Virus record (IMG/VR): IMGVR_UViG_3300017991_000048
Location: 1 to 64,000 of that record
Strand: one strand, 5' to 3'
Length of the DNA: 64,000 nt
Shown: positions 1 to 64,000 of the stretch, one piece after another
Layout of the letters: the number at the start of each line of letters is the position of its first letter
How positions within the stretch are numbered: the stretch's first letter is position 1
The notes under the pieces: model-generated
Database searches by the model: none
What the model saw: the letters and a program-made list of their open reading frames with translations, nothing else
What the model was told of the DNA's origin: nothing
Translations under genes and position numbers: made by a program

Positions 1-51
1 CCCACCCACCGAGATCAAATAATTAAGACCGTTTCGAGGATTTGAAGAAAC

Positions 52-441
52 CTAGATTGATTCTAGGTATCGTTCGACCACACGCTCAGCGGTCTTGAAT
101 CGCTTTTCTGTTCGCCAGCGGCGAAACGGGCTTGGCTTCGGAATCTTTGGCAACTTCAAAAAAGGGACTGGCTTTGCGGGTCCGGGCGCTGTCGGCGGTT
201 TTGGTGGCACCGGAGGTCTGATTGGAGCCGGGGGTGGGTCCACGGGTATTTCTGGTCTTTCTGGCCGTCTGGGGTGCCTTGGCGGCTTTGCCTTGCCTCT
301 CCAGCGTGGATCTCCCGCCTCATTTGGACGGAGCTTCTGGAAGCGATCTGGCTCTTCTTTGAGCGTTTCTGGCAGAACGTAAACAGTGCGTCCAGTCTCT
401 TTATTCTTTACCGGGATCTCTTTGGCCCAGATGTCCTCCAT
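52..441 (-). CDS. Pro-rich protein ending in TAERVVERYL motif, possibly virion-associated
   Basis: 129-aa ORF, central Pro/Lys-rich low-complexity tract, C-terminal RVxxRY motif also seen at 35667 and 36201. Confidence 0.65.
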   Translation of the reverse strand: MEDIWAKEIPVKNKETGRTVYVLPETLKEEPDRFQKLRPNEAGDPRWRGKAKPPRHPRRPERPEIPVDPPPAPIRPPVPPKPPTAPGPAKPVPFLKLPKIPKPSPFRRWRTEKRFKTAERVVERYLESI

Positions 442-464
442 ACTACTTCAGGAGGACAAGAGGT

Positions 465-1793
465 TTAGCTGGCATCCCTCAGATTGGCGACAATCCCACT
501 CCAAATCTTCTCGATTCGGCAAACGTGAGAGTGTGAACCGTCAAAGCTGGCTCCGCGATGAGCGACCTCATGGATAAGTACCTCAAGAGCGGAATTTCGA
601 CTCAGCTTGTTTTTGGCTATAAGAAACCTGTCTTCCTTGTACATACCTTCAATCTTCTCAGACCGAAAATCAACTATGTCGATTTCAGCAAGTGTGACAG
701 GCTCAACAGCGTTCACCAACTCGATTGCGGACTCAAGGTTACTCTTTTCTTCGTAGGTCAACTCAGACCAGCCGTAAGCATGAGCAACCTCATTAGCCAG
801 TTCTCGCTTAATTTCATCGGCTGTTCCAAATATCGTTTCAAGAACCGCCTGGAGAGGCTTATTATTCACAACCACTCCCTTTTTGCCGTAATGCTCGATG
901 TCTTTGGAGTCAAGCATGGTTGCCACAGGGACAGCATCTTCACCGTGCTTCTCCTTGAATGATGCGGCTGCCTGTTCCCGAACCTCTCTCGGAAGCTGTC
1001 GCGCCCCGTAGCTGTCGAGATCCGAAACATCCCCGGCAGAGTCTTCCAGTAGCCCCATGAACTTTGCCATAAGCTCTTGACGCTGCCCTATGGAAAGAAC
1101 CCAGATTTCGCGCATCCGCCATGAAAGGTCGTACCGGGCGATCATCTTTCGGTCTCGATCTACGCTCACATCCTTTGTGAGATCGTAACCGACAACCAGT
1201 TTTGGATCGTGCTCAACAAAAATGCCTTTGACAAAAACCCTCCCGACGTTTTCTTCCCCCAACAGCAGAGCACCGTACCTTGTATCAATCCGATACTCTT
1301 TATTGATCTTCTTGTTGAGAAACAAGAAGCACCCCTTCATTTGGGACCACTCTTCTTCAGAGACGTTTGAAACCTCAATCTGAACACGATTCTTTGGCTG
1401 ACGGCCTTTACTTATATAAAATACGAGCACATCAGCCTGGAACTTCTCTGATTTTTCGATCTTTGGAACCCAAACCTCGGCCCCTGACCTTATCTTTATG
1501 TCATAACCAGCCCGAACCAAAGCTAGAGCACCGAGCTTTAACCCCTCACCGAATTTACCGATCAAATCCTCTTTGCCGGTTTTGGTTGTATGTCCGAACA
1601 GTAACGCTTCGTGAGGCAGCGAAGTGTTCTTATTCTCAATGAGTAACTTCTTCGTATCGGCGCGATGCCTTACGCCCAAAGGAGCATTGAACTCCGTCTC
1701 AGCATCCTTGCCATTCTGAATCAGTTCTCTGATTCCCTCAAAGGCTCCCCACTCAGGCAAGTATGTGGTTTTGATGGAAAGTTCGATTTTCAT
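465..1793 (-). CDS. GHKL (HATPase_c) ATPase fused to a C-terminal HExxH metallopeptidase-like segment
   Basis: ELIQNGKDA (N box), IGKFGEGLKLG (G2 box), LIHEVAH near C-terminus; RBS GGAGG and promoter upstream. Confidence 0.8.
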   Translation of the reverse strand: MKIELSIKTTYLPEWGAFEGIRELIQNGKDAETEFNAPLGVRHRADTKKLLIENKNTSLPHEALLFGHTTKTGKEDLIGKFGEGLKLGALALVRAGYDIKIRSGAEVWVPKIEKSEKFQADVLVFYISKGRQPKNRVQIEVSNVSEEEWSQMKGCFLFLNKKINKEYRIDTRYGALLLGEENVGRVFVKGIFVEHDPKLVVGYDLTKDVSVDRDRKMIARYDLSWRMREIWVLSIGQRQELMAKFMGLLEDSAGDVSDLDSYGARQLPREVREQAAASFKEKHGEDAVPVATMLDSKDIEHYGKKGVVVNNKPLQAVLETIFGTADEIKRELANEVAHAYGWSELTYEEKSNLESAIELVNAVEPVTLAEIDIVDFRSEKIEGMYKEDRFLIAKNKLSRNSALEVLIHEVAHRGASFDGSHSHVCRIEKIWSGIVANLRDAS

Positions 1794-1810
1794 AGTAACG
1801 CCTCCTGCTA

Positions 1811-1839
1811 CTATTACACCGGAACTCTCTAAAACTCTA
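1811..1839 (-). promoter_or_regulatory. Phage promoter class I (TAGAGT-N17-TAATAG)
   Basis: Minus-strand TAGAGT, 17-nt spacer ending TG, TAATAG; directly upstream of 465..1793. Confidence 0.75.
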
Positions 1840-1872
1840 ATAATATTTGTAACTGCTGATTTTTACAGGCTT

Positions 1873-2448
1873 TTATTCCTCGTCCTTCTCTTGTAAATGA
1901 CGCCAGAGATCCCGTTCCGACCCCTTAGGGACCGCTGTCGCAAGCTCAATAATTCCTAAAATCTTCAGCACAACATCTTCTGGCAAGTCCCTGGCTTGTA
2001 TATTGATCTTACCTATGCACTCTTCGCTAACACTAAGCGCAACCCCCTCCGGTATTCGGTCTTTCCGTTTCCAATGTTCAATAGTGTTCTCGGCTGATTG
2101 TATCAGTTGTCGTTTTCGCTCTTCTTCACGACGCATGGCTGTTTCAATATCAACAGACTCGCGGATATGAACAATGACACGTTCGAGTAAAAAGCCGCCG
2201 CCTTTTGTTTCCCTGAAACTTTTATGTTGAGTATTAGAAGATCTTACCACCAGAGTGTGCCGATCACTGCCACCCACGGGCCGAAAAAAAAGGACAACTC
2301 GATCGCGGCCCACATCCAATTGACATTCAACATATGAGCTTTGCGGTTCTTCTCCAACATTTGTCCGAGCACTACACACTCGACTGGTACGCCTCTCGAC
2401 TCCTTTGTAAACATCACCTATGAACTGCTGTATCTGTTTCAGTTCCAT
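1873..2448 (-). CDS. Hypothetical protein with C-terminal LWRHL tag
   Basis: 191-aa ORF ending RDLWRHLQEKDEE; KSFRETKGGGF segment resembles 47090..47502. Confidence 0.75.
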   Translation of the reverse strand: MELKQIQQFIGDVYKGVERRTSRVCSARTNVGEEPQSSYVECQLDVGRDRVVLFFRPVGGSDRHTLVVRSSNTQHKSFRETKGGGFLLERVIVHIRESVDIETAMRREEERKRQLIQSAENTIEHWKRKDRIPEGVALSVSEECIGKINIQARDLPEDVVLKILGIIELATAVPKGSERDLWRHLQEKDEE

Positions 2449-3201
2449 TTACTCGTCACCATCACAATGAGTTGAGTCAAAGTAAGCCTTACGAGCATGG
2501 ACCTGAACAAACTCAGGATCACCATCAGATGTTAAAATCATTGCTGTGAGCCTACCGCCAAACACACACCCAGTGTCGATACCATAACAGCAGCCCTCTT
2601 CAAACTTATCTACACGCGGAGTTAATGAATGCCGAGCATGGCCATAAATAATACTCTCAGGACCACCCCATTTTTCAGCCCAGTAAACCGTGTTCTCAGG
2701 TTGCTTCATTGAACCTCTGGCATAACCAACTTTCTTCCCTTCTTCATCTACATAACGAACTCGTAGAACAGCATCACTTTGCCCGTCCACAGAAAAAGCC
2801 GGTTCCAACCCTCCATGAACAACTACGAAACCACTCTCAAGTTTATAAGTCAGAGGCAGCTTAGACATCCACTCAATCTCTTCTTCCGTCAAGTCCGCAT
2901 TCTGAGCCGCACGTTTGAGAGAAAAGGGCTTCATGGGGTTTTTCTTACCCGTAAGAATTCTCTTAACTTCATGCCTACGCCATCGAACATGCTTTTCCTC
3001 GTGGTTGCCCATTATGACAACAGCCCCTATTTTTCTGGCGTACCGGACACACTCTATCGGATCAGGACCACGATCCATAAGGTCACCGACCTGAACCAAA
3101 CGATCGGATTCTTCGGAAAAAGACAATAAATTCAATAACTCACGGAACTCATCCAAGCACCCGTGAACGTCACCGACTACGATTGTACGCATACGGTACA
3201 T
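2449..3201 (-). CDS. Calcineurin-like metallophosphoesterase (PPP/ApaH-like)
   Basis: GDVHG, GDLMDRG, GNHE, VHGG, HG and IDTGCVFGGRLTA motifs in order. Confidence 0.9.
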   Translation of the reverse strand: MYRMRTIVVGDVHGCLDEFRELLNLLSFSEESDRLVQVGDLMDRGPDPIECVRYARKIGAVVIMGNHEEKHVRWRRHEVKRILTGKKNPMKPFSLKRAAQNADLTEEEIEWMSKLPLTYKLESGFVVVHGGLEPAFSVDGQSDAVLRVRYVDEEGKKVGYARGSMKQPENTVYWAEKWGGPESIIYGHARHSLTPRVDKFEEGCCYGIDTGCVFGGRLTAMILTSDGDPEFVQVHARKAYFDSTHCDGDE

Positions 3202-3232
3202 TACACCGAAGCGAGTTTAAACTCCAGCAAAG

Positions 3233-3910
3233 TTACCGCCAAGCACGACGGCCCGATACTGCCCGTGATGCCTGTGCAGCCTTGAGCGCTCCCTCAAGAG
3301 CCGTTAAGTTCTTGAGAATTTCTTGGTACTCTTCCCCCTTGGCCACAGCATCTTTCACTCTTTGAGGGACCGGCTTGCCTTGGCTTATAGCCCAACTGAC
3401 GCTGTTTGTATGTGCCTTTATGAACGTCTTTGCCGCTACTACATTAATTGGTTGCCTGGACGCATCCATAACTGAAGGGACTTCTCTGTGCCACTGTTCT
3501 ATCATCCGAGTGGCAATGCCTTTTTTCCGATACCCGTCTCGCACCACAATCCATCTGGGTACTTGTTTATAGTTGCCGGGAATTATGTAAGAAGCGATAA
3601 TCCCGTCACCGTCATAAATAAGAACGCCTGCCCTCGTATCTCCTGTAAGAGGAATATGAGGGCACTCACCATGAATAGGTGCAATATCTTTTGCGACCGA
3701 AGTGTCTGATACCCCAAGCTGATAGGTATAAGGAGTGCCTTCAAGAGGGCGCTTCGGCCCCGCAAAAGGCTGTCTTGCCAACGGGCCATCCTGCCCTCTT
3801 GGTATAGGTCTAAAACAACCGAAGAGTTCATTCGGAGTCATTTCCCAACGATAAACAAGCGCCATTATCTCTCTCCTAATCTCTACGGTATAGCTTTTGC
3901 GCGTCTCCAC
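3233..3910 (-). CDS. GNAT-like acetyltransferase-fold protein (start may be 3865)
   Basis: VVRDGYRKKGIATRMI resembles the GNAT acetyl-CoA loop V.p.yRgkGia. Confidence 0.5.
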   Translation of the reverse strand: METRKSYTVEIRREIMALVYRWEMTPNELFGCFRPIPRGQDGPLARQPFAGPKRPLEGTPYTYQLGVSDTSVAKDIAPIHGECPHIPLTGDTRAGVLIYDGDGIIASYIIPGNYKQVPRWIVVRDGYRKKGIATRMIEQWHREVPSVMDASRQPINVVAAKTFIKAHTNSVSWAISQGKPVPQRVKDAVAKGEEYQEILKNLTALEGALKAAQASRAVSGRRAWR

Positions 3911-5652
3911 TTCTTGATCGAAGCATTGTTAGGCATATCAGTTACCCAAGTACCTACCCCGTCCGAAATCAACCTGACAACTTGTGGAGCGCCTGATGCA
4001 GCACCCAATAACATGGACTCTCCTGGTGGTCCGGACGGTGTAACCGAATCAGATCCAGCCGGGTGAGCTACAAACCCAAATCCCGAAAATGGAGTTGTGC
4101 TACTCATCTTATTTTTCTTACCAAAATAACTAACGAACGTAATTTCTTTTCCCGCGCTTTCAGGTGTAATCTCTGGCATTGTCAAACAAACAAATGCGTT
4201 AGTTGCGTTGGGGTTTTGCATATAAAAAGAACGCCCCATTACCATATCATAAAAGTTAACATCGATACGAATAGGCCCAAACCCGTCGATGTCCTGTGTG
4301 TTTGCCAAGACCCATATCTGCGGGTCGGTTCCTACAAGCACACTGGTGGACACTGGCGCGGCTAAAATAAAAGCGCGATCCTTGTAAATACTGCCTGCTG
4401 TCGCTTTATAAGAAATACCCCCACTGACGGCTATCCCGTCATGGAATAAATTATCTGGACTTCCACGGAGCCACGCACCGCCAGTATTAACCTCCCAAGG
4501 GCCATTTTCTATGGGATCGGTTTGCCCAATGAGCAAAATATACTGGCCGTTGCCTAATACAACGCCGTCTGCTGTCACCGGTCCGGTTAGACTGACATTA
4601 TCCGTGGCTACAGCCTGAACAGAGCCAGACCAGAAAGTAACGCCGCCAGCCCAAACAGTGACCCAATTCTGAGGGTCTGTATCAACCGTTATAGGAATAC
4701 CAGACAAGTTCCAGAACGCCCACCGATTCACTGCTGGCGTAGCCACGCCCACCGGAAGCCCTAAAACTGTCAGAGAGGTGCTGGCAAGTGTATCAAGTTG
4801 AGATCCATCTCCGGTCGTATCTGATTCTAACTTAAGTAAGTCGCCAACATCCAACGATGGAGTGATCCCTGTAGTTTGAGCTAGAATCTGAGCCACGACA
4901 TCATTTTCGTCAGTGGGAGCCGCAAAAGTCACGGTTTGTGTGCCGCCACCGTCTACCTTTAGATTGAGGTCTAAACCATCCAAGTCACCGCCGCCACCGT
5001 AAACAAGACCCGTAAGATCAACTTGACCGATTATTGTAGCCGCCAAATCTTCAGTCGCCTCAACAATAGCGTCCTGAATTTCAGCCCCAGTGTCAGCGTC
5101 CGTGGCACGGGGCCACGCTCCCGCTTGAGCCACATAAATACCATTGGCTACTTGATCCTCAACACCCGGATCTTCCAAACACGCCCGAAGAATTCTATCC
5201 CCGTTCTGTACATCATAGCCCTCTTTAACGCCCAGATCCTCTAAGGTTGTAGCAGGATTAGTAAGAACCTTTTTGACATCAGCTAGAGTTGGAGCAGTAT
5301 CAGTCACATCGTAAATATCACCCGGAGTGCCGCCCCTCCATCTTACGGTGATATTGTGGTGGACGTGCCCACCGCTTGTGATCTGCGTCACATCCCCCAC
5401 ATTATTTATGGAGAACAGCTCGCTCTTTGTGTCAACAGTTTTCGCGTAGTTTTTAACCGAACCCGCCACTGGTGCTGGATCACTCGGCTGCACATCATAT
5501 TGAACAGGCGCTCCCGCATTTGTGGCAGAAGTTACAACCCTGTTGTGATCCATGAGAGAAGGATTGCCGTTCTCATCCACAAAAAACGCGGTATGCATCT
5601 CAGTAGGGGTTGGAACACTCTCAGCAGGTTTCTTTTTTAATGTTATCGCCAT
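3883..5652 (-). CDS. Fibre-like virion structural protein
   Basis: 589 aa, Gly/Thr/Val/Asp rich; two NG(I/P)(Y/W).V..GAW.R fibre-type repeats; N-terminal module shared with 10767, 11333, 12727. Confidence 0.7.
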   Translation of the reverse strand: MAITLKKKPAESVPTPTEMHTAFFVDENGNPSLMDHNRVVTSATNAGAPVQYDVQPSDPAPVAGSVKNYAKTVDTKSELFSINNVGDVTQITSGGHVHHNITVRWRGGTPGDIYDVTDTAPTLADVKKVLTNPATTLEDLGVKEGYDVQNGDRILRACLEDPGVEDQVANGIYVAQAGAWPRATDADTGAEIQDAIVEATEDLAATIIGQVDLTGLVYGGGGDLDGLDLNLKVDGGGTQTVTFAAPTDENDVVAQILAQTTGITPSLDVGDLLKLESDTTGDGSQLDTLASTSLTVLGLPVGVATPAVNRWAFWNLSGIPITVDTDPQNWVTVWAGGVTFWSGSVQAVATDNVSLTGPVTADGVVLGNGQYILLIGQTDPIENGPWEVNTGGAWLRGSPDNLFHDGIAVSGGISYKATAGSIYKDRAFILAAPVSTSVLVGTDPQIWVLANTQDIDGFGPIRIDVNFYDMVMGRSFYMQNPNATNAFVCLTMPEITPESAGKEITFVSYFGKKNKMSSTTPFSGFGFVAHPAGSDSVTPSGPPGESMLLGAASGAPQVVRLISDGVGTWVTDMPNNASIKKWRRAKAIP

Positions 5653-5752
5653 CTAAGATCTCCCCACAGAGGAACTGGGTGTTCGCAGTGGTTTCTCTTA
5701 AATAGTGTAATAATAGAATACTTGGGCTGCTTAGACCCCTAACTGCCTGATT

Positions 5753-6754
5753 TCAAAACATTCTTTCTGTCCAGGTCCGGGGAGTGCGCTCGTTCTGTAT
5801 TTCCACTTCCAAGTGGTAAACAAATTTTTTAGTGCCGCACCCCCGAATATAATCAACAATGGACTGGAACCCCTCCCTTAGCTGCACAGTGGTCTTATAT
5901 CCCAATCTGTCACGAGCCTTTTCAGCCGAACAGGTGGCTTCCTTTACCTCCATCGGGCGATCAGGAACATAAATAGGGTCTAAATCAAAGCCCACAATAT
6001 CGGCCAAAATCCTTGCCAACTCGTTAATAGTGATGAAATCCTCATCTGGACCGACATTAAAAACCTCGCCACTCAACCCCTTATCAAACCCTAAACGTTC
6101 CATAGGTGCCGTTACATCGTTCACAAAAGAGAAACACCTCTTTTGCTCTCCATTTCCGTAAATAATTGGCTGACGGCCCTGAAGCATTAGATTTGCCATA
6201 ATACTGGCGACATTTCTGTACGGGTCGTCATATTTCTGTCTGGGGCCGACTATATTATGGGGTACTGCGATTACGTACTCCATCCCATGCGTCTCACAAA
6301 GATTGCGTAACATTTGTTCAGCAGCCACTTTGCCAATTGCGTAAGGATCTTGAGGCTTTGGGATCATGTCTTCTTCAAAAGGGACTTGATTTGCCCCGTA
6401 CCGAGCCATACTTGAACAATATACAAACCTCTTGACGTTGTTCCTGATCGCCGCTGTGATCATGGATACAGATGCTTGAACTATGTTCCTAGTAACCAGT
6501 GTAGGACTGAAAACACTCAACCCTTCATAGGCGGTTGCTGCGCAGTGGTAGACCACATCGACCCCCTTGAGGTCATAGGTCATCGCCATCAGATTTGCGC
6601 AGTCGTCACGATGAAACTCCACCCCCTTGGGTACATTCAATGGATCGCCGCCAATAAGATTGTCGCACCCTACCACTTGGTGCCCTCGTTCCAGCAAACA
6701 ATCAGCAAGGTGGCTACCTAAAAATCCAGCAATGCCTGATATAAAAACCTTCAT
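5753..6754 (-). CDS. NAD-dependent nucleotide-sugar epimerase/dehydratase (extended SDR)
   Basis: VFISGIAGFLGSHL Rossmann motif, YAIGK catalytic YxxxK, NIVGP, G.GEQKRCFSFVND. Confidence 0.92.
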   Translation of the reverse strand: MKVFISGIAGFLGSHLADCLLERGHQVVGCDNLIGGDPLNVPKGVEFHRDDCANLMAMTYDLKGVDVVYHCAATAYEGLSVFSPTLVTRNIVQASVSMITAAIRNNVKRFVYCSSMARYGANQVPFEEDMIPKPQDPYAIGKVAAEQMLRNLCETHGMEYVIAVPHNIVGPRQKYDDPYRNVASIMANLMLQGRQPIIYGNGEQKRCFSFVNDVTAPMERLGFDKGLSGEVFNVGPDEDFITINELARILADIVGFDLDPIYVPDRPMEVKEATCSAEKARDRLGYKTTVQLREGFQSIVDYIRGCGTKKFVYHLEVEIQNERTPRTWTERMF

Positions 6755-6769
6755 CGTCTCACCATTTCG

Positions 6770-7342
6770 CTACCCAGAAACATCCACCTTCTTTTCCAAC
6801 CGAATGGCATAATCTGCAAAATGTTTATTGGACAAAGCTATCATAGGCCCTGCACCGGCTTGAATTACTTCAATAACAGCCCTGCACACTCCCGTTTTCC
6901 ACCCCTCTACACCGGGTGATAGGAACGGCTTGACAGCAAAGTCATGCCCCGCAATCACACCCCCTATCTTCACTGCCTTGATCGCTAACTGTAGATGCCG
7001 CGAAACATTTTCGTAATCATGGTGAGCATCTACATATGCAAAATCAAAGTAGCTATCACCAAATGTAGGTAAAATCTCTTCCACCCTTCCTTCGTGCAGC
7101 CTTGTCGTGCCCCGGCTTATGTGTTTTGCCAAACGCTTTTTAGTCTCTCTCTTATATTTCCTCCATATTTTAGGATCACCTGAATGCCCCTCCCACAAAT
7201 CAATCAGATGGAATTCACGTGGCGTGGCGGCACCCAGAATAAGTTGCGCGTTTTCACCACCCATCACTCCCACTTCACACCCAACAGCGTTCTTAGGTAA
7301 GCATTCATAGAACGCTGAACGGCTAGGGTACTCTTTTATCAT
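6770..7342 (-). CDS. Class I SAM-dependent methyltransferase (Methyltransf_24-like)
   Basis: EVGVMGG motif I, DFAYVDAHHDYENV, GGVIAGHDF. Confidence 0.85.
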   Translation of the reverse strand: MIKEYPSRSAFYECLPKNAVGCEVGVMGGENAQLILGAATPREFHLIDLWEGHSGDPKIWRKYKRETKKRLAKHISRGTTRLHEGRVEEILPTFGDSYFDFAYVDAHHDYENVSRHLQLAIKAVKIGGVIAGHDFAVKPFLSPGVEGWKTGVCRAVIEVIQAGAGPMIALSNKHFADYAIRLEKKVDVSG

Positions 7343-8217
7343 TACATGCCCAGAACGGCATGTTTTGCCATCTCAATAGATTTCAGCTCTGCCGCATCTA
7401 GCCAGTCCATGTCTACCTTGGCCTGACGTTTATGGCAATGTGGGCATACTTGCTTTCGCCTGGACCTTTGCTTCCCCTCGTATCGAGCGCCACAGTTCCC
7501 GCAGATAAACGGTGCAGCAATCATATATAAGTTCATAGGTGTTCCCTTGTATAAGGCCGCGCTCTCCTCAAACTCGAAAGTATAACCAGGAAAGCCTTCG
7601 GCAGCATACCGGTGCTTGGGTATGTTATCCCAATCAGGTTTACTAAAAAGCCGGTCACTCTTTATCCAAAAGAATGTTCCTGGGTAATGCCATGTGGCCC
7701 GTGGACAACCCGCTGGCGATCCTCCAGTTCGATAGCAGCCTACACACGCATAGGTCTGCAACAGTTTATCAATCTTGTCTGGGTTCTTCAGACACTTGTC
7801 ATACATGGTGTCTCGCCACTGTCTTATAGCGTACCTCTCCAAAGGGTCACTTCGGCTAACACCCTTGCTGTGAGCAAAAAAGAAGGCTTCATCCGGGCTT
7901 GTTGACTCCAGAAGCCTTAAATTCTCATCGAACTCTGAAGCCTCTCTCAGCCCTGGAAATGGATCATTTTTGCGCTCGACAAACTGTACGCCCTCCAGTT
8001 CAGAAAACCAAGGCATGGCTTCATCCGGTGAGTAAACATTCTCCCCCACACGAAGTATAATAATCTTTCTTCCATTGAAAGCCTGCTTATAATGTATGAT
8101 CTTTCTTACGTTCAGGTAGGTCTCCACCGCGCCAGCAGCCCTGGCTTTGAACTTTTCACCCCATGCTGGTGCGGTATCTTTCAACGCACAACAGTCAAAC
8201 AGCAAATGCCTAATCAT
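7342..8217 (-). CDS. Putative glycan-modifying/glycosyltransferase-like protein with C-terminal Zn ribbon
   Basis: FFAHSKG and WHYPGTFFW motifs typical of proteins in phage glycosylation loci; CxxC...CxxC tail; neighbourhood. Confidence 0.5.
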   Translation of the reverse strand: MIRHLLFDCCALKDTAPAWGEKFKARAAGAVETYLNVRKIIHYKQAFNGRKIIILRVGENVYSPDEAMPWFSELEGVQFVERKNDPFPGLREASEFDENLRLLESTSPDEAFFFAHSKGVSRSDPLERYAIRQWRDTMYDKCLKNPDKIDKLLQTYACVGCYRTGGSPAGCPRATWHYPGTFFWIKSDRLFSKPDWDNIPKHRYAAEGFPGYTFEFEESAALYKGTPMNLYMIAAPFICGNCGARYEGKQRSRRKQVCPHCHKRQAKVDMDWLDAAELKSIEMAKHAVLGM

Positions 8218-9161
8218 AGTCCCTCCTGTATGGCATCGCGACAATGAGCAATCATCGTTTCTATATGCCTGTCTAACCGCAGTTTATCCTTTTGCCACTC
8301 AGAAGCAATCTTCTCCTGGTCTCCAAATAGCCCAGACAACGCCCTGCCAGAATCAAGATCACGGCACCACACCCTCGATAACATATCGCGATCAGAAAGA
8401 AATCCCTTCATCTTACGGTCTGACGGGAAAACCAGAAATGGCTTTTGTGCTCTATAGGTAAACAATGTAGCATGGAGAGAGCTAGATACAGTCCCAACTA
8501 CTTGTGGGTGTTCAATCAATGCAATCAAATCTCGCGGGTTATCGCTACTAACGACAGGCCACCCAAGATACTCTGATAGCGCCTTCACATATTGGGGTTC
8601 AAAAGACGTGAAGTTTACACATACCTTCTTGATGTCTGGAGTCGCACGATCAATCGCATGAGCCATGCGACGAAACTGCACCGCCTGTCTCCTGTTATAC
8701 ATATCCTGATGGAAGACATGAATTAACAAAATCTTCCCACCCGGCAGATCGGGCACAGTAGCCTGTCCAGGTTTCAAACACAACGACACACAAGGTACGA
8801 CTTCAACATCTGGCCGCGCTTCACGGATTATATCCGCGTCCCACTTAGACCGCACAGTAACATAACGATAATCCCGTAAAAATCCAAGATCACCTGGACT
8901 AGAGTTACACCCACAACCGTTCAGAATATTTCTACCGCTCTGCCGAAAGACTCTATATAACGGAAAGTCTTTTCGTATTAACTGACCACCGCCCACTATA
9001 ATTGTCGATGTCTCTACCTTAGCCACTTCCTCAACTGAATTCGGAAGCACCACATACGGCAGCTTCGCCTCTTCAAGTATTTGAACTAAAGCTAGCCCTA
9101 TGGCCCTATCGCCAAAGTTGGAAGTTGTATTGTCAAAAAGAATCCCGACAGGCTTGATCAT
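8214..9161 (-). CDS. Polysaccharide pyruvyl-transferase-like protein
   Basis: NFGD, IIVGGG, YVTVRS..D, SSSLHA motifs. Confidence 0.75.
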   Translation of the reverse strand: MIKPVGILFDNTTSNFGDRAIGLALVQILEEAKLPYVVLPNSVEEVAKVETSTIIVGGGQLIRKDFPLYRVFRQSGRNILNGCGCNSSPGDLGFLRDYRYVTVRSKWDADIIREARPDVEVVPCVSLCLKPGQATVPDLPGGKILLIHVFHQDMYNRRQAVQFRRMAHAIDRATPDIKKVCVNFTSFEPQYVKALSEYLGWPVVSSDNPRDLIALIEHPQVVGTVSSSLHATLFTYRAQKPFLVFPSDRKMKGFLSDRDMLSRVWCRDLDSGRALSGLFGDQEKIASEWQKDKLRLDRHIETMIAHCRDAIQEGL

Positions 9162-9177
9162 TACCCCCTCGCAAGGA

Positions 9178-10020
9178 CTACCGGGATCTAAATGTGGACT
9201 CAGTACGTATTATCTCAGTATAGTCGCCAATGACGCCTGCTGCACTAAAAGTCTTGGGGGAACTAGCGCCGTCTGAACTCCAGGTTGTCCCTGAAAACAA
9301 TCCATTCTTCGCTTTGACGGACCAGACATAATCCAGCGCGGTCAGACCGGGAAGCGTAGGAACCAGCGGGATATCCTTCGACATTTCGATTTGCTGTCGC
9401 CACATGAATATCTCCTCCTCAGTCATTGGATCTTCATGCCACGCCATGCCTACAAGCCAGTCCGACGTCGGAAGATCGCTTGAACCAGAGCTTGGCTGGA
9501 AGAAGTGGAAGTTCTGAGGAACAACCTCATTATCAAGAGTGATAGAGTCCACCGTAGGCTCTTTCTTGTGTCTGCGGCCATTGATATAAAAACCACCCTC
9601 AATATAATCGTCATCAGAGAGTACTATGGCCGTAAACTGAATCCCGGCATTGATCTGACTCCAATGTGACGTGCCATACTCGTTATTAATGTCGAACCCC
9701 TCTGCGTTCCAGGCCCCATCAGAGCTATTATTCTGAACCTCGAAGCTCATCTGACCAGTGACTTGAAGGTCCTCAGAACTCCCGCCTTGTCTATATAACT
9801 TATAATATGGCGAAGTATCCTCACACTCAAACAAATACTCATTCTTACCGGTTGGAGGGTGCCAAATTCCCTGCTTCCTTACCAGATGAACAATGAAGAT
9901 GGTCATCGCGGGTGCTCCGAACCGCAAAAACGAATCGTTTGATGCAAAATTAACATCCGTCCAGCTAAGGCCGTCTAACGGCTTAAGGATGTGCCACTTA
10001 TTATCTCTAGGTGCGACCAT
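9178..10020 (-). CDS. Putative structural protein, possibly lectin/LamG-like beta sandwich
   Basis: Beta-rich 280-aa ORF inside the structural cluster; fold guess only. Confidence 0.45.
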   Translation of the reverse strand: MVAPRDNKWHILKPLDGLSWTDVNFASNDSFLRFGAPAMTIFIVHLVRKQGIWHPPTGKNEYLFECEDTSPYYKLYRQGGSSEDLQVTGQMSFEVQNNSSDGAWNAEGFDINNEYGTSHWSQINAGIQFTAIVLSDDDYIEGGFYINGRRHKKEPTVDSITLDNEVVPQNFHFFQPSSGSSDLPTSDWLVGMAWHEDPMTEEEIFMWRQQIEMSKDIPLVPTLPGLTALDYVWSVKAKNGLFSGTTWSSDGASSPKTFSAAGVIGDYTEIIRTESTFRSR

Positions 10021-10023
10021 CGT

Positions 10024-10767
10024 CTAACTCCTCTGTACGAATGCTTCGATACTCCAATCGATTGTTGCAACTTCATTCGGAACCGCTCTGATAACGAAGT
10101 CCGTGCCAGATACCACTGCATCGATACTCCAGATCAGACTCTCACTTTCCTGCGGACCGTTTAGTATTAGCAGATCATGCACCCGTTCTGCATTTGTGTC
10201 ATCTCTGCTGAATAGTGCCGAAAACACCCAAGTCTTATACTTCAACACAGTGCTATCGGTCGCAACGATAGTCCCCCAAATTACGTATGCTCCGTTGTCA
10301 GTGCCGGGATCAAAAGTGCCGAGATTCGCTGCCGTATCCGAGCTGGTCTGAATATCGGCATCAATATCAAACCCGCCACCGCCGCCACCGGGGATTGTTA
10401 CGACCGTTTTTCCGCCAGCATCCGCTGCTGTAACACCGGCTCCTACGAAGTTTAGATCGTCCCTTTGGGTTAATGGGGTGCCCTCATCTTCAATTGTATG
10501 ACCGCTTCCTGCTGGCCCGGTTGGACCAATAGGCCCGGTTGGACCAATAGGCCCGGTTGCCCCAAAACCGCCTGTTGGTCCAGTGGCTCCGGGTCCGCCT
10601 GTTGGCCCTGTCGGTCCTGGGGGTCCCGGTGGTCCGCCTGGGCCTGTAGCGCCGGTATGATCCAGAAGCTCTGGCTGGCCGCTCTCGTTGATATAAAACA
10701 CCACATACATATCCGAAGGCGGCGGCGGCACCGCCCCAGAAGGTCGTCTTCTTAATGCTATAGTCAT
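10024..10767 (-). CDS. Collagen-like (Gly-X-Y) fibre protein
   Basis: About 16 GXY triplets ([14 protein letters not shown]...), EDEG..NFVG.GVT module shared with 11375..12727; start MTIALRRR. Confidence 0.8.
10501..10650 (-). repeat. Collagen-encoding 9/18-nt tandem repeats
   Basis: ggcccggttggaccaata-type repeats on the + strand. Confidence 0.85.
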
Positions 10768-10769
10768 CT

Positions 10770-11333
10770 TTAACCTACCTGCATCCAGTTTGCTCCATCT
10801 GAACGGAGTTTGACCCACTCATAATCGGTGTTCATCACATGGCTCGCTGCCCCGTCTATCGTTTCGCCACCGAATGTGTTTATCGTGCAATTGTTGGTTG
10901 CCGCTGTAGTCAACTTGACCCAAATCTCACGGTTTGTTCCGCCAACTGCTGTAGGCAGAGTTACCGTGGCAACACCGCCTGAAACATCGACTCTGATAAG
11001 CTCCCCAAGAGCAGCGGCGATAGCTCCGGTCTGAACGGCTGTCTGAAGTACAGGCGTTCCACCTAATAAACCCGGAGCCTTCCAAGTAGCTGCCACAGCC
11101 GAGTCCGCTGTTAAAACGCCGCCTGCAACCGGAGGGGCTGATGCTGAAACATCAACTGGCGCTCCCGTGGTAGCCAGTTCGTCTGCTGTTCCAACCCCAG
11201 ATGGCCGCACAACACCGGCATCATCTTTGGTTTTCAGAATGTCATCAGCAAGATCAACAAACAGACTCAACTGGTCTGTCGCTGGTAACACCACACTAGC
11301 GGCACTCTGTTTCTTTAACGTAATCTGACCCAT
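10770..11333 (-). CDS. Fibre/appendage structural protein
   Basis: Ala/Thr/Val rich; C-terminal TIDG...[11 protein letters not shown] module; shared N-terminal module. Confidence 0.7.
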
Positions 11334-11374
11334 AATCTATTGCCTCCAAAAGACGACACTCAATGAATGAATGA

Positions 11375-12727
11375 TTATCCGTGTTCAACGGCTTTACCTG
11401 ACACCCGCCAATCAATGCTTTCTGCGGCGTCTCCAGTAACCTGAATATCAATAATCGGACCGCCACCAGGAATATCAAACGTGACGTCCCAAGCAGCGGC
11501 TCCCGCATCCTTATAAGGACCGTTTACAAAATTAACATCTTTGTTAGTCACGGTTGTGGCCCCCGCACCCCTACGGAAAGCCGCCGCAACTTTGAACAAC
11601 GCCACGTCTGACGTATCGTTAGATTGAGCCTCTATCAGAAAGTCAAGGGCTACAATTCGATTGTCAGCCAGAGTGGAGTAAGAATATAATGTGGTAGGTG
11701 TGGCATCTGCGGTACTAATATTGGCATCGATATATGTGGTCCCTGGATACGCCAGTTCCAAAGCAGTCGTAATATCGTAACCATCGTAAGGAGTGACATC
11801 TACAATATCCCCATCAACGATCAGAGTGCCGTCCACGATCAACGGCTCCACATACGGCATCCGGTCATTCTCTTGAACGACCCGCCTGGACCGTGGCGGG
11901 ATATAAGCTATTGAGAAGTTGTCTTCGGTCCTTACCGCTGTAGCATTGCCGTCGATAAAGAGGTTACCGCCATCCCCCACGACAACATTGTTCTCAAACA
12001 ACATGTCCTGTTTTTCAGGGACTGTCTGATCATCAGTAACTTCAGCTAGACTGTAGCCGCCACCGCCCTCGACCTCTACTTGAGTCTTACCTCCTGTATC
12101 AGTGACAGTGACGCCATCCCCCACGAAATTCATGGTGGCTCTTTGGGTTACCGGTACGCCTTCATCCTCAACCAAAGTGTAGCCGCCACCGCCAATGGCC
12201 TCAAAAGTCAGGGCTGTGGTGTTAAGGGTTATTGGAGCCGCTGTAGCCAAAATGAAAATCTGCTTGCCGTTCGCAGTTCCTTCTGGCCCTGTGGTAGTAA
12301 TACAACCGGGATTGACCTGATCTGACGCAGCAAAGTCTTCGCGCCGTTCCAGTATAAAAGGGTTAGCCCCGTCACCGAGTTGAGTGACAGTATAAATGCC
12401 GTTATCCTCGCCAGCCGCCCCGTTCTGTAGAAGAAGGTCATCAGTTAAGGCAGGAGCAACACCGTCAATAGAAGGCAGAGCACCGTTGGCGTTCGCCGTA
12501 ATAACATTATCTACCCGTGTGTAAGCTGGCAGAACCGCATCAGTGGCGAACCGAACAGCGTCATGGTAATCTTCTGGCCCTGAGGCCACCGGATAAATAA
12601 CGCCAAGGTGGTCTTTCCACTTTAAAGCTCCGTCCGCAACGTCCCGAAATAACCGAGCTTTTCCAGCCCCAGTCGCTACCGGAATAGCAGAAGCAAGCTC
12701 ACCTGTAAGTTGGATGTTAGACGCCAT
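11375..12727 (-). CDS. Fibre-like structural protein
   Basis: DAVRFAT...IDGV...LLQN....NGIY fibre repeat; EDEG..NFVGDGVT module. Confidence 0.7.
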   Translation of the reverse strand: MASNIQLTGELASAIPVATGAGKARLFRDVADGALKWKDHLGVIYPVASGPEDYHDAVRFATDAVLPAYTRVDNVITANANGALPSIDGVAPALTDDLLLQNGAAGEDNGIYTVTQLGDGANPFILERREDFAASDQVNPGCITTTGPEGTANGKQIFILATAAPITLNTTALTFEAIGGGGYTLVEDEGVPVTQRATMNFVGDGVTVTDTGGKTQVEVEGGGGYSLAEVTDDQTVPEKQDMLFENNVVVGDGGNLFIDGNATAVRTEDNFSIAYIPPRSRRVVQENDRMPYVEPLIVDGTLIVDGDIVDVTPYDGYDITTALELAYPGTTYIDANISTADATPTTLYSYSTLADNRIVALDFLIEAQSNDTSDVALFKVAAAFRRGAGATTVTNKDVNFVNGPYKDAGAAAWDVTFDIPGGGPIIDIQVTGDAAESIDWRVSGKAVEHG

Positions 12728-12730
12728 CTC

Positions 12731-13318
12731 CTAAATCTCCAGCACAATTAATTCGCCAATCGAATCCAACGTTCCCTCAACATTCACGCCACCAACAACA
12801 ATCATTTGCTGGTACTGAGGGATGGTTACGGTGGTTCCGCTTGGGACGGTTTCGTAACTAAAGTTGTCAAGACCTCCGCCACCCCCTCCCGAACGGATAA
12901 GAGGATTTAACTTTGTGGCCCACCCATAATCCGTGTTCCCCTCACGAGTTTCTAAGACAAACCCAACACGAGTGCTGAAGGCGGTAAGCGAAAAAGTACC
13001 AAAGGACGTTTCTAGCGGCCCTCCGGTGCCTGTGACAGTGCTTTTGAAGCCTACAGCCCTGCCCGTGCTCGCGGGAAACACAAACGTAACAACGGTTGTG
13101 GGGGTCAGAACTAGATGGGTAATGGGATTGACATCGGTGAGGGCGGGAGTTGTAGACAACTCATCTGTTCCCAAGACCTCCAAATACCACTCCACAACGC
13201 TAGAAGCGTCCTGTAGCTTGATGCTGATCGTATTGCCTGGGCCTACGTCTACGCCGTCCGTTGTGGGTACAAACGGTCCAACTCCGTCTTGAATCAAGCA
13301 GATAGGAGAAAGTGGCAT
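12731..13318 (-). CDS. Putative structural protein
   Basis: First gene of minus-strand structural cluster; C-terminal TVTIPQYQQMIV.G.L module resembles middle of 11375..12727. Confidence 0.6.
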   Translation of the reverse strand: MPLSPICLIQDGVGPFVPTTDGVDVGPGNTISIKLQDASSVVEWYLEVLGTDELSTTPALTDVNPITHLVLTPTTVVTFVFPASTGRAVGFKSTVTGTGGPLETSFGTFSLTAFSTRVGFVLETREGNTDYGWATKLNPLIRSGGGGGGLDNFSYETVPSGTTVTIPQYQQMIVVGGVNVEGTLDSIGELIVLEI

Positions 13319-13403
13319 ATCACTACCTGCTGGTACATAAGGAAAAATTACGGGCTACAATGGTGTAAGTAAAAAAATAACCTTATGATTCTGAATTCTT
13401 AAG

Positions 13404-13688
13404 ATGTCTTCTGCGATGTTAGAACTATTCTGTAGCCGATGTGGTAAAACACCCCACCAATTCCAAAACCCTCTCAACGAAGAGTCCTATTGGAACTGTT
13501 CCAAATGTCACCAAAAGGTGAAAACAATGGATATTATAGAACAATTGGTCGCAATAGCGACACAGGCAAGAGATTGGGAAAGAAGAGCGCTACGGGCAGA
13601 GTCCGCGTTAGAAGACAGACCTAATGGGCGAAAACCCTGGAGAAGGGAAGATCGGAGTCGAGGTCTAATGAGGTACAGGTTCCGCTAA
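13404..13688 (+). CDS. Zn-ribbon protein
   Basis: CSRC...CSKC then helical tail; GGTGTAA box upstream. Confidence 0.65.
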   Translation: MSSAMLELFCSRCGKTPHQFQNPLNEESYWNCSKCHQKVKTMDIIEQLVAIATQARDWERRALRAESALEDRPNGRKPWRREDRSRGLMRYRFR

Positions 13689-14086
13689 CGGCAATCGTAA
13701 GTATACGCCGTTAGAATCCTCCGGGCTTTCAAATAAGAACCTAACTGACCCAAAGGAGGTAAAGGCATCTCCGGTGTTAACTCTCCAGGCTCCACAAAAA
13801 GCAGATCTTCAAAATTCTTCACTAATTTCGAAATAGGTATCTTCACAGTCATTGAGTCCACAACCGGTCCCACTGTCTCATCTAATATAACTGGGGTTCC
13901 CTTCACCCATTCCAGGGGCAGCCAATCTAACTGTTGGGTTTTATCAAACCGACCAACCACAGTTCCGTCAGTGACCAGCCAATCCCCACGCCGAAGTCTA
14001 ATTCGATGAGAAGGCTTTGGCCCCGTCAACAAATGATCTTTCATAACAAAGTGGTAGCCTGAACGCATGTTTTTGATTTTTGACAA
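13685..14086 (-). CDS. Hypothetical protein
   Basis: 133-aa ORF filling the gap between plus-strand genes. Confidence 0.55.
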   Translation of the reverse strand: MSKIKNMRSGYHFVMKDHLLTGPKPSHRIRLRRGDWLVTDGTVVGRFDKTQQLDWLPLEWVKGTPVILDETVGPVVDSMTVKIPISKLVKNFEDLLFVEPGELTPEMPLPPLGQLGSYLKARRILTAYTYDCR

Positions 14087-14092
14087 AAAGTT

Positions 14093-14121
14093 TAGAGATC
14101 TCCGAGTCTCAAGTGTAATAT
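14093..14121 (+). promoter_or_regulatory. Phage promoter class I
   Basis: TAGAGA-N17-TAATAT, 4 nt before ATG 14126. Confidence 0.7.
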
Positions 14122-14125
14122 AAGT

Positions 14126-14503
14126 ATGGAAGATTTATTCGAAAAAGAAATTGAGGCCCGTAAAGCAGCGGATGAACAAGTAGAAACAGAACAGAGTTCC
14201 CTTGAACCGGGTGACTTTTGCGTCCGTTACGCCCATGGGCTGGCAATCTATAGCGAAATCCTGGACGCCGCCACCCTTTCTCTGCGTGGTCGTCGCCTTG
14301 AAGACCTTGATGAAGACGAACGTGAAGAATACGAATTCGTCCGTACCTCTTATCAAGACGAACACATGCGGAACTACCGCTTCACTCGCTCGTATAGCTG
14401 TGTGTGCCCTCAAGGTGAACTGGGAGACATTCACGTGTCAACTGTCTCACGTTGTCTCACTCACGAAGAGTTTATCGCCGCTAAAAACAACGGTTGGCAA
14501 TGA
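14126..14503 (+). CDS. Hypothetical protein
   Basis: 125-aa acidic ORF behind class I promoter. Confidence 0.75.
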   Translation: MEDLFEKEIEARKAADEQVETEQSSLEPGDFCVRYAHGLAIYSEILDAATLSLRGRRLEDLDEDEREEYEFVRTSYQDEHMRNYRFTRSYSCVCPQGELGDIHVSTVSRCLTHEEFIAAKNNGWQ

Positions 14504-14526
14504 TTCTCTTTTGAGAACACACTGAC

Positions 14527-14880
14527 ATGCTAGGAGAATTCAAAAGTGTGCTCCCTGATTTGTCTGTTTATCCTTCTACCAAAGAAGGAGTTGAACACCT
14601 CATACAAGATTTAACCCCTGCAATTACCAATTTGTGGAAGACTGAGCGCAAAGATTCAGACGATTTGGTAGCAGTGATCGACGCTCATACCAATAATATA
14701 TCCCTGAAATCTAGAAAAGCTGTCTACGTGCAATTAAAAAGACACAACCCTGAGATAGATTTGCTCAAACGACTTCAAAAGCCTGCCTCAAAAGCAAACG
14801 GAACTGTAAAAATCTGGACAATTGTTGGGTTTTCAAACGGAAAAGTTTGCGCTCTTCCGATGGTTTTAGCTCGCAGCTAA
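14527..14880 (+). CDS. Hypothetical protein
   Basis: 117-aa ORF co-oriented with 14126. Confidence 0.6.
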   Translation: MLGEFKSVLPDLSVYPSTKEGVEHLIQDLTPAITNLWKTERKDSDDLVAVIDAHTNNISLKSRKAVYVQLKRHNPEIDLLKRLQKPASKANGTVKIWTIVGFSNGKVCALPMVLARS

Positions 14881-15447
14881 AGCAGCACTAGAGTGGTCCC
14901 TGATCAAGTCAAAGTACTGCTCGCGGCCTTTACACAAAATGATACAAGGCTCGACGCCAACCAATAACGAATGGTTGATCGTAAGCACCCGGCCAACCTT
15001 TCCGTTATAGAGATCATAAGGATGGATATTTTCAAATTTACAATGAAGCTCCCAAACTTCGAAAACTCTCTGCTCCAATTCAGTGTTCTTTTGAAGACGT
15101 AACATATTTACTACTCTTTGAACCGAACGGTTCCACTCCCACATAAAATAAGGGACGTCAGCAACCGGCAATAAATGATTAAGGCCGATCTTTTTTTCCC
15201 TCCTCCGAAGTTTCCCGGCTAATAAATGATCTCGGAGTAGTAGCCTATGTACAGAATGAGGTAAAGCGAAGCGGCTTTCTGACGCCATTTTGATCGCGTA
15301 CATTACAGCTTCTCTGTGTCCGTCGTAAACTAACTCCCCTGGCTCACTCAGACCGGGCTGCGGATCAATCTTGTTAGACTCTGTTACAAATTCATGGACC
15401 CACTCCGCAGACAAGCCAGCCTGATAAAGCAACTCAGTTTCTTCCAT
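14866..15447 (-). CDS. Fic/Doc-family protein with degenerate motif
   Basis: FVTESNKID and HCKFENIHPYDLYNGKVGR versus canonical HPFx(D/E)GNGRxxR. Confidence 0.75.
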   Translation of the reverse strand: MEETELLYQAGLSAEWVHEFVTESNKIDPQPGLSEPGELVYDGHREAVMYAIKMASESRFALPHSVHRLLLRDHLLAGKLRRREKKIGLNHLLPVADVPYFMWEWNRSVQRVVNMLRLQKNTELEQRVFEVWELHCKFENIHPYDLYNGKVGRVLTINHSLLVGVEPCIILCKGREQYFDLIRDHSSAALAAS

Positions 15448-15449
15448 AC

Positions 15450-15701
15450 CTATTTCCTTTTAAGTTGCCGCGCTGCTTCCTGAAGATCTTTCGCGGAAGT
15501 GCGTTTGACTTCGGCCCAAGGCTTCGAAAGCTCAACCGCCTCTTGCAAAAGCTCTTTCATAACTGTTTGCCAGGGGCGTCCACGACGGTCGGCTATCTCT
15601 TTAATGGCTTCTTCCAAATCATAAGGTAACCGGAAAGTTACAATCCTACTCAACTTTCCCCGTGTCGTAAGCGGCTTATCTGGTTTTCGTCGATGGTGCA
15701 T
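15450..15701 (-). CDS. Ribbon-helix-helix (CopG-like) protein
   Basis: IVTFRLPYDLEEAIKEIA....PWQTVMKELL strand-helix-helix pattern. Confidence 0.7.
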   Translation of the reverse strand: MHHRRKPDKPLTTRGKLSRIVTFRLPYDLEEAIKEIADRRGRPWQTVMKELLQEAVELSKPWAEVKRTSAKDLQEAARQLKRK

Positions 15702-15979
15702 TACGTTTCTGAGTCTGTTTTACGCTTTGCTAAACGCACTAGCCGTTGAATTTCGCGTTCTTGTGTCCTGGTTGGCCCCTGAACTTTGAACCGCCCAAAA
15801 GGTGTAGACCAACCATAATAACGAGCCTCCGACTTGAGGCCCTCTTCAACTAACCATTGTAAATATGTTTGATACTTGATTTCGTGGTATGCTGCTCCTT
15901 GCTGCAACAGTTCCAACACATGCGGTTCAATCCGAACAGTAATAGGTACTTTCGAAACCTTCTTACGCTTTGACACCAT
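15701..15979 (-). CDS. RHH / BrnA-like antitoxin-type DNA-binding protein
   Basis: KVPITVRIEPHVLELLQQGA....KYQTYLQWLV; start MVSKRKK. Confidence 0.65.
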   Translation of the reverse strand: MVSKRKKVSKVPITVRIEPHVLELLQQGAAYHEIKYQTYLQWLVEEGLKSEARYYGWSTPFGRFKVQGPTRTQEREIQRLVRLAKRKTDSET

Positions 15980-16604
15980 GGACGACTCTACACCACTACC
16001 AAAAACAATGGAATATGGGCAACTTAGGGCCGAAAGCCTCGATGAAGTGGCTCCCCGGTTGGTGGAATTCACACAAGATCTCATCAAACGCCTGAGAGCT
16101 TGTAAAATCAAAATTGAAACTACTACGGTTTACCTGTTGAACTCTACGGATCATCCCATCGAAGTCCCATGTTCTGGAAACGGAGTTCCCATAGAAATGA
16201 ACTTCGATGCCTCGCTCCCGGTCTGGTCACCAGAGCCCAGAGCCAGAGTCCAGGTCAGTTTCAACCACGGAAAGCGTTACTTCTATCTTGAACGAGGCAA
16301 AGAGCTTCGGAACGCCAAGTTTCCGATGTCCAAGGTGCTAAAACGGTTTCTCGGTGAAATTAAGATCACTGAACGAAAGGTTCGAATTCAATCAGAAAAG
16401 AAAGAGAAAGCTCTAAAAGCAAGGCAAAACCTCAGTAAGCTCTGCAAAGAAATGGGAGCCTTACCCACGAAAAACCCCGATATTGTTCAGAAAAACAGCG
16501 TGAAGGTCACGTGCTTACCGCAAACGCCTACTCAAGTGTCCCTCACCCTTACTGTTACACACGACCAAGTACTTGAAATCATTAGAAAGTATACAAAAGT
16601 TTAA
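15978..16604 (+). CDS. Hypothetical protein
   Basis: Start MDDSTPL within ORF 15876..16604; coiled-coil C-half. Confidence 0.7.
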   Translation: MDDSTPLPKTMEYGQLRAESLDEVAPRLVEFTQDLIKRLRACKIKIETTTVYLLNSTDHPIEVPCSGNGVPIEMNFDASLPVWSPEPRARVQVSFNHGKRYFYLERGKELRNAKFPMSKVLKRFLGEIKITERKVRIQSEKKEKALKARQNLSKLCKEMGALPTKNPDIVQKNSVKVTCLPQTPTQVSLTLTVTHDQVLEIIRKYTKV

Positions 16605-16612
16605 CCTTAAAC

Positions 16613-16641
16613 TAAAGTTTTCCAACGCTGAAGTGTAATTA
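16613..16641 (+). promoter_or_regulatory. Phage promoter class I (variant)
   Basis: TAAAGT-N17-TAATTA upstream of RBS GGAGG and 16674. Confidence 0.6.
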
Positions 16642-16673
16642 AATTAGGGCTAAGCTTTGGCCTATGGAGGTAT

Positions 16674-17027
16674 ATGTGTATGAACAAACCAACTCACCAA
16701 GTCCCGATCGGGTCCATTGTCAAAGTTAAGGTGGACTTGTCGTATGGGGTTTGCAGCGAAGACGTCAAAATCGACTTGGCAGGAGACTGTCAGCTTTACG
16801 TTGTGGCTCATGCTGACAATGGATCAGAATCAACACCGTTGTATGTAGTCTCCGATTTACCCGTGGAGTATGCGGCGGACACAGAGCCACACAGTCAACC
16901 CCGATTACTGTACCGTTCCTTGGCTACGCTCGTAGAGTACTTCTTTGAGGACGCTATCGAACCGACAGGACAACAGCAAAAGCTCCACTCAAACCTTTCC
17001 GAGTGGATCGCAAAGGATGCCGCATGA
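16674..17027 (+). CDS. Hypothetical protein
   Basis: RBS GGAGG; 117 aa. Confidence 0.7.
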   Translation: MCMNKPTHQVPIGSIVKVKVDLSYGVCSEDVKIDLAGDCQLYVVAHADNGSESTPLYVVSDLPVEYAADTEPHSQPRLLYRSLATLVEYFFEDAIEPTGQQQKLHSNLSEWIAKDAA

Positions 17028-17572
17028 CACCTTTCTTGAAAGTATACTTTGCAGTTGAAGCTCCTTTATCTGTTTTCTTCTACGACACCGGCAGACGAGA
17101 ACACGTTTGCAGTGGTTCTTCGCACACCGTGAGCGAAACTGCCAAGTTCTGTGAACAGTGTGGAGCTGCCGCCATGACCAAACCAATAATGGAGCCCACA
17201 GAGGTATTCAGAGCCTTCTGTGTCAAGATGGACTGCACCCCAGAATACGCTTTTGATGCACTCAGAAAAGGCGAATGGGAATGGTCTGATGAAGAGGGGT
17301 CAAGCCACACTCTTGGTTGGCACAAAGTTAACTACCTAGAAGACTCCGAGAGTTTAGCTGAAAGCTCCAGCGGTAAGCGGTTAATGGCTCTGGGAATAGA
17401 ATTGGCTTCCCGTGATCTAACAGACGACATAGTTTATGAATCCCGAAAACAAGAACTGTCATATACCCTTGATGACCTAGCCGCGTTCACTAGAGTTATG
17501 CAAGAAGTCAAAGACGAGTTTAACATCCCCGCAGCCCCGAAGCTCTATGTCCAAGGGTATCTGTCTTATTAG
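17024..17572 (+). CDS. Hypothetical protein with Zn-ribbon
   Basis: C.G.H...FCEQCG; ATGA-type overlap with upstream gene. Confidence 0.7.
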   Translation: MTPFLKVYFAVEAPLSVFFYDTGRREHVCSGSSHTVSETAKFCEQCGAAAMTKPIMEPTEVFRAFCVKMDCTPEYAFDALRKGEWEWSDEEGSSHTLGWHKVNYLEDSESLAESSSGKRLMALGIELASRDLTDDIVYESRKQELSYTLDDLAAFTRVMQEVKDEFNIPAAPKLYVQGYLSY

Positions 17573-17603
17573 ATCTATTACACCTCACTTTCGTTCCTTT
17601 TAT

Positions 17604-17632
17604 ATATTACACTTCAACTCCACAAAACTCTA
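17604..17632 (-). promoter_or_regulatory. Phage promoter class I, leftward
   Basis: TAGAGT-N17-TAATAT on minus strand, back-to-back with 17647. Confidence 0.65.
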
Positions 17633-17646
17633 GTTTGACTTTTTCC

Positions 17647-17675
17647 TAGAGTTTCCCCGACCTCAAGTGTAATAT
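17647..17675 (+). promoter_or_regulatory. Phage promoter class I
   Basis: TAGAGT-N17-TAATAT upstream of 17691. Confidence 0.75.
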
Positions 17676-17690
17676 ATAAAAGGACGGCAT

Positions 17691-19187
17691 ATGAGTAAGA
17701 ACTATCTACCCACCTTCGACGTTTCCAAGAAAGGTCTGGCGAACATACTGGCCAGGAGGGGCGTCGAGTTCATCGTTCTGGAACTGATTCAGAACGCCTT
17801 GGACGAAAACTCATCCAGGGTCGAAGTTGAGTTCATCCCCGTTCCTAATAAAAGAGGACTGTACCGATTGACCGTCGAAGACGACAACCCAGAAGGCTTC
17901 AAAAACATAGCCAACGTCTATACACTGTTTGGAGAATCCCCCAAGGCTTCCGATCCAACCAAGGCTGGACGTTATATGATGGGTGAGAAACTCGTTATTG
18001 CAAACTGCCAAGAGGCATCGGTTCTGACCACCACCGGGCATGTGCTGTTCAATGAAAAGGGCAGGCGTCATGGTCGGAAACGCCGAGACTTCGGATCAAT
18101 CTTCACCGGGACTTTGCGAATGACAAAGGCTCAGGCCGAATGTATCAGGGCTGCGGTAAGTACCGTTATCGTCCGTGAAGATGCCAAGCTGATATTCAAT
18201 GGCATCCAAATGCCATACTGGGAACCTGAGACAACGTTCCAGGGTACATTGACAACCGAAAAGGCTGACGAAGAGGGACGCATTCGCCGCACCAGACGCA
18301 AGACCAACATAGAGGTCTACAATGTTCAGGACGGTGACACCCCCATGCTTTACGAAATAGGACTACCGGTTGTCGAGATTGACTGCCCTTACCATATTAA
18401 TGTCTGCCAGCGAGTGCCTCTCAATGTTGAGAGAGACAATGTTACCCCGGCTTACATGCGTGAGATTCTAACACTTGTCCTGAACGAAATACACCAGGAG
18501 CTTGACGAAGAGGATGCCAAAGCACCCTGGATTGATGAAGCCCTGGAGTCTGGCAACGTAACCAACGAAGCTCTTGGAGATGTGATTACGGCTCGTTATG
18601 GTGACAAGGTTGTCTTGCAAGACCCCAAGGACCGGGAAGCTGAAAAGATTGCCGTATCCAAAGGCTACACAGTTATGCCCAACTCAATGCCGTCTGCCAC
18701 GCGGAAAGCGATAAAAACGTCTGGCCACGTGCTCCCGGCAGGACAAGTGACACCTAGCCCCAAGGCGTGGTCTGACGACCCAAATGCAAGCCCTGCTGAC
18801 TATATTCCTTACGAAAAGTGGTCGCCGGGTATGAAGCGGGTTGCCGTTTATGCGACACGGCTTGCTCGACTGCTGATGGATGTGACCCTGAATGTTTCTT
18901 ATGTCAGGGTGCCCAACAATTTCCAAGCCTGTTATGGAAGAGGCACCCACACAGGTGACCTCACATTCAACCTCCGCTATCAGAAAAAGGCGTGGTTTGA
19001 TGAGGCTTACGATAATATCGAGGAACTGGACAGCCTGCTCATTCACGAGTTCGGGCATCATTACAGCAGCGACCACCTGAGCGGCAGGTATCACAACGCC
19101 CTGTGTGACCTTGGAGCCAAGCTCAAAAAGCTGGCACTGGCCGGTAAGCTCAGGGAGCCGACCAAGAAACTTCAAGTACGGTCGTAG
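17691..19187 (+). CDS. GHKL ATPase fused to C-terminal HExxH metallopeptidase-like segment
   Basis: ELIQNALDE, VEDDNPEGF, AGRYMMGEK; LLIHEFGHH near C-terminus. Confidence 0.78.
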   Translation: MSKNYLPTFDVSKKGLANILARRGVEFIVLELIQNALDENSSRVEVEFIPVPNKRGLYRLTVEDDNPEGFKNIANVYTLFGESPKASDPTKAGRYMMGEKLVIANCQEASVLTTTGHVLFNEKGRRHGRKRRDFGSIFTGTLRMTKAQAECIRAAVSTVIVREDAKLIFNGIQMPYWEPETTFQGTLTTEKADEEGRIRRTRRKTNIEVYNVQDGDTPMLYEIGLPVVEIDCPYHINVCQRVPLNVERDNVTPAYMREILTLVLNEIHQELDEEDAKAPWIDEALESGNVTNEALGDVITARYGDKVVLQDPKDREAEKIAVSKGYTVMPNSMPSATRKAIKTSGHVLPAGQVTPSPKAWSDDPNASPADYIPYEKWSPGMKRVAVYATRLARLLMDVTLNVSYVRVPNNFQACYGRGTHTGDLTFNLRYQKKAWFDEAYDNIEELDSLLIHEFGHHYSSDHLSGRYHNALCDLGAKLKKLALAGKLREPTKKLQVRS

Positions 19188-19354
19188 ATACCCTGCAAGC
19201 TTTTCATCTGTTTTGCCGTAAGGCTTTTCCCCTCTTCAAGGCGCTCTTCAATGTTGATTACAAACTCTTCTTCCCATTCAGTTAGCTCAAAGTTATCATC
19301 TAATTTAATACAGGTATTAATAGCTTCTATCATATCTTGTGGAGTTGTTGCCAT
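19172..19354 (-). CDS. Small hypothetical protein
   Basis: LTEWEEEFV.NI.ERL....LT.KQ pattern common in phage genomes. Confidence 0.7.
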   Translation of the reverse strand: MATTPQDMIEAINTCIKLDDNFELTEWEEEFVINIEERLEEGKSLTAKQMKSLQGIYDRT

Positions 19355-19362
19355 CAGTATTC

Positions 19363-19572
19363 CTACGCTGGTAGTTTAAAAACCTTAGATAGCTCTTGAG
19401 TAATGATCTCTTCTGTCTCGCCGTATGTTATGACAGCTTGCCCCTCCATCCCAAACTGAGTCAGATCGATTAAGATTGGTTTTCCCTCTCTCAAATGCTC
19501 AAGGTTTTTCTCGGAGAGGCCCAAGATCACAGCCGGTTTTCCCTCGTTAGTTTTTACGCCCAACTTAATCAT
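19363..19572 (-). CDS. Small hypothetical protein
   Basis: ILGLSEKNLEHLREGKPI; in tight minus-strand operon. Confidence 0.7.
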   Translation of the reverse strand: MIKLGVKTNEGKPAVILGLSEKNLEHLREGKPILIDLTQFGMEGQAVITYGETEEIITQELSKVFKLPA

Positions 19573-19777
19573 CGCTTTTACATCCCGAACACGGGCACGG
19601 ACGCCCCTTTCTTGGAGTCTTATATCGGCCTTTTGTCGCTTCTTTGAGAGCCGTTATAACCTTACAGCTATTCTCTTTGGGCACAAATGAAAGTTCGCCT
19701 CTCACAAGTTGCAGACACGTCTGATAAGCTAACCCTGTTGCCTTCTGTACTTTCCGTGCTCTACTGGCCGCGCTCAT
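19565..19777 (-). CDS. Small basic hypothetical protein
   Basis: Overlapping operon arrangement; CPCSGC tail. Confidence 0.6.
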   Translation of the reverse strand: MSAASRARKVQKATGLAYQTCLQLVRGELSFVPKENSCKVITALKEATKGRYKTPRKGRPCPCSGCKSDD

Positions 19778-20181
19778 CTAAGCCTCTTAAAACATTCGAT
19801 TGCCCCTGTTTTTAGATCACGACCACACGTGGGGCACGGGTCCCCCTCCATTTCCCCACTCTTTACGTGACCGCACTGCTCACAGCAGACTTTGAAAATG
19901 GCTGCGACTCTGCCCCACCCAGGCTCACCTTTATATGTCTGAGTTCCCGCTAAGCCACAAAGGACTCCGAGCAAACCTACCTGATAGCCCATCTTACCAT
20001 CTGGCCCTTCAGTTCCAGCCACTTGTATAGACGGGTGGGAAGCCAATGCATTATTACAATCTACCCGTGCTTCCACCAAAGCTCCAACCGCTTTCGGATC
20101 GAGTTTGATAGCGCTATTCATAACATCAATGATACGATCGGCTATCACCGCATCAACAACATCAGTGTTTTTCATGTCCAC
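19774..20181 (-). CDS. Hypothetical protein with C-terminal Zn ribbon
   Basis: CEQCG...CPTCG. Confidence 0.7.
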   Translation of the reverse strand: MDMKNTDVVDAVIADRIIDVMNSAIKLDPKAVGALVEARVDCNNALASHPSIQVAGTEGPDGKMGYQVGLLGVLCGLAGTQTYKGEPGWGRVAAIFKVCCEQCGHVKSGEMEGDPCPTCGRDLKTGAIECFKRLR

Positions 20182-20183
20182 CT

Positions 20184-21083
20184 CTACACCGCAGCCGCCG
20201 CTCTCTTACGATCCTCATGGTTTGCGGATAATACTTTATAACCTCTGGGTAAACCCGGATCAAGTTTAATGGAAACCCTTGCTCGTTGCTGCCATGCTTC
20301 ATCGTCACCATCCATGGTTCTGGACATCCAAAACCTGAGCTTCGTTCCGTTTATAATTTTGAACACCCACCCCCAGTATGTTCGGCCATCCTTACCGTCG
20401 AGACCATACTTAACAGGGACGCCGTTCTCATAAAACAAGAATTCCTCTCCTATTTCCGGAAGCTTGACGGGGCCGATGGCCGCATTCACATTGGTCCTTA
20501 TTCCCCCGGACGGTCCCACACTGGTAACGACAAATAATGTAGAAGGATTTTCCTTGCTCCGCCTGAAGAAAAAGGGCTTCAGATAATCCCAAGCCTCTTC
20601 GACTCTGCCCATGTAAGCTATTAGCTCCTGGTGAAGTTCTGAGAGTTTTTCGGGTGTGGTGTTATCATCAAAAAGTCCACCCATACTTACATCACTTTCA
20701 TCGTCCATCCAATCTAAGTCTGTTACCTCCGGGACTTCTATCACAGGTTCAGGCGATTCCTCCAAAGCCTCTTCCACCAAATCAGGGTTTACCAGCCTTT
20801 TGGACAAGGTGCGATATGTGTTAACATCACCAGGGATAAAGTCCAAAATACCCTCTACAGTATCCCGATAAAGAGAATCTGCCTTTTTCTTCTCAAATCC
20901 TCCTTGGCTAAAAGTCTCGTACAACCTTTTTAGCTCTACTGGAATAACCGCGTAGTTGTTTTTCCAACTACTCGCCAACCCCTTAATCAAACACTTTGCG
21001 TACCTCGAACGTGGGCCTATTTCTTTCGCCATTTTCGTTTCCTCCATTTCAATTCGTTTCGCTTCGTAACTGCCCAAAAGCAT
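20184..21083 (-). CDS. Hypothetical protein
   Basis: 299-aa ORF, GGTGTAG box upstream. Confidence 0.75.
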   Translation of the reverse strand: MLLGSYEAKRIEMEETKMAKEIGPRSRYAKCLIKGLASSWKNNYAVIPVELKRLYETFSQGGFEKKKADSLYRDTVEGILDFIPGDVNTYRTLSKRLVNPDLVEEALEESPEPVIEVPEVTDLDWMDDESDVSMGGLFDDNTTPEKLSELHQELIAYMGRVEEAWDYLKPFFFRRSKENPSTLFVVTSVGPSGGIRTNVNAAIGPVKLPEIGEEFLFYENGVPVKYGLDGKDGRTYWGWVFKIINGTKLRFWMSRTMDGDDEAWQQRARVSIKLDPGLPRGYKVLSANHEDRKRAAAAV

Positions 21084-21158
21084 GAGCAGTCACCTATGCG
21101 CCTACACCAAAAGATCCATAAGGCGCATTCCCCCAATCTAACTATAACTAACCTTACT

Positions 21159-21452
21159 CTAACACGTTGTGTGTCCTTGAGCCGTTGTAGTTGGACGCTT
21201 TATTTCATCGTTAAAAATGGTCCGCACCATTTCCAATGCGTCCTCTCGGTCCATGCCTTTCATTCTCTGGCATAGGTCAGCGACATGCTGAGCCACATCT
21301 GCCAGTACCAATCCCCACTGCCCACAATGCTCTTCCGCAGTTTTGCCCAAAGGCTTTATTATCACGTACAAGTCGTCGTCAGCGCCGATGGCGGCTCGTA
21401 AAATTTCTTGGCCCTTATCCACGGGCTCTGGGGCGGCATCATACTTTTTCAT
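21159..21452 (-). CDS. DUF5076-like protein
   Basis: EILRAAI...LYV.....WGLVLADVAQHVA pattern; RBS GGAG. Confidence 0.55.
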   Translation of the reverse strand: MKKYDAAPEPVDKGQEILRAAIGADDDLYVIIKPLGKTAEEHCGQWGLVLADVAQHVADLCQRMKGMDREDALEMVRTIFNDEIKRPTTTAQGHTTC

Positions 21453-21726
21453 CTCTATGCTCCTGTTCTAACTGCATGAGAGCCCCACCGACAAGCCGAA
21501 AGGATCAAAGCACTTGCGGTGGGGCTTACCAGCAGTTTACAGCCTGTCTGGTACATGCTGTCTTTCCTCAATTCAGGCATCAAGGCTTCCGACATCTCGC
21601 GACAAACGAAACGGAGGTAAGGATCTCAGACATCCCACGTCGGAACTTCTGATGTCGTGTACAAAGGCACCAAAGTAAGCCTCTCTGAGCCGACACCCAC
21701 CAAATAGCAAAGAGCTATGGCTAAAT

Positions 21727-22092
21727 TTATGTCCTTTCCCGGCCACTGTCAATTCCTTCTACAGCCTCTGCAAGCCCTTCGTCCTCTATGTAAAAGAGGT
21801 TAGGTGCCGCATTACTGATTAACTGGCCCAGACGGTAATGAGGGTTTGCTGCCCAAACCTTGTAAAGACGCTCAATTACAACTCTTTTCTCCGCTGCTGT
21901 CTGTGCTCGCCCCTCCATTTTCTTACCTCTCGTGTTATCAACTTTCCATTGGCGTTCGATCTTTCGCTTAGCTTCTTCGCCTTGAACCAAATATAAAAGC
22001 CGCCAAGTGAGGGGCGTCTTACTGTCGTTTAAAAAGCCCCAATGAAATTTCTTAGACCTGCGTTGGAGTTTCGGCCACTTGATCATCTTCAT
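21727..22092 (-). CDS. Hypothetical protein
   Basis: C-half VIERL.KVW...PHYRLGQLISNA...FYIEDE common phage pattern. Confidence 0.6.
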   Translation of the reverse strand: MKMIKWPKLQRRSKKFHWGFLNDSKTPLTWRLLYLVQGEEAKRKIERQWKVDNTRGKKMEGRAQTAAEKRVVIERLYKVWAANPHYRLGQLISNAAPNLFYIEDEGLAEAVEGIDSGRERT

Positions 22093-22342
22093 CTGCTTTC
22101 TTTATCCAACCGGAAACCCTCTTATCTCCCATTCCAGCGATTAATAATAATCGAAGACACTGACCGCTAAACCCTTCTCGTATGGCAAATATGTAAAAAT
22201 CGTCCTCTGGCACGTCCTTGATAATCACATTAAACCGATCCGGATGTAGGTAATCGGACGCATCCTCGAATACTGCTTCGGGCCATTTATCCTTGATCAG
22301 CCCACGCAACGCATAATCTCCGTAAACAAGTTCTTCAACCAT
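22052..22342 (-). CDS. Hypothetical protein
   Basis: 96-aa ORF in operon. Confidence 0.65.
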   Translation of the reverse strand: MVEELVYGDYALRGLIKDKWPEAVFEDASDYLHPDRFNVIIKDVPEDDFYIFAIREGFSGQCLRLLLIAGMGDKRVSGWIKKADEDDQVAETPTQV

Positions 22343-22568
22343 CGTCTTCCTCTATGTGCTCCCATAGAGTTTTACTGGGGCCTTCGAGTTCATCAGGTAA
22401 AGGCGGCACAAACTGTGCTCCAGGTTCAGTAGCAACTATCCTGTGAACAGTTCCGTCCCAACTCTTTGCTGACAGGACACCTTCTTCGTCTACAAAAATA
22501 GTAACACGCCCCATATCTGGAGTTCGAACACTGGCGGCACTGGTCTTTTTCATAGTCAAAGACGACAT
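22335..22568 (-). CDS. Stand-alone fibre N-terminal module with LWEHI tag
   Basis: MSSLTMKKTSAASVRTP...IFVDEEG matches N-termini of 5652/10767/11333; ends TLWEHIEEDDG. Confidence 0.75.
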   Translation of the reverse strand: MSSLTMKKTSAASVRTPDMGRVTIFVDEEGVLSAKSWDGTVHRIVATEPGAQFVPPLPDELEGPSKTLWEHIEEDDG

Positions 22569-22870
22569 CAACCCTCTTCTTGAATGTAATCCCACAAAGT
22601 CATATTGTTCGGATCAGGTCCGGTCGGTTGCTCTCCAGGAGGTAGCGGTTCCTGTTCTTCCTCCTTTTTCTTAGAAAGCAGCCTGTATACATTGTTATAG
22701 TAGTCTTTGAAACAAGGAACACCCTCTTCATCTACAAAAAGGACTACTTGGCCAAACGCAGGGGCCTGTATCGCTGAGGCCCATTCCCCTCCCACAGTTA
22801 ACGTCTGGGTGTTTACCGCTCCTGTTGTTACAGAGTCCGGTGTTATTGGATTAAACTCAGTAGTCGGCAT
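22568..22870 (-). CDS. Stand-alone fibre N-terminal module with LWDYI tag
   Basis: ASAIQAP...LFVDEEG...KD; ends TLWDYIQEEG. Confidence 0.75.
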   Translation of the reverse strand: MPTTEFNPITPDSVTTGAVNTQTLTVGGEWASAIQAPAFGQVVLFVDEEGVPCFKDYYNNVYRLLSKKKEEEQEPLPPGEQPTGPDPNNMTLWDYIQEEG

Positions 22871-23017
22871 AAATACAACCTACACCAAAAGTAACCCCCA
22901 CACACTGACTAGGTGACTAAAGAAGCCAGCGCGTGGGGGTCGTGTGGCTAGAAAAAAGAAACGCTTGGGTTACAAAGCGCCTTTTTCAAATTACACTTTA
23001 CACCAAATAATTATTAG

Positions 23018-23347
23018 CTACAGGTATTTTTGCTTGATCTCTGCCATATCCCAACAAACCGGAATACCTAAAATCCCGCCGTACTCTACTTCAGCGTCAG
23101 CACCAGAGCTTTCGCCCATGATCCGAAATATGACATCACACTCTCTTAGCCAACCTTTATCGAGTTCTGTCCAAAACTCCCTTTTCCTTGGCCTCATTAG
23201 ATCCCAAAAGAAATACAAGTGCGGAAGGAAAACCTGAAACCCGGCATCCTGAAGTTCTTCAGCCACCGCGACAGCTTTTCTGATATTCTCCCCCATACTC
23301 CCCGACGAGTACATTGGGCCTGCAATGAACACTTTCGGTCTACTCAT
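23018..23347 (-). CDS. DUF4406 / nucleoside-deoxyribosyltransferase-like protein
   Basis: VFIAGPM, G..VFLPH, WL.ECDVI...GESSGA..E. Confidence 0.7.
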   Translation of the reverse strand: MSRPKVFIAGPMYSSGSMGENIRKAVAVAEELQDAGFQVFLPHLYFFWDLMRPRKREFWTELDKGWLRECDVIFRIMGESSGADAEVEYGGILGIPVCWDMAEIKQKYL

Positions 23348-23604
23348 TTTTCTAACCTCACATTCTGGATACCCCCGATCCACTCTTCAGTGATTTTCCG
23401 GACTAGCTCTTCAAGGGACCCCTCTCCCGGCTCAATAAATGGGTGTGTGACAGAGGACCAAACTTTTAAGGGACCGAATTTGACACTTACATTAATCCCG
23501 TCTGTCTCAACAGCAAAACGAACCACCCATCGATCAACGTCGCCTGCCTCAAGCTCTTTGTTCAGCTTCGTAACGACCTCTACGGCTTCCTGTATCAATT
23601 CCAT
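23344..23604 (-). CDS. Hypothetical protein
   Basis: In operon; start MELIQEA. Confidence 0.6.
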   Translation of the reverse strand: MELIQEAVEVVTKLNKELEAGDVDRWVVRFAVETDGINVSVKFGPLKVWSSVTHPFIEPGEGSLEELVRKITEEWIGGIQNVRLEK

Positions 23605-23606
23605 CG

Positions 23607-24017
23607 TTACTCCCAATTCGGTGGCTTCGGCAGCTTCGGATAAGGCTTGGACCACCACCATCCAGACCACTGAACAAAAGACGTTATATCTCGCACACTC
23701 TTATCGGGTAGCACCGCCAAAGAGCGATCCTTGGCTCGCTCCCCAGTCTGCGCGGCTGTGGGGTATGTTCCTGGTGCAGTAGGTGCCTCTTTCTGCCAGC
23801 ATCCCGTCAAGAACTCCACCCACGCCGTTTCATTTACAACAGGCGAAAACAAAGCATCCCCAAGAGCCGTTTTCATTTCTCCGTCAGTAACTTCGGCTCC
23901 GCACTCAAAGCACTGATAGCGGATGTCGCCTCTGAGGTTTACGTTAAACACCATAGATGAGCTACCACACTCACACTTGTGTTCCCCGCTATCGAACTTG
24001 AGAGTTATTTTACCCAT
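23607..24017 (-). CDS. Zn-ribbon hypothetical protein
   Basis: CECG...CFECG; C-terminal W...P.APG.Y...WWW..P.P; GGTGTAA box upstream. Confidence 0.7.
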   Translation of the reverse strand: MGKITLKFDSGEHKCECGSSSMVFNVNLRGDIRYQCFECGAEVTDGEMKTALGDALFSPVVNETAWVEFLTGCWQKEAPTAPGTYPTAAQTGERAKDRSLAVLPDKSVRDITSFVQWSGWWWSKPYPKLPKPPNWE

Positions 24018-24219
24018 TATTGCTCTTACACCAAAATCGACAACTACTGGTCTTTCTTACGAAAAATTGCCCAGACGATACAGCCGAACACAACCAGTAA
24101 CCAAAACACGTCCGTTATGACAGAAGGCTCTTCCATATTTCGCAATTACACCACTTTAAGAACCTACTGATAAACGTCAGTAGTATGAATACACTACCCG
24201 TACTATCGAGGGAGAAGAC

Positions 24220-24543
24220 ATGAAAAAGATAGCCGAAAGCCCAAATCCGAGTCGGCAAGAGTTGGCTAGCTCTCTTAAAAAGTTAGCCAGACGGATAACG
24301 GCAAGAGGTTCCGACCTCGGTGATCTGATCTATGACCTCAAAGACGCTGTTGAGAGTGCTGGTATATATGCTACCCAAGACGCCTTGAAGGAACTCAAAA
24401 AAGAAAGACTCAAGGGTGAGCAAAAGGACTTAATCGATGACCTTATGAAACAAGGTTGGGATGCAGTTAACGAGATGTGGAATACGTTCCACTTGTGTGA
24501 GGAAACAGAAGACGAGTTGGCGGACCTAGAGCTAGAAAGCTGA
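24220..24543 (+). CDS. Protein with NPSR..LA leader module
   Basis: MKKIAESPNPSRQELASSLKKLARRITA; RBS GAGGGAG. Confidence 0.75.
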   Translation: MKKIAESPNPSRQELASSLKKLARRITARGSDLGDLIYDLKDAVESAGIYATQDALKELKKERLKGEQKDLIDDLMKQGWDAVNEMWNTFHLCEETEDELADLELES

Positions 24544-24544
24544 T

Positions 24545-25186
24545 ATGGCAGATTCAGACAGACCCTCCGAAACCAAAGCTCAAATAAAAGCCCGACATCA
24601 GGCAGAGCTTGAAGCAATGGGTTATGTTCCCTGGATAAAGAAATGGGGCGGGGTTGCCGGTGCCATTACAGCCATCATAGCATTATGTATCACGATTGGT
24701 ACGCAAGTCTGGCCTTGGATGGTTCAATATGGAGTCAAAAAAGAACTGACTACGGCACGTAAGACCGCAGAGTCCGTGGAGGATCTGAAAAAACTTGTGG
24801 AACAGACTCAAGCATTACTTCAGGCAACCATCAAAGCTACAGATGAGCAAGTTCAGGAAAGCGATTTGAGAGCACAACGAATGCATGATTCTATTGAGGC
24901 TCTGAGAAATGAGGTTCGACTGCGGCACGGAATAGAGTCTGGCATCGTTCTGACAGCCATACAGCCGGTTCATACCTCTGGAATCACTGTAGGATCAGCC
25001 GGTGGCGGTAGTGCTGGATCATCTTCCCGGCCAAGGCCAAGAAGAGCGCGGCCCATGACACGACAACAAAAGCTCAAGGCTGTAACGGAACAGGCAGACG
25101 CTACACTCAAAGCGGCGGAGATAGACCCGACAGCAGATTTCGATGACGACGTAAAAGCCAAACTTAAGATTCAGAAGAAAAAGTAA
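24545..25186 (+). CDS. Single-pass membrane protein with coiled coil
   Basis: Hydrophobic GGVAGAITAIIALCITIG then heptad-like region; lysis role possible but unsupported. Confidence 0.65.
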   Translation: MADSDRPSETKAQIKARHQAELEAMGYVPWIKKWGGVAGAITAIIALCITIGTQVWPWMVQYGVKKELTTARKTAESVEDLKKLVEQTQALLQATIKATDEQVQESDLRAQRMHDSIEALRNEVRLRHGIESGIVLTAIQPVHTSGITVGSAGGGSAGSSSRPRPRRARPMTRQQKLKAVTEQADATLKAAEIDPTADFDDDVKAKLKIQKKK

Positions 25187-25224
25187 GGACGGGGAAAAGC
25201 GGAGACGCGGCCCAAGGTGATATT

Positions 25225-25665
25225 ATGGAAAAGATAGCCAACCCCCAAGAACTAGCCTCTGAACTGCGGTCCCTGATTCAAAAAGTTCAAGAACCGAATC
25301 CAAGCCGAGAGGAACTGTCTTCTGACTTAAAGAAGCTAGCCGCCATCCTCACCAAATTTTCCGGGTGGGAAGCCCATGCAACTCTTGTGGATTGTGTGGA
25401 AGCTATAACGCACAACAAGTTTCGCATTCGAGTTGGAAATGGAAGCCTAACAGTTGATTTGAACGGAGTCATCCATGCACTTGCTGACACGTTAGGGCTC
25501 AGCTTCCCCAACGTAGAACCTGTTCTCGATAACGCGCTTTTGAGAAGAGGGCAAATGGTGTCAAAGGAATTAATGAACGTCCAAAGAGACTTGAACAGAG
25601 TACTAGACGACGTGTTTGAAATTGCTGCGGACCTGGAAAAGTACCTGGATCGAGAGAGTGGTTAG
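25225..25665 (+). CDS. Protein with MEKIANPQELA leader module
   Basis: N-terminus near-identical to 33653 and 27293. Confidence 0.75.
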   Translation: MEKIANPQELASELRSLIQKVQEPNPSREELSSDLKKLAAILTKFSGWEAHATLVDCVEAITHNKFRIRVGNGSLTVDLNGVIHALADTLGLSFPNVEPVLDNALLRRGQMVSKELMNVQRDLNRVLDDVFEIAADLEKYLDRESG

Positions 25666-25692
25666 ACGGCTGATCTGGTGTAATTATACTCT

Positions 25693-25938
25693 GTGGCCCG
25701 TTACAGTCTTACAGCAGTGTTTAACGTCATGCGTTATTTCTGTGAGCACGAAGAAGCTTACAGCACCGACTTGATGAAAGCCTGTGATCTGTCGTATAAC
25801 CACGTCTACCATCTTCTCAAAGATTTGGAACAGGACGGGGAGTTGGTTTCCGAAATGCGAAACGGCCCTCACATGCAACGCAAATACTTCAGGCTATCTG
25901 ACAAAGCCAGAGCGGAATGGGAAACAAGCACTCACTGA
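25693..25938 (+). CDS. Winged-helix DNA-binding protein
   Basis: DLMKACDLSYNHVYHLLKDLEQDGELVS...RKYFRLS. Confidence 0.7.
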   Translation: MARYSLTAVFNVMRYFCEHEEAYSTDLMKACDLSYNHVYHLLKDLEQDGELVSEMRNGPHMQRKYFRLSDKARAEWETSTH

Positions 25939-25958
25939 ATGTTTCACGTGAAACAATT

Positions 25959-26132
25959 ATGACCGACACAGAACTGGAAAAACTACACACGCAACTAGAT
26001 GAAGAGCTTCCGTGGTGGCAGCTTTTCGTTTTCGCTTACCGGTACAAAAACCTAAGAGCCTTGGCCCGGTATCTTATTAGAGAGCTTCAGGACGAAAAGA
26101 AAGGGGTCTGGAAAGGGAAAGACGTGGAATAA
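25959..26132 (+). CDS. Small hypothetical protein
   Basis: Start MTDTELE within ORF 25917..26132. Confidence 0.5.
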   Translation: MTDTELEKLHTQLDEELPWWQLFVFAYRYKNLRALARYLIRELQDEKKGVWKGKDVE

Positions 26133-26133
26133 A

Positions 26134-26415
26134 TCAAGTACGTTTCTCCATTTTATTATATTCCGCCCACCCCTTATCTGTCGGTGCCCACTTGAAGTTA
26201 TTTTCTTTCACGTAACCCTTTTCCTCAAGGATATGGATAGCTCTTATTGTTGTGATTTGTTTCCTCTTCACTGAGGGAAGTATTTCATGCAGCCGTATTG
26301 ACTCATGGGTGTGGCCAAACGTGCGCTTACGTTCGATTTCATTACACACAGACCACAAAATATACTTCTGGTTACTGGTTATGGAAGCAACTCTGCAATC
26401 GTAAGAATATTGCAT
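26134..26415 (-). CDS. Winged-helix-like small protein
   Basis: RAIHILEEKGYV....W.PT.KG. Confidence 0.55.
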   Translation of the reverse strand: MQYSYDCRVASITSNQKYILWSVCNEIERKRTFGHTHESIRLHEILPSVKRKQITTIRAIHILEEKGYVKENNFKWAPTDKGWAEYNKMEKRT

Positions 26416-26699
26416 CAGGGAAGTTTGTACTCAATATAACGATAAGCTTCGTGTAGCCTGCCTAACGCATCATCTAGGCTCTCTCTACTCTCGGTCAATT
26501 GCTCATCTATATCCGCTTGGAACTCTTGCAACTCTATAAGGTCGTCCTCTCTAAGCATATTTTCAGGGTAGCCGAGCAAGGTGCCCCGTTGCGCGAGTTG
26601 GCGGCGTACTTGACCTAAGACCTCTTTGGCCTGTTTTAGCTCCCGTTCCCATTGCTTGATGGAAACAGTCGTTGCTGTGCGTTTGTAAGAGTACTCCAT
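26415..26699 (-). CDS. Coiled-coil hypothetical protein
   Basis: M(E/Q)YSY N-terminus shared with 26134..26415. Confidence 0.65.
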   Translation of the reverse strand: MEYSYKRTATTVSIKQWERELKQAKEVLGQVRRQLAQRGTLLGYPENMLREDDLIELQEFQADIDEQLTESRESLDDALGRLHEAYRYIEYKLP

Positions 26700-26708
26700 T
26701 GATAACCC

Positions 26709-27293
26709 TTAAAGTTTCTCGAAGCCTATGCGATCGACAAAGTGATATTGAGAGCCAATCTGAACCACGTCACCGACAGACATGCTTGTGTGATCCAATC
26801 CCTTACGAGTAACCAATTGCCTTGCCTGTCCCATAGGACTCCAAGCCTCACCTTGCATCATACGAAAAATCTCTTCAAGGTTCCGTTCTCCCACAGTTCC
26901 TAATATGTTGTGGGTCTTTTCTGGGATCTCTGCCAGCAAATCAGGACGTCGCTCTTTAAGCCAGTCATATCCCATTATAATGTCGCGACGGTCCTCTATG
27001 GGGATCGCCTTTTTCACGTACCAAATGGTAGCGGCTTTCCCGTCATACTCAGGGTTCCCCGTTATCCTCGCGGCATCGGCCAAAGAACGGTACTGCTTCC
27101 GGTACTCCCTCTGAACGTCCCGCTCTTTTAGGCTTTGCTCAAGCCAGGGCTCAAGTGCTTTTGCCCCTAACCGAGACGCTAGAGAACGTAACTCGGTAGC
27201 TATCCTAACTCGGCTTGGGTTAGATCCTTGAGCGTATTCAAGGAGAGTTTCCAGTTCTTGGGCCAACTGTGCGGGAGTAGCTAACTTTTCCAT
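26709..27293 (-). CDS. Leader-module protein with C-terminal YodL-like motif
   Basis: MEKLATPAQLAQEL leader; HTSMSVGDVV resembles YodL HSLSVSDVV. Confidence 0.7.
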   Translation of the reverse strand: MEKLATPAQLAQELETLLEYAQGSNPSRVRIATELRSLASRLGAKALEPWLEQSLKERDVQREYRKQYRSLADAARITGNPEYDGKAATIWYVKKAIPIEDRRDIIMGYDWLKERRPDLLAEIPEKTHNILGTVGERNLEEIFRMMQGEAWSPMGQARQLVTRKGLDHTSMSVGDVVQIGSQYHFVDRIGFEKL

Positions 27294-27344
27294 GCTTTTG
27301 AGGGATTATAAAAAGATCCAATTAAACAGGTGTAAGTACGCGAT

Positions 27345-27539
27345 ATGTGCAAGAATAATAGCACTCGACCTTTATGGATAAATAGCGAAATTGTCTATAT
27401 TGACGAGTGCATACACAAGCTGATCTGGTGTCTGAATCGGAATGGGATGGAAACGGTAGCCTCGTGCTGTGGGCACGGCAAGCAACCCGGCAGAATCCTA
27501 CTCAAGGATGGCCGGGAGATAATAATATCTGATCCTTGA
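27345..27539 (+). CDS. Small phage protein (ET.ASCCGHG type)
   Basis: IDECI..LI..LN..G.ET..SCCGHG pattern. Confidence 0.7.
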   Translation: MCKNNSTRPLWINSEIVYIDECIHKLIWCLNRNGMETVASCCGHGKQPGRILLKDGREIIISDP

Positions 27540-27609
27540 TCTTCTTTACCCAAGTCGGTGGCCTCAAATTCAGAGTCCATCGCTTTAGAGTTATGATAAA
27601 GTGTAAAAC

Positions 27610-27951
27610 ATGACGACACTATCCAATCTCCAGGATGAATTCACGGTATTTGTTACCCGTGACTTCGGGATGAACACCCACGCGGTCCCGCTCTGTGGCC
27701 TTTGTGGAAATACCGGGATTGTGAAAGCCATCTGGAAACCACCGTGGGCACCCACGGTAGATGCAAAAACCTATGAAATAGAGAGCTATTGCATCTGCTC
27801 AAACGGTCGGACTTTGCGTAAGAAAAACCCTCGCATAGGTCGGAAGTGGGGTGGATCATCGGTTACGAAGACACCTGACGGCTGTACCCTGGACGCGCCA
27901 GTGCCAGAAAAGGAGGGCCGAAGCCTCTGGGACCACGTGAAAGACGAATAA
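27610..27951 (+). CDS. Zn-finger protein with LWDHV tag
   Basis: CGLCGNTG...CICSNG; ends SLWDHVKDE. Confidence 0.8.
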   Translation: MTTLSNLQDEFTVFVTRDFGMNTHAVPLCGLCGNTGIVKAIWKPPWAPTVDAKTYEIESYCICSNGRTLRKKNPRIGRKWGGSSVTKTPDGCTLDAPVPEKEGRSLWDHVKDE

Positions 27952-28058
27952 AGTTCCTAAATGACTGAAGCCGCCCCTGGCACCAAAGACGGCCTCAGAA
28001 CTCCTTCTACCCAAGGCAGATGAGCTACCGTGAGGTTAACCACGGCAAGCGCTATGTG

Positions 28059-28274
28059 TCAACGACCCACCCACCCATCGGCTTCTGACTCCTTTAAAAG
28101 CTTCTCAGTCTTACGTCTCCAGGCGGAAAACCGTTCAGCAGCCATATGCTCAGGGTAGTTATTCCACCGTTTGTCTCCACACCACTCGCACAAAGTGTAA
28201 GAACGGTCGAAAGTAGCTGAAATCTCATTGATTAATTCGATTATGGCGATAAGCCTGTCTCGGTTTGTTATCAC
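28059..28274 (-). CDS. Small Zn-ribbon protein
   Basis: CEWCG; RBS GGAGG upstream. Confidence 0.6.
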   Translation of the reverse strand: MITNRDRLIAIIELINEISATFDRSYTLCEWCGDKRWNNYPEHMAAERFSAWRRKTEKLLKESEADGWVGR

Positions 28275-28354
28275 GGCGAACCTCCTACATATTTAGGGGG
28301 TCTGGGAGCCGAGATGGTTTCAATTCAGCCAAAACGGTGTAATATTTCTCAACA

Positions 28355-28606
28355 ATGGAAGTTTTCAGACGCTTGTCAAACCCACCTTCTAAGTGGCATG
28401 TAGCCAACCCGGACGACGGGACAATAGCACTCTGTGGGTGGCACACAAACCCTGACGGAAATTCTGATTATATAAAACAGGCGATCGAAGTTTTCGAAAG
28501 CCACGCAATACCCGACGACAACCCCAGTGAGATATACTGCCATAACTGTCTACGAAAACGAAGAAAGGCTCTGAAAGACCTCTGGGATCACTTGTCCGAA
28601 AGTTGA
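28355..28606 (+). CDS. Zn-finger protein with LWDHL tag
   Basis: WH......LCG...CHNC; ends DLWDHLSES. Confidence 0.8.
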   Translation: MEVFRRLSNPPSKWHVANPDDGTIALCGWHTNPDGNSDYIKQAIEVFESHAIPDDNPSEIYCHNCLRKRRKALKDLWDHLSES

Positions 28607-28627
28607 TTAAATCAACTTGGTGTAATT

Positions 28628-28849
28628 GTGTCAGAACCTCCAAAATGCAAATGCGGAAAAACTCTTGATCTGTGGCCTGCTCGACACCATACCTTTCGAA
28701 CCTTCACCTCAACCCGAAAAAGCTTTTTACCCCCGACCTACGTTTGCACCAGATGCCATCTATCTTATCCAATAGATCACTTCGATACCAAAAACCTCTG
28801 GGAACATTTATCTGAGGACTCAAATGGCAAAAAAACTCAAAACAAGTGA
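28628..28849 (+). CDS. Zn-ribbon protein with LWEHL tag
   Basis: CKCG...CTRC; NLWEHLSED. Confidence 0.7.
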   Translation: MSEPPKCKCGKTLDLWPARHHTFRTFTSTRKSFLPPTYVCTRCHLSYPIDHFDTKNLWEHLSEDSNGKKTQNK

Positions 28850-29321
28850 CTTTTTCAACACCGCTGTCTCCAGAGACCTCGCTCAGGCTGTTGAAGTTAT
28901 TAAAGCTCAAGAGCAGACTGTTCAGGCTGTTAAAGCTCAAGCTGTTAAGGTTCAAGCCTACACACCCGCCACAGACTTCCAGACGGTTTACGCTACTGAA
29001 AACCCCTTCCATACAACGGAAGAGGGCGAAGTTAGGCGTCTAAGCCCTAAGAAACAAGGAGCCCAAAAAACGCTCGAAAAGTATAGACACAGTGTGCTGA
29101 AAGGTTACCCACGCGGAGAGACGGTAGAGAAATACTATAGAGCGGCTGTTATCTTAGACGAAGAACTGGACCACGACATTGAACTCGATCATATAAGATT
29201 GCTCTTGCGTGTTATTGACAAACTGCGAAACGAGCTTGATGTTGATACCCCCGGTGAACCGCCGCCTAAGAAGAGAAAGGCAAACGACCTTTGGGGCCAT
29301 CTTACCAACGATGAAGAATGA
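28824..29321 (+). CDS. Hypothetical protein with LWGHL tag
   Basis: Ends NDLWGHLTNDEE. Confidence 0.75.
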   Translation: MAKKLKTSDFFNTAVSRDLAQAVEVIKAQEQTVQAVKAQAVKVQAYTPATDFQTVYATENPFHTTEEGEVRRLSPKKQGAQKTLEKYRHSVLKGYPRGETVEKYYRAAVILDEELDHDIELDHIRLLLRVIDKLRNELDVDTPGEPPPKKRKANDLWGHLTNDEE

Positions 29322-29836
29322 ACCGTTACGAACTTGAAGAACTCTTAGAAGATGAAGACCGCATAGGCTTGGCAGTTTCACCCTGTAATGATGAGCCGCG
29401 TCTGTGGACTCATCACACTGGCCTTGTCGTTGGTGATCCTTACAATCAAACCGTTCTTGCCTTCTTTTGTATTTACGGCCAAAGAGCGGTTCAGATGCAC
29501 AACTGGCTGCAATCGTTAGACGTGTTCTCCTCCGATTTAATCCCCGAATCGGTAAACTTTCAAGGTCGTGTGTATGGCGATAGAGAGTCAATAGAAGTTG
29601 CTTGCTACCGATGTTATAAAGTTACTCGGATAACACCCACCCGGCTGATCACCAGGAACATACCATGTGGCTGTGCCGCTGGCACTTTTGGCCCTATTCA
29701 CTTGGTCAGATTTATAGACCTACCCAGGCCAGGGATTGAAGATTATGTCCCTTACTTGCAGCAGCGAGAAGGCAGGACACCAGAAACGACACCGGAACCT
29801 GAACTCGACTATTATGAATGTGTGAAAGACGATTAG
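29318..29836 (+). CDS. Hypothetical protein
   Basis: 172 aa, CYRC...CGC; tail LDYYECVKDD may be a degenerate tag. Confidence 0.7.
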   Translation: MNRYELEELLEDEDRIGLAVSPCNDEPRLWTHHTGLVVGDPYNQTVLAFFCIYGQRAVQMHNWLQSLDVFSSDLIPESVNFQGRVYGDRESIEVACYRCYKVTRITPTRLITRNIPCGCAAGTFGPIHLVRFIDLPRPGIEDYVPYLQQREGRTPETTPEPELDYYECVKDD

Positions 29837-29839
29837 GCT

Positions 29840-30307
29840 TTACCACTTGGTTCGGTTTTCATCCCGACCGGTAGAGCCTTCGGGGTAATGTATTGTGCCC
29901 TTCCATCCGGGCCAGAAGGGTTTCCAGGAATCGAGCCCTCTCCAAAGATACGTCTTTTCGCCCCAATCTCCGTAAGAAGCGCTACTCTCCATGTCGTAGG
30001 CTTTTGATCCCTTAATATAGCCCGAAGGGGTTTTAAGACCCATATACTCAAAAATGTCATCTGAGGCTAAATCGGCAAGAAGAGCATCTCTTGAAATAGG
30101 ACCGGGGTAGTTCTGTTCCAGTTTCTCTGGCTTGTTATAAAACGTACCATAAATAATACGAGCGGGTTTGGCGGTCGCCTGAAGTCCTTTGACTATCTTC
30201 CTGGGATCTCTGGCTCCATCCAGGGCTCTTTCCTCTTTCAAGAGTTTCTCAAATGTTTTTCGTAGCCGTCCAATGGTCTTGTCCCGGTTAGTTACGTAAC
30301 GCTCCAT
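29840..30307 (-). CDS. Hypothetical protein
   Basis: 155-aa ORF, converges on 29836. Confidence 0.65.
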   Translation of the reverse strand: MERYVTNRDKTIGRLRKTFEKLLKEERALDGARDPRKIVKGLQATAKPARIIYGTFYNKPEKLEQNYPGPISRDALLADLASDDIFEYMGLKTPSGYIKGSKAYDMESSASYGDWGEKTYLWRGLDSWKPFWPGWKGTIHYPEGSTGRDENRTKW

Positions 30308-30712
30308 CCGTTGCTGCCGAACGGCCTCTGCTCTTTGCTTCTTTTTGACTTCCTCTTCTTCGATGGTCTGGACCTGGGCTGGCTCCCAGTTGCGAACCTT
30401 TTTCTCATAACGAGCCAGGAATCTTTCGGACTCTTTAAGTCTCCATTTAAGATCACGCTCAGCATCCTTGTAAACTCTGTCCCACTCGGCATCGCCCCGC
30501 TAGCCGTAGCCCGGACGCTTATAGCCATGGTGGGCCAATCTGCCGCGAGGACACTTGACTTTCTGCTCACAGAACCCGCAAGTCCCAATGTGCCGGGTCT
30601 TTGTAGCCATGCCCTCAAGATACCGGGCAACTATATTATGGGCGGGAGTCATCTACAAAGCCGGTCTTACCAAAAGAGTATGATTTCCAGCCAAATCGGT
30701 GTAATATTAAGA

Positions 30713-30859
30713 ATGCGAGCATTCCTCCAAAACCTATACAAGAGGTACCAGCGATGGAAATGCCGCAGGGACTTCTCAAAGCTCCGTAAGAATGAACAAA
30801 AACTGTTTACATGGTTGGGGTACGACCCGGAAACTCTGATCCGAAGGGGAAAGCTGTAA
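30713..30859 (+). CDS. Small basic protein
   Basis: ATG just after CGGTGTAATA box; 3' part of ORF 30311..30859. Confidence 0.5.
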   Translation: MRAFLQNLYKRYQRWKCRRDFSKLRKNEQKLFTWLGYDPETLIRRGKL

Positions 30860-30864
30860 ACGAT

Positions 30865-31149
30865 ATGGACAGGATACCTGAAACCATAATGTTTGGGGGT
30901 AAAGAACGGAAGGTCGAGCCGGGTTGGAGCAACTGGTATAAAATCCGCATTGGAAAGCTAGGAACGCTGGATATCCATGATTGCGGCAAATCCGGGTTTC
31001 AAGCCTTTTGCAATACAATTATCCCAAGGTGCAACGCCCAAGGATTCACGTTCCACGAGGCCGTCAGCAGCCTGGAAATAGCGATGAATGACTACCTTGA
31101 GGCTCTAGGTGTGGAACTCGGCTACGTGAGTTTTGATAAAAGCCGTTGA
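30865..31149 (+). CDS. P.T.MFGG.ERKV family protein (HicB-like C-half)
   Basis: Paralogous to 52169..52711 and 54776..55042; FTFHEAVSSLE. Confidence 0.7.
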   Translation: MDRIPETIMFGGKERKVEPGWSNWYKIRIGKLGTLDIHDCGKSGFQAFCNTIIPRCNAQGFTFHEAVSSLEIAMNDYLEALGVELGYVSFDKSR

Positions 31150-31320
31150 TCCGGAACTTTATTATATCAAATGCTGACGGGAACAATTTTGCTTGTTAGC
31201 GAAATCATTTACTTTTTTGTCCAGAAATTTTTATTTTCGTGTAAATTGTTGAGATCGGTCCTGTTTTCGGTGTAGTAGATACTGTCAACCTTTTGGCGTA
31301 GGGCCAGAAAGAAAATGTAA

Positions 31321-32013
31321 ATGTTAACTAAGGCTAGAAAATATCAAGCAACCCTGAGAGGCGTGACTCCAATACTTATGAACAATGACAATCTCGCCTG
31401 GAAGGAAAGGGTAAAAGCGTGGCAGATCGACCCGGCCAACAAATCCAAGAGCGTAAAAGGTGACGACCGTTCCCCCGCCTGGACTTGGATTGGCTGTTTG
31501 TACAAGGCCAATGACTTGATCGTCGTTGAGTCTGACGCGATCATGGCAATGCTCCGAGACGCTGGACAGAAATGTCCAACCGGAAAAGGTAGGGCATCTT
31601 ACAAGGCCATAACCCAAAGCGGCATCCTTGTGGACCAAATCGGCTGGCCGGTGGAGACCTCCAAGGGGTTCATAAAGTGGTCATCTTTTGACGCCCTCCA
31701 TGATGACGAGGACTTTACAGTTCACGAAAAGGTGGCGAACCAGCACGGGATTGACCTTTTTGTCAAAAGGGTAACAATTGGCAACAGTAAGTGGGTCAGA
31801 GTCAGACCACGATTCGATCAGTGGAAGATTGAGGGAACCATTACTGTAGTGGACGATACCCTTACAACGGACGTCCTTCAGACTATCTTTAATGTCGGAG
31901 GGCACCGCTGCGGTCTGTGTGACTGGAGACCGGGAAGTCCCAAGAAGCCCGGTAGTTTCGGCATGTTTGAAACCACACTCAAAGAGATTAAAATGGAAGG
32001 AGTTGCGGCATGA
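31321..32013 (+). CDS. Stand-alone RAMP-superfamily (Cas7/Cas5-like fold) protein
   Basis: N-terminal LRGVTPILMN strand, IVVESDAIMAMLRDAG helix, RVRPRFDQW, C-terminal Gly-rich loop GGHRCGLCDWRPG....GSFGMFE; no other cas genes. Confidence 0.7.
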   Translation: MLTKARKYQATLRGVTPILMNNDNLAWKERVKAWQIDPANKSKSVKGDDRSPAWTWIGCLYKANDLIVVESDAIMAMLRDAGQKCPTGKGRASYKAITQSGILVDQIGWPVETSKGFIKWSSFDALHDDEDFTVHEKVANQHGIDLFVKRVTIGNSKWVRVRPRFDQWKIEGTITVVDDTLTTDVLQTIFNVGGHRCGLCDWRPGSPKKPGSFGMFETTLKEIKMEGVAA

Positions 32014-32462
32014 GTGGCAAGACAAACGTATTTTTCGGCGGGGTGCCAACGGCTCCCGACGTAAAGAAACTCATGGATCATTTCGGAGTGCCTGAGGAAA
32101 ACGTGTTACTGAACTGGACCGAAATCGAAGAGGTGATAGGAGAGGAGAAAGGCTCCAGCCGTTTCACTTCCGTTACCGGGGCATGGAGGAAAAAGCTTCG
32201 TAAGGACCATAATATCGAAATGATCCCCGAAATCGGCAAGGGTCTGAAAGCCGCTAATCCGCATGAGCGTGTTGATCTGGCAGGAGGTCTTATCCACAAA
32301 GCCACCAATAGCATCAAACGCTCCATCTCTGTAGCCGACAAGACAGACGTAACCCGATTGGACGAAGAGCATAAGAAACGACACACTTTTCTTAGTGTGT
32401 TAGGCGGAAAGATGCGTATGCTTTTCATCAACGAGCAGAAGAAGCTGCCTACCGGCGAATAG
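32010..32462 (+). CDS. RAMP-associated accessory protein, possibly winged-helix
   Basis: ATGA overlap with RAMP gene; 150 aa, basic; directly precedes pentamer array. Confidence 0.75.
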   Translation: MSGKTNVFFGGVPTAPDVKKLMDHFGVPEENVLLNWTEIEEVIGEEKGSSRFTSVTGAWRKKLRKDHNIEMIPEIGKGLKAANPHERVDLAGGLIHKATNSIKRSISVADKTDVTRLDEEHKKRHTFLSVLGGKMRMLFINEQKKLPTGE

Positions 32463-32471
32463 CCGGTAAAC

Positions 32472-32900
32472 TGAGGATTCTGTTGCGGCAGGGTGTGCTT
32501 CGATTCGGCAGGGTTAGCCAGGGCTTGGTCAGGTCCGCTACGGTATGGTTGGGTGAGGATTATGGTTCGGCAAGGTTCGCCAGGGTACGGTAGGCTGCGG
32601 TCTACTACGGTTCGGTTGGTACGCTTTGGTTCGGTCGGGTCTGGTGAGGATTATGGCCCGGTGAGTTGGGCAGCGAGGTTAGGGACGTGGTTTGTTGAGA
32701 CTCGGTTGGCTTTGGCCCTGTTTGGTACGCTGCGGCAAGGTGAGGACCCTGGTTTGGTGAAGGTATGGCACGTTTCGTTTCGCTATGGTTGGGCCGGGTG
32801 AGGTATGGTACGGTCGGGTTGCCTTTGGTTTGGTGTGGCGAGGATTGCGTTTTGGCGAGCTATGGTATGGCAAGGTTTGGCGAGGATTAGGGTATGGCTA
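32472..32900 (+). ncRNA. G-G-Y-N-N pentamer array, candidate guide-RNA locus (five units)
   Basis: About 75 tandem pentamers with mostly GGT/GGC (else GNY) at positions 1-3 and variable positions 4-5; 7-nt GGA(T/C)nnn spacers after (G)YGA at 32475, 32557, 32648, 32744, 32842, 32884. Confidence 0.75.
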
Positions 32901-33091
32901 TGACCAACGCAGAGATTTATTGCTTTACCTGGAAATATATCGGAGGTGTCTACCACGCAAAAAATGAGGACGGTAATCCTCTGTGTGGTGCTTACCCAAC
33001 CAATCTCAGATCCTCCGATGTCAAACCCAGAGGCTACCGGCCCTGTAAACGGTGTTTCCGGGACTTGTGGGATCACTTGATTAAGGAATAA
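32900..33091 (+). CDS. Zn-finger protein with LWDHL tag
   Basis: YH......LCG...CKRC, paralog of 28355; ends DLWDHLIKE. Confidence 0.8.
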   Translation: MTNAEIYCFTWKYIGGVYHAKNEDGNPLCGAYPTNLRSSDVKPRGYRPCKRCFRDLWDHLIKE

Positions 33092-33290
33092 AACGATGGA
33101 TGGCGATGGTAATATTCCCGACAGCATTATCGAGTCTACGGTCCGCAAGTGGCTGAAGGGCAACTACCGTGATGTTTACCCAACCCCCACAATGATATAC
33201 AACGCTCTCTTGCGTATTAAAACTGGCTCTCAAAGAAACCGCCAGTCTGAAGTGGGAAGAGATAAAAGACGAAGCCCTGGTAAAGTAACT

Positions 33291-33653
33291 CTACTCAGAC
33301 TGTGCAGCGACCCCGCCCCAATAGTAAGCGAACTCCCAAAGAGCGCTGGATATATTACGGGTATGAGCGAGAGGCATACGAGAGGTAGCGCTCATGGCTC
33401 TTTTGAGTGAGACTAATAACTCCGTGTGCATATCTTTAAGCGCACGAGCGGCTTCAGGATCGGCAGCTTTGAACCCGGCCTCATAAGATTCCATCATGGC
33501 TCTTATGATGGGCATGTCGGCTGTGGCGACCTTGTTAGCCAACTCTCTCAAGTCAGAAGCGAGCTTTTCGCGGCTTGGCTCCGGGCCTTGGGCATACTCA
33601 AGAAGGGTCTGTAGTTCTTGGGCTAATTCTTGGGGATTGGCTATCTTTTCCAT
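33291..33653 (-). CDS. Protein with MEKIANPQELA leader module
   Basis: Leader then VATA; RBS AGGGAG. Confidence 0.75.
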   Translation of the reverse strand: MEKIANPQELAQELQTLLEYAQGPEPSREKLASDLRELANKVATADMPIIRAMMESYEAGFKAADPEAARALKDMHTELLVSLKRAMSATSRMPLAHTRNISSALWEFAYYWGGVAAQSE

Positions 33654-33727
33654 ACTTAGGCTCCCTTATTAGAAGTTTGTCAGGCCGCAACAAAAAGGTT
33701 GATTTTAATACTCTTTTCCCAAAAACC

Positions 33728-33756
33728 TAGAGTTTTCTGGCCCTGATGTGTATTAG
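33728..33756 (+). promoter_or_regulatory. Phage promoter class I (variant)
   Basis: TAGAGT-N17-TATTAG. Confidence 0.55.
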
Positions 33757-33806
33757 AAATATGAGGAAAGGAAACTTCTTATTAGTTGCCTGGACTGAGG
33801 TGGAAA

Positions 33807-34333
33807 ATGGCTGACAAGTGAGGCCAAAACCAAACAGGCAGCGAACAGCACAGCCAGGGTGAAACTGGACCTGGACTGGGATATCACCATTGGACCGGAG
33901 CGACAGGGTTACAAGGCTGTAATCGGTGTTGGGCATGACGACATCAAATTCGATAAATTAGTGCCCGAAGCAGGCGGTGGTTTGAAAGCCAAAGGCTACA
34001 ACTCCCATCTATACCGCGTACCGATAATCCCTCCAACAGTACAAGAAATGGTCGTGCGTTTGATAAACAAGGGGGGGGGGAACCACAGCCAAGGTGAAGG
34101 TGGGCTATAAGATCACTGTCGGCCCACAGTCAGGCAAGAAGCGGCATTTCCCGGCTGAAGTTGAGGTTGAGGCTGTACGTACCCCTCTCAAATTCATAAT
34201 GGTGCTCGATATGAGACGCCGTGACTTCCGGGTTTCAGCCGATGGCCCGGACTTTGATCTTTACTACGCCATGCCGCCAGCGGTCTTCAGAACGATTGAG
34301 CGTCTGGTTATTGAACAAGCTGGCTTGAGGTAA
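33807..34333 (+). pseudogene. Two-domain internally duplicated protein broken by two apparent indels
   Basis: RBS GAGGTG + MADK(W)AKTKQAANSTARVKLDLDWDITIGP joins ORF 33859; a G9 instead of G10 at 34071-34080 fuses it to TTAKVKVGYKITVGP (ORF 34094). Confidence 0.55.
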
Positions 34334-34352
34334 TCAACAACTGAGGTGCAAA

Positions 34353-34688
34353 ATGGCTGACAAATGGAAAACAAAGAAAGCGACAGAGGACTACAATCCT
34401 TACGAACCTTACGCAGACAACCTCAAGCGTCTTTACGACCATTTACAAGACGCAAGAATTCACACCCTAAGCAGTAGCTCCCTTTTCAATAGTATTCGTA
34501 AGAGTATTGCCGAACACTTCCGAAGCCAGCGCTTTTGGGGTCCGTCCGAAACAAAGGCCCAGGAAATCCAGATGGACAAGGCTGCTCGTAAGGAAATACG
34601 GGAAGTCCAGAAGCTTGTTGATGAGGCTGATGCAATCATCGTCAAAATCCTGAACATGACGTGGCGTGAGAAAACGATTGATAGGTGA
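34353..34688 (+). CDS. Hypothetical protein with MADKWKTKKA N-terminus
   Basis: RBS GAGGTG; N-terminus matches 33807. Confidence 0.75.
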   Translation: MADKWKTKKATEDYNPYEPYADNLKRLYDHLQDARIHTLSSSSLFNSIRKSIAEHFRSQRFWGPSETKAQEIQMDKAARKEIREVQKLVDEADAIIVKILNMTWREKTIDR

Positions 34689-34696
34689 GGTGCGAA

Positions 34697-35023
34697 ATGA
34701 CGGATCATGAGATTTGGAAAAAAGGTGTCAAAGGCAGTGTGGCCGACACAATAAAGATTACAAAAACCTACGACATTGAGGTGAAACCGATCGAAGAGTG
34801 GCCCCCAGAACTACGAAAAACGGTCTATTGGGTGCGGATAGAGCTTACATCTACATCCCGGCACGGCCCTCACAACAAATACCAATACACGATCGATCAC
34901 ATTAAGCCTAATGGGAATCTTGATATTCGGGAAGGCGATGACCGAACTTGGCTGCTCCAACCCGTGGAGGTCAAGGAATCGGTCAAATCGGCCATTAAGA
35001 CTCTGAAGCGATGGGGGATGTAA
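34697..35023 (+). CDS. Hypothetical protein
   Basis: RBS GAGGTG before ATG; in operon. Confidence 0.7.
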   Translation: MTDHEIWKKGVKGSVADTIKITKTYDIEVKPIEEWPPELRKTVYWVRIELTSTSRHGPHNKYQYTIDHIKPNGNLDIREGDDRTWLLQPVEVKESVKSAIKTLKRWGM

Positions 35024-35025
35024 TG

Positions 35026-35344
35026 TCACCCTTTTCGCTCGTTGCCCTCTGTGGTCAAGGCTGACATAGCCATCCCCAAAGCCACAATGCGGTTCGGGTG
35101 CGTAACCTCAATATAAGCGTCCTCGCTGTGATGGAGCTTCACGCGCCAGAAAGGGATTTGATCAGGCTTGTGTTCCAGGGACCTCGATATAAGCATCCTC
35201 ACTGTGATGGAGCTTCACCCGCCAGAAAGGGATTTGATCAGGCTTGTGCTCCAGGGACAGAGTTATCTCTGTCGGACCCCATGCTTTCTCAGCCGCTTCG
35301 CGTACAGCGGTAATTTCGTCTCTACGAGTTACGGTGGTATCCAT
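35026..35344 (-). pseudogene. Small gene disrupted by a 76-bp tandem duplication
   Basis: MDTTVT...YIEV reading resumes as THPNRIVALG...ERKG* only if one copy is removed. Confidence 0.6.
35105..35256. repeat. 76-bp tandem duplication (2 copies, 5 differences)
   Basis: 35105-35180 vs 35181-35256. Confidence 0.9.
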
Positions 35345-35388
35345 TACCCAAGGCTTTACACCAAAACAAGATGAGAAACTTGATAAAA

Positions 35389-35637
35389 TCAAGTTTCCCG
35401 AATCACACTCCAGAGGGTCACATCGTCACCTCTCTCACACTCGATCAGAGCAACCACGTCCGGGTGATGCCCCAAATGGCGAAGAATCCGATTGCCGTAC
35501 TTCTTACACCTGTGGTGCTGGAAGGCCGCGCCCACTCTGTGCTGCCCCTCTTCTTTGGGGCTGAGGTGTTTACAGTCAGACTCACATAAGCTGTGTGGTT
35601 TGGCCAAACGGCTACAGAAATCGCAAGATACAGGCAT
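35389..35637 (-). CDS. Cys/His-rich protein with LWSVI tag variant
   Basis: Paralog of 61812..62099 (C..DC.HL.P.E..Q....H.C.KYG); ends TLWSVIRET. Confidence 0.7.
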   Translation of the reverse strand: MPVSCDFCSRLAKPHSLCESDCKHLSPKEEGQHRVGAAFQHHRCKKYGNRILRHLGHHPDVVALIECERGDDVTLWSVIRET

Positions 35638-35666
35638 AGTGTTTATTTTATAGTATACACCATTGT

Positions 35667-36188
35667 ATGAGCGGGATACGACAGCGAGTGGCCGAACGGT
35701 ATTTAACCGGTGGGGCCAAAAGGCCAGAAGACCTCAAAAGGGAGGGCTGGCGTATTGAGCTTCGTGATGAAGGTTATGCCATTCTTATTTTGTTGTTTTC
35801 AGAAAAAGGCGGTGAGCTAGGGGGTCTTAGAATGCGATACCGCAACGAATGCAAGAGTTGGGAGGTTATGAACAGCAAGGCTCCGTCTGGCTTTGGGCCA
35901 TTATTATATGACCTCGCCATGGAATGGGCCGGGGACAAAGGTATTATACCCGATCGAGATAATGTTAGCGCCGATGCCCGGAACATCTGGAAACACTATT
36001 ATGACAAACGGCGAGATGTTTGGAAGTTCGACCTTGGAAATGAGCCTATCAATTGTGAAATGCACGAGCGTTATGAAGGAGACCTCTGGGAAAAAAATAT
36101 GGAATGGTTAGATTTCCGCTTTGTTGCCAAATCCAAGAAGGTGCTCCCGAAGCTCAAAGCCTTGGGTTTGTTCAAATACAAGAGTTGA
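35667..36188 (+). CDS. GNAT-like protein with N-terminal RVAERYL motif
   Basis: GFGPLLYDLAMEW..IIPDR.NVSADARNIW. Confidence 0.65.
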   Translation: MSGIRQRVAERYLTGGAKRPEDLKREGWRIELRDEGYAILILLFSEKGGELGGLRMRYRNECKSWEVMNSKAPSGFGPLLYDLAMEWAGDKGIIPDRDNVSADARNIWKHYYDKRRDVWKFDLGNEPINCEMHERYEGDLWEKNMEWLDFRFVAKSKKVLPKLKALGLFKYKS

Positions 36189-36200
36189 TTAAATCAAGTT

Positions 36201-36884
36201 ATGAGACTAACCCCGCAAAAAATTGTGGCCCGTTATGCGGCATCCCGGCCCAAGCTCTTCCTTTATAAAAGCGCCGATCAAATCGCTGTCAATTTGGGAA
36301 CGGACACAGAAGTTGGCTACTTGTTGCTTGGCCCAGTATCGTCAGTAAAGTCCAAATGCGAGTCTTTGGTAGAAGAGATCCAAAGAGAAGTCTTCGGAAG
36401 TAAGCCTGTACCACTGTGGCACGTAACCGATGTTCAACTGGACCCTGAGTTTCGAGGAAAGGGGTGGGGCCTCAAGATGTACGAGAAAGCCTTACGTGCA
36501 GCCCGTCCCGCAATCATCGTGTCCGGTGACTGTATAGGATATGGAACAACCGTTGTTTCTGACCCGATAATGCCGGGATTCTGTTCTTTGCTGTGCTTCA
36601 CAGCATGGCGGCAGAGTCTCAAAAACACGCATAAAGAACTGTGTCCAGCGGAGTCTAAGATTACTGATGAGTATGGCAGAAAAGCCCGTACTCTAACTTG
36701 CCACCTGCCTAGAGGTCATAAAGGCAGACACGCGGTGGAAATGAGTTGGTACGAAAAAGAGAACGTGATGCGCTCTCACGACATTGTGATTACCTGGGCA
36801 GGCGATGACTTACAAGAGGTCGATAATACCGGAGAGCCTTTGCCAAAAGATAAAGACCTGTGGGACCACCTGAGTGAAGCTTGA
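36201..36884 (+). CDS. Chimeric GNAT-like / Cys-His protein with LWDHL tag
   Basis: KIVARY N-terminus, LDPEFRGKGWGLKMY GNAT loop, FCSLLC and C.LPRGH.G.H, ends DLWDHLSEA. Confidence 0.7.
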   Translation: MRLTPQKIVARYAASRPKLFLYKSADQIAVNLGTDTEVGYLLLGPVSSVKSKCESLVEEIQREVFGSKPVPLWHVTDVQLDPEFRGKGWGLKMYEKALRAARPAIIVSGDCIGYGTTVVSDPIMPGFCSLLCFTAWRQSLKNTHKELCPAESKITDEYGRKARTLTCHLPRGHKGRHAVEMSWYEKENVMRSHDIVITWAGDDLQEVDNTGEPLPKDKDLWDHLSEA

Positions 36885-36918
36885 TCTTATCAAGTAAAAC
36901 CGCTATTTCATCAAACTT

Positions 36919-37185
36919 ATGGAAACGGCTGAGATATTCGATGTGGTGGAGCGTAACGGTGATATTGTCCTGACCACCGAAAGCCTCAAGCCCGGAGATT
37001 TGGTGCTTCACTGGCCCAGTGGCGAGGTTTATGAGTTTTCTCATTTTTCTCAGAACTCAGCCAAACTTGATGTACGTAAAGACCTTCTGGTGTGCAAGCG
37101 TCCCTACCAAGCCTTTCCGATAAGGGAGATGAGACGGGTTATTTCCTACAAGACCCTCTGGGACCACCTGAGCGAGAGAACTTGA
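36919..37185 (+). CDS. Small protein with LWDHL tag
   Basis: LKPGDLV SH3-like start; ends TLWDHLSERT. Confidence 0.75.
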   Translation: METAEIFDVVERNGDIVLTTESLKPGDLVLHWPSGEVYEFSHFSQNSAKLDVRKDLLVCKRPYQAFPIREMRRVISYKTLWDHLSERT

Positions 37186-37257
37186 TTTTATCAAGTTTTT
37201 AGTGCAATCTTATCAACTTTTTGATAAAACGGTGTACTATTCACCCAGGAGGTTTTT

Positions 37258-38118
37258 ATGAGTAACTACGACAGCCCTGTATGGACCACACATGAGGATA
37301 ACAAGCTTACCATCCTTCGTGAAAAAGGTCTTACATTTGAACAAATCGCCAAACGTATGAAAGGTCGGTCCTCTGCCGGGTGTAATACTCGTTATGGAAG
37401 ACTAAAAAGGGCAAAGACAAAACCAAGCGCGAGGGCAAAAAAAGGAAAAGGTGCTCGACCGAAACCATGGACTCCCGCAGAAGACCAACTAATTACTGAA
37501 CTACGTGAGAAGGGCTGGTCTTTCCCGAAAATTTCCATAGAACATAATAAACGGTTCCCAAAAATCCCTCGTTCTACTCCTGGCTGTTGGGCGCGATATG
37601 AAAAGTTGAAAAGAAAGAAAGCAGTGACTAATTCTGCTGCTGTGCTCGATGGGCTGGCTACAAAGGAGGAGCAGCCACAAGTTCAGCCACAAGAGCGGGG
37701 CGGGTTATCTTTTCCGGGGCTAATAGCTAAGGTAATGGGAACAAAAGCCATGGACAATACAGAGATTGTGAAGGCTTTAAAAGCGAGTGGTGAGACACTA
37801 CCTTTAAGTAATAATTTGCCTGGTTATGTCTGTTCGGTCCTCAGCGGTCAAAGAAATCCTGACGGGAGCCGAAAGTTTAAGGCCGTTTCAAGAGGTGTGT
37901 ATCAAGTCGCCCCAAACACTGTCTTTAACAGTGTTCCTCCAAAGCCCAGGCCCAAAAAGAAAAAGGACCACCCTCATGTTCCAAAAAACGGAGCTTGGAA
38001 CATGAGTATAGATTCCGAGACAGGCTCTTTGAAGGTAGTGTTAGATGGCGATTTTTGTACCCAAGAAATTCAGAATAAAATCAAGAAGCTTCTTGGGAGT
38101 ATTGTAGCTGGTCAGTAA
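37258..38118 (+). CDS. Tandem Myb/SANT-like plus winged-helix DNA-binding protein
   Basis: WTTHEDNKL...F.QIA..M.GRS...C..RY and WTPAEDQLI...PRS...CWARY; C-terminal FKAVSRGVY wing. Confidence 0.7.
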   Translation: MSNYDSPVWTTHEDNKLTILREKGLTFEQIAKRMKGRSSAGCNTRYGRLKRAKTKPSARAKKGKGARPKPWTPAEDQLITELREKGWSFPKISIEHNKRFPKIPRSTPGCWARYEKLKRKKAVTNSAAVLDGLATKEEQPQVQPQERGGLSFPGLIAKVMGTKAMDNTEIVKALKASGETLPLSNNLPGYVCSVLSGQRNPDGSRKFKAVSRGVYQVAPNTVFNSVPPKPRPKKKKDHPHVPKNGAWNMSIDSETGSLKVVLDGDFCTQEIQNKIKKLLGSIVAGQ

Positions 38119-39308
38119 TGGCACACATATCTCGAATACGGCGGCAGAAAGAATTAACAGCCCACAAGGAGTTATTCCCCTACTTGCCAATAGAGGATCA
38201 AAGATTGCTCCGCTTTTATCTTCAAGAAAAGTGTAGCCAAGCGAGCCTCGCGGCAAAATTTAATACGCCGCAGTCAACAATACATTACCGTTTAACCAGG
38301 ATAGCCAAGCGCTTAGAGTTTCTGAAGTACTTTCCTATACTTTCCAAAACAGAACTCGAAAAACTATTTCACTCAATCGGAGTAGACTCTAAGACCGTAC
38401 AGATGATGGCGGCGTTGTACTTAACCACAAGTCAAGCCAGTGCTGCTAAAGAAGTTGGCTGCGGCCTAAGTGTAATTGCTTACAACCAACGAAAAACAAT
38501 TGCTTTGCTTCATAAATTAGTGGCAGCGGGAGCGTGGGACTACGAGCCCCTTTTGCGTGGTATGCTCATGATCAAAGACAATTACAAACTTCTGTGTAAG
38601 CCACAAAGAGAGGCCATTCGCAATGTATGGGCGGATAAAACATTAGACCAGATGAAAGACATTATTCTTGAGCACTTTTATGGTACAGGAAATTGGCCTA
38701 GCTCAAAAACCTCTCTAAAATTCAGATCCTTGGCTGAAACGCTTCGTAAATACAGAGGGACTTCATTGTCAAAACTCGTGGAGGAACTTGGTGGCCCTAA
38801 GGCAAGACCAACTATTTTATATGTTGGTCTTTCGCCCGAAAAGCGGAAACTGATTAAATTCTTGCCTAAAACAGAGCAAGATATGATTCGGGCTTATTAT
38901 ATCAAAGGTTTGAAGCAGGAACAGATCAGCCTGAAACATGATATGACACAGGCAGCGGTATCATATCGCTTAAAAACAGCCCATAAACGATTGGAGTTTT
39001 TGCTAAAATTTCCTATTCTGGAAAGGGATGAAATCACGAGAGTCTTGGAGTCAGCCGATTTCTTACCGGAATCTATACAGATATTGATAGCTTTATATGA
39101 GACTACTAGCCAAAGTGCTACTGCTAAGAGACTGGGGGTTTCACAAGGAAAGGTCAGGTGGCATCTCCATAATGCAATAAAGACGCTTGAGCCTCTTGTC
39201 GCTTCCGGTCGGGAAGACCTTAAAGATGTTCTGTTGGGGCTGACAATGGTTCGGGATTGGAGTGGGGCACTTCACTCTTACCCTCATTCAAAATTTAGCC
39301 GGGGCTAA
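38118..39308 (+). CDS. Internally duplicated multi-HTH (sigma70 region-4-like) regulator
   Basis: Two copies of [LP..(D/E)Q.....Y......Q......Q..(I/V).YRL....KRLEFL..FP + second HTH TSQ...AK..G]. Confidence 0.7.
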   Translation: MAHISRIRRQKELTAHKELFPYLPIEDQRLLRFYLQEKCSQASLAAKFNTPQSTIHYRLTRIAKRLEFLKYFPILSKTELEKLFHSIGVDSKTVQMMAALYLTTSQASAAKEVGCGLSVIAYNQRKTIALLHKLVAAGAWDYEPLLRGMLMIKDNYKLLCKPQREAIRNVWADKTLDQMKDIILEHFYGTGNWPSSKTSLKFRSLAETLRKYRGTSLSKLVEELGGPKARPTILYVGLSPEKRKLIKFLPKTEQDMIRAYYIKGLKQEQISLKHDMTQAAVSYRLKTAHKRLEFLLKFPILERDEITRVLESADFLPESIQILIALYETTSQSATAKRLGVSQGKVRWHLHNAIKTLEPLVASGREDLKDVLLGLTMVRDWSGALHSYPHSKFSRG

Positions 39309-39361
39309 AAAATTCCAGATTTGCAAATAAGGGGTGGGTTTATAATTTAGACCCCCATACC

Positions 39362-39871
39362 TTGATTTTATCAACTTTTATTGCTATTTCATCAAGGTTT
39401 CAAACTTTCATCGATCGGTGTCCACGCGCATGATGGACGAGCCAATTCCGTGCCAATGGCATCATAAAAAAGATAAGCAAGCGGTTCTGTGTTTTTCCCC
39501 AATTTGATCAAGTTCCAGACCCCCCTCCCCCGGTAGGTGATCGACAACACACTGAGTCCGAGTTCGTGCCTACGGCACTCACTTGTGGACAGAGTTCTGT
39601 TTACCTTTTTTATTTTTCCTATTGAGATAATACTTGATATAATCAAGTTATCTTTTATATGATCAAGTTCACGGGCGTTACAGCACTTGATATAATCAAG
39701 TTTGCGTTATGCTATATTATCAAGTTCTAATCATGGCTAGTTCGCTGACGGTCGCTGACACGCAGGCACCCCCTCCCCCTTACCCCCTCCCCTGCCTATG
39801 AGCGTGTGTACCCATGGGGGTTGATTTAATCAACTTTGTCTTTTCCGGTGTATGGACCTTGATATAATCAA
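39362..39871. promoter_or_regulatory. Cluster of TTGAT-N3-ATCAA palindromic operators
   Basis: Perfect copies at 39362, 39634, 39687, 39821, 39859 plus half sites. Confidence 0.75.
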
Positions 39872-39894
39872 CTCTCACCCCCTATGGAGGACAG

Positions 39895-40761
39895 ATGTCT
39901 GAGGATACCATACAGAAGAGGCTGGCACAGTATAAGAAGCTGACGGCTGATATAGTCAAGCTCGAAGAGACTATAGTCAAATGCAAACAACTCAAGAGCG
40001 ATGTGGCCAAGGGGTTGCTGGACGAGAACGGCAAGGACAAGCTCTATGACCTGGGAGACGGCATACCCCTCTTCGTCTCAGGCACCAAAGCAGGCACTTG
40101 GTTTTTGGCCCCGCGTAAACGTACCATAGGTAGGAAAAAGAAGAAAAAGGCCGATTCCAAGCCCAAGGAAAAAGGGCCTTCTGAGCCCAAGGCCAAGAAA
40201 GGCAAGACGAAAAAGGTGATCCAGAACGGGCAGGTAGTAGAAGTCCCTGCTGAGAGCCCTGCCAAAAAGGGCCGCGTTATAGAGGCATCTGCGACCCTTA
40301 CCGGAACAGGCGCTATTTCGGCCCCTGAGCCAGACCCTGTTGAGCCGCCTCCCAGTCGGGATCTTCAGGCGGAGCCAGAACCAGTCGAGCCTGTTGAACC
40401 AGAACCTGTTGAACCAGTCGAGCCTGTAGAGGCCGATTCTGCCCCTGTTGAACCAGATCCGGAGCCAGACCCTGTTGAACCTGTTGCCCCAGTGGAACCA
40501 GACCCTGTTGAACCAGAGCCTGCCAAAAAGCCGGTCAAAATTACCCAAGAAATGGTTGATGAAATGAAGGCCCGTGCAGATCAGGGCATAGTGGACGCTG
40601 ATGCCGAAGCCGAAGCTCTCGAAAAGGCCCTACAAGAGGCTGACGAAAGCCCCGATCCAGAGCCCGTTTCTGACGCTACGGAGCAACAGGGCGCTTCTGA
40701 GAGCGATGAAGAGCTTGATCCTCTGGAACAGGCGCTTGCTGAATTGGAGCTTGATTCTTGA
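39895..40761 (+). CDS. Protein with Lys-rich and PEPVE-repeat regions
   Basis: RBS GGAGG; N-terminal coiled coil, VEP(E/D)P repeats, acidic helical C-tail. Confidence 0.8.
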   Translation: MSEDTIQKRLAQYKKLTADIVKLEETIVKCKQLKSDVAKGLLDENGKDKLYDLGDGIPLFVSGTKAGTWFLAPRKRTIGRKKKKKADSKPKEKGPSEPKAKKGKTKKVIQNGQVVEVPAESPAKKGRVIEASATLTGTGAISAPEPDPVEPPPSRDLQAEPEPVEPVEPEPVEPVEPVEADSAPVEPDPEPDPVEPVAPVEPDPVEPEPAKKPVKITQEMVDEMKARADQGIVDADAEAEALEKALQEADESPDPEPVSDATEQQGASESDEELDPLEQALAELELDS

Positions 40762-40831
40762 CTTCCGAATTCGGGCGGCGTAGACTTGGGATCAAGTAGA
40801 GGGTAGTTGGACTTTTCAGAAGAAGCGATTT

Positions 40832-40874
40832 AAAACCCCCTGGCCGCATAGGAAAGGCCAGGGGGTTTTTCTTT
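40832..40874. terminator. Bidirectional intrinsic terminator
   Basis: AAAACCCCCTGGCC / GGCCAGGGGGTTTT perfect 14-bp stem with A- and T-tracts. Confidence 0.85.
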
Positions 40875-41088
40875 GTGGCTGATTGGCTCAAATGGGGTGC
40901 CCCGGCTTCCACGGGGGTCTCCCGGTTCTATCCGGGTGCTTTCCGGGGTGGTGCTGCCAGCGGCCTACTGGCACCTTCTCAGACCGGACGACGCCTTCCA
41001 ATCCGAGCTTTTCCAGCCCGTTCCGTTTCGCTTACGGAGTTAAGCTACATCCCTTTCAACCAACCAACCAACCTTGTCAAAGAACAGT
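40870..41088 (-). ncRNA. Candidate structured non-coding RNA
   Basis: Between a leftward class I promoter and a bidirectional terminator; no RBS-ORF; five hairpins in 40893-41053. Confidence 0.55.
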
Positions 41089-41094
41089 CTAACT

Positions 41095-41123
41095 GTATTA
41101 CAGTTCAGCTTCGCAAAACTCTA
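41095..41123 (-). promoter_or_regulatory. Phage promoter class I, leftward
   Basis: TAGAGT-N17-TAATAC. Confidence 0.7.
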
Positions 41124-41142
41124 GAATTTCGAGTCGATTTAA

Positions 41143-41171
41143 TAGAGTTTCGGGGCGCTGGTTTGTAATAT
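41143..41171 (+). promoter_or_regulatory. Phage promoter class I
   Basis: TAGAGT-N17-TAATAT then RBS AGGAGGG. Confidence 0.78.
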
Positions 41172-41189
41172 CAATAGGAGGGAAGAGAC

Positions 41190-41546
41190 ATGAGACACGA
41201 AGGTTCAAGCTGGCTGCAAGACCACGAGACACTGAAGGACGAATATGTGCCCTTCGATCTGATAGACGAGAAGGGGCGTACCGTAGGTGTCCAGATAAGT
41301 ATCGACCGGCACGAGTATGTACCTCACACTGACGAGACCAGGGCTAAGGGTTCGTGGGGCGTAAACCCCGGTGTCTACTACATTGCCAGGGTTCAGCCGA
41401 CCAGAAACACCAAGCGGTTCGGCACACGGAGCGAGAAATGGCTCTCAACCTACGAGCAAGCCGAAGAGCAGGTAAGAAAAGCTACAGCCGCGAGTCGGAA
41501 ACGGTACACAAAGAAGTACGGTGTCCCATGGAACTTCAAGCTCTAA
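41190..41546 (+). CDS. Hypothetical protein
   Basis: Own promoter and RBS. Confidence 0.75.
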   Translation: MRHEGSSWLQDHETLKDEYVPFDLIDEKGRTVGVQISIDRHEYVPHTDETRAKGSWGVNPGVYYIARVQPTRNTKRFGTRSEKWLSTYEQAEEQVRKATAASRKRYTKKYGVPWNFKL

Positions 41547-41558
41547 CCGGAGTTTTAA

Positions 41559-41587
41559 TAGAGTTTCGGGGCGCTGATTTGTAATAT
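41559..41587 (+). promoter_or_regulatory. Phage promoter class I
   Basis: Near-identical (one mismatch) to 41143 copy. Confidence 0.78.
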
Positions 41588-41601
41588 CTACAGAGGGAGC
41601 C

Positions 41602-42027
41602 ATGTCAAAACACGAAACACACACTGTAACCGAGTCCGGAACCTACCTCGTTATGGTAGCCGATATGGGTTACGTCTACTCAGCCGCCCGGATGGGCGAT
41701 ACCATCACCGAAAATGGCGGTCTTCGCCTTAAGTGTGAGGTGGCCGAAAGACTGGGACGTGCGGTTGCATGTCGGTCGGGTAAGCGCCTTGTACGGGTTT
41801 TTCACGATAGCTCAGCCGGTGGTGTCTTCGCAGAACTGGCCGATGAAGACCGTGAGCATCCCTCAAGAAGGCATGAGGGTCAGACCATAACAATAGAGCA
41901 CTGCCGTACCGGAGCCCGGTTGACCGGTGTCTACAAACACAAGGCACGGCGTCACAGCTTCGATTTTGAGCACGGTTCTTTTGACTGCGACCAGATCACA
42001 AGGTCGGAATGGTACGTTTGTGAGTAA
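41602..42027 (+). CDS. Hypothetical protein
   Basis: Own promoter and RBS GAGGGAG. Confidence 0.75.
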   Translation: MSKHETHTVTESGTYLVMVADMGYVYSAARMGDTITENGGLRLKCEVAERLGRAVACRSGKRLVRVFHDSSAGGVFAELADEDREHPSRRHEGQTITIEHCRTGARLTGVYKHKARRHSFDFEHGSFDCDQITRSEWYVCE

Positions 42028-42037
42028 GGAGCATCCA

Positions 42038-42298
42038 ATGAGAGACGTTGATAACTGTAAACAGTGTGGAGGTATCCGGATTATGCGAATCTCCGCCAAG
42101 TGTTCGGACCGATTCTATGCCTGCATGGGTCAAACGCCAGATGAGGTCGAGTACCAGGGCTACGTTTTGAGTGGCGCTGGCATTGGCGGCGGTGATTACG
42201 TCGAATTTGACTACTGTCTTGACTGTGGTCAAATCCAGGGCGACCAGTTCCCGATTGCGGATTCCTTTTCCACGTTGGTTGTGCGTCAATCCGAGTAA
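42038..42298 (+). CDS. Zn-ribbon small protein
   Basis: RBS AAGGAG; CKQCG...GGGDYVEF.YCLDCGQIQG. Confidence 0.75.
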   Translation: MRDVDNCKQCGGIRIMRISAKCSDRFYACMGQTPDEVEYQGYVLSGAGIGGGDYVEFDYCLDCGQIQGDQFPIADSFSTLVVRQSE

Positions 42299-42303
42299 TA
42301 AAC

Positions 42304-42332
42304 TAGAGTTTTAGGCTCCTGAACTGTAATAT
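42304..42332 (+). promoter_or_regulatory. Phage promoter class I
   Basis: TAGAGT-N17-TAATAT then GGAGGGAG. Confidence 0.78.
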
Positions 42333-42348
42333 AATTGGAGGGAGCGAC

Positions 42349-42678
42349 ATGATCATCGAAAGCGTAATAGAACTGGACAGTGACCACCCGGCTGAGTACA
42401 TCCAGGGGCACATGTACGATATTATGGTCGTAATAGAGTGCTATCCCGGCGAGACACACTTCAACAGCGTCTACTGGGAAGATGACCACGGCAACCGGGT
42501 CGAGCTTGAAGAAGAGGATCTACCTGAGTGGGCAGTCGAAAAGGCCATGGAAGATGCTTACGAGACTGCTTGTAACATCGAGTCTTCCAGGATCGAAGAT
42601 GCCTACTGGTCTAAGGTCAACAGTCAAATCGACGAAGCGCGGGGGAACTGGCTAACACTGAGCGTGACGACGGCATGA
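42349..42678 (+). CDS. Acidic hypothetical protein
   Basis: Own promoter and RBS; very Glu/Asp rich. Confidence 0.75.
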   Translation: MIIESVIELDSDHPAEYIQGHMYDIMVVIECYPGETHFNSVYWEDDHGNRVELEEEDLPEWAVEKAMEDAYETACNIESSRIEDAYWSKVNSQIDEARGNWLTLSVTTA

Positions 42679-42773
42679 CCGATGCTGAGCACGGTGTTGA
42701 TCCACCCATGCTGTAGAACTTGACAACGGCTTGGCCATGTTCTAACTTCCGAGTAGTTCCAAACTGATGGACT

Positions 42774-42810
42774 AAAACCCCTGGAAAGCACCTGTTCCAG
42801 GGGTTTTCTT
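42774..42810. terminator. Bidirectional intrinsic terminator
   Basis: AAAACCCCTGGAA / TTCCAGGGGTTTT 13-bp stem between converging genes. Confidence 0.85.
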
Positions 42811-42815
42811 TTGGC

Positions 42816-42992
42816 CTAAAAATCAGGTTCGGGCTCGATAGGCTCACAAACATCGTTTTGAGTGTAGCCTGTAAGGATCTCCGGGCGATAACGCTTGAGC
42901 TTCGCGTCCCGGCAGACCTCACAAACGATGCACAGTGGGATGCCCTGAGCATCGTATTCCCACCACCCGTCTACGCATGTGTGGTTGTCCAT
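42816..42992 (-). CDS. 58-aa Cys-rich protein (absent from ORF track)
   Basis: MDNHTCVDGWWEYDAQGIPLCIVCEVCRDAKLKRYRPEILTGY...; directly behind class I promoter 42997. Confidence 0.75.
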   Translation of the reverse strand: MDNHTCVDGWWEYDAQGIPLCIVCEVCRDAKLKRYRPEILTGYTQNDVCEPIEPEPDF

Positions 42993-42996
42993 ACTG

Positions 42997-43025
42997 ATAT
43001 TACACTTCAGCGTCGGAAAACTCTA
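42997..43025 (-). promoter_or_regulatory. Phage promoter class I
   Basis: TAGAGT-N17-TAATAT. Confidence 0.75.
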
Positions 43026-43121
43026 ATCTTAAAAGGACAAAGGCCCCGTGGGGAGCCTTTGTCAGAGACACAAACAAATGAAACGTTTTATTTTTTTATA
43101 TATATGGCCCTCCTTCTATTA

Positions 43122-43150
43122 ATATTACACTTGAGCGCCACGAAACTCTA
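43122..43150 (-). promoter_or_regulatory. Phage promoter class I
   Basis: TAGAGT-N17-TAATAT followed by RBS AAGGAGGG but no intact ATG. Confidence 0.7.
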
Positions 43151-43272
43151 GTCTTTATCGCCAATTAATCGCTCTAATTTGTCGAGCCCCGGTCCTAAGA
43201 AGATGTAAAAACCGAGCCCTATCCCTACAACAGTTAGGAACACAAAAAGCCCCAGTGCGAACGCCTCAAGTG

Positions 43273-43542
43273 TCAAAAGTCCTCTTTTCTTCTGACTTCT
43301 AACCGGACGGTCAAGGTGGCATCCCGGTCGGAATGCCCTAAAAGCTTGATCTTGATATCAGGTACGGAAATGACGACCGGATCGGCCAGACTTTCGAAGT
43401 CCGCCTCTTCCAACTTCTGTTTCATCTGGTCGATGGATGAGTTGAGTACTTTGATGAGCTTACTGGTGTGCTCTACATCCTGAATAAAGTCGCTTGAGAG
43501 TTCGATTTTCATAGATTTGGCTCCCGTGATTTCAATTTTCAT
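43273..43542 (-). CDS. Hypothetical protein
   Basis: RBS AAGGAG; duplicated MKIE start. Confidence 0.65.
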   Translation of the reverse strand: MKIEITGAKSMKIELSSDFIQDVEHTSKLIKVLNSSIDQMKQKLEEADFESLADPVVISVPDIKIKLLGHSDRDATLTVRLEVRRKEDF

Positions 43543-43559
43543 AGATTTGGCTCCTTATT

Positions 43560-43802
43560 TTACCCAAACGCCTTCATAATGATGTCTGGTAAGCAGCACA
43601 AAAGGACGCTCCCAAAAAGTAAGAGGCAGACGAACCAGATCTGCCCCGCCACTTGAAAGATCCGTTTCCAATAGGGCCGGTCTTTGAACACTGGGAAGTT
43701 GAATGACACGAGATGTCCGATGCTGGTTACAACAAACGTGCCAGCCAGGAACATCGGGTAGGTTACCGCAACAAACAGTATAAACATGAGCACATTTGTC
43801 AT
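43560..43802 (-). CDS. Small two-TM membrane protein
   Basis: Two hydrophobic segments; start MTNVLMF. Confidence 0.6.
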   Translation of the reverse strand: MTNVLMFILFVAVTYPMFLAGTFVVTSIGHLVSFNFPVFKDRPYWKRIFQVAGQIWFVCLLLFGSVLLCCLPDIIMKAFG

Positions 43803-43803
43803 A

Positions 43804-44331
43804 TCAAAACCTATATTTGAACTGACTTGATACCTTATTGGTCCGATGTGGACCCCACATGTTAGTGGCTTTGAGGTTTTTCCAGACCATACCCTCCAAG
43901 AATTCATCGTCTTTTTGAGACATGATCACTTCATATTCGGTTGCCGGTAACGATTTGACACACTCGATTACCAGACCGTTCTTTGAGAGAGACAGCCCTT
44001 TTAACTGCTGTATTCGAGGTCCGTATTCGGTCTTGAAGACCATTTCTCCGCCTATTAGGGCGTAATCCCAGACGTAGATCCGACCATCTCTGAGCAATTC
44101 TCCGTCCAGGAACCAGGGCTTTGGCAAGGGTAGCTCCGAAAGCCACTTCCATTCATCCAAATACCATTCTCGCTTCTCACGGCTGTAGGTTCGGACCTCT
44201 CCATTACAATGAATTTCGATCCTTTTGCCGTTCCATTTGGGCTGTAATCTCCAGTGAGTTAGATTGCCCAACTTTTTGAGCAACCCTTCCGGGTCAAAGA
44301 TCTCAATCGGCTTGTTAGGGTAAAAGAACAC
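43804..44331 (-). CDS. Minimal ATP-dependent ligase-like adenylation domain (no OB domain)
   Basis: QPKWNG (motif I Lys), YSR, FLDGELL (III), YVWD (IIIa), EGMVWK (IV). Confidence 0.7.
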   Translation of the reverse strand: MFFYPNKPIEIFDPEGLLKKLGNLTHWRLQPKWNGKRIEIHCNGEVRTYSREKREWYLDEWKWLSELPLPKPWFLDGELLRDGRIYVWDYALIGGEMVFKTEYGPRIQQLKGLSLSKNGLVIECVKSLPATEYEVIMSQKDDEFLEGMVWKNLKATNMWGPHRTNKVSSQFKYRF

Positions 44332-44332
44332 T

Positions 44333-44536
44333 TCACACCCCTAGAAGTCTCTCCGCTTCCTTGATGGTAAGGCCGGTCGCACCCATGATGTAGAACAGCT
44401 TACAGAGCACGTCGGGAGTATGAGGTGTCAGAGCCGCCCTCATATCCATGTTTACAACCTGGACGCAGGACTTGACGACATCTTCCGTCGCCCGATCCCG
44501 GCTACTGGAGACGGCTTGCTTCAGTTCTTCTTCCAT
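44333..44536 (-). CDS. Small hypothetical protein
   Basis: In operon; start MEEELK. Confidence 0.55.
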   Translation of the reverse strand: MEEELKQAVSSSRDRATEDVVKSCVQVVNMDMRAALTPHTPDVLCKLFYIMGATGLTIKEAERLLGV

Positions 44537-44646
44537 TATAACCATTCTAACTCCCAAAATTTGGTAGCCCCAGTGACCACCCGGCATATGGCATCTCGCA
44601 GCGCATTACGAGGCAATCTCCGGTAGATATGGGGCTGGATTTCATG

Positions 44647-44940
44647 TTATTTTAACTCCAAAAGTAGAGCTTCATAGGCCCTCTGAACCTTAATGAACTC
44701 TTCGTGAGAGCCGCCCTGGTCCGGGTGCGCCTGGAAAGCCGCCTTTTTGAAGGCAGCTTTGAGTTCTTGAGCGGTAGGAGTCGAAGAGAGGCCCAAGATC
44801 CTCATGTTCTCACAGACGCTGGTGTCCTCAAGAGCAAGTTTGGCCAGTTTTTTGGCTTTTCGAGCCCAGTCGGACGCAGATCCGTAGCCCTCTTCGCTTG
44901 GATCGTAAGTTTTGTAGTCTTCAGGACGTGGGAAAGCCAT
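44647..44940 (-). CDS. J-domain (DnaJ-like) protein
   Basis: ILGL....ELKAAFKKAAFQAHPDQGGS.EEF..VQRAYE.L with HPD motif. Confidence 0.85.
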   Translation of the reverse strand: MAFPRPEDYKTYDPSEEGYGSASDWARKAKKLAKLALEDTSVCENMRILGLSSTPTAQELKAAFKKAAFQAHPDQGGSHEEFIKVQRAYEALLLELK

Positions 44941-44941
44941 T

Positions 44942-45127
44942 TTATTTGCCTGCTGAGTACGGGTACTTGCTTTTGAGTTCCTTGTTTTTTCGACGTTCCT
45001 TCTCCAAAGCGGCGATCAACCATGCAAACTTTTCTGCAACCTCTGGAACTGACCAGTTGAAGCTGCTTTCCAGCTTTTTGTGAAAGGCAGCCATTTCTGG
45101 GAGCCTATCTTTGTCAGAAGTCGCCAT
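44942..45127 (-). CDS. Small hypothetical protein
   Basis: Start MATSDKD with RBS GGAG. Confidence 0.55.
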   Translation of the reverse strand: MATSDKDRLPEMAAFHKKLESSFNWSVPEVAEKFAWLIAALEKERRKNKELKSKYPYSAGK

Positions 45128-45375
45128 TATTCTACTCCCAAAAAGTTTGCCAGAGGCTGCACCGGACAACCGTCGCACTCCTTTTCACATTCAGAACAGA
45201 TTAGCTCGATCCTGGTAAACATACCGATAAGCATCTCGGTCCCGGTGGCCAAGTCCCGGACGTTGCCGGTTGTGAGAGCTTGCCCCTGGTTATAAGCCAG
45301 TTCATCCTGGTCATTCTTATTGGCCAGAGCGATCCGGAACATTTTGAGGTCGCTTTTTGTGATTTTAAGGGACAT
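45127..45375 (-). CDS. Hypothetical protein
   Basis: CSECEKECDGC near C-terminus. Confidence 0.65.
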   Translation of the reverse strand: MSLKITKSDLKMFRIALANKNDQDELAYNQGQALTTGNVRDLATGTEMLIGMFTRIELICSECEKECDGCPVQPLANFLGVE

Positions 45376-45379
45376 GAAC

Positions 45380-45658
45380 CTATCGTCCGTTCCTGTTCAG
45401 GGCCTGTTCACCGGGGGAACCCAGTTGTTTCAGGGCTGGCAGCATGGCTTTGAGGTGTTTGCAGCGTCGGTGTCGAATCCAACCCATGCAAGAGCACTCC
45501 CACTGGCCATGAGTCGAGCCGTTGGTGGCCCTCTGAGCAACAATGTAGACCCGATTTGAGCTTTCGGAGCGGATCTCCATTCGATTTATGTGGGTACGGT
45601 TGTCGGGTAGAGTATCCGTTCCCATCTCCTCAGCGATTTTTGCGATTGTGGTAGTCAT
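45380..45658 (-). CDS. SWIM zinc-finger protein
   Basis: WECSCMGW..HRRCKH. Confidence 0.8.
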   Translation of the reverse strand: MTTTIAKIAEEMGTDTLPDNRTHINRMEIRSESSNRVYIVAQRATNGSTHGQWECSCMGWIRHRRCKHLKAMLPALKQLGSPGEQALNRNGR

Positions 45659-45662
45659 ATTG

Positions 45663-45691
45663 ATATTACAATCGAGCGGACCGGAACTCTA
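45663..45691 (-). promoter_or_regulatory. Phage promoter class I
   Basis: TAGAGT-N17-TAATAT, 4 nt before ATG 45658. Confidence 0.75.
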
Positions 45692-45695
45692 GCTT

Positions 45696-46157
45696 TTAGT
45701 TATGAATAATTCGCTGATTGTACCAGGGCGGAACCTGAGCATTTATAAGGTCGGTGTACATTTTGAACATAACCTGATCAGGCACCCCGTGGGTCTGACG
45801 CTTCATTGCAACTTCGAGCGGAACCCAAACGGTCACAAGCTCAGTTTCATAGTCAAAAGCCTGAGCGTAGGTCATGTAAGGGGCGAATTCAGCGGCATTT
45901 ATGTTGGTGTTGTCAATTATAATGTGCTGCTTTCCAGCATCCACAGCCTCAACAAACTTCAGAAAACACGTCTTGTGGGCTATTGGGAGCAGACTTGGGT
46001 CAAAACCGTACTCGCCGTCCCTCATAAAGAAGTGATCGGCTGAGCAGATAACAGCCGCCTCGTCGCCGTAAACACAGTAGAGGTACGAAAGACTGGCGAG
46101 AATATGAGTTTTCCCGGAACCGGGCAACCCTCTGAGAACTGTTAAGTGCTTTGACAT
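45696..46157 (-). CDS. P-loop nucleotide/polynucleotide kinase (AAA_33 / N4BP2-like)
   Basis: RGLPGSGKT, ICSADHFF, IIIDNTN, RQTHGVP. Confidence 0.85.
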   Translation of the reverse strand: MSKHLTVLRGLPGSGKTHILASLSYLYCVYGDEAAVICSADHFFMRDGEYGFDPSLLPIAHKTCFLKFVEAVDAGKQHIIIDNTNINAAEFAPYMTYAQAFDYETELVTVWVPLEVAMKRQTHGVPDQVMFKMYTDLINAQVPPWYNQRIIHN

Positions 46158-46381
46158 GGTGCCTTTCCGTCGATCATGGCGACGTAAGTTTTGAACATTT
46201 CCTTGTCGAGGATAATCTCCTGGGCAAGCTCACCGTCCGGAAGGTGGATCATCAGGACAAGATCCTTGTGTTCGGTGTTAGACAGGATGGTGATACAGCC
46301 TTTGCCCCACTTGCCCTCATAACGGCGCTCACCGGGAACAACCGTCTCGTCTTTGATGGATATGATGATTTTCTGTTCCAT
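46142..46381 (-). CDS. Small hypothetical protein
   Basis: Start MEQKIII. Confidence 0.55.
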   Translation of the reverse strand: MEQKIIISIKDETVVPGERRYEGKWGKGCITILSNTEHKDLVLMIHLPDGELAQEIILDKEMFKTYVAMIDGKAPCQST

Positions 46382-46425
46382 GTTGGAACCTTCAGACGGG
46401 CTTGGAGCCCGTCTTCTGACAGAGG

Positions 46426-47022
46426 TTACTTGCGAACCTTGACGCTCGCCTTGTCTTGAGAGACAAGCCACTTGACCTTTTCAGGCAGCGAAAACTGCTT
46501 ACGGTCCATGTCGGGCTTTGCAGCCAGGGAAAGCTTGATCTCAAAGATTTGCTTGAACTTTTCAGGTCCGAGCTTTTCGATCAGAAGTTGCACAGTCTCA
46601 TCTGAGGTATCGACCAGAGTCAGAACCCGCCTTTCCTCAAAGTAGGTGTCGAACTCCTGTTCGGCGTCTTCCAAGTCTGCCTCGATGGTGTCCTTTTCAT
46701 CGATCGAAATGGCGGAGAACTTATCCTTGTAAGTTACCTGAACGCCCGGTGTCTCTTCACCAATGACGTTGAACGATTTGGTGAATGTCCCGCTGGTAGC
46801 GTGAGATTCGTACTTGGGAGCAACGATCTCCAATAACTGAGCTTCCAGGGCAGCGTGAGCAGCCTTGGAGTCTTTCATCAGCTTATTGGCTTCGACGATC
46901 TTGTCGGCCAGTTCCCCGCTCTCGGTTAACTCCGGGATACCGTTCTTCTTACCAGCCTTCGGCTTGGCACCGGCATTGGAGTTGAGGAAGTCCGAGACAT
47001 CTACCTTTTTCTTTTTTGCCAT
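46426..47022 (-). CDS. Hypothetical protein
   Basis: 198 aa, RBS GGAG, class I promoter upstream. Confidence 0.8.
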   Translation of the reverse strand: MAKKKKVDVSDFLNSNAGAKPKAGKKNGIPELTESGELADKIVEANKLMKDSKAAHAALEAQLLEIVAPKYESHATSGTFTKSFNVIGEETPGVQVTYKDKFSAISIDEKDTIEADLEDAEQEFDTYFEERRVLTLVDTSDETVQLLIEKLGPEKFKQIFEIKLSLAAKPDMDRKQFSLPEKVKWLVSQDKASVKVRK

Positions 47023-47057
47023 GTTATCGTACTCCGGTTGAGTGTTGATCCATATTG

Positions 47058-47086
47058 GTATTACACATCAGCGTCAGGTTTCTCTA
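47058..47086 (-). promoter_or_regulatory. Phage promoter class I
   Basis: TAGAGA-N17-TAATAC. Confidence 0.7.
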
Positions 47087-47089
47087 GGT

Positions 47090-47502
47090 TTATTTAATCA
47101 AGTTTCGGGTTTTCTCAATCTCGACAATACGAAGTAACTCGTTAGCGATCGCCTCAACTTTGAAGCCAGCTTTCGGCTCCCTGAAGCTCTTACGGCCCTT
47201 CTTGATCCAGCCGTAGCCTATCGAAATGAGCATCTTACCGTTCCAAACGATATCAATGGGGTGATGCCCACTTTTTTCTGCATCCTGACAGTCAGGAACT
47301 CTCGGACGTCAACACCGTCAATATGTAAAGGCGGCTTATAGCCGTCGATAGCGACCGGAAGCATGGCTTCCCCCATGTCCGGGCTGTGGCCGTTGCTTTC
47401 GAGGTGGCTGACAAGCCGGTCCATAAAAGCAGCCAGCCGGGTACGGGCTTCAGCCTCAAGTACCTTGTTCTGCTCCCACTGTATCTGTGTTGAACCGTTC
47501 AC
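47090..47502 (-). pseudogene. Hypothetical protein with two apparent frameshifts
   Basis: ORF 47218..47502 continues out of frame as SGHHPIDIVWNGK...KSFREPKAGFK then VEAIANELLRIVEIE*. Confidence 0.55.
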
Positions 47503-47516
47503 TGTTGCCTCTATTT

Positions 47517-47545
47517 ATATTACAGTTGAGCGACACGATCCTCTA
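47517..47545 (-). promoter_or_regulatory. Phage promoter class I
   Basis: TAGAGG-N17-TAATAT before GTG 47502. Confidence 0.72.
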
Positions 47546-47612
47546 GTTGATTTAATCAAGTTCCCAAAAATATAGACGCCGGGGCGCTCGCAGGCTGACA
47601 GGTTTATTTATT

Positions 47613-47740
47613 GGACCGAACCGACCGGGTGGTTTGTATAGGACCGACTGGATCGGACCGAACTGACTGGACCGAACCGACCGGAGTGACCGGATGGTTT
47701 ATAGGCCGACTGGACCTACAGGGATCTATCGGACCAACAG
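47613..47740. repeat. GGACCGAAC(C/T)GAC(C/T)-type short tandem repeats
   Basis: Three 14-mers plus GGACC/GACT fragments inside a twice-repeated ~45-60-nt block. Confidence 0.75.
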
Positions 47741-48245
47741 GCGATCTCGGATGCGTCAGCATCCGGTAGCAGAGATCCGACCAACGGTGCGCTCCTGCCG
47801 CTTCGCGGCGTCGAGCATACCGTGGGTATCTTTCCTGCTCGCCTACTTGATTTTATCAAGTTTACGATTTTTATTTTTCCTACTTGATAATATAAAGTTC
47901 GACATGCGTTTCGTGCTACTATTATAGCGCGAAACTTGATTTTATCAAGTTTATCATTTTTATAGAAAAAATAAATCCTCACCTGCTCGGTGGGCGCTCG
48001 TGACAACGGATTTTTTCAGTGGGAAAGGTCGTCCGTGTACATACAAAAATACCGCTGTCGCTGTAATCTAAGTATGTGAATTTGCGGGACTTTCGTGCCA
48101 AAAATCGTGCCAAGTTTTTGCGTCCGATTTTCCAGAATTTTCTCAAAACACGCTTGCAATTTTCAGAACTTGATTAAATCAAGTTTCCGGTGTAATACTC
48201 GGATATGAAGCCCGTGAACTACGACATTGAACTTGATATCAACCT

Positions 48246-48554
48246 CTAGCCCTCTCTCAAATGGTCCCAAAGGGTCATTTCCGAGAAGTCTATCCTCTCC
48301 CCACCCTCTTCACATTTCGTGTTGCAGAACCCGACTTCATACCAAAGGATCATGCCACACACCTTGCAGCGGCTCGCTCCCTCAGCCGACATATCCAGCT
48401 TCCCCTCTCGCACCAGGGGCCTAACCTGTTTCTTGATTTCTTCAAAAGCGGCGTAATGCCTAACAAGCACACGCCGCACCTCCTTTGGCCCTATCTTGAT
48501 ATTCCCTGGAAGGTAAAGCGTCTCGTAGGTCAAATTCCTGAGCGAGATATCCAT
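48246..48554 (-). CDS. Zn-ribbon protein with LWDHL tag
   Basis: CKVCG...FCNTKC; ends TLWDHLREG. Confidence 0.8.
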   Translation of the reverse strand: MDISLRNLTYETLYLPGNIKIGPKEVRRVLVRHYAAFEEIKKQVRPLVREGKLDMSAEGASRCKVCGMILWYEVGFCNTKCEEGGERIDFSEMTLWDHLREG

Positions 48555-48577
48555 AATTATTGCTTACACCATTTTGC

Positions 48578-48610
48578 GGTGTAATACTTGATTATATCAA
48601 GTATTACACC
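48578..48610. promoter_or_regulatory. Perfect 33-bp palindrome (two GGTGTAATA boxes around an operator)
   Basis: GGTGTAATACTTGAT-TAT-ATCAAGTATTACACC between divergent genes. Confidence 0.8.
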
Positions 48611-48623
48611 CTATGGTGAAAAT

Positions 48624-48914
48624 ATGCCCAAAGTTGGTGACATTATTTACGTCCCTCACAGTCTCTATGTCTATCGTGGCAGGGACGATTTCCATGGCGG
48701 CAAAGCCCGTGTCTCCAAGGTACAAGAGCAGTTCAACTCCACATTTGTCCACATTGAAGCCCGACCCGGCACTGGGTACAACTGGGCCGTTCTGGAAAAG
48801 CAGCAAGATGAGCTACAAGCCAGATTTGGAGACACCTGGGCCTATCCTGACCCCGACAACCACCAGGACGTCAATGACTCTGAAGCCGACTGGGTGCCCT
48901 ATATACCGAAATAA
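48624..48914 (+). CDS. SH3-like small protein
   Basis: MPKVGDIIYV; first gene of plus-strand array. Confidence 0.7.
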   Translation: MPKVGDIIYVPHSLYVYRGRDDFHGGKARVSKVQEQFNSTFVHIEARPGTGYNWAVLEKQQDELQARFGDTWAYPDPDNHQDVNDSEADWVPYIPK

Positions 48915-49212
48915 TGCCTAGAAACGACCTCAAGTTCAATAAGCGTGGGTTCGCCAGATATGGTGAAGGCTCCTGCTCACATGGCATCGGGTGGCGTGTA
49001 CTCGAATCCTCAATGGCCGATGCCCCTCACTGTTGGCTCTTCACAACTGGTGTCCTGCGCGGTGTGGGCTCGGTTCAGGAGCGAACTCAGAGAGGCGCGT
49101 TGCACCTCAGTGTCGAACAAGCCTCGGAACTAATCAGTCATCTCCAGACCACTGGAAAAGTGACCCTCAACCTGAGACTACTGTCTGGGATCATCTAACG
49201 GACCAGGATTAA
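48914..49212 (+). CDS. Hypothetical protein with VWDHL tag, one apparent 1-nt deletion near 49146
   Basis: ...ELISHLQ continues out of frame as DHWKSDPQPETTVWDHLTDQD*. Confidence 0.65.
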
Positions 49213-49244
49213 TTTTTTTAATTCCCAACTTGATTTCATCAACT

Positions 49245-49757
49245 ATGCAAGACCGACCCCCATTAATCAAAACCAAGTGTACGCGCTGCACCCACATGGG
49301 CTATTCCCGCTACCCCAAGACCTACCGGTGCGGCGCGTGTTATTATGCTGGTTCAACACAAATGTACATAACAAAGGCATCTGACAGTCGTCAGAGAGCC
49401 GTCAAATACGATGCCAAGGCCCGTGAGTGCCTAAATAAGTCTAAAGCCTTCCAGGAACGTCACCCCAATGCAGGCATAATCAATGGCGTTCCGGTTACCG
49501 ATGGTCTTGTTCCCCCGGAGCCGCCTGACCCTCAAAACCATCCCTGGATAACGGACAGAAACCCCACTAACAAAGAATTGCGGCAAAACCCGGTAGACGA
49601 TTCCATAGGCAACCGTTTTCTGGTCTGTGCCGGTGGTCACATCTTTACCGACTTCTTTTTCAGAGAAGACCCGGCTGACAAGGGCAAGTGGAATATCTGT
49701 GAGCATGACAGGCTCACGGTTGTAGCCTGGACCCCTATACCCGAACTCCCCTGGTGA
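49245..49757 (+). CDS. Zn-ribbon plus DUF551-like protein
   Basis: CTRC...CGAC; C-terminal W....RNP....VVAWTPIPELP. Confidence 0.65.
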   Translation: MQDRPPLIKTKCTRCTHMGYSRYPKTYRCGACYYAGSTQMYITKASDSRQRAVKYDAKARECLNKSKAFQERHPNAGIINGVPVTDGLVPPEPPDPQNHPWITDRNPTNKELRQNPVDDSIGNRFLVCAGGHIFTDFFFREDPADKGKWNICEHDRLTVVAWTPIPELPW

Positions 49758-49760
49758 ACA

Positions 49761-50054
49761 ATGCGCCCTCCCAAAATTATCAAAGTCTTTGAGGTTCTGT
49801 TCACCTACAATGGTGCGTTTTACCAGACTGAGTTCTCCGCAGGTACAGATATCGCATGGACAGACGACGGAGAGATCACTCTCGTTTTTCACAGCGTGGA
49901 ACCTGGGGTCCAGTTCATGGGCAAAGGAGCCACGTTCCCGGACGCTATCAGGGATTTAGAGGCCAAGATGCACTCTATTGGACGGTATTTGTTGCGTTTT
50001 ATACAGAGTTCACCCTCTACAGACAACCAGAACCTTTGGGACCATGTGAGGTAA
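49761..50054 (+). CDS. HicB-like-fold protein with LWDHV tag
   Basis: GATFPDAIRDLE; ends NLWDHVR. Confidence 0.75.
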   Translation: MRPPKIIKVFEVLFTYNGAFYQTEFSAGTDIAWTDDGEITLVFHSVEPGVQFMGKGATFPDAIRDLEAKMHSIGRYLLRFIQSSPSTDNQNLWDHVR

Positions 50055-50058
50055 TATA

Positions 50059-50534
50059 ATGTCGTTCGTTGTCCCGTACAGCAGTAGCCCAAATGCCTTC
50101 TATTGCTCCCGTTGCAACAAGACTTTTGTCTACAACAGAACTTTGGAAACCCCTCCCTGTCCTACCTGCGACGTGGTTGAGGCTGAGTTCCCTGACGAAC
50201 CGGACCGGGTAAAGGTTCTAGAAGCTGAGTTAGACATATACAGACATGCTTGCCAAAAAGCAGTCAATGCGCTTCGTGTCAAACGACTGGGATGCCAAGC
50301 TACTCAGCGATCGCCTGATGACCCCCAAGCTCTTTTGGACGAATGTGCCGTTCTCAATAACAATGATTACCGGCCTACCTCTATGCAGCGATTCTGCAAT
50401 ATTATAAAGGTGCTGACGATTTCCATGACGGTCTGCTCATCAAAAGAGAGATAGACTCCCTTTTTGACAAGGCACAAGCCTACTGGACTCCCACCCCTGA
50501 CTCCACCCTTTGGGACCATGTGAAGGAACCGTAA
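50059..50534 (+). CDS. Helical-domain paralog with Zn ribbon and LWDHV tag, 1-nt deletion near 50394
   Basis: CSRC..CPTC; out-of-frame continuation LQYYKG...KREIDSLF...STLWDHVKEP*. Confidence 0.7.
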
Positions 50535-50939
50535 ATGTCCAGAACACTCTCAATCGCAGAACAACAGCTTGAACTCGCTCGAAGTGACTTGGCAATCCTG
50601 GAACAAAGGCACAACCTTCTCAGGGCTCAACTCTTGAAGCTGATCACGGCACTCAGGGACAGGCGTACCACCACCGAAGATCAGAGCATCATACCTACCG
50701 ACATCACTGACGGTAACTTACGGGACTTGGTTGAGTATGAGATGAACCTGCTCAAAGAACTGCCCCTCTTCAGTGAGCTATATAGTAGTCTGGCTCGATA
50801 TTTTGGGGCTGCTCCCAACACCAACGTAATGGCTGACGCTAAACACCGGCTTGTCAGTCTTTATGAACAGGAGATGAGCAAACGTTATGGCAATCAACCC
50901 TCCATCTCTCTTTGGGCCGTTCTTAAGGATTTGCCATGA
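50535..50939 (+). CDS. Helical-domain paralog with LWAVL tag variant
   Basis: LRDRR..E...L..; ends SLWAVLKDLP. Confidence 0.75.
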   Translation: MSRTLSIAEQQLELARSDLAILEQRHNLLRAQLLKLITALRDRRTTTEDQSIIPTDITDGNLRDLVEYEMNLLKELPLFSELYSSLARYFGAAPNTNVMADAKHRLVSLYEQEMSKRYGNQPSISLWAVLKDLP

Positions 50940-50964
50940 CTTTCCTGGTGTAATTATACTCTAT

Positions 50965-51672
50965 ATGGACCTACACCCCCTCTATCTCGAAGGCACCGAA
51001 CTTGACGACTGGGCTGTCAATAACGACCCTGACCCCGCCTTGTATTACAAGACAGCCATGGAAGCTCAAATTCAGAAACTTGAAGCTATCAGCGTCATTC
51101 TCCCGGACTTTGCCAATGCAGGCGTTCCCCCACGGGTTGTGGGGCATCACATTTCCAAGTCCGTCAAACTTCCTGTCACTTGCTTTATGTTCAGTCTTGA
51201 AGGCTTTGAGGCATTCGCTTTTATCCGGGACAATTTCCATGATATCAAGGTCGTGGTTGTTTCCGACGTTCCGGTCCACATCCCCTATTCCGTTGTCCAC
51301 ATCGAATGGACTCAAGAGCATTATGATTCCGAACTCAAAAGCTTCAGCGAGTACCTCTCAGATGAAACTCTGGGTCCAGAAGACGCTCGTAAGCGTAAAG
51401 ACCTGATCGCGTCCGGAACCGACGATTGGTACAAGCAATGGTCTTCTGGGACCATTTTACGTAAGGAAGGCCACATATATCGTGCCGGTAGCCACCAATC
51501 TCACTATTGTGAGGGTATCCGGGAACTCGGATTGGAGGAGTCCGTGTTCAAACCTTACGAGGCCGGTGACAAGGCTTTCGTCTGTGAGGTCTATTCTTAT
51601 TCCACCGTCGCCACAATTTTGGAGTGTATTATTAGCTCCCTCGATATGGCCGAATCTCTGGAGCAGGAATAA
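50965..51672 (+). CDS. Hypothetical protein
   Basis: GGTGTAATT box upstream; VVGHH.SKSVKLP. Confidence 0.75.
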   Translation: MDLHPLYLEGTELDDWAVNNDPDPALYYKTAMEAQIQKLEAISVILPDFANAGVPPRVVGHHISKSVKLPVTCFMFSLEGFEAFAFIRDNFHDIKVVVVSDVPVHIPYSVVHIEWTQEHYDSELKSFSEYLSDETLGPEDARKRKDLIASGTDDWYKQWSSGTILRKEGHIYRAGSHQSHYCEGIRELGLEESVFKPYEAGDKAFVCEVYSYSTVATILECIISSLDMAESLEQE

Positions 51673-51711
51673 TTCTCTGGCCGAACGGTGTAATAGTTGA
51701 TAATATCACCT

Positions 51712-52194
51712 ATGCCTGTCTGCAAGCACTGCAATTCCAATATCCCCTATGAAGGGGGTGTGATCGTTTCCGGGAAGCTTGAATACTGCTCTTTGACGTG
51801 CTTTGCGGTGCGTGTGTTGGAACCTGACCCCACTGACGCAAATCCTAAAAACGAGCTTCACGGCGGGTGTGTAGTCTGTCAAAAGCTAATTTACAATGTA
51901 GGCCCGGTTCATATCCCTGACCCAGACGACGCCGGTATGTGGTTCTGCCCCGATTGCTGCCCACCCGATGAGATAGTTAAGAAGGTGCGTCTTCAGGACG
52001 GTGATTATTACGTCTGTACTCATTGTGGCATGAGGTATCTTATCTCTACCTTCCCTCTCTGGCTTTCCGCGTTTGATAACGGCGTTTATTGCAGTTTGGC
52101 CTGTAGGCAAGGCTCCAGGAATGGCATCCGGAAGCCGTCGCCTGCCAACCTTTGGGACCATCTAACCTTTGGAGGTTCAAGTGACCATACCTAA
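51712..52194 (+). CDS. Multi-Zn-finger (YCSxxC) protein with LWDHL tag
   Basis: Three CxxC/YCSLxC units; paralog of 62178. Confidence 0.75.
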   Translation: MPVCKHCNSNIPYEGGVIVSGKLEYCSLTCFAVRVLEPDPTDANPKNELHGGCVVCQKLIYNVGPVHIPDPDDAGMWFCPDCCPPDEIVKKVRLQDGDYYVCTHCGMRYLISTFPLWLSAFDNGVYCSLACRQGSRNGIRKPSPANLWDHLTFGGSSDHT

Positions 52195-52711
52195 AACCGT
52201 AATGTTCAAAGGCAAAAAGCGTAAAGTCAAAGCTTCTGCTGATGAGTGCGGCTCCTACACCGTCTCCCTTGGCAGTCAAGGCGTGATCCATGTCCGTAAG
52301 TACTTTTCCGGATTTGTAGCCCGGTGCAACGGGCGTAGCATTCAGGGTAATGGGATGTTCCGTCACACTTTCCAGGAAGCCGTCCAAAGCCTGGAAGAAA
52401 ACCTCTTACCTCAAACCATAATGTTTGGCGGCAAGAGACGTAAGGTTACTCCCGGACCCGTTATCATCTTTATTAATTTAGGTAAGGATTTGGGTGATAT
52501 CGAGGTACGTCCTTATCATTACGACTCCAAGTATCATATGCCTGACGGTGCCAGCAATTCCGGGTATTTCGCTCGATACGCCATGGGGAACACCGCTCAA
52601 GGAATAGTGAGAGGCGACACTTTCAGGGGAGCCGTCCAAAAACTTGAGGCGGAAGCACTCAAGTTTTTCAAGGCAATTGGTGCCGAACTTGGATATGAGG
52701 TTGAGGGTTAA
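52169..52711 (+). CDS. Tandem P.T.MF.GK.RKV family protein
   Basis: Two copies of the 30865/54776 domain. Confidence 0.75.
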   Translation: MEVQVTIPKTVMFKGKKRKVKASADECGSYTVSLGSQGVIHVRKYFSGFVARCNGRSIQGNGMFRHTFQEAVQSLEENLLPQTIMFGGKRRKVTPGPVIIFINLGKDLGDIEVRPYHYDSKYHMPDGASNSGYFARYAMGNTAQGIVRGDTFRGAVQKLEAEALKFFKAIGAELGYEVEG

Positions 52712-52713
52712 CC

Positions 52714-52908
52714 ATGCCAGATCAGTTTGGGTGCCAGTTGTGCGGCGGCAAGGGCATGGCATTCATGCTCCGTATCCCCCTTGATACCGGAGAGACACGG
52801 ACTCTCTTTTTCTGTTCCGATGGATGCCGTGCCAGATTCAGAGCATTACTCCCCACCCCCAAAATCATACACCCCGATCTAAGTCTTTGGGATCACCTCA
52901 GAGAGTAA
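52714..52908 (+). CDS. TRASH-like Zn finger with LWDHL tag
   Basis: CQLCG...FFCSDGC; ends SLWDHLRE. Confidence 0.8.
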   Translation: MPDQFGCQLCGGKGMAFMLRIPLDTGETRTLFFCSDGCRARFRALLPTPKIIHPDLSLWDHLRE

Positions 52909-52910
52909 TA

Positions 52911-53165
52911 ATGAACTGCCTGACCTGTAATGAGCCAATTGGCCATACAATTTACTTCCGAAGGCGGGGCAATCATTCTGACCAGAAGGCCCTGCTTTAC
53001 TTCTGTTCCGGGCATTGCAGGTTCCGTGCCATTACAGAAGGCGGCTTCACCTCGTGTGATGGTTGCCTACGAACCCCTTCTTGTGACCCTCACTGTTCAT
53101 CGGGCCGGGGAACCAACTTCACAATCAAACCCATGACTCTTTGGGATTATCTGAGGCATTCTTAA
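52911..53165 (+). CDS. Zn finger with LWDYL tag
   Basis: CLTC...YFCSGHC; ends TLWDYLRHS. Confidence 0.75.
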   Translation: MNCLTCNEPIGHTIYFRRRGNHSDQKALLYFCSGHCRFRAITEGGFTSCDGCLRTPSCDPHCSSGRGTNFTIKPMTLWDYLRHS

Positions 53166-53218
53166 AACACACCGTCTTGCGATTCGGTGTAATACTTGAT
53201 AATATCCACAAGGTCATT

Positions 53219-53815
53219 ATGCCCGAACTGATCGTCACAGACTCCGATTTGAGCGACCGGACCAAGGTTGCCCCTTGTACTCTTTACGTGTGCAAAAGTG
53301 ACCGTCCTGCTACCAACGACGGGCTTTACTGGCGCGTAGTGTACACAATTTCGGCATGTGTGGACGATGTTTTGGGGCATTTCCACACGAAAGAGGATGC
53401 GATCAAGTTCGCTGAAGAGCTTTCGGACCCCAGAGAGTTCCTTGGACTCAAAGTTCAGAACGACCATTTTCGGCAAGAGATAGCCGAACGACAGGGGCAA
53501 TTAGAAGCTCTCAAAAACATAGCCGACGCTATGGTCCAGGAACTTAAGAAAAGACGCGCTCCACACCCGGACGATTCTGAAGGGTTTACAACAGCGTCCG
53601 AATTGAGTTTTGAGTTAACGCAGTTGCGTCTCGGAGCCTTTGACCCCGACTTTCCCAGGCTTCTAACTTTTCTTCTGAGGCATTACCAGGGCGCGGAAAG
53701 CCCTCTGGAGTTAAAGTTGCAAGTCGATTCCGTCTGGGACTGGTATCAAATCAAGCAAATCGAGGGCGATCCTAACTCACCTACATTGTGGGACCACCTA
53801 GAAAACAAGGAATAA
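53219..53815 (+). CDS. Helical-domain paralog (module A) with LWDHL tag
   Basis: GLYWRVV module + ELKKRR...KLQVDSVW + TLWDHL. Confidence 0.8.
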   Translation: MPELIVTDSDLSDRTKVAPCTLYVCKSDRPATNDGLYWRVVYTISACVDDVLGHFHTKEDAIKFAEELSDPREFLGLKVQNDHFRQEIAERQGQLEALKNIADAMVQELKKRRAPHPDDSEGFTTASELSFELTQLRLGAFDPDFPRLLTFLLRHYQGAESPLELKLQVDSVWDWYQIKQIEGDPNSPTLWDHLENKE

Positions 53816-53816
53816 C

Positions 53817-54065
53817 ATGCCTGACATGCCTGACAGCGAATCCCTCAGAGCCTTGCAAGCCCTGTTATCAGAATATGACAAAGCGAATGATGAGACTCTG
53901 GAAGCTCTCAAAGCCGGGGATATGGCTAAGTATGAAAAACTCGCTCAAGCGAAAATGAAAGCCATAGGCGAGCTTGGCCCTGAAGCCTTAAGAAATGTTA
54001 TGAGGGAGCATCCCGAATTCAGACCCCAAGGTTATGACCCGGACTCGGAGGATCAAAATGCCTGA
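53817..54065 (+). CDS. Small helical protein
   Basis: In operon. Confidence 0.65.
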   Translation: MPDMPDSESLRALQALLSEYDKANDETLEALKAGDMAKYEKLAQAKMKAIGELGPEALRNVMREHPEFRPQGYDPDSEDQNA

Positions 54066-54444
54066 GTACGGACCTTCTGAAACCATTGCGGAGTTAAGAT
54101 TCCGGTGTGGTCAGTATCAGGACAGGCTTGATGACCTCCAAATGAGGCTCAATAACATTGAACGTGTCGGCAAAGATTTGGTCCATGAACTCAAAAGTAG
54201 ACGGCCCCGACACCCAGAAGACTCTGAGGAGTATGAGTTAACAGCCGAACTTATGTTTGAAACGGGCCAGCTTCGTGACGGTGTTTGGGATCTCGACCTT
54301 GAAAAGGTTTTGGAGTACCTCGGAGAACGTTACAGATATACAGAGAACCCTTGGTTGATCAAAAGTCAGGTTGACACTGTTTGGGTAAGGTTCCAAGCCG
54401 AACAAACCAAACATTCCAACCTTTGGGATCATTTGAAGGGGTAG
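54058..54444 (+). CDS. Helical-domain paralog with LWDHL tag
   Basis: Closely similar to C-half of 53219. Confidence 0.8.
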   Translation: MPEYGPSETIAELRFRCGQYQDRLDDLQMRLNNIERVGKDLVHELKSRRPRHPEDSEEYELTAELMFETGQLRDGVWDLDLEKVLEYLGERYRYTENPWLIKSQVDTVWVRFQAEQTKHSNLWDHLKG

Positions 54445-54445
54445 T

Positions 54446-54760
54446 ATGGACTGGGTATCTCAATACTGGGTTGGCTTTTGTGTGGCGGGTTATATCTGCC
54501 TTTTGGTCCTTTATTTTCGCACCCTTTACCACTACTACAAGATGAGAGATCTTTACTCCCATGTCCAGGTTGAGAACTCAAAACTACTCAATCGTAACCT
54601 TGAACTACTTGAGCGCAACCATCAGCTTGACCGTCAAAATACCTATCTGGAGCGTCAAAATAGCTCGATGCTCAGAGCCCAACCAACCAAGACAAAAGCT
54701 CGAAAACCGAAACCACCACCGGACGACCCTAAAAGCCTTTGGGATCATGTGAAGGACTAG
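54446..54760 (+). CDS. Membrane-anchored coiled-coil protein with LWDHV tag
   Basis: N-terminal TM YWVGFCVAGYICLLVLYF, heptads, Pro linker, SLWDHVKD. Confidence 0.8.
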   Translation: MDWVSQYWVGFCVAGYICLLVLYFRTLYHYYKMRDLYSHVQVENSKLLNRNLELLERNHQLDRQNTYLERQNSSMLRAQPTKTKARKPKPPPDDPKSLWDHVKD

Positions 54761-54775
54761 AAAAGAGTTGATGTT

Positions 54776-55042
54776 ATGAAATTAGATGCACCTAAAACCG
54801 TAAAGTTCGCCGGTATCGAGAGAAAAGTCAAAGTACACAGGGGCTTTGCCCGTCTCAGACCTGGGATTGACGTGATAGTGCTCACAAGCGGCAGGTACTA
54901 CGCCATGGAGAGGCACCAGACCGACTCTGCCTTTACGGGCACAGGCGATACCTTCCAGGAAGCTGTATCCAACCTGGAAGCCAATGCACTATCCAAGTTC
55001 AAGGCTTTGGGCAAGATGCTAAATTATGATGTGGAGAAATGA
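54776..55042 (+). CDS. P.T.KF.G.ERKV family protein
   Basis: GDTFQEAVSNLE...LG..LNYDVE. Confidence 0.75.
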   Translation: MKLDAPKTVKFAGIERKVKVHRGFARLRPGIDVIVLTSGRYYAMERHQTDSAFTGTGDTFQEAVSNLEANALSKFKALGKMLNYDVEK

Positions 55043-55326
55043 CCAAAATCATACTCACAAGCGAAAGCACACCTGTCATTGACCGGGAAGGCGAGACCCC
55101 TCCTGGCACTTTGATTGTGTGCAAGACCAATAACCCGGATTCTATCAAGCGGGGGTTATATTGGCGTGTGGTACAGGTGCATTCCCAGATGGGTGTTGAC
55201 CTTCAGGGACGCTTTGCCACCAAAACGTCTGCCATAGCTTATACGGATAAAATGACAAACGGATCACCTATGACTGTTGTCCCTGAAACCACCAAAACCC
55301 TTTGGGACCATCTGCGATGCCAATAA
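55039..55326 (+). CDS. Module A alone with LWDHL tag
   Basis: TPPGTLIVCKTNNP...RGLYWRVV; ends TLWDHLRCQ. Confidence 0.8.
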   Translation: MTKIILTSESTPVIDREGETPPGTLIVCKTNNPDSIKRGLYWRVVQVHSQMGVDLQGRFATKTSAIAYTDKMTNGSPMTVVPETTKTLWDHLRCQ

Positions 55327-55928
55327 GAAGAATTGACACACCGGAACAGCTACTAGAAGAAATCAGTCGCTTTTTCCGATCAAACGCCTCGGTAAGCAGG
55401 GTTGACGCTGCTTACACCTTGCGGCAACTGGCCAAGCGTATCAACCCGCCTGACGTCAACTCTTCTGAACCCCTTGACCCCAAACCTGAAGCAGTCCCAA
55501 TTGACGGCCTCAATAGAATCCACGGTATGGTCAAAGACCAAACAAAATCCATTAGAGAGCTACGCAACGCTCTTTTCCGAAGAAACAAAGAGGATCTAAA
55601 GACAAGCGACACGGGAAAGGCTTTGATCCGTGAAATGCGTGATCGTAGGGCCAGATATCCAAATGAGCCAACTCTTTACGAAACACCCCTCAGAGAGCTA
55701 CTTCAATACGAACTTGACTGTCTTCTGAAGGGCGCTTGGCATACGAAAAAAGACACCCTGGCTTATATCAAGCTAAACTATAACGTTACCGCCGACTTCA
55801 AAGAGGCGGTTGACTTCAAAAAGAACATCGATGCTCTCTGGGATCAGTTTGAAACCGAATGGATTGAAGACCATGGCGGCAAATCCACCCTTTGGGACCA
55901 TTTAGAAAAGGACGCCACAAATGACTGA
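55317..55928 (+). CDS. Leader-module plus helical-domain paralog with LWDHL tag
   Basis: RIDTPEQLLEEI...SR..AAYTLRQLAKRI resembles MEKIANPQELA leader; KKNIDALW; STLWDHL. Confidence 0.8.
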   Translation: MPIRRIDTPEQLLEEISRFFRSNASVSRVDAAYTLRQLAKRINPPDVNSSEPLDPKPEAVPIDGLNRIHGMVKDQTKSIRELRNALFRRNKEDLKTSDTGKALIREMRDRRARYPNEPTLYETPLRELLQYELDCLLKGAWHTKKDTLAYIKLNYNVTADFKEAVDFKKNIDALWDQFETEWIEDHGGKSTLWDHLEKDATND

Positions 55929-56330
55929 ACTGGCAGACATCGGTGGTATCTTTGCCCTTCTAGCTCTCTGGCATTTCATTGCTGACTGGCTGTTCCAATC
56001 TCACTATACGGCGGTCAATAAGTCTGCCAGACCCTTGATCCGGGCGTGGCACTCATTCGCCTATGCGGTGTACTTCTTTCCCCTCGTGTTCTTTGTTCCC
56101 ATTCTAACCGGAACCCTGCTACTCTTGTGGCTTTTCAGTTCCCATTACTTCATCGATTCTTACTACCCTCTCTACTGGTGGGCCAAGTACCAACGGAAGA
56201 TGCCAGAACCTAACAATCCCAGACAACTTGAGGCTTGGGTAGCCTCACCGTCAACCCTGTTCTGTTTATTACGGTTGACCAAATTTTTCACCTCATCTGC
56301 CTCTTACCTTTGGCGTGGCTCGTAAGATGA
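55921..56330 (+). CDS. DUF3307-like membrane protein, 1-nt deletion near 56258
   Basis: HFIADWLFQS, HSFAY, SHYFIDSY; DQIFH motif appears in the shifted frame. Confidence 0.75.
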
Positions 56331-56572
56331 ACACCTATATCTTCCCCTCAGACACCCGTGTACTGGTCGTTATGGCTGAAACGATAGAAGTGGCCGTTTC
56401 CATATTACAGCCGACGCAGTTGGAAATAAATAAGGTCGTGGTCCTATCTGACAGTAATACCACTGTGGAGATTTCATGGACCGATAAAAAGGCTCATATG
56501 GTCAAAAGGACCGGACCGCAGGAGCAGATCCGGGTTTTATGGGATCACCTGAAAAGTGATAATGAGGATTAG
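56327..56572 (+). CDS. Small protein with LWDHL tag
   Basis: Ends VLWDHLKSDNED. Confidence 0.75.
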   Translation: MNTYIFPSDTRVLVVMAETIEVAVSILQPTQLEINKVVVLSDSNTTVEISWTDKKAHMVKRTGPQEQIRVLWDHLKSDNED

Positions 56573-56573
56573 T

Positions 56574-56804
56574 ATGGACCCCACAGAATGTCTTTTGGAA
56601 TTACTCAAGGCTTGCAAAGAGAAACGAACTATAGATGCCAGAGATCAAGCCAAGGCCCTGTATGAGCACCTACTGAGAAGCGGAGCCGTGCCTGACTCCG
56701 ACCGTGCTGTCATTGACTATGCAGACACCTATCTTCCAGAGAAGACCCCCTCAGAGGAACGTGAAGCGTTTATGGCGGCTCTCAACTTCATGGACGAAAA
56801 GTGA
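56574..56804 (+). CDS. Small hypothetical protein
   Basis: MDPTECLLEL... in operon. Confidence 0.65.
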   Translation: MDPTECLLELLKACKEKRTIDARDQAKALYEHLLRSGAVPDSDRAVIDYADTYLPEKTPSEEREAFMAALNFMDEK

Positions 56805-57540
56805 ATGGCCAAACTCGTAGTCACAGACGAACCCTCAGTTGTAATTGACCGGGAAGGGCTCACCCCAACGGGTACTCTGATTGTATGTAGAACCAATAAC
56901 CCCAATGCCTTCGACAGAGGGTTGTATTGGCGTGTGGTCAAAGTGGCAAAAACCGGAGTTGACGATATAGGCCAGTTCGCCACCAAACAGTCTGCATTGG
57001 ATTATGCTGAAAAGGTGGTGGAACCAGAAGTAATTAGGATTTTTGGGATCGAATTTACCCCTAGCGATGATATTGAGGCGGATGACAATGTTTATACTTC
57101 TGATCTTGTTCTTTGGGATTGGGTCGAGGTTTACTATCAACGATTGGGTGATGCGTTCCAGGTAGGCATCCGAACGGGCCTTAGAGGTTTGGGGCTGGCT
57201 GGCACTGGCCCTCATTTGAAGGCGGCTGTGCATGACTTGGAACGGCACATTGAGGGTATCCTGAATCTCTGCCTGCAACTCGTCAATACCAAGCCTGAGA
57301 AGTTTAATGAGACGCAAGTTTATCTCGAACGGATAGTCAAGCTTAGGGCCACGGTTCAAGAACAAATAGAGACGGAACAAAAATGGGAGTTTGAAGTATA
57401 TTGGCGACATCTATCGTGACGCCTATCCGAAAGGCTGCGATACGGCGTACCAGTATAAGCAAGACATTGATGCCGTTTGGGAACGTATCCAGCGCGATTA
57501 TGACCAGGGCGGCTCAACTCTTTGGGACCATTTAAAGTGA
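56805..57540 (+). CDS. Modules A+B plus helical tail with LWDHL tag, frameshift near 57392
   Basis: ORF 56805..57419 continues out of frame LKYIGDIY...KQDIDAVW...STLWDHLK*. Confidence 0.7.
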
Positions 57541-57923
57541 TTCAAACGATTAAAACACACCCCAAGACCTGTCCCATCACCAACGTGATCCACACGTCTG
57601 GAAACTTGGAGCAAATTTTCATTCATAATGAGCAGTACAGCGCCCTTTGTGAGACTCATTACCGGCTCGGACTCAAGCCGGTAGACTTTATGAAAACCGT
57701 TTTCGGACGTCAGACCTATTGCATGACCACTTTTCGCCGGTACTGGGTCTGGGAATTTGATACACACCGTGTCTATGCCAATAACCAAAAGGGCATAGTC
57801 TTTGAAGTCCCTCTCAATTCCAAGGGACGCAAGCCCCAACTTAAGCAAGCTCTTCAGGCATGGTGTGGGTTTTATCGCACCGTCGTTAGAACCGGACGAA
57901 AGATTGAGAAGCGACATGGCTAA
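57537..57923 (+). CDS. Hypothetical protein
   Basis: GTGA overlap with upstream stop. Confidence 0.65.
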   Translation: MIQTIKTHPKTCPITNVIHTSGNLEQIFIHNEQYSALCETHYRLGLKPVDFMKTVFGRQTYCMTTFRRYWVWEFDTHRVYANNQKGIVFEVPLNSKGRKPQLKQALQAWCGFYRTVVRTGRKIEKRHG

Positions 57924-58452
57924 GACTTTTACAGAGTTTGCATCTTACACTCTGGGCTCGCACCCGACCGCTGTTTGTGCCCGTTGCGACAAGAGATACC
58001 ACGAGGAACCCCGTCGTCTTTGCCCTCATTGTGAACAGGAGTATTCTCAGAGGTATCGCCCCTACTTCTCTGAAGGCCATATACGGCAAATTCTGAACCT
58101 CGAACACCAAATCACTGAGTATAAGGAACTCGTTACTCGTTATGAAAACCTCTGTCTGGAAGCGACTAACGCCTTGCGGTTCCGTCGCATCAGAACCGGA
58201 CCCGAACATAGCAATTCATACCACGCCTTAGATCACGAGGTGCGTCTGTTGACAGGGGGTAGGGACTGGAAGCCTTCCACAGTATTCACAAATCAAGTCG
58301 TCAGAGGCTACTATGAAAAAGCCGAAACCGCTGATGAGAGCTTTAACCTCAAGAAACATCTTGATGCCATTTGGGAAGAGGCACATTCTAACAAGTGGTT
58401 CTCATCCGTCAAAAGCTTTTGGGATCATTTAAAGGGAGCAAAGAATGGCTAG
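57916..58452 (+). CDS. Zn-ribbon helical-domain paralog with FWDHL tag
   Basis: CARC..CPHC; LRFRR; KKHLDAIW. Confidence 0.8.
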   Translation: MAKTFTEFASYTLGSHPTAVCARCDKRYHEEPRRLCPHCEQEYSQRYRPYFSEGHIRQILNLEHQITEYKELVTRYENLCLEATNALRFRRIRTGPEHSNSYHALDHEVRLLTGGRDWKPSTVFTNQVVRGYYEKAETADESFNLKKHLDAIWEEAHSNKWFSSVKSFWDHLKGAKNG

Positions 58453-58969
58453 AACGGACCCGGAATGGTCAAACTCACGATCCCGGCGTTATGAAACCGT
58501 GCTTGCCGTTTGCTCTATATGTCGCAGAGAGTATCACAAACACTACTATCCCAAGGGCTGCCCCGACTGCACTGATCCTGTTTATCCTTACGCTTTTCCC
58601 CCGGTAGAGCCAGACGTACTAAAAATGGTCCAGATGCGTGGAGAACTTAATCGTTGTCACCAACAGATGACCCGGTATGAGGAACTTTGTCAGGAAGCTA
58701 CCGATTCTTTACGCCGTCGCCGTGTTTTGGAGGGAGAAAAACACAAAGATACCTGCCAAGCCTTGCTTGATGAGTTGCGTATCCTTGACGATGATGACTG
58801 GACCCCGACCACGGGATTTGTATACCGTGTCGTCGCACGATACTACGACAGAGCCAGCACCCCCAAGGAAGGCTTCCATTTGAGAAAACAGCTTGAGGGT
58901 ATTTACGAAAATGCCCGTGATAAGTGGGTATTGTCTGTCAAAAACTTCTGGGACCATTTGAGAAAATGA
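58445..58969 (+). CDS. Zn-ribbon helical-domain paralog with FWDHL tag
   Basis: Close paralog of 57916. Confidence 0.8.
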   Translation: MARTDPEWSNSRSRRYETVLAVCSICRREYHKHYYPKGCPDCTDPVYPYAFPPVEPDVLKMVQMRGELNRCHQQMTRYEELCQEATDSLRRRRVLEGEKHKDTCQALLDELRILDDDDWTPTTGFVYRVVARYYDRASTPKEGFHLRKQLEGIYENARDKWVLSVKNFWDHLRK

Positions 58970-59439
58970 CCGATAAGGATACAGAAAATAGACTCAGGCG
59001 TATCTGTCAGGAAATGGGGCACCCGAACCGGGAAGTTGCCAACCGGGAAGAAACGGAAGCTTTGCTTCGTACTATTGATTCACTCCGCAAGGACGAGTGT
59101 CCGTGTTGCAAAGACGGGGAACAGTTAGAATCTTATAAAGCCGTCTGCTGGTCGGCAATCACAGCTTTACAACAGAACCGCACCGGTCGAAAGCCCTTCC
59201 CCACGAACCACGCTGAATCCGTAAGAGAACTATATAATGAGATCGAACAGATGAGGCATCCCGATTGGGAGCCCCACCATACATATGTAAATGAAGTCGT
59301 TACCTCGTACTTTGAGGGAGCTACAACCTACGAGGAAGCTATTGAGCGTAAGAAGTTTCTAGATCGCATCTGGAATCAACAGCTTCAAAGCCATTGGACT
59401 TCTGATTACACCCTTTGGAGCGCCCTTAAAGATGGCTAG
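58966..59439 (+). CDS. Helical-domain paralog with LWSAL tag variant
   Basis: DWEP, KKFLDRIW, TLWSALKDG. Confidence 0.8.
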   Translation: MTDKDTENRLRRICQEMGHPNREVANREETEALLRTIDSLRKDECPCCKDGEQLESYKAVCWSAITALQQNRTGRKPFPTNHAESVRELYNEIEQMRHPDWEPHHTYVNEVVTSYFEGATTYEEAIERKKFLDRIWNQQLQSHWTSDYTLWSALKDG

Positions 59440-59444
59440 GTGCT

Positions 59445-60071
59445 ATGCTGATAATCTCAGATTCTGATACGATAAGCCTGCACCCGGTTATAACCCCAAC
59501 GGGCACCATAATTGTATGCAGGACCACTGATCGTGATATTGCTCAGAACGATAAGGGCTGGAGAGTAGTCCGGGTAAACGAGTTTGAAAACCTTGCTCAG
59601 TTAGGTCGGTACAGTACAAAAGAAGAGGCGGTAGAAGTCGGATTGGAGATAACTCGCAACCTAGTCCACACCACCGAGTCGGCCCGAATTGATGAACTTG
59701 AACGCAGGCTATCAGATCGTGATACCCGGCTTGACGCGCTCAATAAACACATAGCTAATTGGGAACGGACTGCCCAGGAACTCGTTAAGAGAATAAGGTC
59801 AAAAAGACAGGTCGTTTTTAGTGATGACCCTCCCCCCGTAAGACGGTCGCAACTCGATGAATTGCAGCGAGAGTGTGAGATCCTGGAAGAGGGCCACGCC
59901 TGGGAACCAATATTCTCTCAGATTACAGATTGGGTGTATAAAGCGTATTGTCAGAACTCATCGGAAGCGTATAGGTACAAGATATTACTCGACAGTATAT
60001 GGGATCAGTACCAAGAAGAATTAGCTAAACGCGGCGAGATATCGACTCTCTGGGATCATTTGAATGATTAG
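59445..60071 (+). CDS. Module A plus helical-domain paralog with LWDHL tag
   Basis: TPTGTIIVCRT..WRVV; KILLDSIW; STLWDHLND. Confidence 0.8.
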   Translation: MLIISDSDTISLHPVITPTGTIIVCRTTDRDIAQNDKGWRVVRVNEFENLAQLGRYSTKEEAVEVGLEITRNLVHTTESARIDELERRLSDRDTRLDALNKHIANWERTAQELVKRIRSKRQVVFSDDPPPVRRSQLDELQRECEILEEGHAWEPIFSQITDWVYKAYCQNSSEAYRYKILLDSIWDQYQEELAKRGEISTLWDHLND

Positions 60072-60729
60072 ACCCGAAAGTGTTAAGATCTTTGATGTTG
60101 AGTTCTCCAAGGAGGAGGGCTCCACACTCTATACTTCTGACTCTTTCGACGGGTGGGTCGAGGTTTGGGAAGTGCAGTATAAGATCGAGGTCAGTCTCCG
60201 CATCGAGAAACGTATCATCGGGTCTTCTGGGGATACCTTGGAAGAAGCGATCGAGAGCCTCGAAAACTTGGTAGAAAGGATTTGGGCTGGACTTCACAAG
60301 GTCGTCACCTCCAAATGGGGCTCTTCCAAACCTTATTTAGGTCGGATAGCCGAACTCGAAGGGAAAGTTAAATCACTTGAGGCTATGCTTTCGGGGTATC
60401 AAAGACGTGATACCGAGTGGCAAACTCTTGCCGACGATCTTTACAAGGCCATGCGAGCCAGGAGACAAGTAGTACCCGCTGACAATCGTGTGATATCAGA
60501 GTTTATCGAGCTTTTACGCAGAGAGTATGAGATTCTGTTAGACGGTGCCGCTTGGCAGCCGACTTTTACTCAGATTCAAGGGCAACTTGAGAACATCTAC
60601 CAATGTGACCCCGCGAGTGCCCCTGAACGTAAACGAGCGATAGACAGTGTTTGGGAGCTTGCTCAATTAAAGCTCGCTCTCGCTGGCTACCGCACAACCC
60701 TTTGGGAGCACTTGAACGGTGATAGTTGA
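60064..60729 (+). CDS. Module B plus helical-domain paralog with LWEHL tag
   Basis: VKIFDVEF..YTSD..WVEV, GDTLEEAIESLE; KRAIDSVW. Confidence 0.8.
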   Translation: MIRPESVKIFDVEFSKEEGSTLYTSDSFDGWVEVWEVQYKIEVSLRIEKRIIGSSGDTLEEAIESLENLVERIWAGLHKVVTSKWGSSKPYLGRIAELEGKVKSLEAMLSGYQRRDTEWQTLADDLYKAMRARRQVVPADNRVISEFIELLRREYEILLDGAAWQPTFTQIQGQLENIYQCDPASAPERKRAIDSVWELAQLKLALAGYRTTLWEHLNGDS

Positions 60730-60931
60730 TTGCTCATACGATGAAATCAACTACTGGTTTTACACGGTCTGGTTCCAGGAAAAACGGAGAGTGGTTCTCG
60801 GATACTGTGAGAACACAGACGGGAAGCATCCCATGGTTTATGTGGATGAAGAGTGGCTGGAACCAAGGGGCTGGATAGCCAGAACATTCGTCAACTGTAT
60901 TGGACGATACCTGAAGTGGGCACAATGCTAG
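60719..60931 (+). CDS. Small hypothetical protein
   Basis: Overlapping operon arrangement. Confidence 0.55.
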   Translation: MIVDCSYDEINYWFYTVWFQEKRRVVLGYCENTDGKHPMVYVDEEWLEPRGWIARTFVNCIGRYLKWAQC

Positions 60932-61305
60932 TTAGTATGGAGGATTTGATTATGAAAACCAAAAATGAGTCAGAACAAGATATCTTAAAGAGGAAGTACG
61001 GCAAGGTGTATGACCAGCTAATTAAAATGACAACTTTACTCCGATCCAGACGGGGCGAAAGGGAGTACGCCCCTGGCAACACTCCGTCAAATATCATTCA
61101 TAACACAATCGAGTGGGAGATAGATCAACTCAGAGGTGCCCCTAAAATTCCAGAGCTATTGAAATGGATAGAACAGTATTACAACTCACTCGATACTACT
61201 CAAGAGTTGATCGCCTTCAAACGGTTGCTTGACCGTCAGTGGGAAGAGCAATTGACAGAGAGCATGGGTAGCTCCAAGATTCTTTGGGATCATCTCACGG
61301 AGTAG
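60925..61305 (+). CDS. Helical-domain paralog with LWDHL tag
   Basis: LRSRR; KRLLDRQW; ILWDHLTE. Confidence 0.8.
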   Translation: MLVSMEDLIMKTKNESEQDILKRKYGKVYDQLIKMTTLLRSRRGEREYAPGNTPSNIIHNTIEWEIDQLRGAPKIPELLKWIEQYYNSLDTTQELIAFKRLLDRQWEEQLTESMGSSKILWDHLTE

Positions 61306-61311
61306 ATCGAA

Positions 61312-61815
61312 ATGCGACTGTTAGTTTTTGACGAAAAGTGTAGGTGTTCAAAAGGTTTTTTGATCCCTGTCAATACAGGCTTGCCTCAGCCATGCGATTG
61401 TCTTTCTGAGGCTGAATTTGACAAAGTAAAAGGCAAGCTGGAGCTTTGCGTCCAGTCGAGTTCCCCGTGGCGTGTTCTTGAATATCAGACCAAAGCTTTG
61501 GAAGATCAGCTTCGTACAATGCGTAACCAGCTTCGCAAGATTGTTAGGTTGCTTAGATTCAGGCGGGGTGTAGTTGACGCTGACTTTGATAAGGCGAGCA
61601 CTGATAGTTTGGCGCGGACTGAAATCCATGAGTTAGAACAGACTCCTGGATTTGCGGAAATACTAACGTCGTTGAATCGGTGTTATAAGAATGCCACGAC
61701 TGAAGATTTGACCCGGTATAAGCGCACCCTCGATGATCTTTGGGAAAAGTGGACAATAACACGCGGCTCTAAAGACCCAAAGGCACTATGGGACCATCTG
61801 CTCGACAACTCTTAG
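61312..61815 (+). CDS. Cys-motif helical-domain paralog with LWDHL tag
   Basis: CRC.KG...PCDC; LRFRR; KRTLDDLW. Confidence 0.8.
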   Translation: MRLLVFDEKCRCSKGFLIPVNTGLPQPCDCLSEAEFDKVKGKLELCVQSSSPWRVLEYQTKALEDQLRTMRNQLRKIVRLLRFRRGVVDADFDKASTDSLARTEIHELEQTPGFAEILTSLNRCYKNATTEDLTRYKRTLDDLWEKWTITRGSKDPKALWDHLLDNS

Positions 61816-62099
61816 GAATTTTTCAAGTGATCCCATAGTGTTATAATCTTGTCGCCGCACTCATCCTTGGCTATTATCATGTCACGAGAGCCGCCGACCG
61901 GGACACTTCCCCAGTGCGGCCAAGCGTGTTTGACTTCTCCCCCATATTTCATGCACAAATGGGGTGGTTTAGGCGACGGCATAGCCTTCTGTTCTGCTTC
62001 TGTCGGCTTCAGGTGTGGGCAGTCTGGTTTACATAATTTCGCCATGTTAGGCTCTGGGAAAGGCCATTTTAGGGGTAGAGGCGGGTAATGATACGCCAT
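61812..62099 (-). CDS. Cys/His-rich protein with LWDHL tag
   Basis: Paralog of 35389; GGTGTAATA box upstream. Confidence 0.8.
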   Translation of the reverse strand: MAYHYPPLPLKWPFPEPNMAKLCKPDCPHLKPTEAEQKAMPSPKPPHLCMKYGGEVKHAWPHWGSVPVGGSRDMIIAKDECGDKIITLWDHLKNS

Positions 62100-62177
62100 G
62101 TCTAATATATTACACCATCATTTGTGGTTTTTACACCAATTCCTTGCCGTTCGGTGTAACAGTTGATAATATCACCT

Positions 62178-62678
62178 ATGCCCCAATGTAGACAATGCCG
62201 CTGTGTTTACACCCACAAGGGTGTGACTTTTCTCGGACCAAATAGTAACATTCATTGGTGCTCATGGGTCTGTTATAACCTAGCCAGAGCCAACGCCGTC
62301 ACCGAAAAGTGTGACGAATGCGGTAAGCATCTTCATAAGGGGCCTGCTTACATTTGCGAGACTCTCACAGGTGGTAATTACTTCCGGTGTGAGGCGTGTT
62401 ATTCAGTTGCCGATCCAAACGAAATCCCGGAAGTCAAATGTTTTCGCGATCGAATGGTTCATGTGCGAATTAATGACAATGAGATGTTTTTCCGTTGCGA
62501 TTCGTGCAACGGTTACGCCCCTCTTGAACGCCCTGTTTACTTTAGTCTCTACAACCATGGAACCTATTGTAGCCCTGTCTGTAGTCACAATAGTCATGGC
62601 AAACAAGACCCTGAATCCGACAAGGATCTTTGGGGCCACCTAACAAAGGAGCCTGAACAATGTCAGAAGAAGAGTTAG
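62178..62678 (+). CDS. Multi-Zn-finger protein with LWGHL tag
   Basis: Paralog of 51712; WCSWVC, YCSPVC. Confidence 0.75.
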   Translation: MPQCRQCRCVYTHKGVTFLGPNSNIHWCSWVCYNLARANAVTEKCDECGKHLHKGPAYICETLTGGNYFRCEACYSVADPNEIPEVKCFRDRMVHVRINDNEMFFRCDSCNGYAPLERPVYFSLYNHGTYCSPVCSHNSHGKQDPESDKDLWGHLTKEPEQCQKKS

Positions 62679-62896
62679 AACCTTTTAAGTTAGGGCCTAC
62701 CGGCGAGCACCCCAAGGGCAAGCTGCACGAAACTGATGAGGGTGAGATCCGATTGGGTGTAGCAAGCTATAAGGGCAATGTGGTTATCAACTTTGCGACA
62801 CCTGTAGCTTGGCTCGCCATGACTCCTGCTGAGGCGATCCAGTTCGCTGAGGTGGTCAAGAACTGTGCCGTAAATATGAAGACACCGGAGAAGTGA
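62660..62896 (+). CDS. Small phage protein
   Basis: G.TG.HP.GKL.E.DEGEI.LGV pattern; RBS AAGGAG. Confidence 0.75.
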   Translation: MSEEELEPFKLGPTGEHPKGKLHETDEGEIRLGVASYKGNVVINFATPVAWLAMTPAEAIQFAEVVKNCAVNMKTPEK

Positions 62897-63084
62897 TGGA
62901 TCATTTGCTAGCTCGAATAGGCACTATCGCTGTGCCAATAATTGGTGTTGCACTGTTATTGGTTGCTGGTTCCCTCGTTATGAAGATGTTTGGGCTGGCT
63001 CTTATGATGAGCATGTACTTTGCCGTTTATGAGATGGGCAAATATGACGGTATAAAACGGGCGGGACAGAGAAAAGGCGGTTGA
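62893..63084 (+). CDS. Small membrane protein
   Basis: Long hydrophobic stretch. Confidence 0.65.
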   Translation: MMDHLLARIGTIAVPIIGVALLLVAGSLVMKMFGLALMMSMYFAVYEMGKYDGIKRAGQRKGG

Positions 63085-63088
63085 CTGT

Positions 63089-63667
63089 ATGCCGTCAAAA
63101 AAGACCAAAGTAATAGTTCAAAAGACAGGTTCGACAAGCATTGGCTTTGGCAGCGCCCTGACCCTTATACTCATCACACTCAAGCTGACGGGCCACATTG
63201 ACTGGTCTTGGATTTGGGTTCTGTTTCCGTTTTGGCTCCCTGTAGCAGCCATGATCGGTCTGGCGTTAGGGGCCATTCTGATGGTTGCCCTGTTCGGTAC
63301 TGGCTTCATGGTGGTTGAGTTCTTCACAGAGCGACATGCCAAGAAAAAGCAAGACTCGCATGAACGATTGCATAGACAATTGCATGAGCAAAGACTAGAA
63401 ACCGAGAGGACGGCTCGACAACGGCACCAACGTTCACACGAGCGAAGGCTAGAGTACCCTTTACTCCGTGAAAGGGTACGAGGATTGAGAGCGGCACATG
63501 ATCTAGCCTTGTCTTTTTCTGGCGTTGAAGCTGATCTTGAAGCTGAGGAACAAAGGCTTGAGGCTGAGATACAAGAGCTTGAATCTCGTCTACAGGAAAA
63601 GAGTGACCCGCCAGAGGACAAACCGACAGAACCCGAACAGACTTTATGGGATCACCTGAAGGATTAA
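63089..63667 (+). CDS. Membrane protein with coiled coil and LWDHL tag
   Basis: LITLKLTGHIDWSWIWVLFPFW TM hairpin, coiled coil, TLWDHLKD. Confidence 0.8.
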   Translation: MPSKKTKVIVQKTGSTSIGFGSALTLILITLKLTGHIDWSWIWVLFPFWLPVAAMIGLALGAILMVALFGTGFMVVEFFTERHAKKKQDSHERLHRQLHEQRLETERTARQRHQRSHERRLEYPLLRERVRGLRAAHDLALSFSGVEADLEAEEQRLEAEIQELESRLQEKSDPPEDKPTEPEQTLWDHLKD

Positions 63668-63669
63668 TC

Positions 63670-63906
63670 ATGCCCAACCCAATACTTGTACTGTCGCCAG
63701 AACCCGATTGTGCCTTATGCGAGGGCCAAGGGGTTCTTACCGATTCAGATTCAAAACTTCGCACAGAAGACGGAACCGATCTTGAAGTTACATACGTCTG
63801 CGAGTGTGTAAGCAGTGTGGATCTTTGGGAGTTACTGACAGATCGTATCAAAGACGGAACCGCTACTCGGAATCTTTTTGACCACCTGATACACGGAGAT
63901 GGCTAA
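63670..63906 (+). CDS. Zn-finger protein with LFDHL tag variant
   Basis: CALCEGQG...CEC; DLWELL and NLFDHL. Confidence 0.75.
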   Translation: MPNPILVLSPEPDCALCEGQGVLTDSDSKLRTEDGTDLEVTYVCECVSSVDLWELLTDRIKDGTATRNLFDHLIHGDG

Positions 63907-63907
63907 C

Positions 63908-64000
63908 ATGGAAAAAGTTAGACCCCTCGCAGAGATGTCCAGCCTTGAAGAGCAAATCTGGGCAGCAGCGTACATACAACAATTGACCAATCCGCCAATC
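63908..64000 (+). CDS. Partial gene running off the window
   Basis: RBS GGAG, MEKVRPLAEMSSLEEQIWAAAY... Confidence 0.55.
   Translation, partial: MEKVRPLAEMSSLEEQIWAAAYIQQLTNPPI

What the first reader, a model, noticed from the sequence alone, without database searches (positions are those of the whole stretch)
1873..63906. A shared C-terminal peptide tag (S/T/N/D)-L-W-D-H-L on about 37 unrelated proteins
Seen: 33 proteins end in [LVF]W[DEGR][HY][LVI] 1-12 residues from the stop: 2448, 22568, 22870, 27610, 28355, 28628, 28824, 32900, 36201, 36919, 48554, 48914, 49761, 50059, 51712, 52714, 52911, 53219, 54058, 54446, 55039, 55317, 56327, 56805, 57916, 58445, 59445, 60064, 60925, 61312, 62099, 62178, 63089. 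Four variants end LWSVI, LWAVL, LWSAL and LFDHL. The tag occurs on both strands and on Zn fingers, helical domains, HicB-like folds and membrane proteins, usually after a Pro/Lys/Glu/Thr linker. All six Leu codons, GAC/GAT and CAC/CAT are used, so selection is on the peptide. Established: short C-terminal motifs dock proteins on hubs (T4-type sliding-clamp-binding tails, SSB tail, ssrA degron, encapsulin cargo peptides). Inference: a library of adaptors (variable target-binding head plus common docking tail) feeding one hub such as a protease, chaperone, clamp, compartment or import machinery, conceptually like F-box adaptors. I know no description of this motif.
Basis: partly seen in the sequence, partly recalled or inferred. 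Interest (0 to 1): 0.92.

Follow-up and report, generated by a model that had tools for sequence, protein, structure and literature searches.

The report
Shared end-tag on huge-phage proteins
About 38 small, mostly unrelated proteins in this stretch of a 398-kb "huge" bacteriophage end in the same short peptide (Thr-Leu-Trp-Asp-His-Leu plus a few charged residues); the tag recurs in related huge phages, looks like an undescribed address or docking label, and its receptor is still unknown.

Summary
The window is the first 64 kb of a 398-kb huge-phage contig. It holds 33 ORFs ending in [LVF]W[DEGR][HY][LVI] within 12 residues of the stop, against 0.085 expected, plus five variants.

Selection acts on the peptide, not the DNA:
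- every copy is in frame;
- wobble positions vary at background codon usage;
- nothing is conserved beyond codons -1 to +6;
- a 56%-GC relative encodes the same peptide with different codons.

The tag zone runs from about 22 kb to about 87 kb of the contig, with roughly 60 tags. A second huge phage (416 kb) carries at least 35 tags on largely non-homologous proteins. One small conserved family keeps the tag in all 19 small divergent homologues found, although its linker varies. Related huge-phage DNA (752 kb) has 3 such hits.

The consensus is [KR]-[TSDN]-L-W-D-H-L-[KR]-[DE]. AlphaFold models it as a short helix after a loop or a low-confidence linker. It occurs on zinc ribbons, helical proteins and two membrane proteins, and occasionally internally or near the N-terminus.

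Best reading: a portable docking or address peptide for one conserved, probably phage-encoded, receptor. The receptor and the purpose (sorting, adaptor or degron) are not established. I found no description of this motif.

The parts
1873..2448 (-). tagged ORF, 191 aa, tail DLWRHLQEKDEE*. The orthologue in a 411-kb relative ends GLWDHLQEEEF*.
22335..22568 (-). tagged ORF, 77 aa, 'FVDE' mini-domain family, tail KTLWEHIEEDDG*
22568..22870 (-). tagged ORF, 100 aa, 'FVDE' family paralogue, tail MTLWDYIQEEG*. The AF2 model shows a 3-stranded mini-sheet, a low-confidence linker and a tag helix.
27610..27951 (+). tagged ORF, 113 aa, Cys-rich, tail SLWDHVKDE*. A 54%-identical orthologue in phage 2 ends DFWDHVKTED*.
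28355..28606 (+). tagged ORF, 83 aa, tail DLWDHLSES*
28628..28849 (+). tagged ORF, 73 aa, Zn-ribbon-like, tail NLWEHLSEDSNGKKTQNK*
28824..29321 (+). tagged ORF, 165 aa, tail DLWGHLTNDEE*
32894..33091 (+). tagged ORF, 65 aa, tail CKRCFRDLWDHLIKE*. It has homologues in phage 2 with the same tail.
35389..35637 (-). tagged ORF, 82 aa, variant tail TLWSVIRET*
36201..36884 (+). tagged ORF, 227 aa, tail DLWDHLSEA*. One tagged protein of alignment A1 gave a weak GNAT hit; this ORF is the likely source.
36919..37185 (+). tagged ORF, 88 aa, tail TLWDHLSERT*
48246..48554 (-). tagged ORF, 102 aa, FCS-like Zn ribbon, tail TLWDHLREG*
48991..49212 (+). tagged ORF, 73 aa (the start may be 48914), tail TVWDHLTDQD*
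49761..50054 (+). tagged ORF, 97 aa, tail NLWDHVR*
50367..50534 (+). start-less ORF fragment with tail TLWDHVKEP*. It is a family A fragment, probably frameshifted relative to 50059-50454.
50535..50939 (+). tagged ORF, 134 aa, family A, variant tail SLWAVLKDLP*
51712..52194 (+). tagged ORF, 160 aa, four CxxC, FCS-like Zn ribbons, tail NLWDHLTFGGSSDHT*
52714..52908 (+). tagged ORF, 64 aa, FCS-like Zn ribbon, tail SLWDHLRE*
52911..53165 (+). tagged ORF, 84 aa, FCS-like Zn ribbon, tail TLWDYLRHS*
53219..53815 (+). tagged ORF, 198 aa, family A, tail TLWDHLENKE*
54034..54444 (+). tagged ORF, 136 aa, family A, tail NLWDHLKG*
54446..54760 (+). tagged ORF, 104 aa: N-terminal transmembrane helix, coiled coil, Pro/Lys linker, tail SLWDHVKD*
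55039..55326 (+). tagged ORF, 95 aa. It has only the N-terminal domain of the 53219/59445 group, joined directly to the tag TLWDHLRCQ*.
55317..55928 (+). tagged ORF, 203 aa, family A, tail TLWDHLEKDATND*
56327..56572 (+). tagged ORF, 81 aa, tail VLWDHLKSDNED*
56805..57419 (+). ORF, 204 aa, with variant tail VYWRHLS*
57391..57540 (+). tagged ORF, 49 aa, family A C-terminal fragment, tail TLWDHLK*
57916..58452 (+). tagged ORF, 178 aa, Zn ribbon plus family A domain, tail SFWDHLKGAKNG*
58445..58969 (+). tagged ORF, 174 aa, Zn ribbon plus family A domain, tail NFWDHLRK*
58966..59439 (+). tagged ORF, 157 aa, family A, variant tail TLWSALKDG*
59445..60071 (+). tagged ORF, 208 aa, family A, tail TLWDHLND*
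60064..60729 (+). tagged ORF, 221 aa, family A, tail TLWEHLNGDS*
60925..61305 (+). tagged ORF, 126 aa, family A core. The AF2 model is all-helical and the tag is a separate short helix at residues 120-125.
61312..61815 (+). tagged ORF, 167 aa, family A, tail ALWDHLLDNS*
61812..62099 (-). tagged ORF, 95 aa, tail TLWDHLKNS*. A 45%-identical orthologue in phage 2 ends TLWDHLMEN*.
62178..62678 (+). tagged ORF, 166 aa, four CxxC, FCS-like Zn ribbons, tail DLWGHLTKEPEQCQKKS*
63089..63667 (+). tagged ORF, 192 aa: 2-3 transmembrane helices, long coiled coil, acidic/Pro linker, tail TLWDHLKD*
63646..63906 (+). ORF, 86 aa, variant tail NLFDHLIHGDG*

Best explanation
The motif is a portable short linear peptide with consensus [KR]-[TSDN]-L-W-[DE]-[HY]-[LVI]-[KRQST]-[DE]. 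It lies 1-12 residues from the C-terminus. It serves as a common docking or address tag for a large, fast-evolving set of small accessory proteins in a sub-clade of huge (about 400-kb) phages.

Shown:
- Selection acts on the peptide.
- The tag sits behind variable, Pro/Glu/Lys/Thr-rich linkers on about 20 unrelated head types.
- It is constant across non-homologous repertoires in divergent phages.
- It was present in every small homologue of one conserved family that was recovered.

Inferred:
- The residue before Leu1 (T/S/D/N in 33 of 36 copies) caps a one- to two-turn helix that presents Leu1, Trp2 and Leu5 on one face.
- That face inserts into a hydrophobic groove of one conserved receptor, and the acidic tail adds charge contacts.
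- The flexible linker lets any head be tethered.

Because two phages of different G+C content (48% and 56%) keep the identical tag, and no relative of the conserved tagged family occurs in 185,579 species genomes, the receptor is most likely phage-encoded.

I commit to recruitment or co-localisation as the most likely purpose. That means bringing the accessory proteome, including two membrane-anchored members, to one phage-built site or assembly such as a replication or assembly compartment, a scaffold, or the virion interior. I rate destruction of the tagged proteins as less likely. The receptor is unidentified.
For: - Enrichment: 33 C-terminal hits against 0.085 expected, 1 internal.
- Controls: 752 kb of related huge-phage DNA has 3 C-terminal and 5 internal hits. 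In 913 kb of unrelated viral loci chosen because they contain the DNA probe, there are 2 C-terminal and 73 internal hits.
- Peptide-level selection: all copies are in frame. Wobble positions are at background usage. Information content is periodic by codon and confined to codons -1 to +6. The 38 window tags use 35 distinct 15-nt sequences. Phage 2 encodes the tag mainly with CTC/GAC/CAC where phage 1 uses CTT, GAT/GAC and CAT/CAC.
- Extent: the tags continue to about 87 kb of the contig, and there are none from 87 to 97 kb.
- Portability: phage 2 (IMGVR_UViG_3300028840_002431 / 3300017963_000197) has 24 C-terminal tags in 10 kb and at least 35 in all, yet few of its tagged proteins hit phage 1 proteins. 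A third lineage (L152) has 4 C-terminal tags and one internal copy in 14 kb. The 95-aa protein at 55039-55326 lacks the family A C-terminal domain but keeps the tag.
- Conservation: in the FVDE family T, L and W are invariant while the linker varies in length and sequence. All 19 small representatives, from clusters at 50% identity, carry the tag.
- Structure: AF2 gives the tag as a separate short helix after a loop (family A, pLDDT 74) or after a low-confidence linker (FVDE).
- Position -1 is T/S/D/N in 33 of 36 copies, and the post-tag residues are 31% D+E.
- Two tagged proteins have transmembrane segments.
- No FVDE relative was found in genome contigs.
Against: - No receptor was found, and no binding, localisation or stability data exist.
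- Nothing distinguishes recruitment from degradation or adaptor roles.
- The timing of expression is unknown; sigma-70-like promoters are not enriched.
- The phage-encoded-receptor argument is indirect, because a universally conserved host protein would also explain a constant tag.
- About a third of the tags sit on one paralogous family, where the motif could partly be a family feature.
- The AF2 confidence at the tag is only 55-73.
- A close relative (411 kb, 59% identical rIIA-like protein) has just one tag in about 50 kb examined, including an array of small genes, so the system is not essential to the wider clade.
Confidence: 0.5

Rival explanations
1. Degron or timer. The tag is recognised by a host or phage protease or unfoldase, so that this whole class of accessory (possibly early) proteins is cleared at a set time. 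A variant is that the tagged proteins are adaptors that deliver their bound host targets to that protease.
For: The architecture of head, flexible linker and short terminal peptide matches known protease-tethering tails and degrons (established knowledge: the SspB C-terminal ClpX-binding peptide, ssrA). Nearness to a chain end suits initiation of unfolding. Membrane proteins can also carry degrons. A shared signal on about 60 small genes in one 65-kb block fits class-wide control.
Against: The distance to the free C-terminus varies from 1 to 12 residues, and the last residues are charged. Known C-terminal degrons of ClpXP or Tsp type need a defined non-polar end. Some copies are internal or N-terminal. 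No protease or AAA+ unfoldase was seen in about 135 kb of this phage examined. The only HExxH protein found (L155:6423-7037) is a core gene of at least 42 huge-phage contigs, most of which show no tags nearby.
Confidence: 0.22
2. Processing site. The motif is a cleavage or modification site for a phage maturation protease or modifying enzyme. For example, a short C-terminal stub might be removed, or fused domains separated.
For: L-W-[D/E] loosely resembles the L/I-x-E sites of T4-type prohead proteases (from memory). A few internal copies lie between two small domains. A highly conserved HExxH protein lies two to three genes from the conserved tagged FVDE gene in phages 1, 2 and 6.
Against: Removing 1-12 charged residues has no obvious purpose. 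Asp, not Glu, dominates at the third position. The HExxH gene is much more widespread than the tag. His and the final Leu are also conserved, which suits a binding helix better than a scissile site.
Confidence: 0.07
3. Family signature. The tagged genes all descend from one ancestral gene, and the motif is merely the conserved end of that fold.
For: 12-13 window proteins, and about 20 in the contig, belong to one helical family in which the tag follows the last helix.
Against: Heads-only BLAST gives 22 clusters. The heads include Zn ribbons, a beta mini-domain, helical domains and membrane proteins. The linkers are unrelated. One protein retains only the N-terminal domain plus the tag. Phage 2's tagged proteins are mostly non-homologous to phage 1's.
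Confidence: 0.05
4. Nucleic-acid element. The conserved sequence is a DNA or RNA signal at gene ends, such as a promoter, a ribosome-binding helper for the next gene, a terminator or a recombination site, and the peptide is a by-product.
For: Most tags lie 10-40 nt upstream of the next gene. TGGGA is purine-rich. The first Leu prefers CTY in both phages, about 70% against about 44% background.
Against: All tags are in one reading frame relative to a long ORF, whereas the distance to the stop varies only in whole codons. Wobble positions are free and nothing flanking is conserved. Substitutions are conservative at the amino-acid level (L/V/I/F, D/E, H/Y). Tags occur at convergent gene ends, internally and N-terminally. 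The same peptide is encoded with shifted codons at 56% G+C.
Confidence: 0.02

Closest known systems
Pyrenoid Rubisco-binding motif of Chlamydomonas, [D/N]W[R/K]xx[L/I/V/A] (bioRxiv 10.1101/2020.08.16.252858)
   Same: Both are short Trp/Leu motifs at the C-termini of several otherwise unrelated proteins, including membrane proteins. Both also have internal copies followed by acidic residues. [quoted passage not shown]
   Different: The consensus differs: Asp/Glu-His follows Trp here, against Arg/Lys there, and Leu precedes Trp here. The organism is a phage of bacteria, not an alga. The receptor and any compartment are unknown here, and the scale (about 60 proteins per genome) is much larger.
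Encapsulin cargo-loading peptides and bacterial microcompartment encapsulation peptides
   Same: Both have a cargo domain, a flexible linker and a short terminal peptide that docks on the inside of a protein shell. Encapsulin shells are related to phage capsids (from established knowledge).
   Different: The consensus is different (GSL-type, or an amphipathic helix of about 18 residues). Cargo genes lie next to the shell gene, and only a few cargos exist per system. No shell gene was linked to the tag here.
Terminal hub-binding tails: the SSB C-terminal tip, T4/RB69 clamp-binding tails, bacterial beta-clamp motif QL[SD]LF, and the SspB ClpX-binding tail
   Same: All are short hydrophobic/acidic peptides at the end of a flexible tail that dock many different proteins on one hub.
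   Different: None has the L-W-D-H-L consensus. Those systems have a handful to a few dozen clients of known replication or proteolysis function. Here the clients are ORFans with no known domains.
T4 capsid targeting sequence and phage-nucleus import in chimalliviruses
   Same: Both are phage systems that sort selected proteins to a phage-built structure.
   Different: The T4 signal is N-terminal, is removed by the prohead protease and is used by few proteins (from memory). Chimallivirus cargo is recognised through surface residues of the folded protein, not a terminal signal sequence (PMC12908238).
LC3/Atg8-interacting (LIR/AIM) motif [W/F/Y]xx[L/I/V] with acidic neighbours
   Same: W-D-H-L fits the core pattern, and several LIRs are C-terminal.
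   Different: That is a eukaryotic autophagy system. This element carries bacterial-phage hallmarks, namely a sigma-70 region 4 protein, an rIIA-like protein and tail-fibre-like proteins. The resemblance is of pattern only.

Membership tests
Encapsulin cargo-loading peptide | C-terminal peptide with a GSL-type consensus on cargo encoded next to an encapsulin shell gene | tested here: not met
   The consensus is [TSDN]LWDHL. No encapsulin or shell family hit was found in the window proteins scanned.
Bacterial beta-clamp-binding motif / T4-type clamp-binding tail | QL[SD]LF-like pentapeptide, or a hydrophobic-acidic tail of replication or late-transcription proteins that binds a sliding clamp | tested here: not met
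   No Gln-Leu-x-Leu-Phe pattern is present. The carriers are ORFans, not replication proteins. Binding itself cannot be tested here.
SSB C-terminal tip | Acidic tail ending in D-D-D-I-P-F-COOH on an OB-fold ssDNA-binding protein | tested here: not met
   Tails end in varied charged residues. A few relatives end in EEF or SDF, but none is an SSB.
ssrA/ClpXP-type C-terminal degron | Non-polar residues at the extreme C-terminus with the free carboxylate at a fixed position | tested here: not met
   The motif lies 1-12 residues from the end and is followed by K/R/D/E-rich residues. Degradation itself cannot be tested here.
Sortase/exosortase-type C-terminal sorting signals | Motif followed by a transmembrane helix and a basic tail | tested here: not met
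   Only 1-12 polar residues follow the motif.
Pyrenoid Rubisco-binding motif | [D/N]W[R/K]xx[L/I/V/A] that binds Rubisco | tested here: not met
   The position after Trp is D/E in 30 of 36 copies, not R/K. No Rubisco context exists.
T4 capsid targeting sequence | N-terminal peptide of about 10 residues removed by the prohead protease | tested here: not met
   The tag is C-terminal in about 90% of cases. Cleavage cannot be tested here.
F-box / PRANC adaptor proteins | A folded domain of about 40-50 residues that binds Skp1 of an SCF ubiquitin ligase | tested here: not met
   The conserved element is 7-9 residues. No F-box or PRANC Pfam hit was found among the 36 tagged proteins.
LIR/AIM (Atg8-binding) motif | [W/F/Y]xx[L/I/V] that binds Atg8/LC3 of a eukaryotic host | tested here: inconclusive
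   The core pattern is met (W-D-H-L). However, the element has bacterial-phage hallmarks, and no Atg8-like partner can be examined.
Generic short linear docking motif (SLiM) | A peptide of 3-10 residues in a disordered or flexible region, conserved while its flanks vary, arising on unrelated proteins | tested here: met
   Binding to a partner was not tested.

The most novel reading that the evidence does not exclude
The tag is a proteome-scale address signal, the phage counterpart of a nuclear-localisation or cargo-loading signal. A single phage-encoded receptor reads it to sort about 60 or more fast-evolving accessory proteins per genome into a phage-built destination. That destination could be a compartment or condensate in the infected cell, or the capsid interior for co-injection with the DNA. 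Any newly acquired gene would gain entry simply by acquiring the nine-residue tail.
Probability: 0.3. Interest if true: 0.92.

Novelty: new variant of a known kind. Interest (0 to 1): 0.82.

Why it matters
Huge phages carry hundreds of small genes of unknown function. A shared, transferable end-tag would group about 60 of them per genome into one functional class. It also gives a direct experimental handle: one peptide, one receptor to fish for. If the receptor sorts proteins to a compartment or into the virion, this would be the first simple linear sorting signal described for a bacteriophage, and a ready-made tag for directing foreign proteins to that destination. If the receptor is a protease or a host hub, it would reveal a phage-wide strategy for timed turnover or for hijacking that hub. 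In either case the motif is a practical annotation marker for this sub-clade of huge phages.

Tried and rejected
- Near-identity search of 25 kb against GenBank phages found no match. tblastn with the rIIA-like protein found only distant relatives at 34% identity or less.
- Pfam and PHROGs scans of all 36 tagged proteins gave only marginal single hits.
- Word-indexed protein searches with one tagged protein and with a profile of 32 tagged proteins returned only self hits.
- Alignment-based locus searches failed twice for lack of a conserved 7-10-column stretch.
- A single-protein locus search with the sigma-like protein found only itself.
- An exact 15-mer DNA probe found only chance hits outside the contig. 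Degenerate probes with at least 14 fixed bases then worked.
- One contig look-up failed because the start codon was guessed wrongly.
- Foldseek of the family A model against the PDB found nothing significant.
- Profile searches of the three conserved neighbours of the FVDE gene against PDB sequences found nothing. Pfam and PHROGs also found nothing for them.
- The HExxH neighbour was considered as the receptor or protease and down-weighted. It is a core gene of at least 42 huge-phage contigs, while tags lie near it only in phages 1 and 2.
- Gene neighbourhoods of FVDE genes in other lineages are not conserved.
- The sigma-70 promoter scan of 46-64 kb showed no enrichment, so expression timing could not be inferred.
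- Literature searches for LWDHL or WDHL and for jumbo-phage C-terminal targeting motifs found nothing relevant.
- The host was not identified. The source metagenome also yielded a Planctomycetes bin of similar G+C (PMC7449369), which is no more than a coincidence worth checking.

Full report
**What the window is.** The window is positions 1-64000 of IMGVR_UViG_3300017991_000048 (JGI Ga0180434_10000003), a 398,071-bp viral contig. It has 48% G+C. Its recognisable genes are those of a tailed phage of bacteria:
- an rIIA-like protein at 465-1793(-), matching PHROG 6077 with distant tblastn hits in Pseudomonas, Vibrio and enterobacterial phages;
- tail-fibre or head-decoration-like proteins at 3883-5652 and 11375-12727;
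- a metallophosphatase, a nucleotide-sugar epimerase and a pyruvyl transferase;
- a sigma-70 region 4 protein at 38118-39308, next to a Myb-like protein;
- a J-domain protein at 44647-44940(-).

No close relative exists among GenBank phages.

**Check of the observation.** A six-frame scan finds 33 ORFs of at least 45 codons with [LVF]W[DEGR][HY][LVI] at most 12 residues before the stop, and only one internal match.
- Shuffling residues within each ORF 1000 times gives a mean of 0.085 C-terminal matches and a maximum of 2.
- With the variants LWSVI, LWAVL, LWSAL, LFDHL and YWRHL, and a start-less fragment at 50367-50534, the window has 38 tagged ORF ends.
- In 752 kb of DNA from 39 loci of related huge-phage contigs there are 3 C-terminal and 5 internal matches.
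- In 913 kb of unrelated viral loci that were fetched because they contain the DNA probe, there are 2 C-terminal and 73 internal matches.

So chance copies are internal about 97% of the time, whereas the window's copies are terminal 97% of the time.

**Peptide or nucleic acid?** Four results point to the peptide.
- Of the 28 TGGGAYCAY sites in the window, 25 are tags. Each lies in the frame that reads W-D-H inside an ORF, and the distance to the stop varies only in whole codons.
- Codon choice at Asp, His and the last Leu equals the background of the same genes. Only the first Leu is skewed, with CTT at 52% against 25%.
- Per-nucleotide information content is high at codon positions 1 and 2 and low at position 3. 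It falls to background outside codons -1 to +6.
- The 38 tags use 35 different 15-nt sequences.

A DNA or RNA element is therefore excluded for practical purposes.

**Anatomy of the tag.** The consensus is [KR]-[TSDN]-L-W-[DE]-[HY]-[LVI]-[KRQST]-[DE].
- Position -1 is T, S, D or N (classic helix N-cap residues) in 33 of 36 copies.
- The residues after the motif are 31% Asp+Glu and 20% Lys+Arg.
- The 15 residues before it are enriched in Pro, Lys and Glu.
- AlphaFold2 models of two unrelated families both put the tag in its own short helix. In helical family A (pLDDT 74) it spans residues 120-125, after a five-residue loop.
- In the small FVDE family, a three-stranded sheet (pLDDT about 80) is followed by a low-confidence linker and then a helix at residues 92-98.
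- In a helix, Leu1, Trp2 and Leu5 fall on one face. That step is inference.

**Who carries the tag.** None of the 36 tagged proteins has a convincing Pfam or PHROG assignment. Heads-only BLAST gives 22 clusters.
- An HMM unites 12-13 window proteins, and about 20 in the contig, into one helical family, here called family A. Foldseek finds no PDB analogue for it.
- Five proteins are zinc ribbons with a C-x2-C ... [FY]-C-S-x2-C pattern.
- Two proteins (54446-54760 and 63089-63667) have N-terminal transmembrane helices followed by a coiled coil, a linker and the tag.
- The protein at 55039-55326 keeps only the N-terminal domain of its relatives, joined directly to the tag.

**Extent in this phage.** Walking along the contig shows tags continuing to about 87 kb, with about 25 more C-terminal copies. 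There are none between 87 and 97 kb.
- The tag zone is therefore roughly 22-87 kb. It consists mostly of same-strand arrays of small genes.
- Outliers are 1873-2448 and a third FVDE copy near 387 kb.
- In the 64-87 kb part a few copies are not C-terminal. An 80-residue zinc-ribbon protein has one copy at residues 7-11 and a variant at its C-terminus. Others lie between two small domains.

A free C-terminus is thus preferred but not required.

**Relatives.** Degenerate DNA probes on IMG/VR found the same tag in a second huge phage, represented by two contigs: IMGVR_UViG_3300028840_002431 (416.5 kb) and IMGVR_UViG_3300017963_000197 (173 kb). It has 56% G+C.
- It has 24 C-terminal tags between 161.2 and 171.3 kb and at least 35 in all.
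- Only a handful of its tagged proteins resemble those of the window, at 29-54% identity. Its codons are shifted (CTC/GAC/CAC) but the peptide is the same.
- One of its sub-families carries the relaxed form P-L-T-L-W-[RGA]-[AC]-[LI], which marks T-L-W-x-x-L as the core.
- A 14.8-kb contig of a further lineage has four C-terminal tags and one internal copy.

The small FVDE family (22335-22568 and 22568-22870 in the window) supplies the cleanest evolutionary evidence.
- In 12 aligned members T, L and W are invariant, while the Pro-rich linker varies in length and sequence.
- A profile search of 1.84 billion representative proteins found 19 small members, and every one carries the tag near its end.
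- No relative was found in one genome for each of 185,579 bacterial and archaeal species.

A closer relative of the window's phage (IMGVR_UViG_3300033489_000001, 411 kb, rIIA-like protein 59% identical, syntenic) has only one tag in about 50 kb examined. It sits on the orthologue of 1873-2448. An array of small genes there lacks the tag. The tagged repertoire has therefore expanded in a sub-clade.

**Search for the receptor.** I found none.
- The FVDE gene near 387 kb lies beside three conserved genes without family assignments.
- One of them (L155:6423-7037, 204 aa) has an invariant H-E-M-T-H motif, that is HExxH. It is 57-76% identical in the three other phages aligned with it (phage 2, phage 3 and the contig of L150).
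- However, it is a core gene of at least 42 huge-phage contigs, and tags occur beside it only in phages 1 and 2. It is therefore not specifically linked to the tag.
- In the N2-centred loci compared, genes with a match only in phage 2 include a phosphatidylserine decarboxylase (83% identity). A helical protein of about 100 residues (77% identity to phage 2) has one further, weaker match.
- These are leads, not evidence.

**Interpretation.** The following are shown:
- a peptide-level, terminal, portable motif;
- flexible or low-confidence linkers before it;
- constancy across non-homologous repertoires and across divergent phages.

It is inferred that the motif is a docking helix for one conserved receptor, probably phage-encoded. 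I rank recruitment or sorting to a common site first. Reasons are the very large and diverse client set, the membrane-anchored members, and the analogy with the pyrenoid Rubisco-binding motif, which has a similar character and position. A class-wide degron or protease-adaptor role comes second, and a processing site third. Family signature and nucleic-acid element readings are essentially excluded.

Known phage sorting systems differ from this one. Chimallivirus nuclear import uses surface residues rather than a terminal signal (PMC12908238). The T4 capsid targeting sequence is N-terminal and cleaved (from memory).

**Novelty.** Full-text searches for the motif and for comparable jumbo-phage targeting motifs found nothing. 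Shared terminal docking peptides are a known kind of device. This consensus, its proteome-wide scale in a phage and its unknown receptor make it a new variant of that kind. It could be more if the receptor defines a new sorting pathway.

Noticed in passing
window 28603-62175, e.g. 36881-36893, 37182-37194, 39362-39871 (7 copies), 47847-48182: An extended palindrome ACTTGAT-(A/T)3-ATCAAGT (core TTGATNNNATCAA) occurs 28 times against 2.6 expected. All copies are intergenic, often in clusters, and several overlap the TGA stop of tagged genes. It is probably an operator or promoter element that co-regulates this region, or possibly a weak hairpin terminator.
   Followed up: partly
window 44647-44940 (-): A 97-residue protein consisting of little more than a J domain (Pfam DnaJ, E = 3e-9). 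This is a phage-encoded co-chaperone that could recruit host DnaK.
   Followed up: partly
window 50059-50534: Two overlapping ORFs (50059-50454 and the start-less 50367-50534) both match the family A profile. This is a frameshifted pseudogene or a programmed frameshift within the tagged family.
   Followed up: partly
L139:6570-6812 (contig about 80.7-81.0 kb): An 80-residue FCS-type zinc-ribbon protein carries the motif twice: NKNLWQHL at residues 5-12 and SALWDCLRE* at the C-terminus. L138:17397-17999(-) has the motif between a zinc ribbon and a second domain.
   Followed up: partly
L155:6423-7037 (-) (contig about 390 kb); L156-L197: A 204-residue protein with invariant HEMTH (HExxH, a putative small metalloprotease) has no Pfam, PHROG or PDB match. 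It is a core gene, 45-76% identical, of at least 42 huge-phage contigs of 80-450 kb, and so is a useful marker for this clade.
   Followed up: partly
L155:15424-16503 (-) (contig about 381-382 kb): A phosphatidylserine decarboxylase (Pfam E = 2e-40) is 83% identical between the two tag-rich phages and had no match in the other N2-centred loci compared. This suggests phage-driven membrane-lipid remodelling.
   Followed up: no
window 22335-22870; alignment A7; P0022, P0025: The FVDE mini-domain (F-V-D-E-x-G-x-L-C-x-K-x-x-D-G-x-V-x-Y-V-V-L-S-T) resembles, from memory, the beta-hairpin 'foldon' trimerisation unit of T4 fibritin. It is followed by a conserved P-P-x-Y. The same unit matches 12-16 times in giant proteins of 2934 and 5174 residues.
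   Followed up: partly
window tags; L141, L148: The first Leu of the tag prefers CTY in both phages: CTT in 17 of 33 copies at 48% G+C and CTC in 20 of 35 at 56% G+C. All other degenerate positions follow background usage. This is unexplained; it may be a codon-pair or translation effect before TGG.
   Followed up: partly
L138:16472-17134 (-), L140:13797-14096, L140:16089-16562: Genes unusual for a phage lie just beyond the window: a thaumatin-domain protein, an RRM_1 RNA-binding protein and a PTH2-type peptidyl-tRNA hydrolase.
   Followed up: no
window 48246-48554, 51712-52194, 52714-53165, 62178-62678: Several tagged proteins share a C-x2-C ... [FY]-C-S-x2-C zinc-ribbon pattern (FCS/TRASH-like). 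It is sometimes duplicated within one protein.
   Followed up: no
window 37258-39308: A Myb-like DNA-binding protein lies directly upstream of a 396-residue protein with sigma-70 region 4 and further HTH domains. Just downstream is the densest cluster of the palindrome. These are candidate regulators of the tagged gene block.
   Followed up: no

What the first reader, a model, noticed from the sequence alone, without database searches (positions are those of the whole stretch)
22335..22870. Free-standing copies of the fibre N-terminal module fused directly to the tag
Seen: structural genes 5652, 10767, 11333 and 12727 begin with a ~40-aa module (I.L.K..A.SV..P......LFVD..G....D..G). Two tandem mini-genes about 10 kb away consist only of this module, a Pro/Glu linker and LWEHI or LWDYI. 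Inference: they link the tag hub to virion appendage assembly, as chaperone, placeholder or dominant-negative decoy against a related phage. This is the best internal clue to what the tag does.
Basis: partly seen in the sequence, partly recalled or inferred. Interest (0 to 1): 0.65.

Follow-up and report, generated by a model that had tools for sequence, protein, structure and literature searches.

The report
Headless fibre stubs carrying the tag
Two small tandem genes of a 398-kb uncultured sediment phage each join the first ~45 residues of its fibre proteins, through a floppy linker, to the short peptide tag that ends about 50 of its other small proteins; the design recurs in related phages, so it is a real gene family that joins the fibre module and the tag in one protein, but what it does is still inferred.

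Summary
On the minus strand, mini A (22568-22870, 100 aa) and mini B (22335-22568, 77 aa) each consist of the N-terminal module of the four fibre genes, a Pro/Glu-rich linker and the tag. A profile built from the four fibre N-termini alone ranks the two minis next in the whole genome (E 1e-5 and 2e-5; the following hit is 0.14). The design is conserved. One syntenic mini-gene lies in a 416-kb relative, and two more are in other metagenomes. A diverged second type lies at 387 kb. A close relative with almost no tags (G002) has module-bearing fibres but no mini-gene, so the minis follow the tag repertoire, not fibre assembly. The module is a widespread, nearly always N-terminal unit of phage fibre-like proteins. 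It resembles the end of a trimeric tailspike (PDB 7chu) and abuts a collagen helix in one fibre, so it is probably trimeric. The tag is a peptide-level motif modelled as a short helix. Best reading: a two-ended, probably trimeric connector or competitor between the fibre N-terminal interface and an unidentified tag receptor. The anatomy is firm; the mechanism is inferred (about 0.3). Chaperone and decoy readings are not supported.

The parts
22568..22870 (-). Mini A gene (100 aa). Residues 1-21 are an N-terminal extension (22808-22870), 22-65 the fibre module (22676-22807), 66-90 a Lys/Glu/Pro-rich linker (22601-22675) and 91-100 the tag TLWDYIQEEG (22571-22600). The stop is at 22568-22570.
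   Evidence: ORF and translation. Module E=2.3e-5 with the fibre-only HMM and 1.1e-14 in the large search. The same 100-aa product is on record in the protein collection.
22335..22568 (-). Mini B gene (77 aa from the ATG at 22568; the ORF is open up to a GTG at 22595). Residues 1-45 are the module (22434-22568), 46-66 a Pro/Glu linker (22371-22433) and 67-77 the tag TLWEHIEEDDG (22338-22370).
   Evidence: The start overlaps the stop of A (TGATG) behind GAAGAGGG. The same 77-aa product was called independently in the public collection (P0008). In the AF2 model the module has pLDDT 88-96 with three strands, the linker has no secondary structure, and the tag forms a helix at 68-74.
22877..22886 (-). 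Promoter-like motif GGTGTAGGTT, with its first G 16 nt upstream of the ATG of mini A. Its form (TG + TAnnnT) and spacing would start transcription at or next to the start codon.
   Evidence: The motif TCGGTGTA is seen 14 times against 0.7 expected in upstream intergenic regions. Its modal distance to the start codon is 15-16 nt.
22959..22982 (-). Terminator-like hairpin plus T-run between the upstream DUF4406/DUF7768 gene and mini A, so mini A appears to open its own transcription unit.
   Evidence: A similar hairpin, T-run and GGTGTAG lie about 215 nt upstream of the mini-gene of G001.
22052..22342 (-). Untagged 96-aa gene ('EELVYG' protein). Its ATG overlaps the end of mini B. It follows the mini-gene directly in the L093 contig and one gene further on in G001.
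   Evidence: AF2 pLDDT is 90.8, a small alpha/beta domain with no PDB fold match. The family also occurs in phage contigs without tags or minis.
11375..12727 (-). Fibre protein of 450 aa; the module is residues 1-48 (12584-12727).
10770..11333 (-). Fibre-like protein of 187 aa; the module is residues 1-46 (11196-11333).
10024..10767 (-). Collagen-like fibre of 247 aa. The module is residues 1-45 (10633-10767), and Gly-X-Y repeats follow from about residue 39.
   Evidence: (Collagen, residues 39-87).
3883..5652 (-). Fibre protein of 589 aa; the module is residues 1-45 (5518-5652).
12731..13318 (-). 195-aa protein encoded just upstream of the 450-aa fibre (start and stop overlap). In relative G002 its first ~170 residues are fused directly to the fibre shaft, in place of its own tail plus the fibre's module. 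It is a candidate docking partner of the module.
   Evidence: BLASTP of the G002 768-aa protein against both G000 proteins. The same split arrangement occurs in L099.
1873..2448 (-). Conserved 191-aa protein inside the fibre gene cluster that ends in a tag variant (DLWRHLQEKDEE). It is a likely ancestral carrier of the tag.
   Evidence: Orthologues end in LLWDYLQD.. (G001), GLWDHLQEEEF (G002) and SRWDHLLEGPED (G004).

Best explanation
Mini A and mini B are real, expressed-looking genes for 'headless fibre stubs'. At one end is the small beta-meander that caps the N-terminus of the phage's fibres. At the other end is the clade's peptide tag, modelled as a short amphipathic helix. A 20-30-residue flexible Pro/Glu spacer joins them.

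The module is probably trimeric, so each particle would show three tags. I infer that the protein works as a two-ended connector or competitor. The module end engages whatever fibre N-termini engage: each other in a trimer, or their socket on the virion. The tag end engages the still unidentified receptor that recognises about 50 other tagged proteins. The protein would thus couple the tag system physically to the fibre attachment interface.

Shown: the anatomy, the homology of the module, the peptide nature of the tag, and conservation and synteny in relatives that have many tags. Inferred: trimerisation, binding at either end, and the direction and purpose of the coupling.
For: 1. Module homology is significant within the genome and in 1.84 billion proteins. 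The AF2 model shows a confident module, an unstructured linker and a C-terminal helix at the tag.

2. The tag is selected as a peptide. All synonymous Leu, Asp and His codons are used across the 50 copies. The residue before the tag is T, S, N or D (typical helix-capping residues) in 46 of 50.

3. The design recurs in G001 (syntenic, 78 aa), in L093 (a syntenic contig from another metagenome) and in L092 (P0093). A second type lies at genome 387 kb and at G001 93 kb. Across these, module and tag are conserved while the linker is not.

4. Only 7 of 46 tagged genes of this genome, the two minis among them, have a BLASTP homologue in G001, although G001 has 45 tagged ORFs of its own. The minis therefore belong to the stable core of the tagged set.

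5. The tag-poor sister G002 and 10 further relatives lack the tag expansion. A mini-gene was sought in G002 and four of those relatives and not found, although G002 has module-bearing fibres.

6. Trimer compatibility: in the 247-aa fibre the module runs straight into a collagen repeat. Sequence (E 0.014) and fold (prob 0.99, rmsd 1.6 A over 47 columns) both point to the end of the trimeric tailspike 7chu. The nearest named Atlas clusters are 'phage tail like trimerisation region' (scores 0.88-0.89, a lead only).

7. Mini A has the GGTGTA promoter-like motif of the tagged gene arrays. That motif is nearly absent from the large structural region (3 of 153 genes).
Against: - No binding partner is shown for either end; the one complex prediction gave no answer.
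- The tag receptor is unknown. Both candidates specific to tag-rich genomes that I examined also occur without tags.
- There are no expression or proteome data; no RNA run holds the region.
- The hairpin core also occurs as an internal repeat in long fibrous proteins. The module may therefore have been borrowed purely as an oligomerisation unit, with no link to fibre sockets.
- The promoter motif suggests expression with the tagged (probably early or middle) genes, which fits poorly with acting during late virion assembly.
Confidence: 0.3

Rival explanations
1. Trivalent tag decoy or regulator. The module was co-opted only as a compact trimerisation domain, in the way T4 foldon is used in the laboratory. 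The mini-protein is then a high-avidity ligand of the tag receptor that competes with, times or clusters the ~50 monovalent tagged clients, and has nothing to do with fibre sockets.
For: The minis contain nothing but an oligomerisation-type unit, a spacer and the tag. The second type (387 kb) keeps only the hairpin core, twice, and has lost the N-terminal strand typical of fibre N-termini. The hairpin core is a repeat unit of long fibrous proteins. The minis follow the tag expansion, not the fibres. They share the promoter motif of the tagged arrays.
Against: Type I minis keep the whole module, including the N-terminal strand that is otherwise found only at fibre N-termini. Trimerisation is not shown. 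The receptor is unknown.
Confidence: 0.25
2. Ordinary tagged cargo. The tag gives all its carriers one common fate: loading into the virion for co-injection (as an encapsulin or T4 capsid-targeting peptide does), or timed degradation. The minis are simply clients whose payload happens to be a fibre module, for example a removable plug of fibre sockets.
For: The flexible linker plus terminal peptide matches the build of cargo-loading peptides. Tagged genes are small, numerous and turn over quickly between relatives, like effector sets. A conserved tagged protein lies in the fibre cluster.
Against: Tagged genes lie in arrays away from the structural genes and carry a motif that is rare there. 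Canonical tags also occur internally or near the N-terminus, which a terminal degron or loading peptide would not predict. No protease or shell partner is identified. Fibres assemble without minis in G002.
Confidence: 0.2
3. Dominant-negative decoy against co-infecting related phages, or a fibre assembly chaperone or placeholder.
For: The free module is 32-40% identical to most of the fibre modules (14-27% to the most diverged ones), so it could compete for their socket or mix into their trimers.
Against: The module is just as close to the phage's own fibres, so a decoy would poison its own assembly. G002 and most of the 466 module-bearing representatives have no mini-gene. Neither idea explains why the tag is strictly conserved on the minis. 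No chaperone family matches.
Confidence: 0.1
4. Non-functional recombination leftovers: a fibre 5' end joined by chance to the 3' end of a tagged gene.
For: The genes are short, have no known domains, and lie near both fibre genes and tagged arrays.
Against: At least five diverged versions (33-49% identity) have intact frames, conserved module and tag, conserved position, translational coupling and their own promoter-like signal.
Confidence: 0.05

Closest known systems
Tailspike or tail-fibre adaptor proteins of SP6/K1-5-like phages (short proteins with the T7 gp17-type N-terminal tail-attachment domain that dock other spikes). From my own knowledge, not tested here.
   Same: A short protein that keeps only the N-terminal fibre module and carries at its other end a site for a second partner. 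Several fibres in one phage share one N-terminal module.
   Different: There is no sequence or Pfam relation. Here the second site is an ~11-residue peptide motif shared with ~50 non-structural small proteins, not a folded docking domain. Virion association is not shown.
C-terminal end of the trimeric tailspike ORF18 of Geobacillus virus E2 (PDB 7chu), and Pfam PF26696 'phage tail like trimerisation region'
   Same: The hairpin core matches 7chu residues 486-516 by profile (E 0.014). The AF2 model of mini B superposes on 7chu at rmsd 1.6 A over 47 columns (prob 0.99). Atlas clusters carrying PF26696 are the nearest named neighbours of both minis.
   Different: In 7chu the unit is C-terminal and part of a 519-residue enzyme. 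Both matches are below formal significance for their searches (E 0.014 and 0.22). PF26696 is not in the local Pfam library, so membership could not be tested.
Tethered short linear motifs that feed a hub: encapsulin cargo-loading peptides, the SSB C-terminal tip, the NWETF pentapeptide of chemoreceptors, T4 clamp-binding C-termini. From my own knowledge.
   Same: The build is the same: a folded part, a disordered Pro/Glu-rich linker, then a short conserved hydrophobic/acidic peptide at or near the C-terminus, shared by many unrelated proteins.
   Different: The motif ([TSND]-L-W-[DE]-[HY]-[LIV] plus an acidic or polar tail) matches none of those consensus sequences. The receptor is unknown. 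'LWDHL' does not occur in this sense in the searchable literature.
T4 fibritin foldon (a small beta-hairpin trimerisation unit at a fibre end). From my own knowledge.
   Same: A beta-hairpin unit of fewer than 50 residues at the end of trimeric fibres that could trimerise on its own.
   Different: No sequence relation was found. Trimerisation of this module is inferred, not shown.

Membership tests
Fibre N-terminal module of this phage clade | Significant profile similarity to the first ~45 residues of the fibre proteins | tested here: met
   The fibre-only HMM gives E 9.9e-6 (B) and 2.3e-5 (A), with the next ORF at 0.14. The 13-sequence profile against 1.84e9 proteins gives 1.8e-15 and 1.1e-14.
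Fibre N-terminal module of this phage clade | The module sits at the extreme N-terminus | tested here: met
   Mini B, the G001 mini and P0093 have it at residues 1-45. In mini A and P0037 it follows 19-21 extra residues. Nearly all of the 150 best hits have it at residue 1-3.
Fibre N-terminal module of this phage clade | The module is followed by a fibre shaft or receptor-binding part | tested here: not met
   The minis end after the linker and tag (77-101 aa). This is what makes them 'free-standing'.
Pfam PF26696 PTL_trimer (phage tail like trimerisation region) | Score above the family's gathering threshold | not testable with these tools
   The model is absent from the local Pfam copy. There are only Atlas feature-neighbour leads at 0.88-0.89.
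Pfam PF26696 PTL_trimer (phage tail like trimerisation region) | Forms trimers | tested here: inconclusive
   Indirect evidence only: the module abuts a collagen repeat and resembles the end of the trimeric 7chu. The complex prediction gave no answer.
Tagged protein set of this phage | [TSND]-L-W-[DE]-[HY]-[LIV] within 20 residues of the C-terminus, followed by polar or acidic residues | tested here: met
   The ends are TLWDYIQEEG and TLWEHIEEDDG. They are 2 of the 50 terminal tags in the genome.
Tagged protein set of this phage | Conservation at peptide level, not DNA level | tested here: met
   Six Leu codons at the first position, twelve codons at the last, and both GAT/GAC and CAT/CAC are used.
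Tagged protein set of this phage | Binds the common tag receptor | not testable with these tools
   The receptor is unidentified. The GHKL-HExxH and EELVYG candidates were rejected on distribution.
Tail fibre adaptor (T7 gp17 N-terminal type) and tail fibre assembly chaperones | Match to the corresponding Pfam or PHROG families | tested here: not met
   Neither mini matched any family in Pfam (E<=0.1) or PHROGs (E<=0.01).
Encapsulin-type cargo-loading peptide | C-terminal peptide after a flexible linker | tested here: met
   The Pro/Glu-rich linker has no predicted structure and the tag forms a terminal helix. This is a resemblance in build only.
Encapsulin-type cargo-loading peptide | Binds the inside of an HK97-fold shell; carriers are found inside the particle | not testable with these tools
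   There is no virion proteome and no complex model.

The most novel reading that the evidence does not exclude
The minis are the physical bridge of a lineage-specific tag system. About 50 fast-evolving small phage proteins share one helical peptide tag. The conserved, trimeric module-plus-tag stubs tie the tag's receptor to the fibre sockets of the virion. The phage could then carry a variable arsenal of tagged proteins on or in the particle to the next host, or regulate that arsenal by a trivalent competitor. This would be a phage counterpart of cargo-loading peptides, with a dedicated adaptor built from a fibre N-terminus.
Probability: 0.15. Interest if true: 0.85.

Novelty: new variant of a known kind. 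Interest (0 to 1): 0.6.

Why it matters
Peptide tags shared by dozens of unrelated proteins usually mark a hub: a loading, targeting, degradation or recruitment machine. I found no description of such a system in a phage; the motif gave nothing relevant in a full-text search. Most tagged proteins here are orphans that differ even between close relatives, so they say little about what the tag does. The minis are different: they are conserved, and they pair the tag with a module whose normal place is known, the N-terminal end of virion fibres. That makes them the smallest natural bait for finding the tag receptor, and a direct test of whether the system is tied to the virion. If the module trimerises on its own, it is also a compact natural trimerisation unit.

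Tried and rejected
1. Tag as a DNA signal (promoter or terminator overlapping gene ends): rejected, because synonymous codons vary freely.

2. Complex prediction of 3 x the 195-aa protein with 3 x mini B: verdict 'no answer' (score 0.00, controls not run). This is no evidence either way.

3. The GHKL-ATPase + HExxH protein (17691-19187) as tag receptor or protease. It is present in G000, G001 and L093 and missing exactly at that place in G002. But the family has more than 780 members, and its next-closest contigs with DNA available (L096, L097) have no tags or module, so it is not tag-specific.

4. The EELVYG protein (22052-22342) as tag receptor. It lies next to or near the mini-gene in three genomes. 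But homologues in L101-L104 sit in contexts with no tag and no mini, and it has no PDB fold match.

5. R2K ATP-grasp genes lie near the minis in L092 and L093, but none is present in this genome.

6. The Rosetta-stone lead (195-aa protein as module socket) is only a lead. L100 and G002 have module-bearing fibres without that protein's tail.

7. Close DNA relatives among named phages: none. The word search with mini A found only itself.

8. Reads: other sediment and seawater runs hold only short, identical contigs, so there is no variation for a selection test, and no RNA run was found.

9. Literature searches for the motif, for tags in jumbo phages, and for PF26696 or 7chu gave nothing usable.

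10. Only table 11 was used; nothing in the genome calls for another code.

Full report
**What the window is.** The window is the first 64 kb of a single 398,071-bp contig with direct terminal repeats. It is a jumbo phage with a large terminase, a GroEL-like chaperonin, ribonucleotide reductase and an NAD-ligase. No named phage is close at DNA level. By terminase, the nearest records are uncultured jumbo-phage contigs of 170-416 kb (63-83% identity) and, far off, an acidobacterial phage. Its DNA occurs in sediment and seawater metagenomes.

**The observation.** Two small ORFs lie in tandem on the minus strand.
- Mini A is 22568-22870 (100 aa).
- Mini B is 22335-22595 as an ORF. Its ATG at 22568 overlaps the stop of A (TGATG) behind a purine-rich stretch, and the public gene call for the same product starts there (77 aa, P0008).
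- The stop of B in turn overlaps the ATG of the next gene (22052-22342).
- Mini A is preceded by a terminator-like hairpin (22959-22982) and a GGTGTAGGTT motif 16 nt before its ATG.

Each protein has a ~45-residue segment like the N-termini of the four fibre genes (starts at 5652, 10767, 11333, 12727), then a Pro/Glu/Lys-rich stretch of 20-26 residues, then TLWEHIEEDDG or TLWDYIQEEG. Mini A has 21 extra residues in front.

**Is the module similarity real?** An HMM made only from the four fibre N-termini was run against every stop-to-stop ORF of at least 40 aa in the whole genome (4,899). After the four fibres it puts the two minis next (E 9.9e-6 and 2.3e-5), and the next ORF scores 0.14. Iterated over this genome and two relatives, it collects exactly 13 proteins: the fibres of the three phages plus the minis.

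A 13-sequence profile was searched against 1.84 billion representatives. I used this search because the family scans and the word search had left the minis without any relative. It finds 466 proteins at E<=1e-3. In nearly all of the 150 listed, the module starts at residue 1-3, and the proteins range from 73 to 2,709 residues. A conserved N-terminal unit on fibre-like proteins with variable bodies is the usual signature of the end by which fibres are held.

The fibres here hit tail-fibre and head-decoration PHROGs, and one hits Collagen.

**What the module looks like.** With a 115-row alignment, AF2 models mini B as follows:
- residues 1-45 confidently (pLDDT 88-96), with strands at 22-26, 32-36 and 41-43;
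- residues 46-66 without secondary structure;
- a helix at 68-74, which is the tag.

The profile hits residues 486-516 of the trimeric tailspike ORF18 of Geobacillus virus E2 (7chu) at E 0.014. Foldseek independently ranks 7chu first (prob 0.99, rmsd 1.6 A, 47 columns, E 0.22). Both matches are short and below formal significance, but they agree.

The hairpin core also recurs 3-9 times inside fibrous proteins of 900-2,300 residues. In the 247-aa fibre the module runs straight into Gly-X-Y repeats, so three modules must sit together at the end of a triple helix. The nearest named ESM-Atlas clusters of both minis carry PF26696, 'phage tail like trimerisation region' (0.88-0.89, leads only). That model is not in the local Pfam copy. 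I therefore take the module as trimer-compatible, but its trimerisation is not shown.

**The tag.**
- Fifty ORFs of the genome (30 in the window) end in [TSND]-L-W-[DE]-[HY]-[LIV] followed by 1-16 polar or acidic residues. They are concentrated at 22-105 kb. The tripeptide WDH occurs in 38 ORF tails against 1.8 expected.
- Synonymous codons vary freely at every position, so selection acts on the peptide.
- The residue before the Leu is T, S, N or D (typical helix-capping residues) in 46 of 50, and many tags follow Pro/Glu-rich stretches.
- The ten largest tagged proteins have no Pfam domain above threshold.
- The string does not occur in this sense in the searchable literature.
- A few proteins carry a canonical tag internally or near the N-terminus, so it behaves as a short linear motif rather than a strictly terminal signal.

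**Relatives.**
- G001 (416 kb, terminase 83%) has 45 tagged ORFs. G002 (412 kb, complete, terminase 80%) has one canonical terminal tag, one variant (LWDCL) and one N-terminal tag. Ten further relatives have no LWDHL-coding site at all.
- Only 7 of 46 tagged genes of this genome, the two minis among them, have a BLASTP homologue in G001. The tagged set turns over quickly, and the minis belong to its small stable core.
- G001 has one mini-gene (78 aa) at the syntenic place: DUF4406/DUF7768 gene, mini, a small zinc-ribbon gene, then the EELVYG gene.
- The big search found two more. P0037 lies on a 16.7-kb contig that is syntenic with 13.4-23.4 kb of the window and itself carries several tagged genes. 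P0093 lies on a 5-kb contig.
- P0093 also matches a 133-aa tagged protein at genome 387014-387415 (E 9e-9) and its G001 orthologue. These keep the hairpin core, a Pro-rich linker and the tag.
- In the seven-way alignment the module core and the tag are conserved and the linker is not.
- G002 has module-bearing fibres but no mini.

The minis therefore follow the tag expansion, not the fibres.

**Where the tag may come from.** A 191-aa protein inside the fibre gene cluster (1873-2448) ends in DLWRHLQEKDEE. Its orthologues end in tag-like sequences in G001, G002 and even G004 (terminase 71%). A 146-aa protein (genome 104 kb) is also tagged in all three close genomes. The motif is thus older than its expansion, and its receptor is probably a conserved protein.

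**Searching for partners.**
- A GHKL-ATPase/HExxH protein (17691-19187) and the EELVYG protein (22052-22342) are both present in tag-rich genomes and absent from G002. Both families also occur widely without tags, so I reject them as dedicated receptors.
- In G002 the first ~170 residues of the 195-aa protein (12731-13318) are fused directly to the fibre shaft. Here that protein has its own tail, and the fibre starts with the module. This makes the 195-aa protein a candidate socket for the module. But L100 and G002 have other module-bearing fibres without that tail. The 3:3 complex prediction with mini B returned no answer and counts neither way.

**Expression class.** GGTGTA(A/G)nnnT sits 15-16 nt before many start codons. 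It reads like an extended -10 element placed for leaderless transcripts. It is found at 30 of 255 genes between 20 and 140 kb, including tagged arrays and mini A, but at only 3 of 153 genes in the 180-340 kb structural region. So the minis are probably expressed with the tagged genes rather than with the bulk of the structural genes. This is an inference from a motif only.

**Interpretation.** The anatomy (fold, spacer, motif) is that of a two-ended connector.
- Because fibres with this module exist without minis, an obligatory chaperone or placeholder role is unlikely.
- Because the module is as close to the phage's own fibres as to any other, a decoy would poison the phage itself.
- The strict conservation of the tag on the minis says the tag end matters.

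The remainder is unassigned.

**Novelty.** Fibre adaptors that keep only an N-terminal module, and hub-binding peptide tags, are both known kinds. A conserved mini-protein that fuses the two, inside a phage with about 50 tagged proteins, is to my knowledge undescribed.

Noticed in passing
Genome-wide, e.g. window 22877-22886 (-), 28619 (+), 51687 (+), 62153 (+); genome 81843, 103164, 152000, 379150: The motif GGTGTA(A/G)nnnT, often after a T-run, lies with its first G 15-16 nt before the start codon of dozens of genes. It reads like an extended -10 element placed for leaderless mRNAs. It is common at 20-180 and 340-380 kb and almost absent at 180-340 kb (3 of 153 genes). Only about a fifth of genes have an SD-like sequence.
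   Followed up: partly
Window 27.6-63.7 kb and genome up to 105 kb; also 146555 and 387055: About 50 small, mostly orphan ORFs end in [TSND]LW[DE]H[LVI] plus a polar or acidic tail. Relative G001 has 45 such ORFs, but almost none are homologous to these. G002 and ten further relatives lack the expansion. A few proteins carry the motif internally or near the N-terminus (e.g. genome 133999-134442, residue 24; G002 177633-178064, residue 12).
   Followed up: partly
Genome 387014-387415 (-) = L017:9014-9415; G001 92998-93357: A third module-like + Pro-rich linker + tag protein (133 aa) with two hairpin cores. It is below threshold with the module HMM (E 0.14) but linked through P0093 (BLASTP E 9e-9).
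   Followed up: yes
Genome 102536-103120 (-) and G001 233788-234408: A 194-206-aa protein that ends in a tag-like TLYDHLKE (Y in place of W). Its G001 orthologue contains a module-like hairpin (E 0.006). It lies back to back with the tagged gene 103180-103677.
   Followed up: no
Window 12731-13318 and 11375-12727; G002 114818-117124: Split versus fused fibre. G002 encodes one 768-aa protein in which the N-domain is joined directly to a triplicated shaft repeat. Here and in G001 and L099 the N-domain protein has its own Gly6 + ~45-aa tail, and the fibre begins with the module.
   Followed up: partly
Window 5753-10020 (-): A glycan-modifying island sits between the fibre genes: NAD-dependent epimerase/dehydratase, a methyltransferase, a polysaccharide pyruvyl transferase and two unknowns. 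It is not at this place in G001 or G002.
   Followed up: no
Window 17691-19187 (+): A 498-aa protein with a GHKL-ATPase N-box (ELIQNALDEN) and a C-terminal HEFGH zincin-like motif. It is missing exactly at this position in G002. It belongs to a family of more than 780 uncharacterised metagenomic proteins.
   Followed up: partly
Window 465-1793 (-), 2449-3201 (-), 3233-3910 (-), 14866-15447 (-): The fibre cluster is flanked by a second GHKL-like protein (phrog_6077), a calcineurin-like phosphoesterase, a weak GNAT match and a weak Fic/DOC match.
   Followed up: no
Window 48578-48610 (+): A perfect palindrome is built from the promoter-like motif: GGTGTAATACTTGAT TAT ATCAAGTATTACACC. Related TTGAT(T/A)ATATCAA elements follow several tagged genes (e.g. 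36.88, 37.18 and 48.25 kb).
   Followed up: no
L092:904-2076 and L093:3779-4585: R2K-clade ATP-grasp genes (Pfam R2K_3/R2K_2) lie within 0.5-2 kb of the mini-genes in the two metagenomic contigs. None is present in this genome; G002 has a homologue at 168.9 kb.
   Followed up: partly

What the first reader, a model, noticed from the sequence alone, without database searches (positions are those of the whole stretch)
24220..33653. Shared N-terminal leader MEKIANPQELA...NPSR..LA..L..LA on dispersed solitary genes
Seen: 24220, 25225, 27293(-) and 33653(-), and more distantly 55317, start with a ~30-45-aa helical module ending near (I/V)(T/A)A or LGA, followed by unrelated bodies (YodL-like, helical). 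Established: some large phages target internal head proteins via N-terminal propeptides removed by the prohead protease (T4 IP capsid-targeting sequence, phiKZ head proteins). Inference: a capsid-targeting/cleavable leader, i.e. a second address system complementary to the C-terminal tag. 55317 carries both.
Basis: partly seen in the sequence, partly recalled or inferred. Interest (0 to 1): 0.6.

Follow-up and report, generated by a model that had tools for sequence, protein, structure and literature searches.

The report
Portable N-terminal tag on jumbo-phage proteins
A 398-kb uncultivated phage and its relatives put the same 43-residue two-helix module in front of many unrelated small proteins. 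It looks like a shared address or docking tag, perhaps for loading cargo into the virion, but where it sends the proteins is not yet shown.

Summary
Four window genes (24220+, 25225+, 27293-, 33653-) and three more in the same 398-kb phage genome begin with a 43-residue module, M-x-KIA-x-P..L..EL..LL.Y....PSR..LA..L..LA.RVA. Their bodies share no detectable similarity.

The conservation is at protein level: synonymous sites are saturated and the upstream DNA is unrelated. A profile of the module finds 660 protein clusters among 1.84 billion. About 95% of the 150 best carry it at residues 1-45, in front of more than 120 unrelated bodies. All examined hits are metagenomic. IMG/VR hits lie mostly in sister jumbo phages of 241-417 kb, with 0-14 copies each. 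No Pfam, PHROG or NCBIfam model covers it.

AlphaFold2 gives a confident helix-turn-helix followed by a soft linker. Close homologues of one body (DUF7007) lack the module, so it is portable. Rare proteins carry a second copy at the C-terminus. A conserved 539-aa protein in the structural gene block has a related internal hairpin (hhalign P 2e-5).

The address-tag reading is supported. Capsid targeting is plausible but untested. Cleavage has no support: no protease motif sits at the boundary. 55317 is a borderline member. The C-terminal LWDHL tag is absent from sister phages that carry the module.

The parts
25225..25665 (+). Leader-bearing gene, 146 aa. The leader is residues 1-43 (25225-25353). 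The body is alpha/beta plus a long helix and matches no known family.
33291..33653 (-). Leader-bearing gene, 120 aa. The leader is residues 1-44 (33522-33653). It is the copy closest to the family consensus in this window.
   Evidence: (P0002, best hit, E 5.7e-22)
26709..27293 (-). Leader-bearing gene, 194 aa. The leader is residues 1-44 (27162-27293). The last 32 residues give a sub-threshold YodL match.
24220..24543 (+). Short-form member, 107 aa. It has M-K-K-I-A, then the PSR turn and helix 2 (residues 1-28, 24220-24303); helix 1 is missing.
   Evidence: E 1.3e-8 against the genome's ORFs
55317..55928 (+). Possible distant member. Its N-terminal 40 residues align with the whole module but score only borderline. 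The body belongs to a separate paralogue family of at least 13 members and ends in the LWDHL tag.
17691..19187 (+). Weak lead only: a 498-aa GHKL-type ATPase with a C-terminal HExxH motif. It is present in all six large leader-bearing genomes checked and absent from the leader-free sister G008. It belongs to a widespread viral family.

Best explanation
The module is a portable two-helix docking or address domain. By itself it is half of a helical bundle. Both helices carry widened hydrophobic seams (a/d/e positions, with small Ala), plus invariant polar residues K3, E13, Y20 and R28. It should therefore complete a bundle with one common, conserved partner and so bring many unrelated, fast-evolving accessory proteins to the same place.

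The destination I consider most likely is the assembling virion. The tagged proteins would be packaged and delivered with the DNA, as with T4 internal proteins. A candidate route is piggy-backing on the binding site used by a related internal hairpin of a conserved 539-aa protein encoded in the structural gene block (294865-296484).

Shown: the module exists, is under protein-level selection, is portable, folds as a hairpin with a soft linker, and is confined to one clade of jumbo phages.

Inferred: that it binds a common partner, that the partner is in the virion, and what happens to it afterwards. I see no evidence that it is cut off.
For: - Seven copies in this genome, with unrelated bodies.
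- 660 clusters in 1.84 billion proteins. About 95% of the 150 best hits have the module at residues 1-45. PSR is invariant in 150 of 150, and conservation collapses right after RVA[GA].
- Saturated synonymous sites and unrelated upstream DNA.
- AlphaFold2 gives helices 7-21 and 28-45 at pLDDT 91-96, then a dip to 54-65.
- Homologues of the DUF7007 body at 42-56% identity lack the module or carry other short N-termini.
- Bodies are not conserved among sister phages whose portals are 62-68% identical.
- Copy number is 0-14 per sister genome, mostly in islands of small accessory genes.
- Two-module proteins exist, with one copy at the N-terminus and one at the C-terminus.
- A related internal hairpin is conserved in the 539-aa protein of G000, G001 and G008 (hhalign probability 77%, P 2e-5, 36 columns).
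- One sister (G004) has a diverged leader gene packed between the 242-aa head-operon gene and the prohead protease, and G000 has one in the structural strand block.
- One body is DUF7007. Its neighbours carry domains typical of delivered conflict proteins: DUF932, zeta-toxin-like and LPD1-TopoIB (PMC5512222).
- The phage has a portal, terminase, prohead protease, a Q-rich scaffold-like protein and a small HK97-type capsid protein.
Against: - No proteomic or expression data exist for any member, and no RNA run holds the phage.
- Leader genes are not enriched near head genes: 2 of about 26 against about 1.6 expected.
- Most lie among small genes that look early or accessory. They carry neither of the two promoter-like motifs I found, but that absence is not significant.
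- The closest complete relative, G008 (capsid protein 95% identical), has no leader gene at all. The system is therefore dispensable.
- The match to the 539-aa protein is modest, and that protein's function is unknown.
- No partner was identified.
Confidence: 0.4

Rival explanations
1. The module is a T4-like capsid-targeting propeptide that is removed by the prohead protease after loading.
For: - N-terminal position in about 95% of the 150 best hits, and a sharp end of conservation at RVA[GA] followed by a flexible stretch.
- A prohead protease is encoded.
- T4 and SPN3US precedents exist (PMC9026906, PMC10052503).
Against: - No conserved Glu-type (L/I-x-E or A/S/G-x-E) or other recognisable cleavage motif at the boundary. 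Glu after PSR is present in only 85 of 150.
- It is 43 folded residues instead of 10-19.
- Copies at C-termini and one related internal copy exist.
- The type of protease could not be determined.
Confidence: 0.15
2. The module docks the bodies onto a partner that is not in the virion, such as a host complex or a phage-made intracellular hub. Many different effectors would then act at one site in the infected cell.
For: - The same structural and evolutionary facts as the best explanation.
- Most copies sit in accessory islands beside genes of early or conflict type.
- There is no enrichment near head genes.
Against: - The module is absent from 185,579 bacterial species genomes and from cultured phages. 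This gives no host hint either way.
- No tubulin or multisubunit RNA polymerase is encoded, so a phiKZ-type phage nucleus is unlikely as the destination.
- The only related sequence found outside the family lies in a protein of the structural block.
Confidence: 0.25
3. The module is only a self-association (dimerisation or oligomerisation) domain that many small proteins have borrowed, with no common destination.
For: - The heptad pattern resembles designed antiparallel and 'type 2' coiled coils, which are the only PDB sequence matches.
- Two-module proteins exist.
Against: - Up to 14 different proteins in one cell would form mixed oligomers.
- The invariant polar residues and the PSR turn suggest a specific partner.
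- The homodimer prediction gave no verdict.
Confidence: 0.12
4. The module is a stability or timing tag (degron or chaperonin-recruiting N-terminus), or simply the only recognisable remnant of one old family whose bodies have diverged beyond recognition.
For: - A phage GroEL is encoded.
- T4 N-termini can recruit GroEL (cited in PMC10052503).
- Small phage proteins diverge fast.
Against: - GroEL is also present in the leader-free sister G008.
- One body is a known independent domain (DUF7007) whose close homologues lack the module.
- Body lengths range from 0 to about 240 residues with different predicted secondary structure.
Confidence: 0.08

Closest known systems
T4 capsid targeting sequence (CTS) of internal proteins IPI, IPII, IPIII and Alt
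   Same: A shared N-terminal tag on otherwise unrelated, poorly conserved small proteins of one phage group. The repertoire differs between close relatives, and the tag lets a phage add varied cargo (PMC9026906).
   Different: The T4 CTS is about 10 residues, acts as a peptide and is cut at L/I-x-E by gp21. This module is a 43-residue helix-turn-helix with no such motif, and it can sit at a C-terminus. Packaging is unproven.
N-terminal propeptides of giant-phage head proteins (SPN3US, phiKZ, 201phi2-1)
   Same: Large phages that package many proteins; the N-terminal regions are thought to direct assembly (PMC10052503).
   Different: Those propeptides are 20-254 residues, are not one shared sequence, and end in A-x-E. 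This phage has no phiKZ-type hallmarks: no tubulin and no multisubunit RNA polymerase.
MuF-fused polymorphic toxins and phage polyvalent proteins
   Same: A conserved virion-associated N-terminal part with variable C-terminal effector parts, proposed to be injected (PMC5512222). One body here is DUF7007. A TopoIB protein carrying LPD1, a domain family named after polyvalent proteins, and a zeta-toxin-like protein lie nearby.
   Different: No MuF or portal domain. The proteins here are small and single-bodied, and the tag is a minimal hairpin.
Docking hairpins such as the RIIa/Dpy-30 dimerisation-docking domain, or the helix-turn-helix coat-binding end of the P22 scaffolding protein (both recalled from memory)
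   Same: An amphipathic helix-turn-helix of about 40 residues at a protein end that works by completing a helical bundle with a partner.
   Different: No sequence membership: no Pfam hit even at E up to 1. Self-association is unresolved. Fold searches return only generic hairpins.
Encapsulin cargo-loading peptides
   Same: A short terminal tag that loads varied cargo into an HK97-fold shell.
   Different: Those are short extended peptides, usually C-terminal. Nothing here shows binding to the capsid protein.

Membership tests
T4-type capsid targeting sequence | Short (about 10-19 residue) N-terminal peptide | tested here: not met
   The module is 43 residues and is predicted as two helices at pLDDT 91-96.
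T4-type capsid targeting sequence | Ends in a prohead-protease site (L/I-x-E, or A/S/G-x-E in giant phages) | tested here: not met
   The boundary is L-A-x-R-V-A-[GA]. No conserved Glu sits there, and Glu after PSR is present in only 85 of 150.
T4-type capsid targeting sequence | One tag shared by unrelated cargo proteins that are variable between relatives | tested here: met
   142 bodies fall into 121 BLAST groups, and bodies are not shared by sister phages.
T4-type capsid targeting sequence | Tagged proteins are present in proheads or virions and are processed | not testable with these tools
   No cultured member, no proteome, no RNA run.
RIIa/Dpy-30-like docking-dimerisation domain | Match to the family profile | tested here: not met
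   No Pfam family covers the module in the window proteins even at E up to 1. Scans of the sister copies and of 150 members at E 0.001-0.01 also found none.
RIIa/Dpy-30-like docking-dimerisation domain | Forms a homodimeric four-helix bundle | tested here: inconclusive
   The two-copy prediction gave no verdict.
Pfam YodL (PF14191), body of 26709-27293 | Score above the gathering threshold | tested here: not met
   19.9 bits against a cut-off of 24; only residues 163-194 match.
Pfam DUF7007 (PF22653), body of 136470-137183 (outside the window) | Score above the gathering threshold | tested here: met
   65.9 bits, E 6e-18, residues 58-161.
The leader family itself, for 55317 | Significant match to the leader profile at the N-terminus | tested here: inconclusive
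   E 0.017 against the genome's ORFs. The alignment covers model positions 2-42, but PSR is replaced by VSR with a 2-residue gap.

The most novel reading that the evidence does not exclude
A clade of marine and sediment jumbo phages uses a universal, dockerin-like 43-residue hairpin to load up to 14 different, rapidly exchanged effector proteins into the virion. It does so by mimicking an internal hairpin of a core structural-block protein. The tag would then be a natural, transferable cargo-loading domain, usable to package arbitrary proteins.
Probability: 0.3. Interest if true: 0.8.

Novelty: new variant of a known kind. Interest (0 to 1): 0.62.

Why it matters
The module is an undescribed domain family. 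No Pfam, PHROG or NCBIfam model covers it, and all members examined are metagenomic. It marks hundreds of otherwise unannotatable proteins of huge phages as one functional class.

If it is a packaging or docking tag, three things follow:
- It identifies the injected or co-localised accessory arsenal of these phages from sequence alone.
- It points to a conserved receptor.
- It offers a compact handle for loading foreign proteins.

Even without the mechanism, a profile of the module is an immediately usable annotation tool.

Tried and rejected
- Known-family scans. Pfam, PHROGs and NCBIfam scans of the members and of 150 homologues found no family for the module.
- Word search with the leader of 25225: only the protein itself.
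- Other collections. tblastn against GenBank phages and a pattern scan of bacterial genomes found nothing. Megablast of 24 kb against phages and plasmids found nothing.
- Fold searches. Foldseek against the PDB and the ESM Atlas returned only generic helical hairpins. A PDB profile search returned only designed coiled coils.
- Complex prediction of two leader copies: no verdict, so not used as evidence either way.
- AlphaFold2 of the two-module protein P0119: pTM 0.50, C-terminal copy at low confidence, and no contacts returned. It says nothing about module-module pairing.
- Promoter timing. A strong motif (TCGGTGTAATA, mostly 10-17 nt before starts) and a candidate late motif (AAATGTA[AG]A) are both absent upstream of the leader genes, but the absence is not significant (P 0.13).
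- DNA-repeat or shared 5' regulatory element: rejected.
- Phage-nucleus import signal: unlikely, because no tubulin or multisubunit RNA polymerase is encoded.
- Reads. There are no RNA runs. Other sediment and seawater runs hold short, mostly identical (99% or more alike) fragments only, and one apparent chimera is just the 33-nt stretch shared by 25225 and 33653.
- Phyletic profiling for a receptor. Seven non-leader genes are present in G001 and G004 but absent from G008. The best of them, a GHKL ATPase with an HExxH motif, belongs to a widespread viral family.
- PDB sequence searches of the protease and of the 366-, 539-, 280- and 498-aa proteins: nothing.
Full report
**What is there**

The window is the first 64 kb of a complete 398,071-bp virus record with direct terminal repeats and 48% G+C. 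Four ORFs in the window open with one module: 24220-24543(+), 25225-25665(+), 26709-27293(-) and 33291-33653(-).

An HMM made from just these four copies was run against all 2754 ORFs of the genome. It finds three further copies, at E 2e-16 to 2e-19:
- 136022-136408(-)
- 136470-137183(+), divergently placed 61 bp from the previous gene
- 300664-301176(-)

The aligned consensus is M-x-K-I-A-x-P-x-x-L-x-x-E-L-x-x-L-L-x-Y-(5)-P-S-R-x-x-L-A-x-x-L-x-x-L-A-x-R-V-A. 24220 is a short form. It keeps M-K-K-I-A and then jumps to the PSR turn and the second helix.

**It is a protein feature, not a DNA repeat**

The 120 nt upstream of the seven start codons do not align, and similarity begins at the ATG. 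Across the six full-length copies the proportion of synonymous differences averages 0.76, which is saturated. The non-synonymous proportion is 0.35. These are therefore old copies held by selection on the peptide.

The bodies behind the module give no BLAST hit to each other or to any other ORF of the genome at E<0.1.

**How far it reaches**

The 46-position profile was scored against 1.84 billion representative proteins. It finds 660 clusters at E up to 1e-3, and 303 at E up to 1e-10.

In about 95% of the 150 best hits the match is at residues 1-45, in proteins of 45-280 residues. In those 150:
- PSR is invariant.
- A5 and L38 are invariant.
- M1, K3, I4, P7, L10, E13, L14, Y20, A32, L35 and A39 are nearly invariant.
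- Conservation collapses immediately after R-V-A-[GA] into a P/G/S/T/K/D-rich stretch.

The 142 bodies of at least 30 residues fall into 121 BLAST groups. Almost none has a Pfam or PHROG family, and none has a membrane-like segment.

Every member looked up is metagenomic and, with one misleading automatic label aside, unnamed. The module has no Pfam, PHROG or NCBIfam model. It is absent from 50,697 GenBank phage records, and a pattern scan of 185,579 bacterial and archaeal species genomes found no copy.

**Whose it is**

The genome is a tailed phage. It encodes:
- a terminase (318267-320309), a portal (314227-316032) and a prohead protease (308711-310219);
- a Q-rich acidic scaffold-like protein (307467-308666);
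- a small HK97-type capsid protein (305834-306712);
- a baseplate J protein and a 2267-aa collagen-like protein.

It has no tubulin and no multisubunit RNA polymerase.

In IMG/VR the module lies mostly in contigs of 241-417 kb whose portals are 62-85% identical to this one, so they form one clade. Copy number per record is as follows:

| Record | Copies | Note |
|---|---|---|
| G001 | 14 matches in 13 genes | |
| G004 | 4 | |
| G007 | 2 | |
| G002 | 1 | |
| G003 | 1 | |
| G006 | 1 | |
| G009 | 1 | |
| G008 | 0 | complete, 412 kb |

G008 is the closest relative examined: its capsid protein is 95% identical and its protease 69%.

The copies sit mostly in islands of small genes on both strands. 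The phage itself turns up as mostly identical (99% or more alike) fragments in other sediment and seawater metagenomes. No RNA run holds it.

**Anatomy**

AlphaFold2 was run on the 146-aa protein with 150 homologues as the alignment. It predicts helix 7-21, a turn at 22-27 (the PSR turn) and helix 28-45, at pLDDT 91-96. Confidence then dips to 54-65 before the body.

Both helices carry hydrophobic residues at a, d and e positions, with small Ala in the second helix. This reading comes from the sequence itself, and the only PDB sequence matches are designed antiparallel and 'type 2' coiled coils. A lone hairpin of this kind cannot bury those seams. It should complete a bundle with a partner or with itself (inference).

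**Portability**

The body of 136470-137183 is a DUF7007 domain. Its closest homologues, at 42-56% identity over the body, lack the module. They carry other short N-termini instead, and one of these resembles helix 2 alone.

The protein 300664-301176 matches sister phages only through its first 44-61 residues.

The few hits in which the module appears internal mostly keep a Met or Val at the start of the module. They look like upstream ORFs run together with it.

Two cases are different. P0119 and a G001 protein carry one copy at the N-terminus and a second copy, without a Met, at the C-terminus. The module therefore works as a domain and not only as a free N-terminal signal.

**A relative inside a core protein**

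The best non-member hit in this genome is an internal segment of the 539-aa protein 294865-296484. In G008 the best non-member hit is the orthologous protein.

That protein is conserved in the clade and lies in the structural strand block. In G004 it is 6 kb from the capsid gene.

The segment K-T-A-T-G...L-R-G-L-A...P-S-R-x-x-L-A-S-x-L-R is conserved in G000, G008 and G001. It is preceded by a second, similar hairpin. A profile-profile comparison with the leader gives 77% probability and P 2e-5 over 36 columns.

This is moderate evidence that the tag and this internal hairpin are related. The function of the 539-aa protein is unknown.

**Does it target the capsid?**

For:
- The logic matches the T4 internal proteins, whose short shared N-terminal sequence directs varied, poorly conserved proteins into the prohead core (PMC9026906).
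- The only outside relative of the tag lies in a protein of the structural block.
- In G004 a diverged leader gene sits between the 242-aa head-operon gene and the prohead protease, abutting the protease start.
- G000 has one copy within the late strand block.
- One body is DUF7007, and the neighbouring genes (DUF932, zeta-toxin-like, LPD1-TopoIB) carry domains of the kind attributed to delivered conflict proteins (PMC5512222).

Against:
- Only 2 of about 26 leader genes in five genomes lie in or near a head module, against about 1.6 expected by length.
- Most lie among accessory genes.
- No expression or proteome data exist.
- The system is dispensable, as G008 shows.

For cleavage I find nothing. 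The boundary has no conserved Glu-type site such as T4's L/I-x-E or the A-x-E of SPN3US (PMC10052503). The protease could not be typed.

**The other claims**

55317 aligns over the whole module at its N-terminus, but only at E 0.017 to 0.5, so it is possible but not established. Its body belongs to a separate family of at least 13 paralogues at 53-72 kb.

The C-terminal LWDHL tag is real and striking in this genome, with about 50 ORFs between 22 and 104 kb carrying it. None of the 150 leader proteins from elsewhere carries it. It is found on 0, 0 and 1 ORFs in G001, G004 and G008. The two tags are therefore not a conserved pair.

The 'YodL-like' label is below threshold.

**Verdict**

The 'shared address tag' reading is well supported. 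'Capsid' is the most likely destination but unproven, at about 0.4. 'Cleavable' is unsupported.

The family is new to the curated libraries. As a mechanism it is a new variant of a known kind.

Noticed in passing
window 22335-63667 and on to about 104 kb of the genome: About 50 small ORFs end in a C-terminal motif [T/D/N]-L-W-D-H-L followed by polar or acidic residues. It is lineage-specific: 48 ORFs here against 0, 0 and 1 in sister phages G001, G004 and G008. Its function is unknown.
   Followed up: partly
window 1819, 14113, 17667, 28335, 30697, 48188, 48577, 51686, 62152 and many sites beyond: A motif T-C-G-G-T-G-T-A-A-T-A is enriched up to 30-fold in upstream regions, most often 10-17 nt before the start codon. 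That spacing suggests a promoter for very short or leaderless transcripts. It is common at 0-140 kb and 340-398 kb and rare in the structural block.
   Followed up: partly
genome 239807, 256324, 277146, 307408 (outside the window); window 31313: A second motif, A-A-A-T-G-T-A-[AG]-A, often with A-G-A-T upstream, lies 37-95 nt before several structural genes or operons, including the one with the capsid gene. It is a candidate late promoter.
   Followed up: no
genome 294865-296484 (C-end) and 152488-153303 (N-end), outside the window: A 38-residue motif (F-E-E-G-K-P-A-D-P-T-K-N-M-S-P-E-D-A-K-K-W...K-D-K-F) is 89% identical between the C-terminus of the 539-aa protein and residues 9-46 of a 271-aa protein. 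It occurs in tandem in sister phages. It may be a second portable module.
   Followed up: partly
window 17691-19187: A 498-aa protein with a GHKL ATPase motif (E-L-I-Q-N-A-L-D-E) and a C-terminal H-E-F-G-H motif. It is present in all six large leader-bearing genomes checked and absent from the leader-free G008, but it belongs to a widespread viral HATPase_c_3 family.
   Followed up: partly
window 53141-62099 and genome up to 72548: A family of at least 13 paralogues (150-225 aa) shares a C-terminal domain with W-[DE]-x-x motifs and the LWDHL end. 55317 is one of them.
   Followed up: no
genome 130043-145222 (outside the window): An island beside the two leader genes at 136 kb holds DUF932, a radical SAM enzyme, methyltransferases, RNase HII, a Dam methylase, a zeta-toxin-like 571-aa protein and a 955-aa LPD1 plus type IB topoisomerase protein.
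   Followed up: partly
window 25225-25257 and 33621-33653: The first 33 nt of these two leader genes are nearly identical. They differ at 2 positions, the longest DNA-level identity among the copies. In one metagenome run a contig of one paralogue therefore aligned to the other.
   Followed up: yes
genome 286112-292915 (outside the window): A 2267-aa protein consists largely of collagen triple-helix repeats (Pfam Collagen, E 9e-144), probably a fibre.
   Followed up: no
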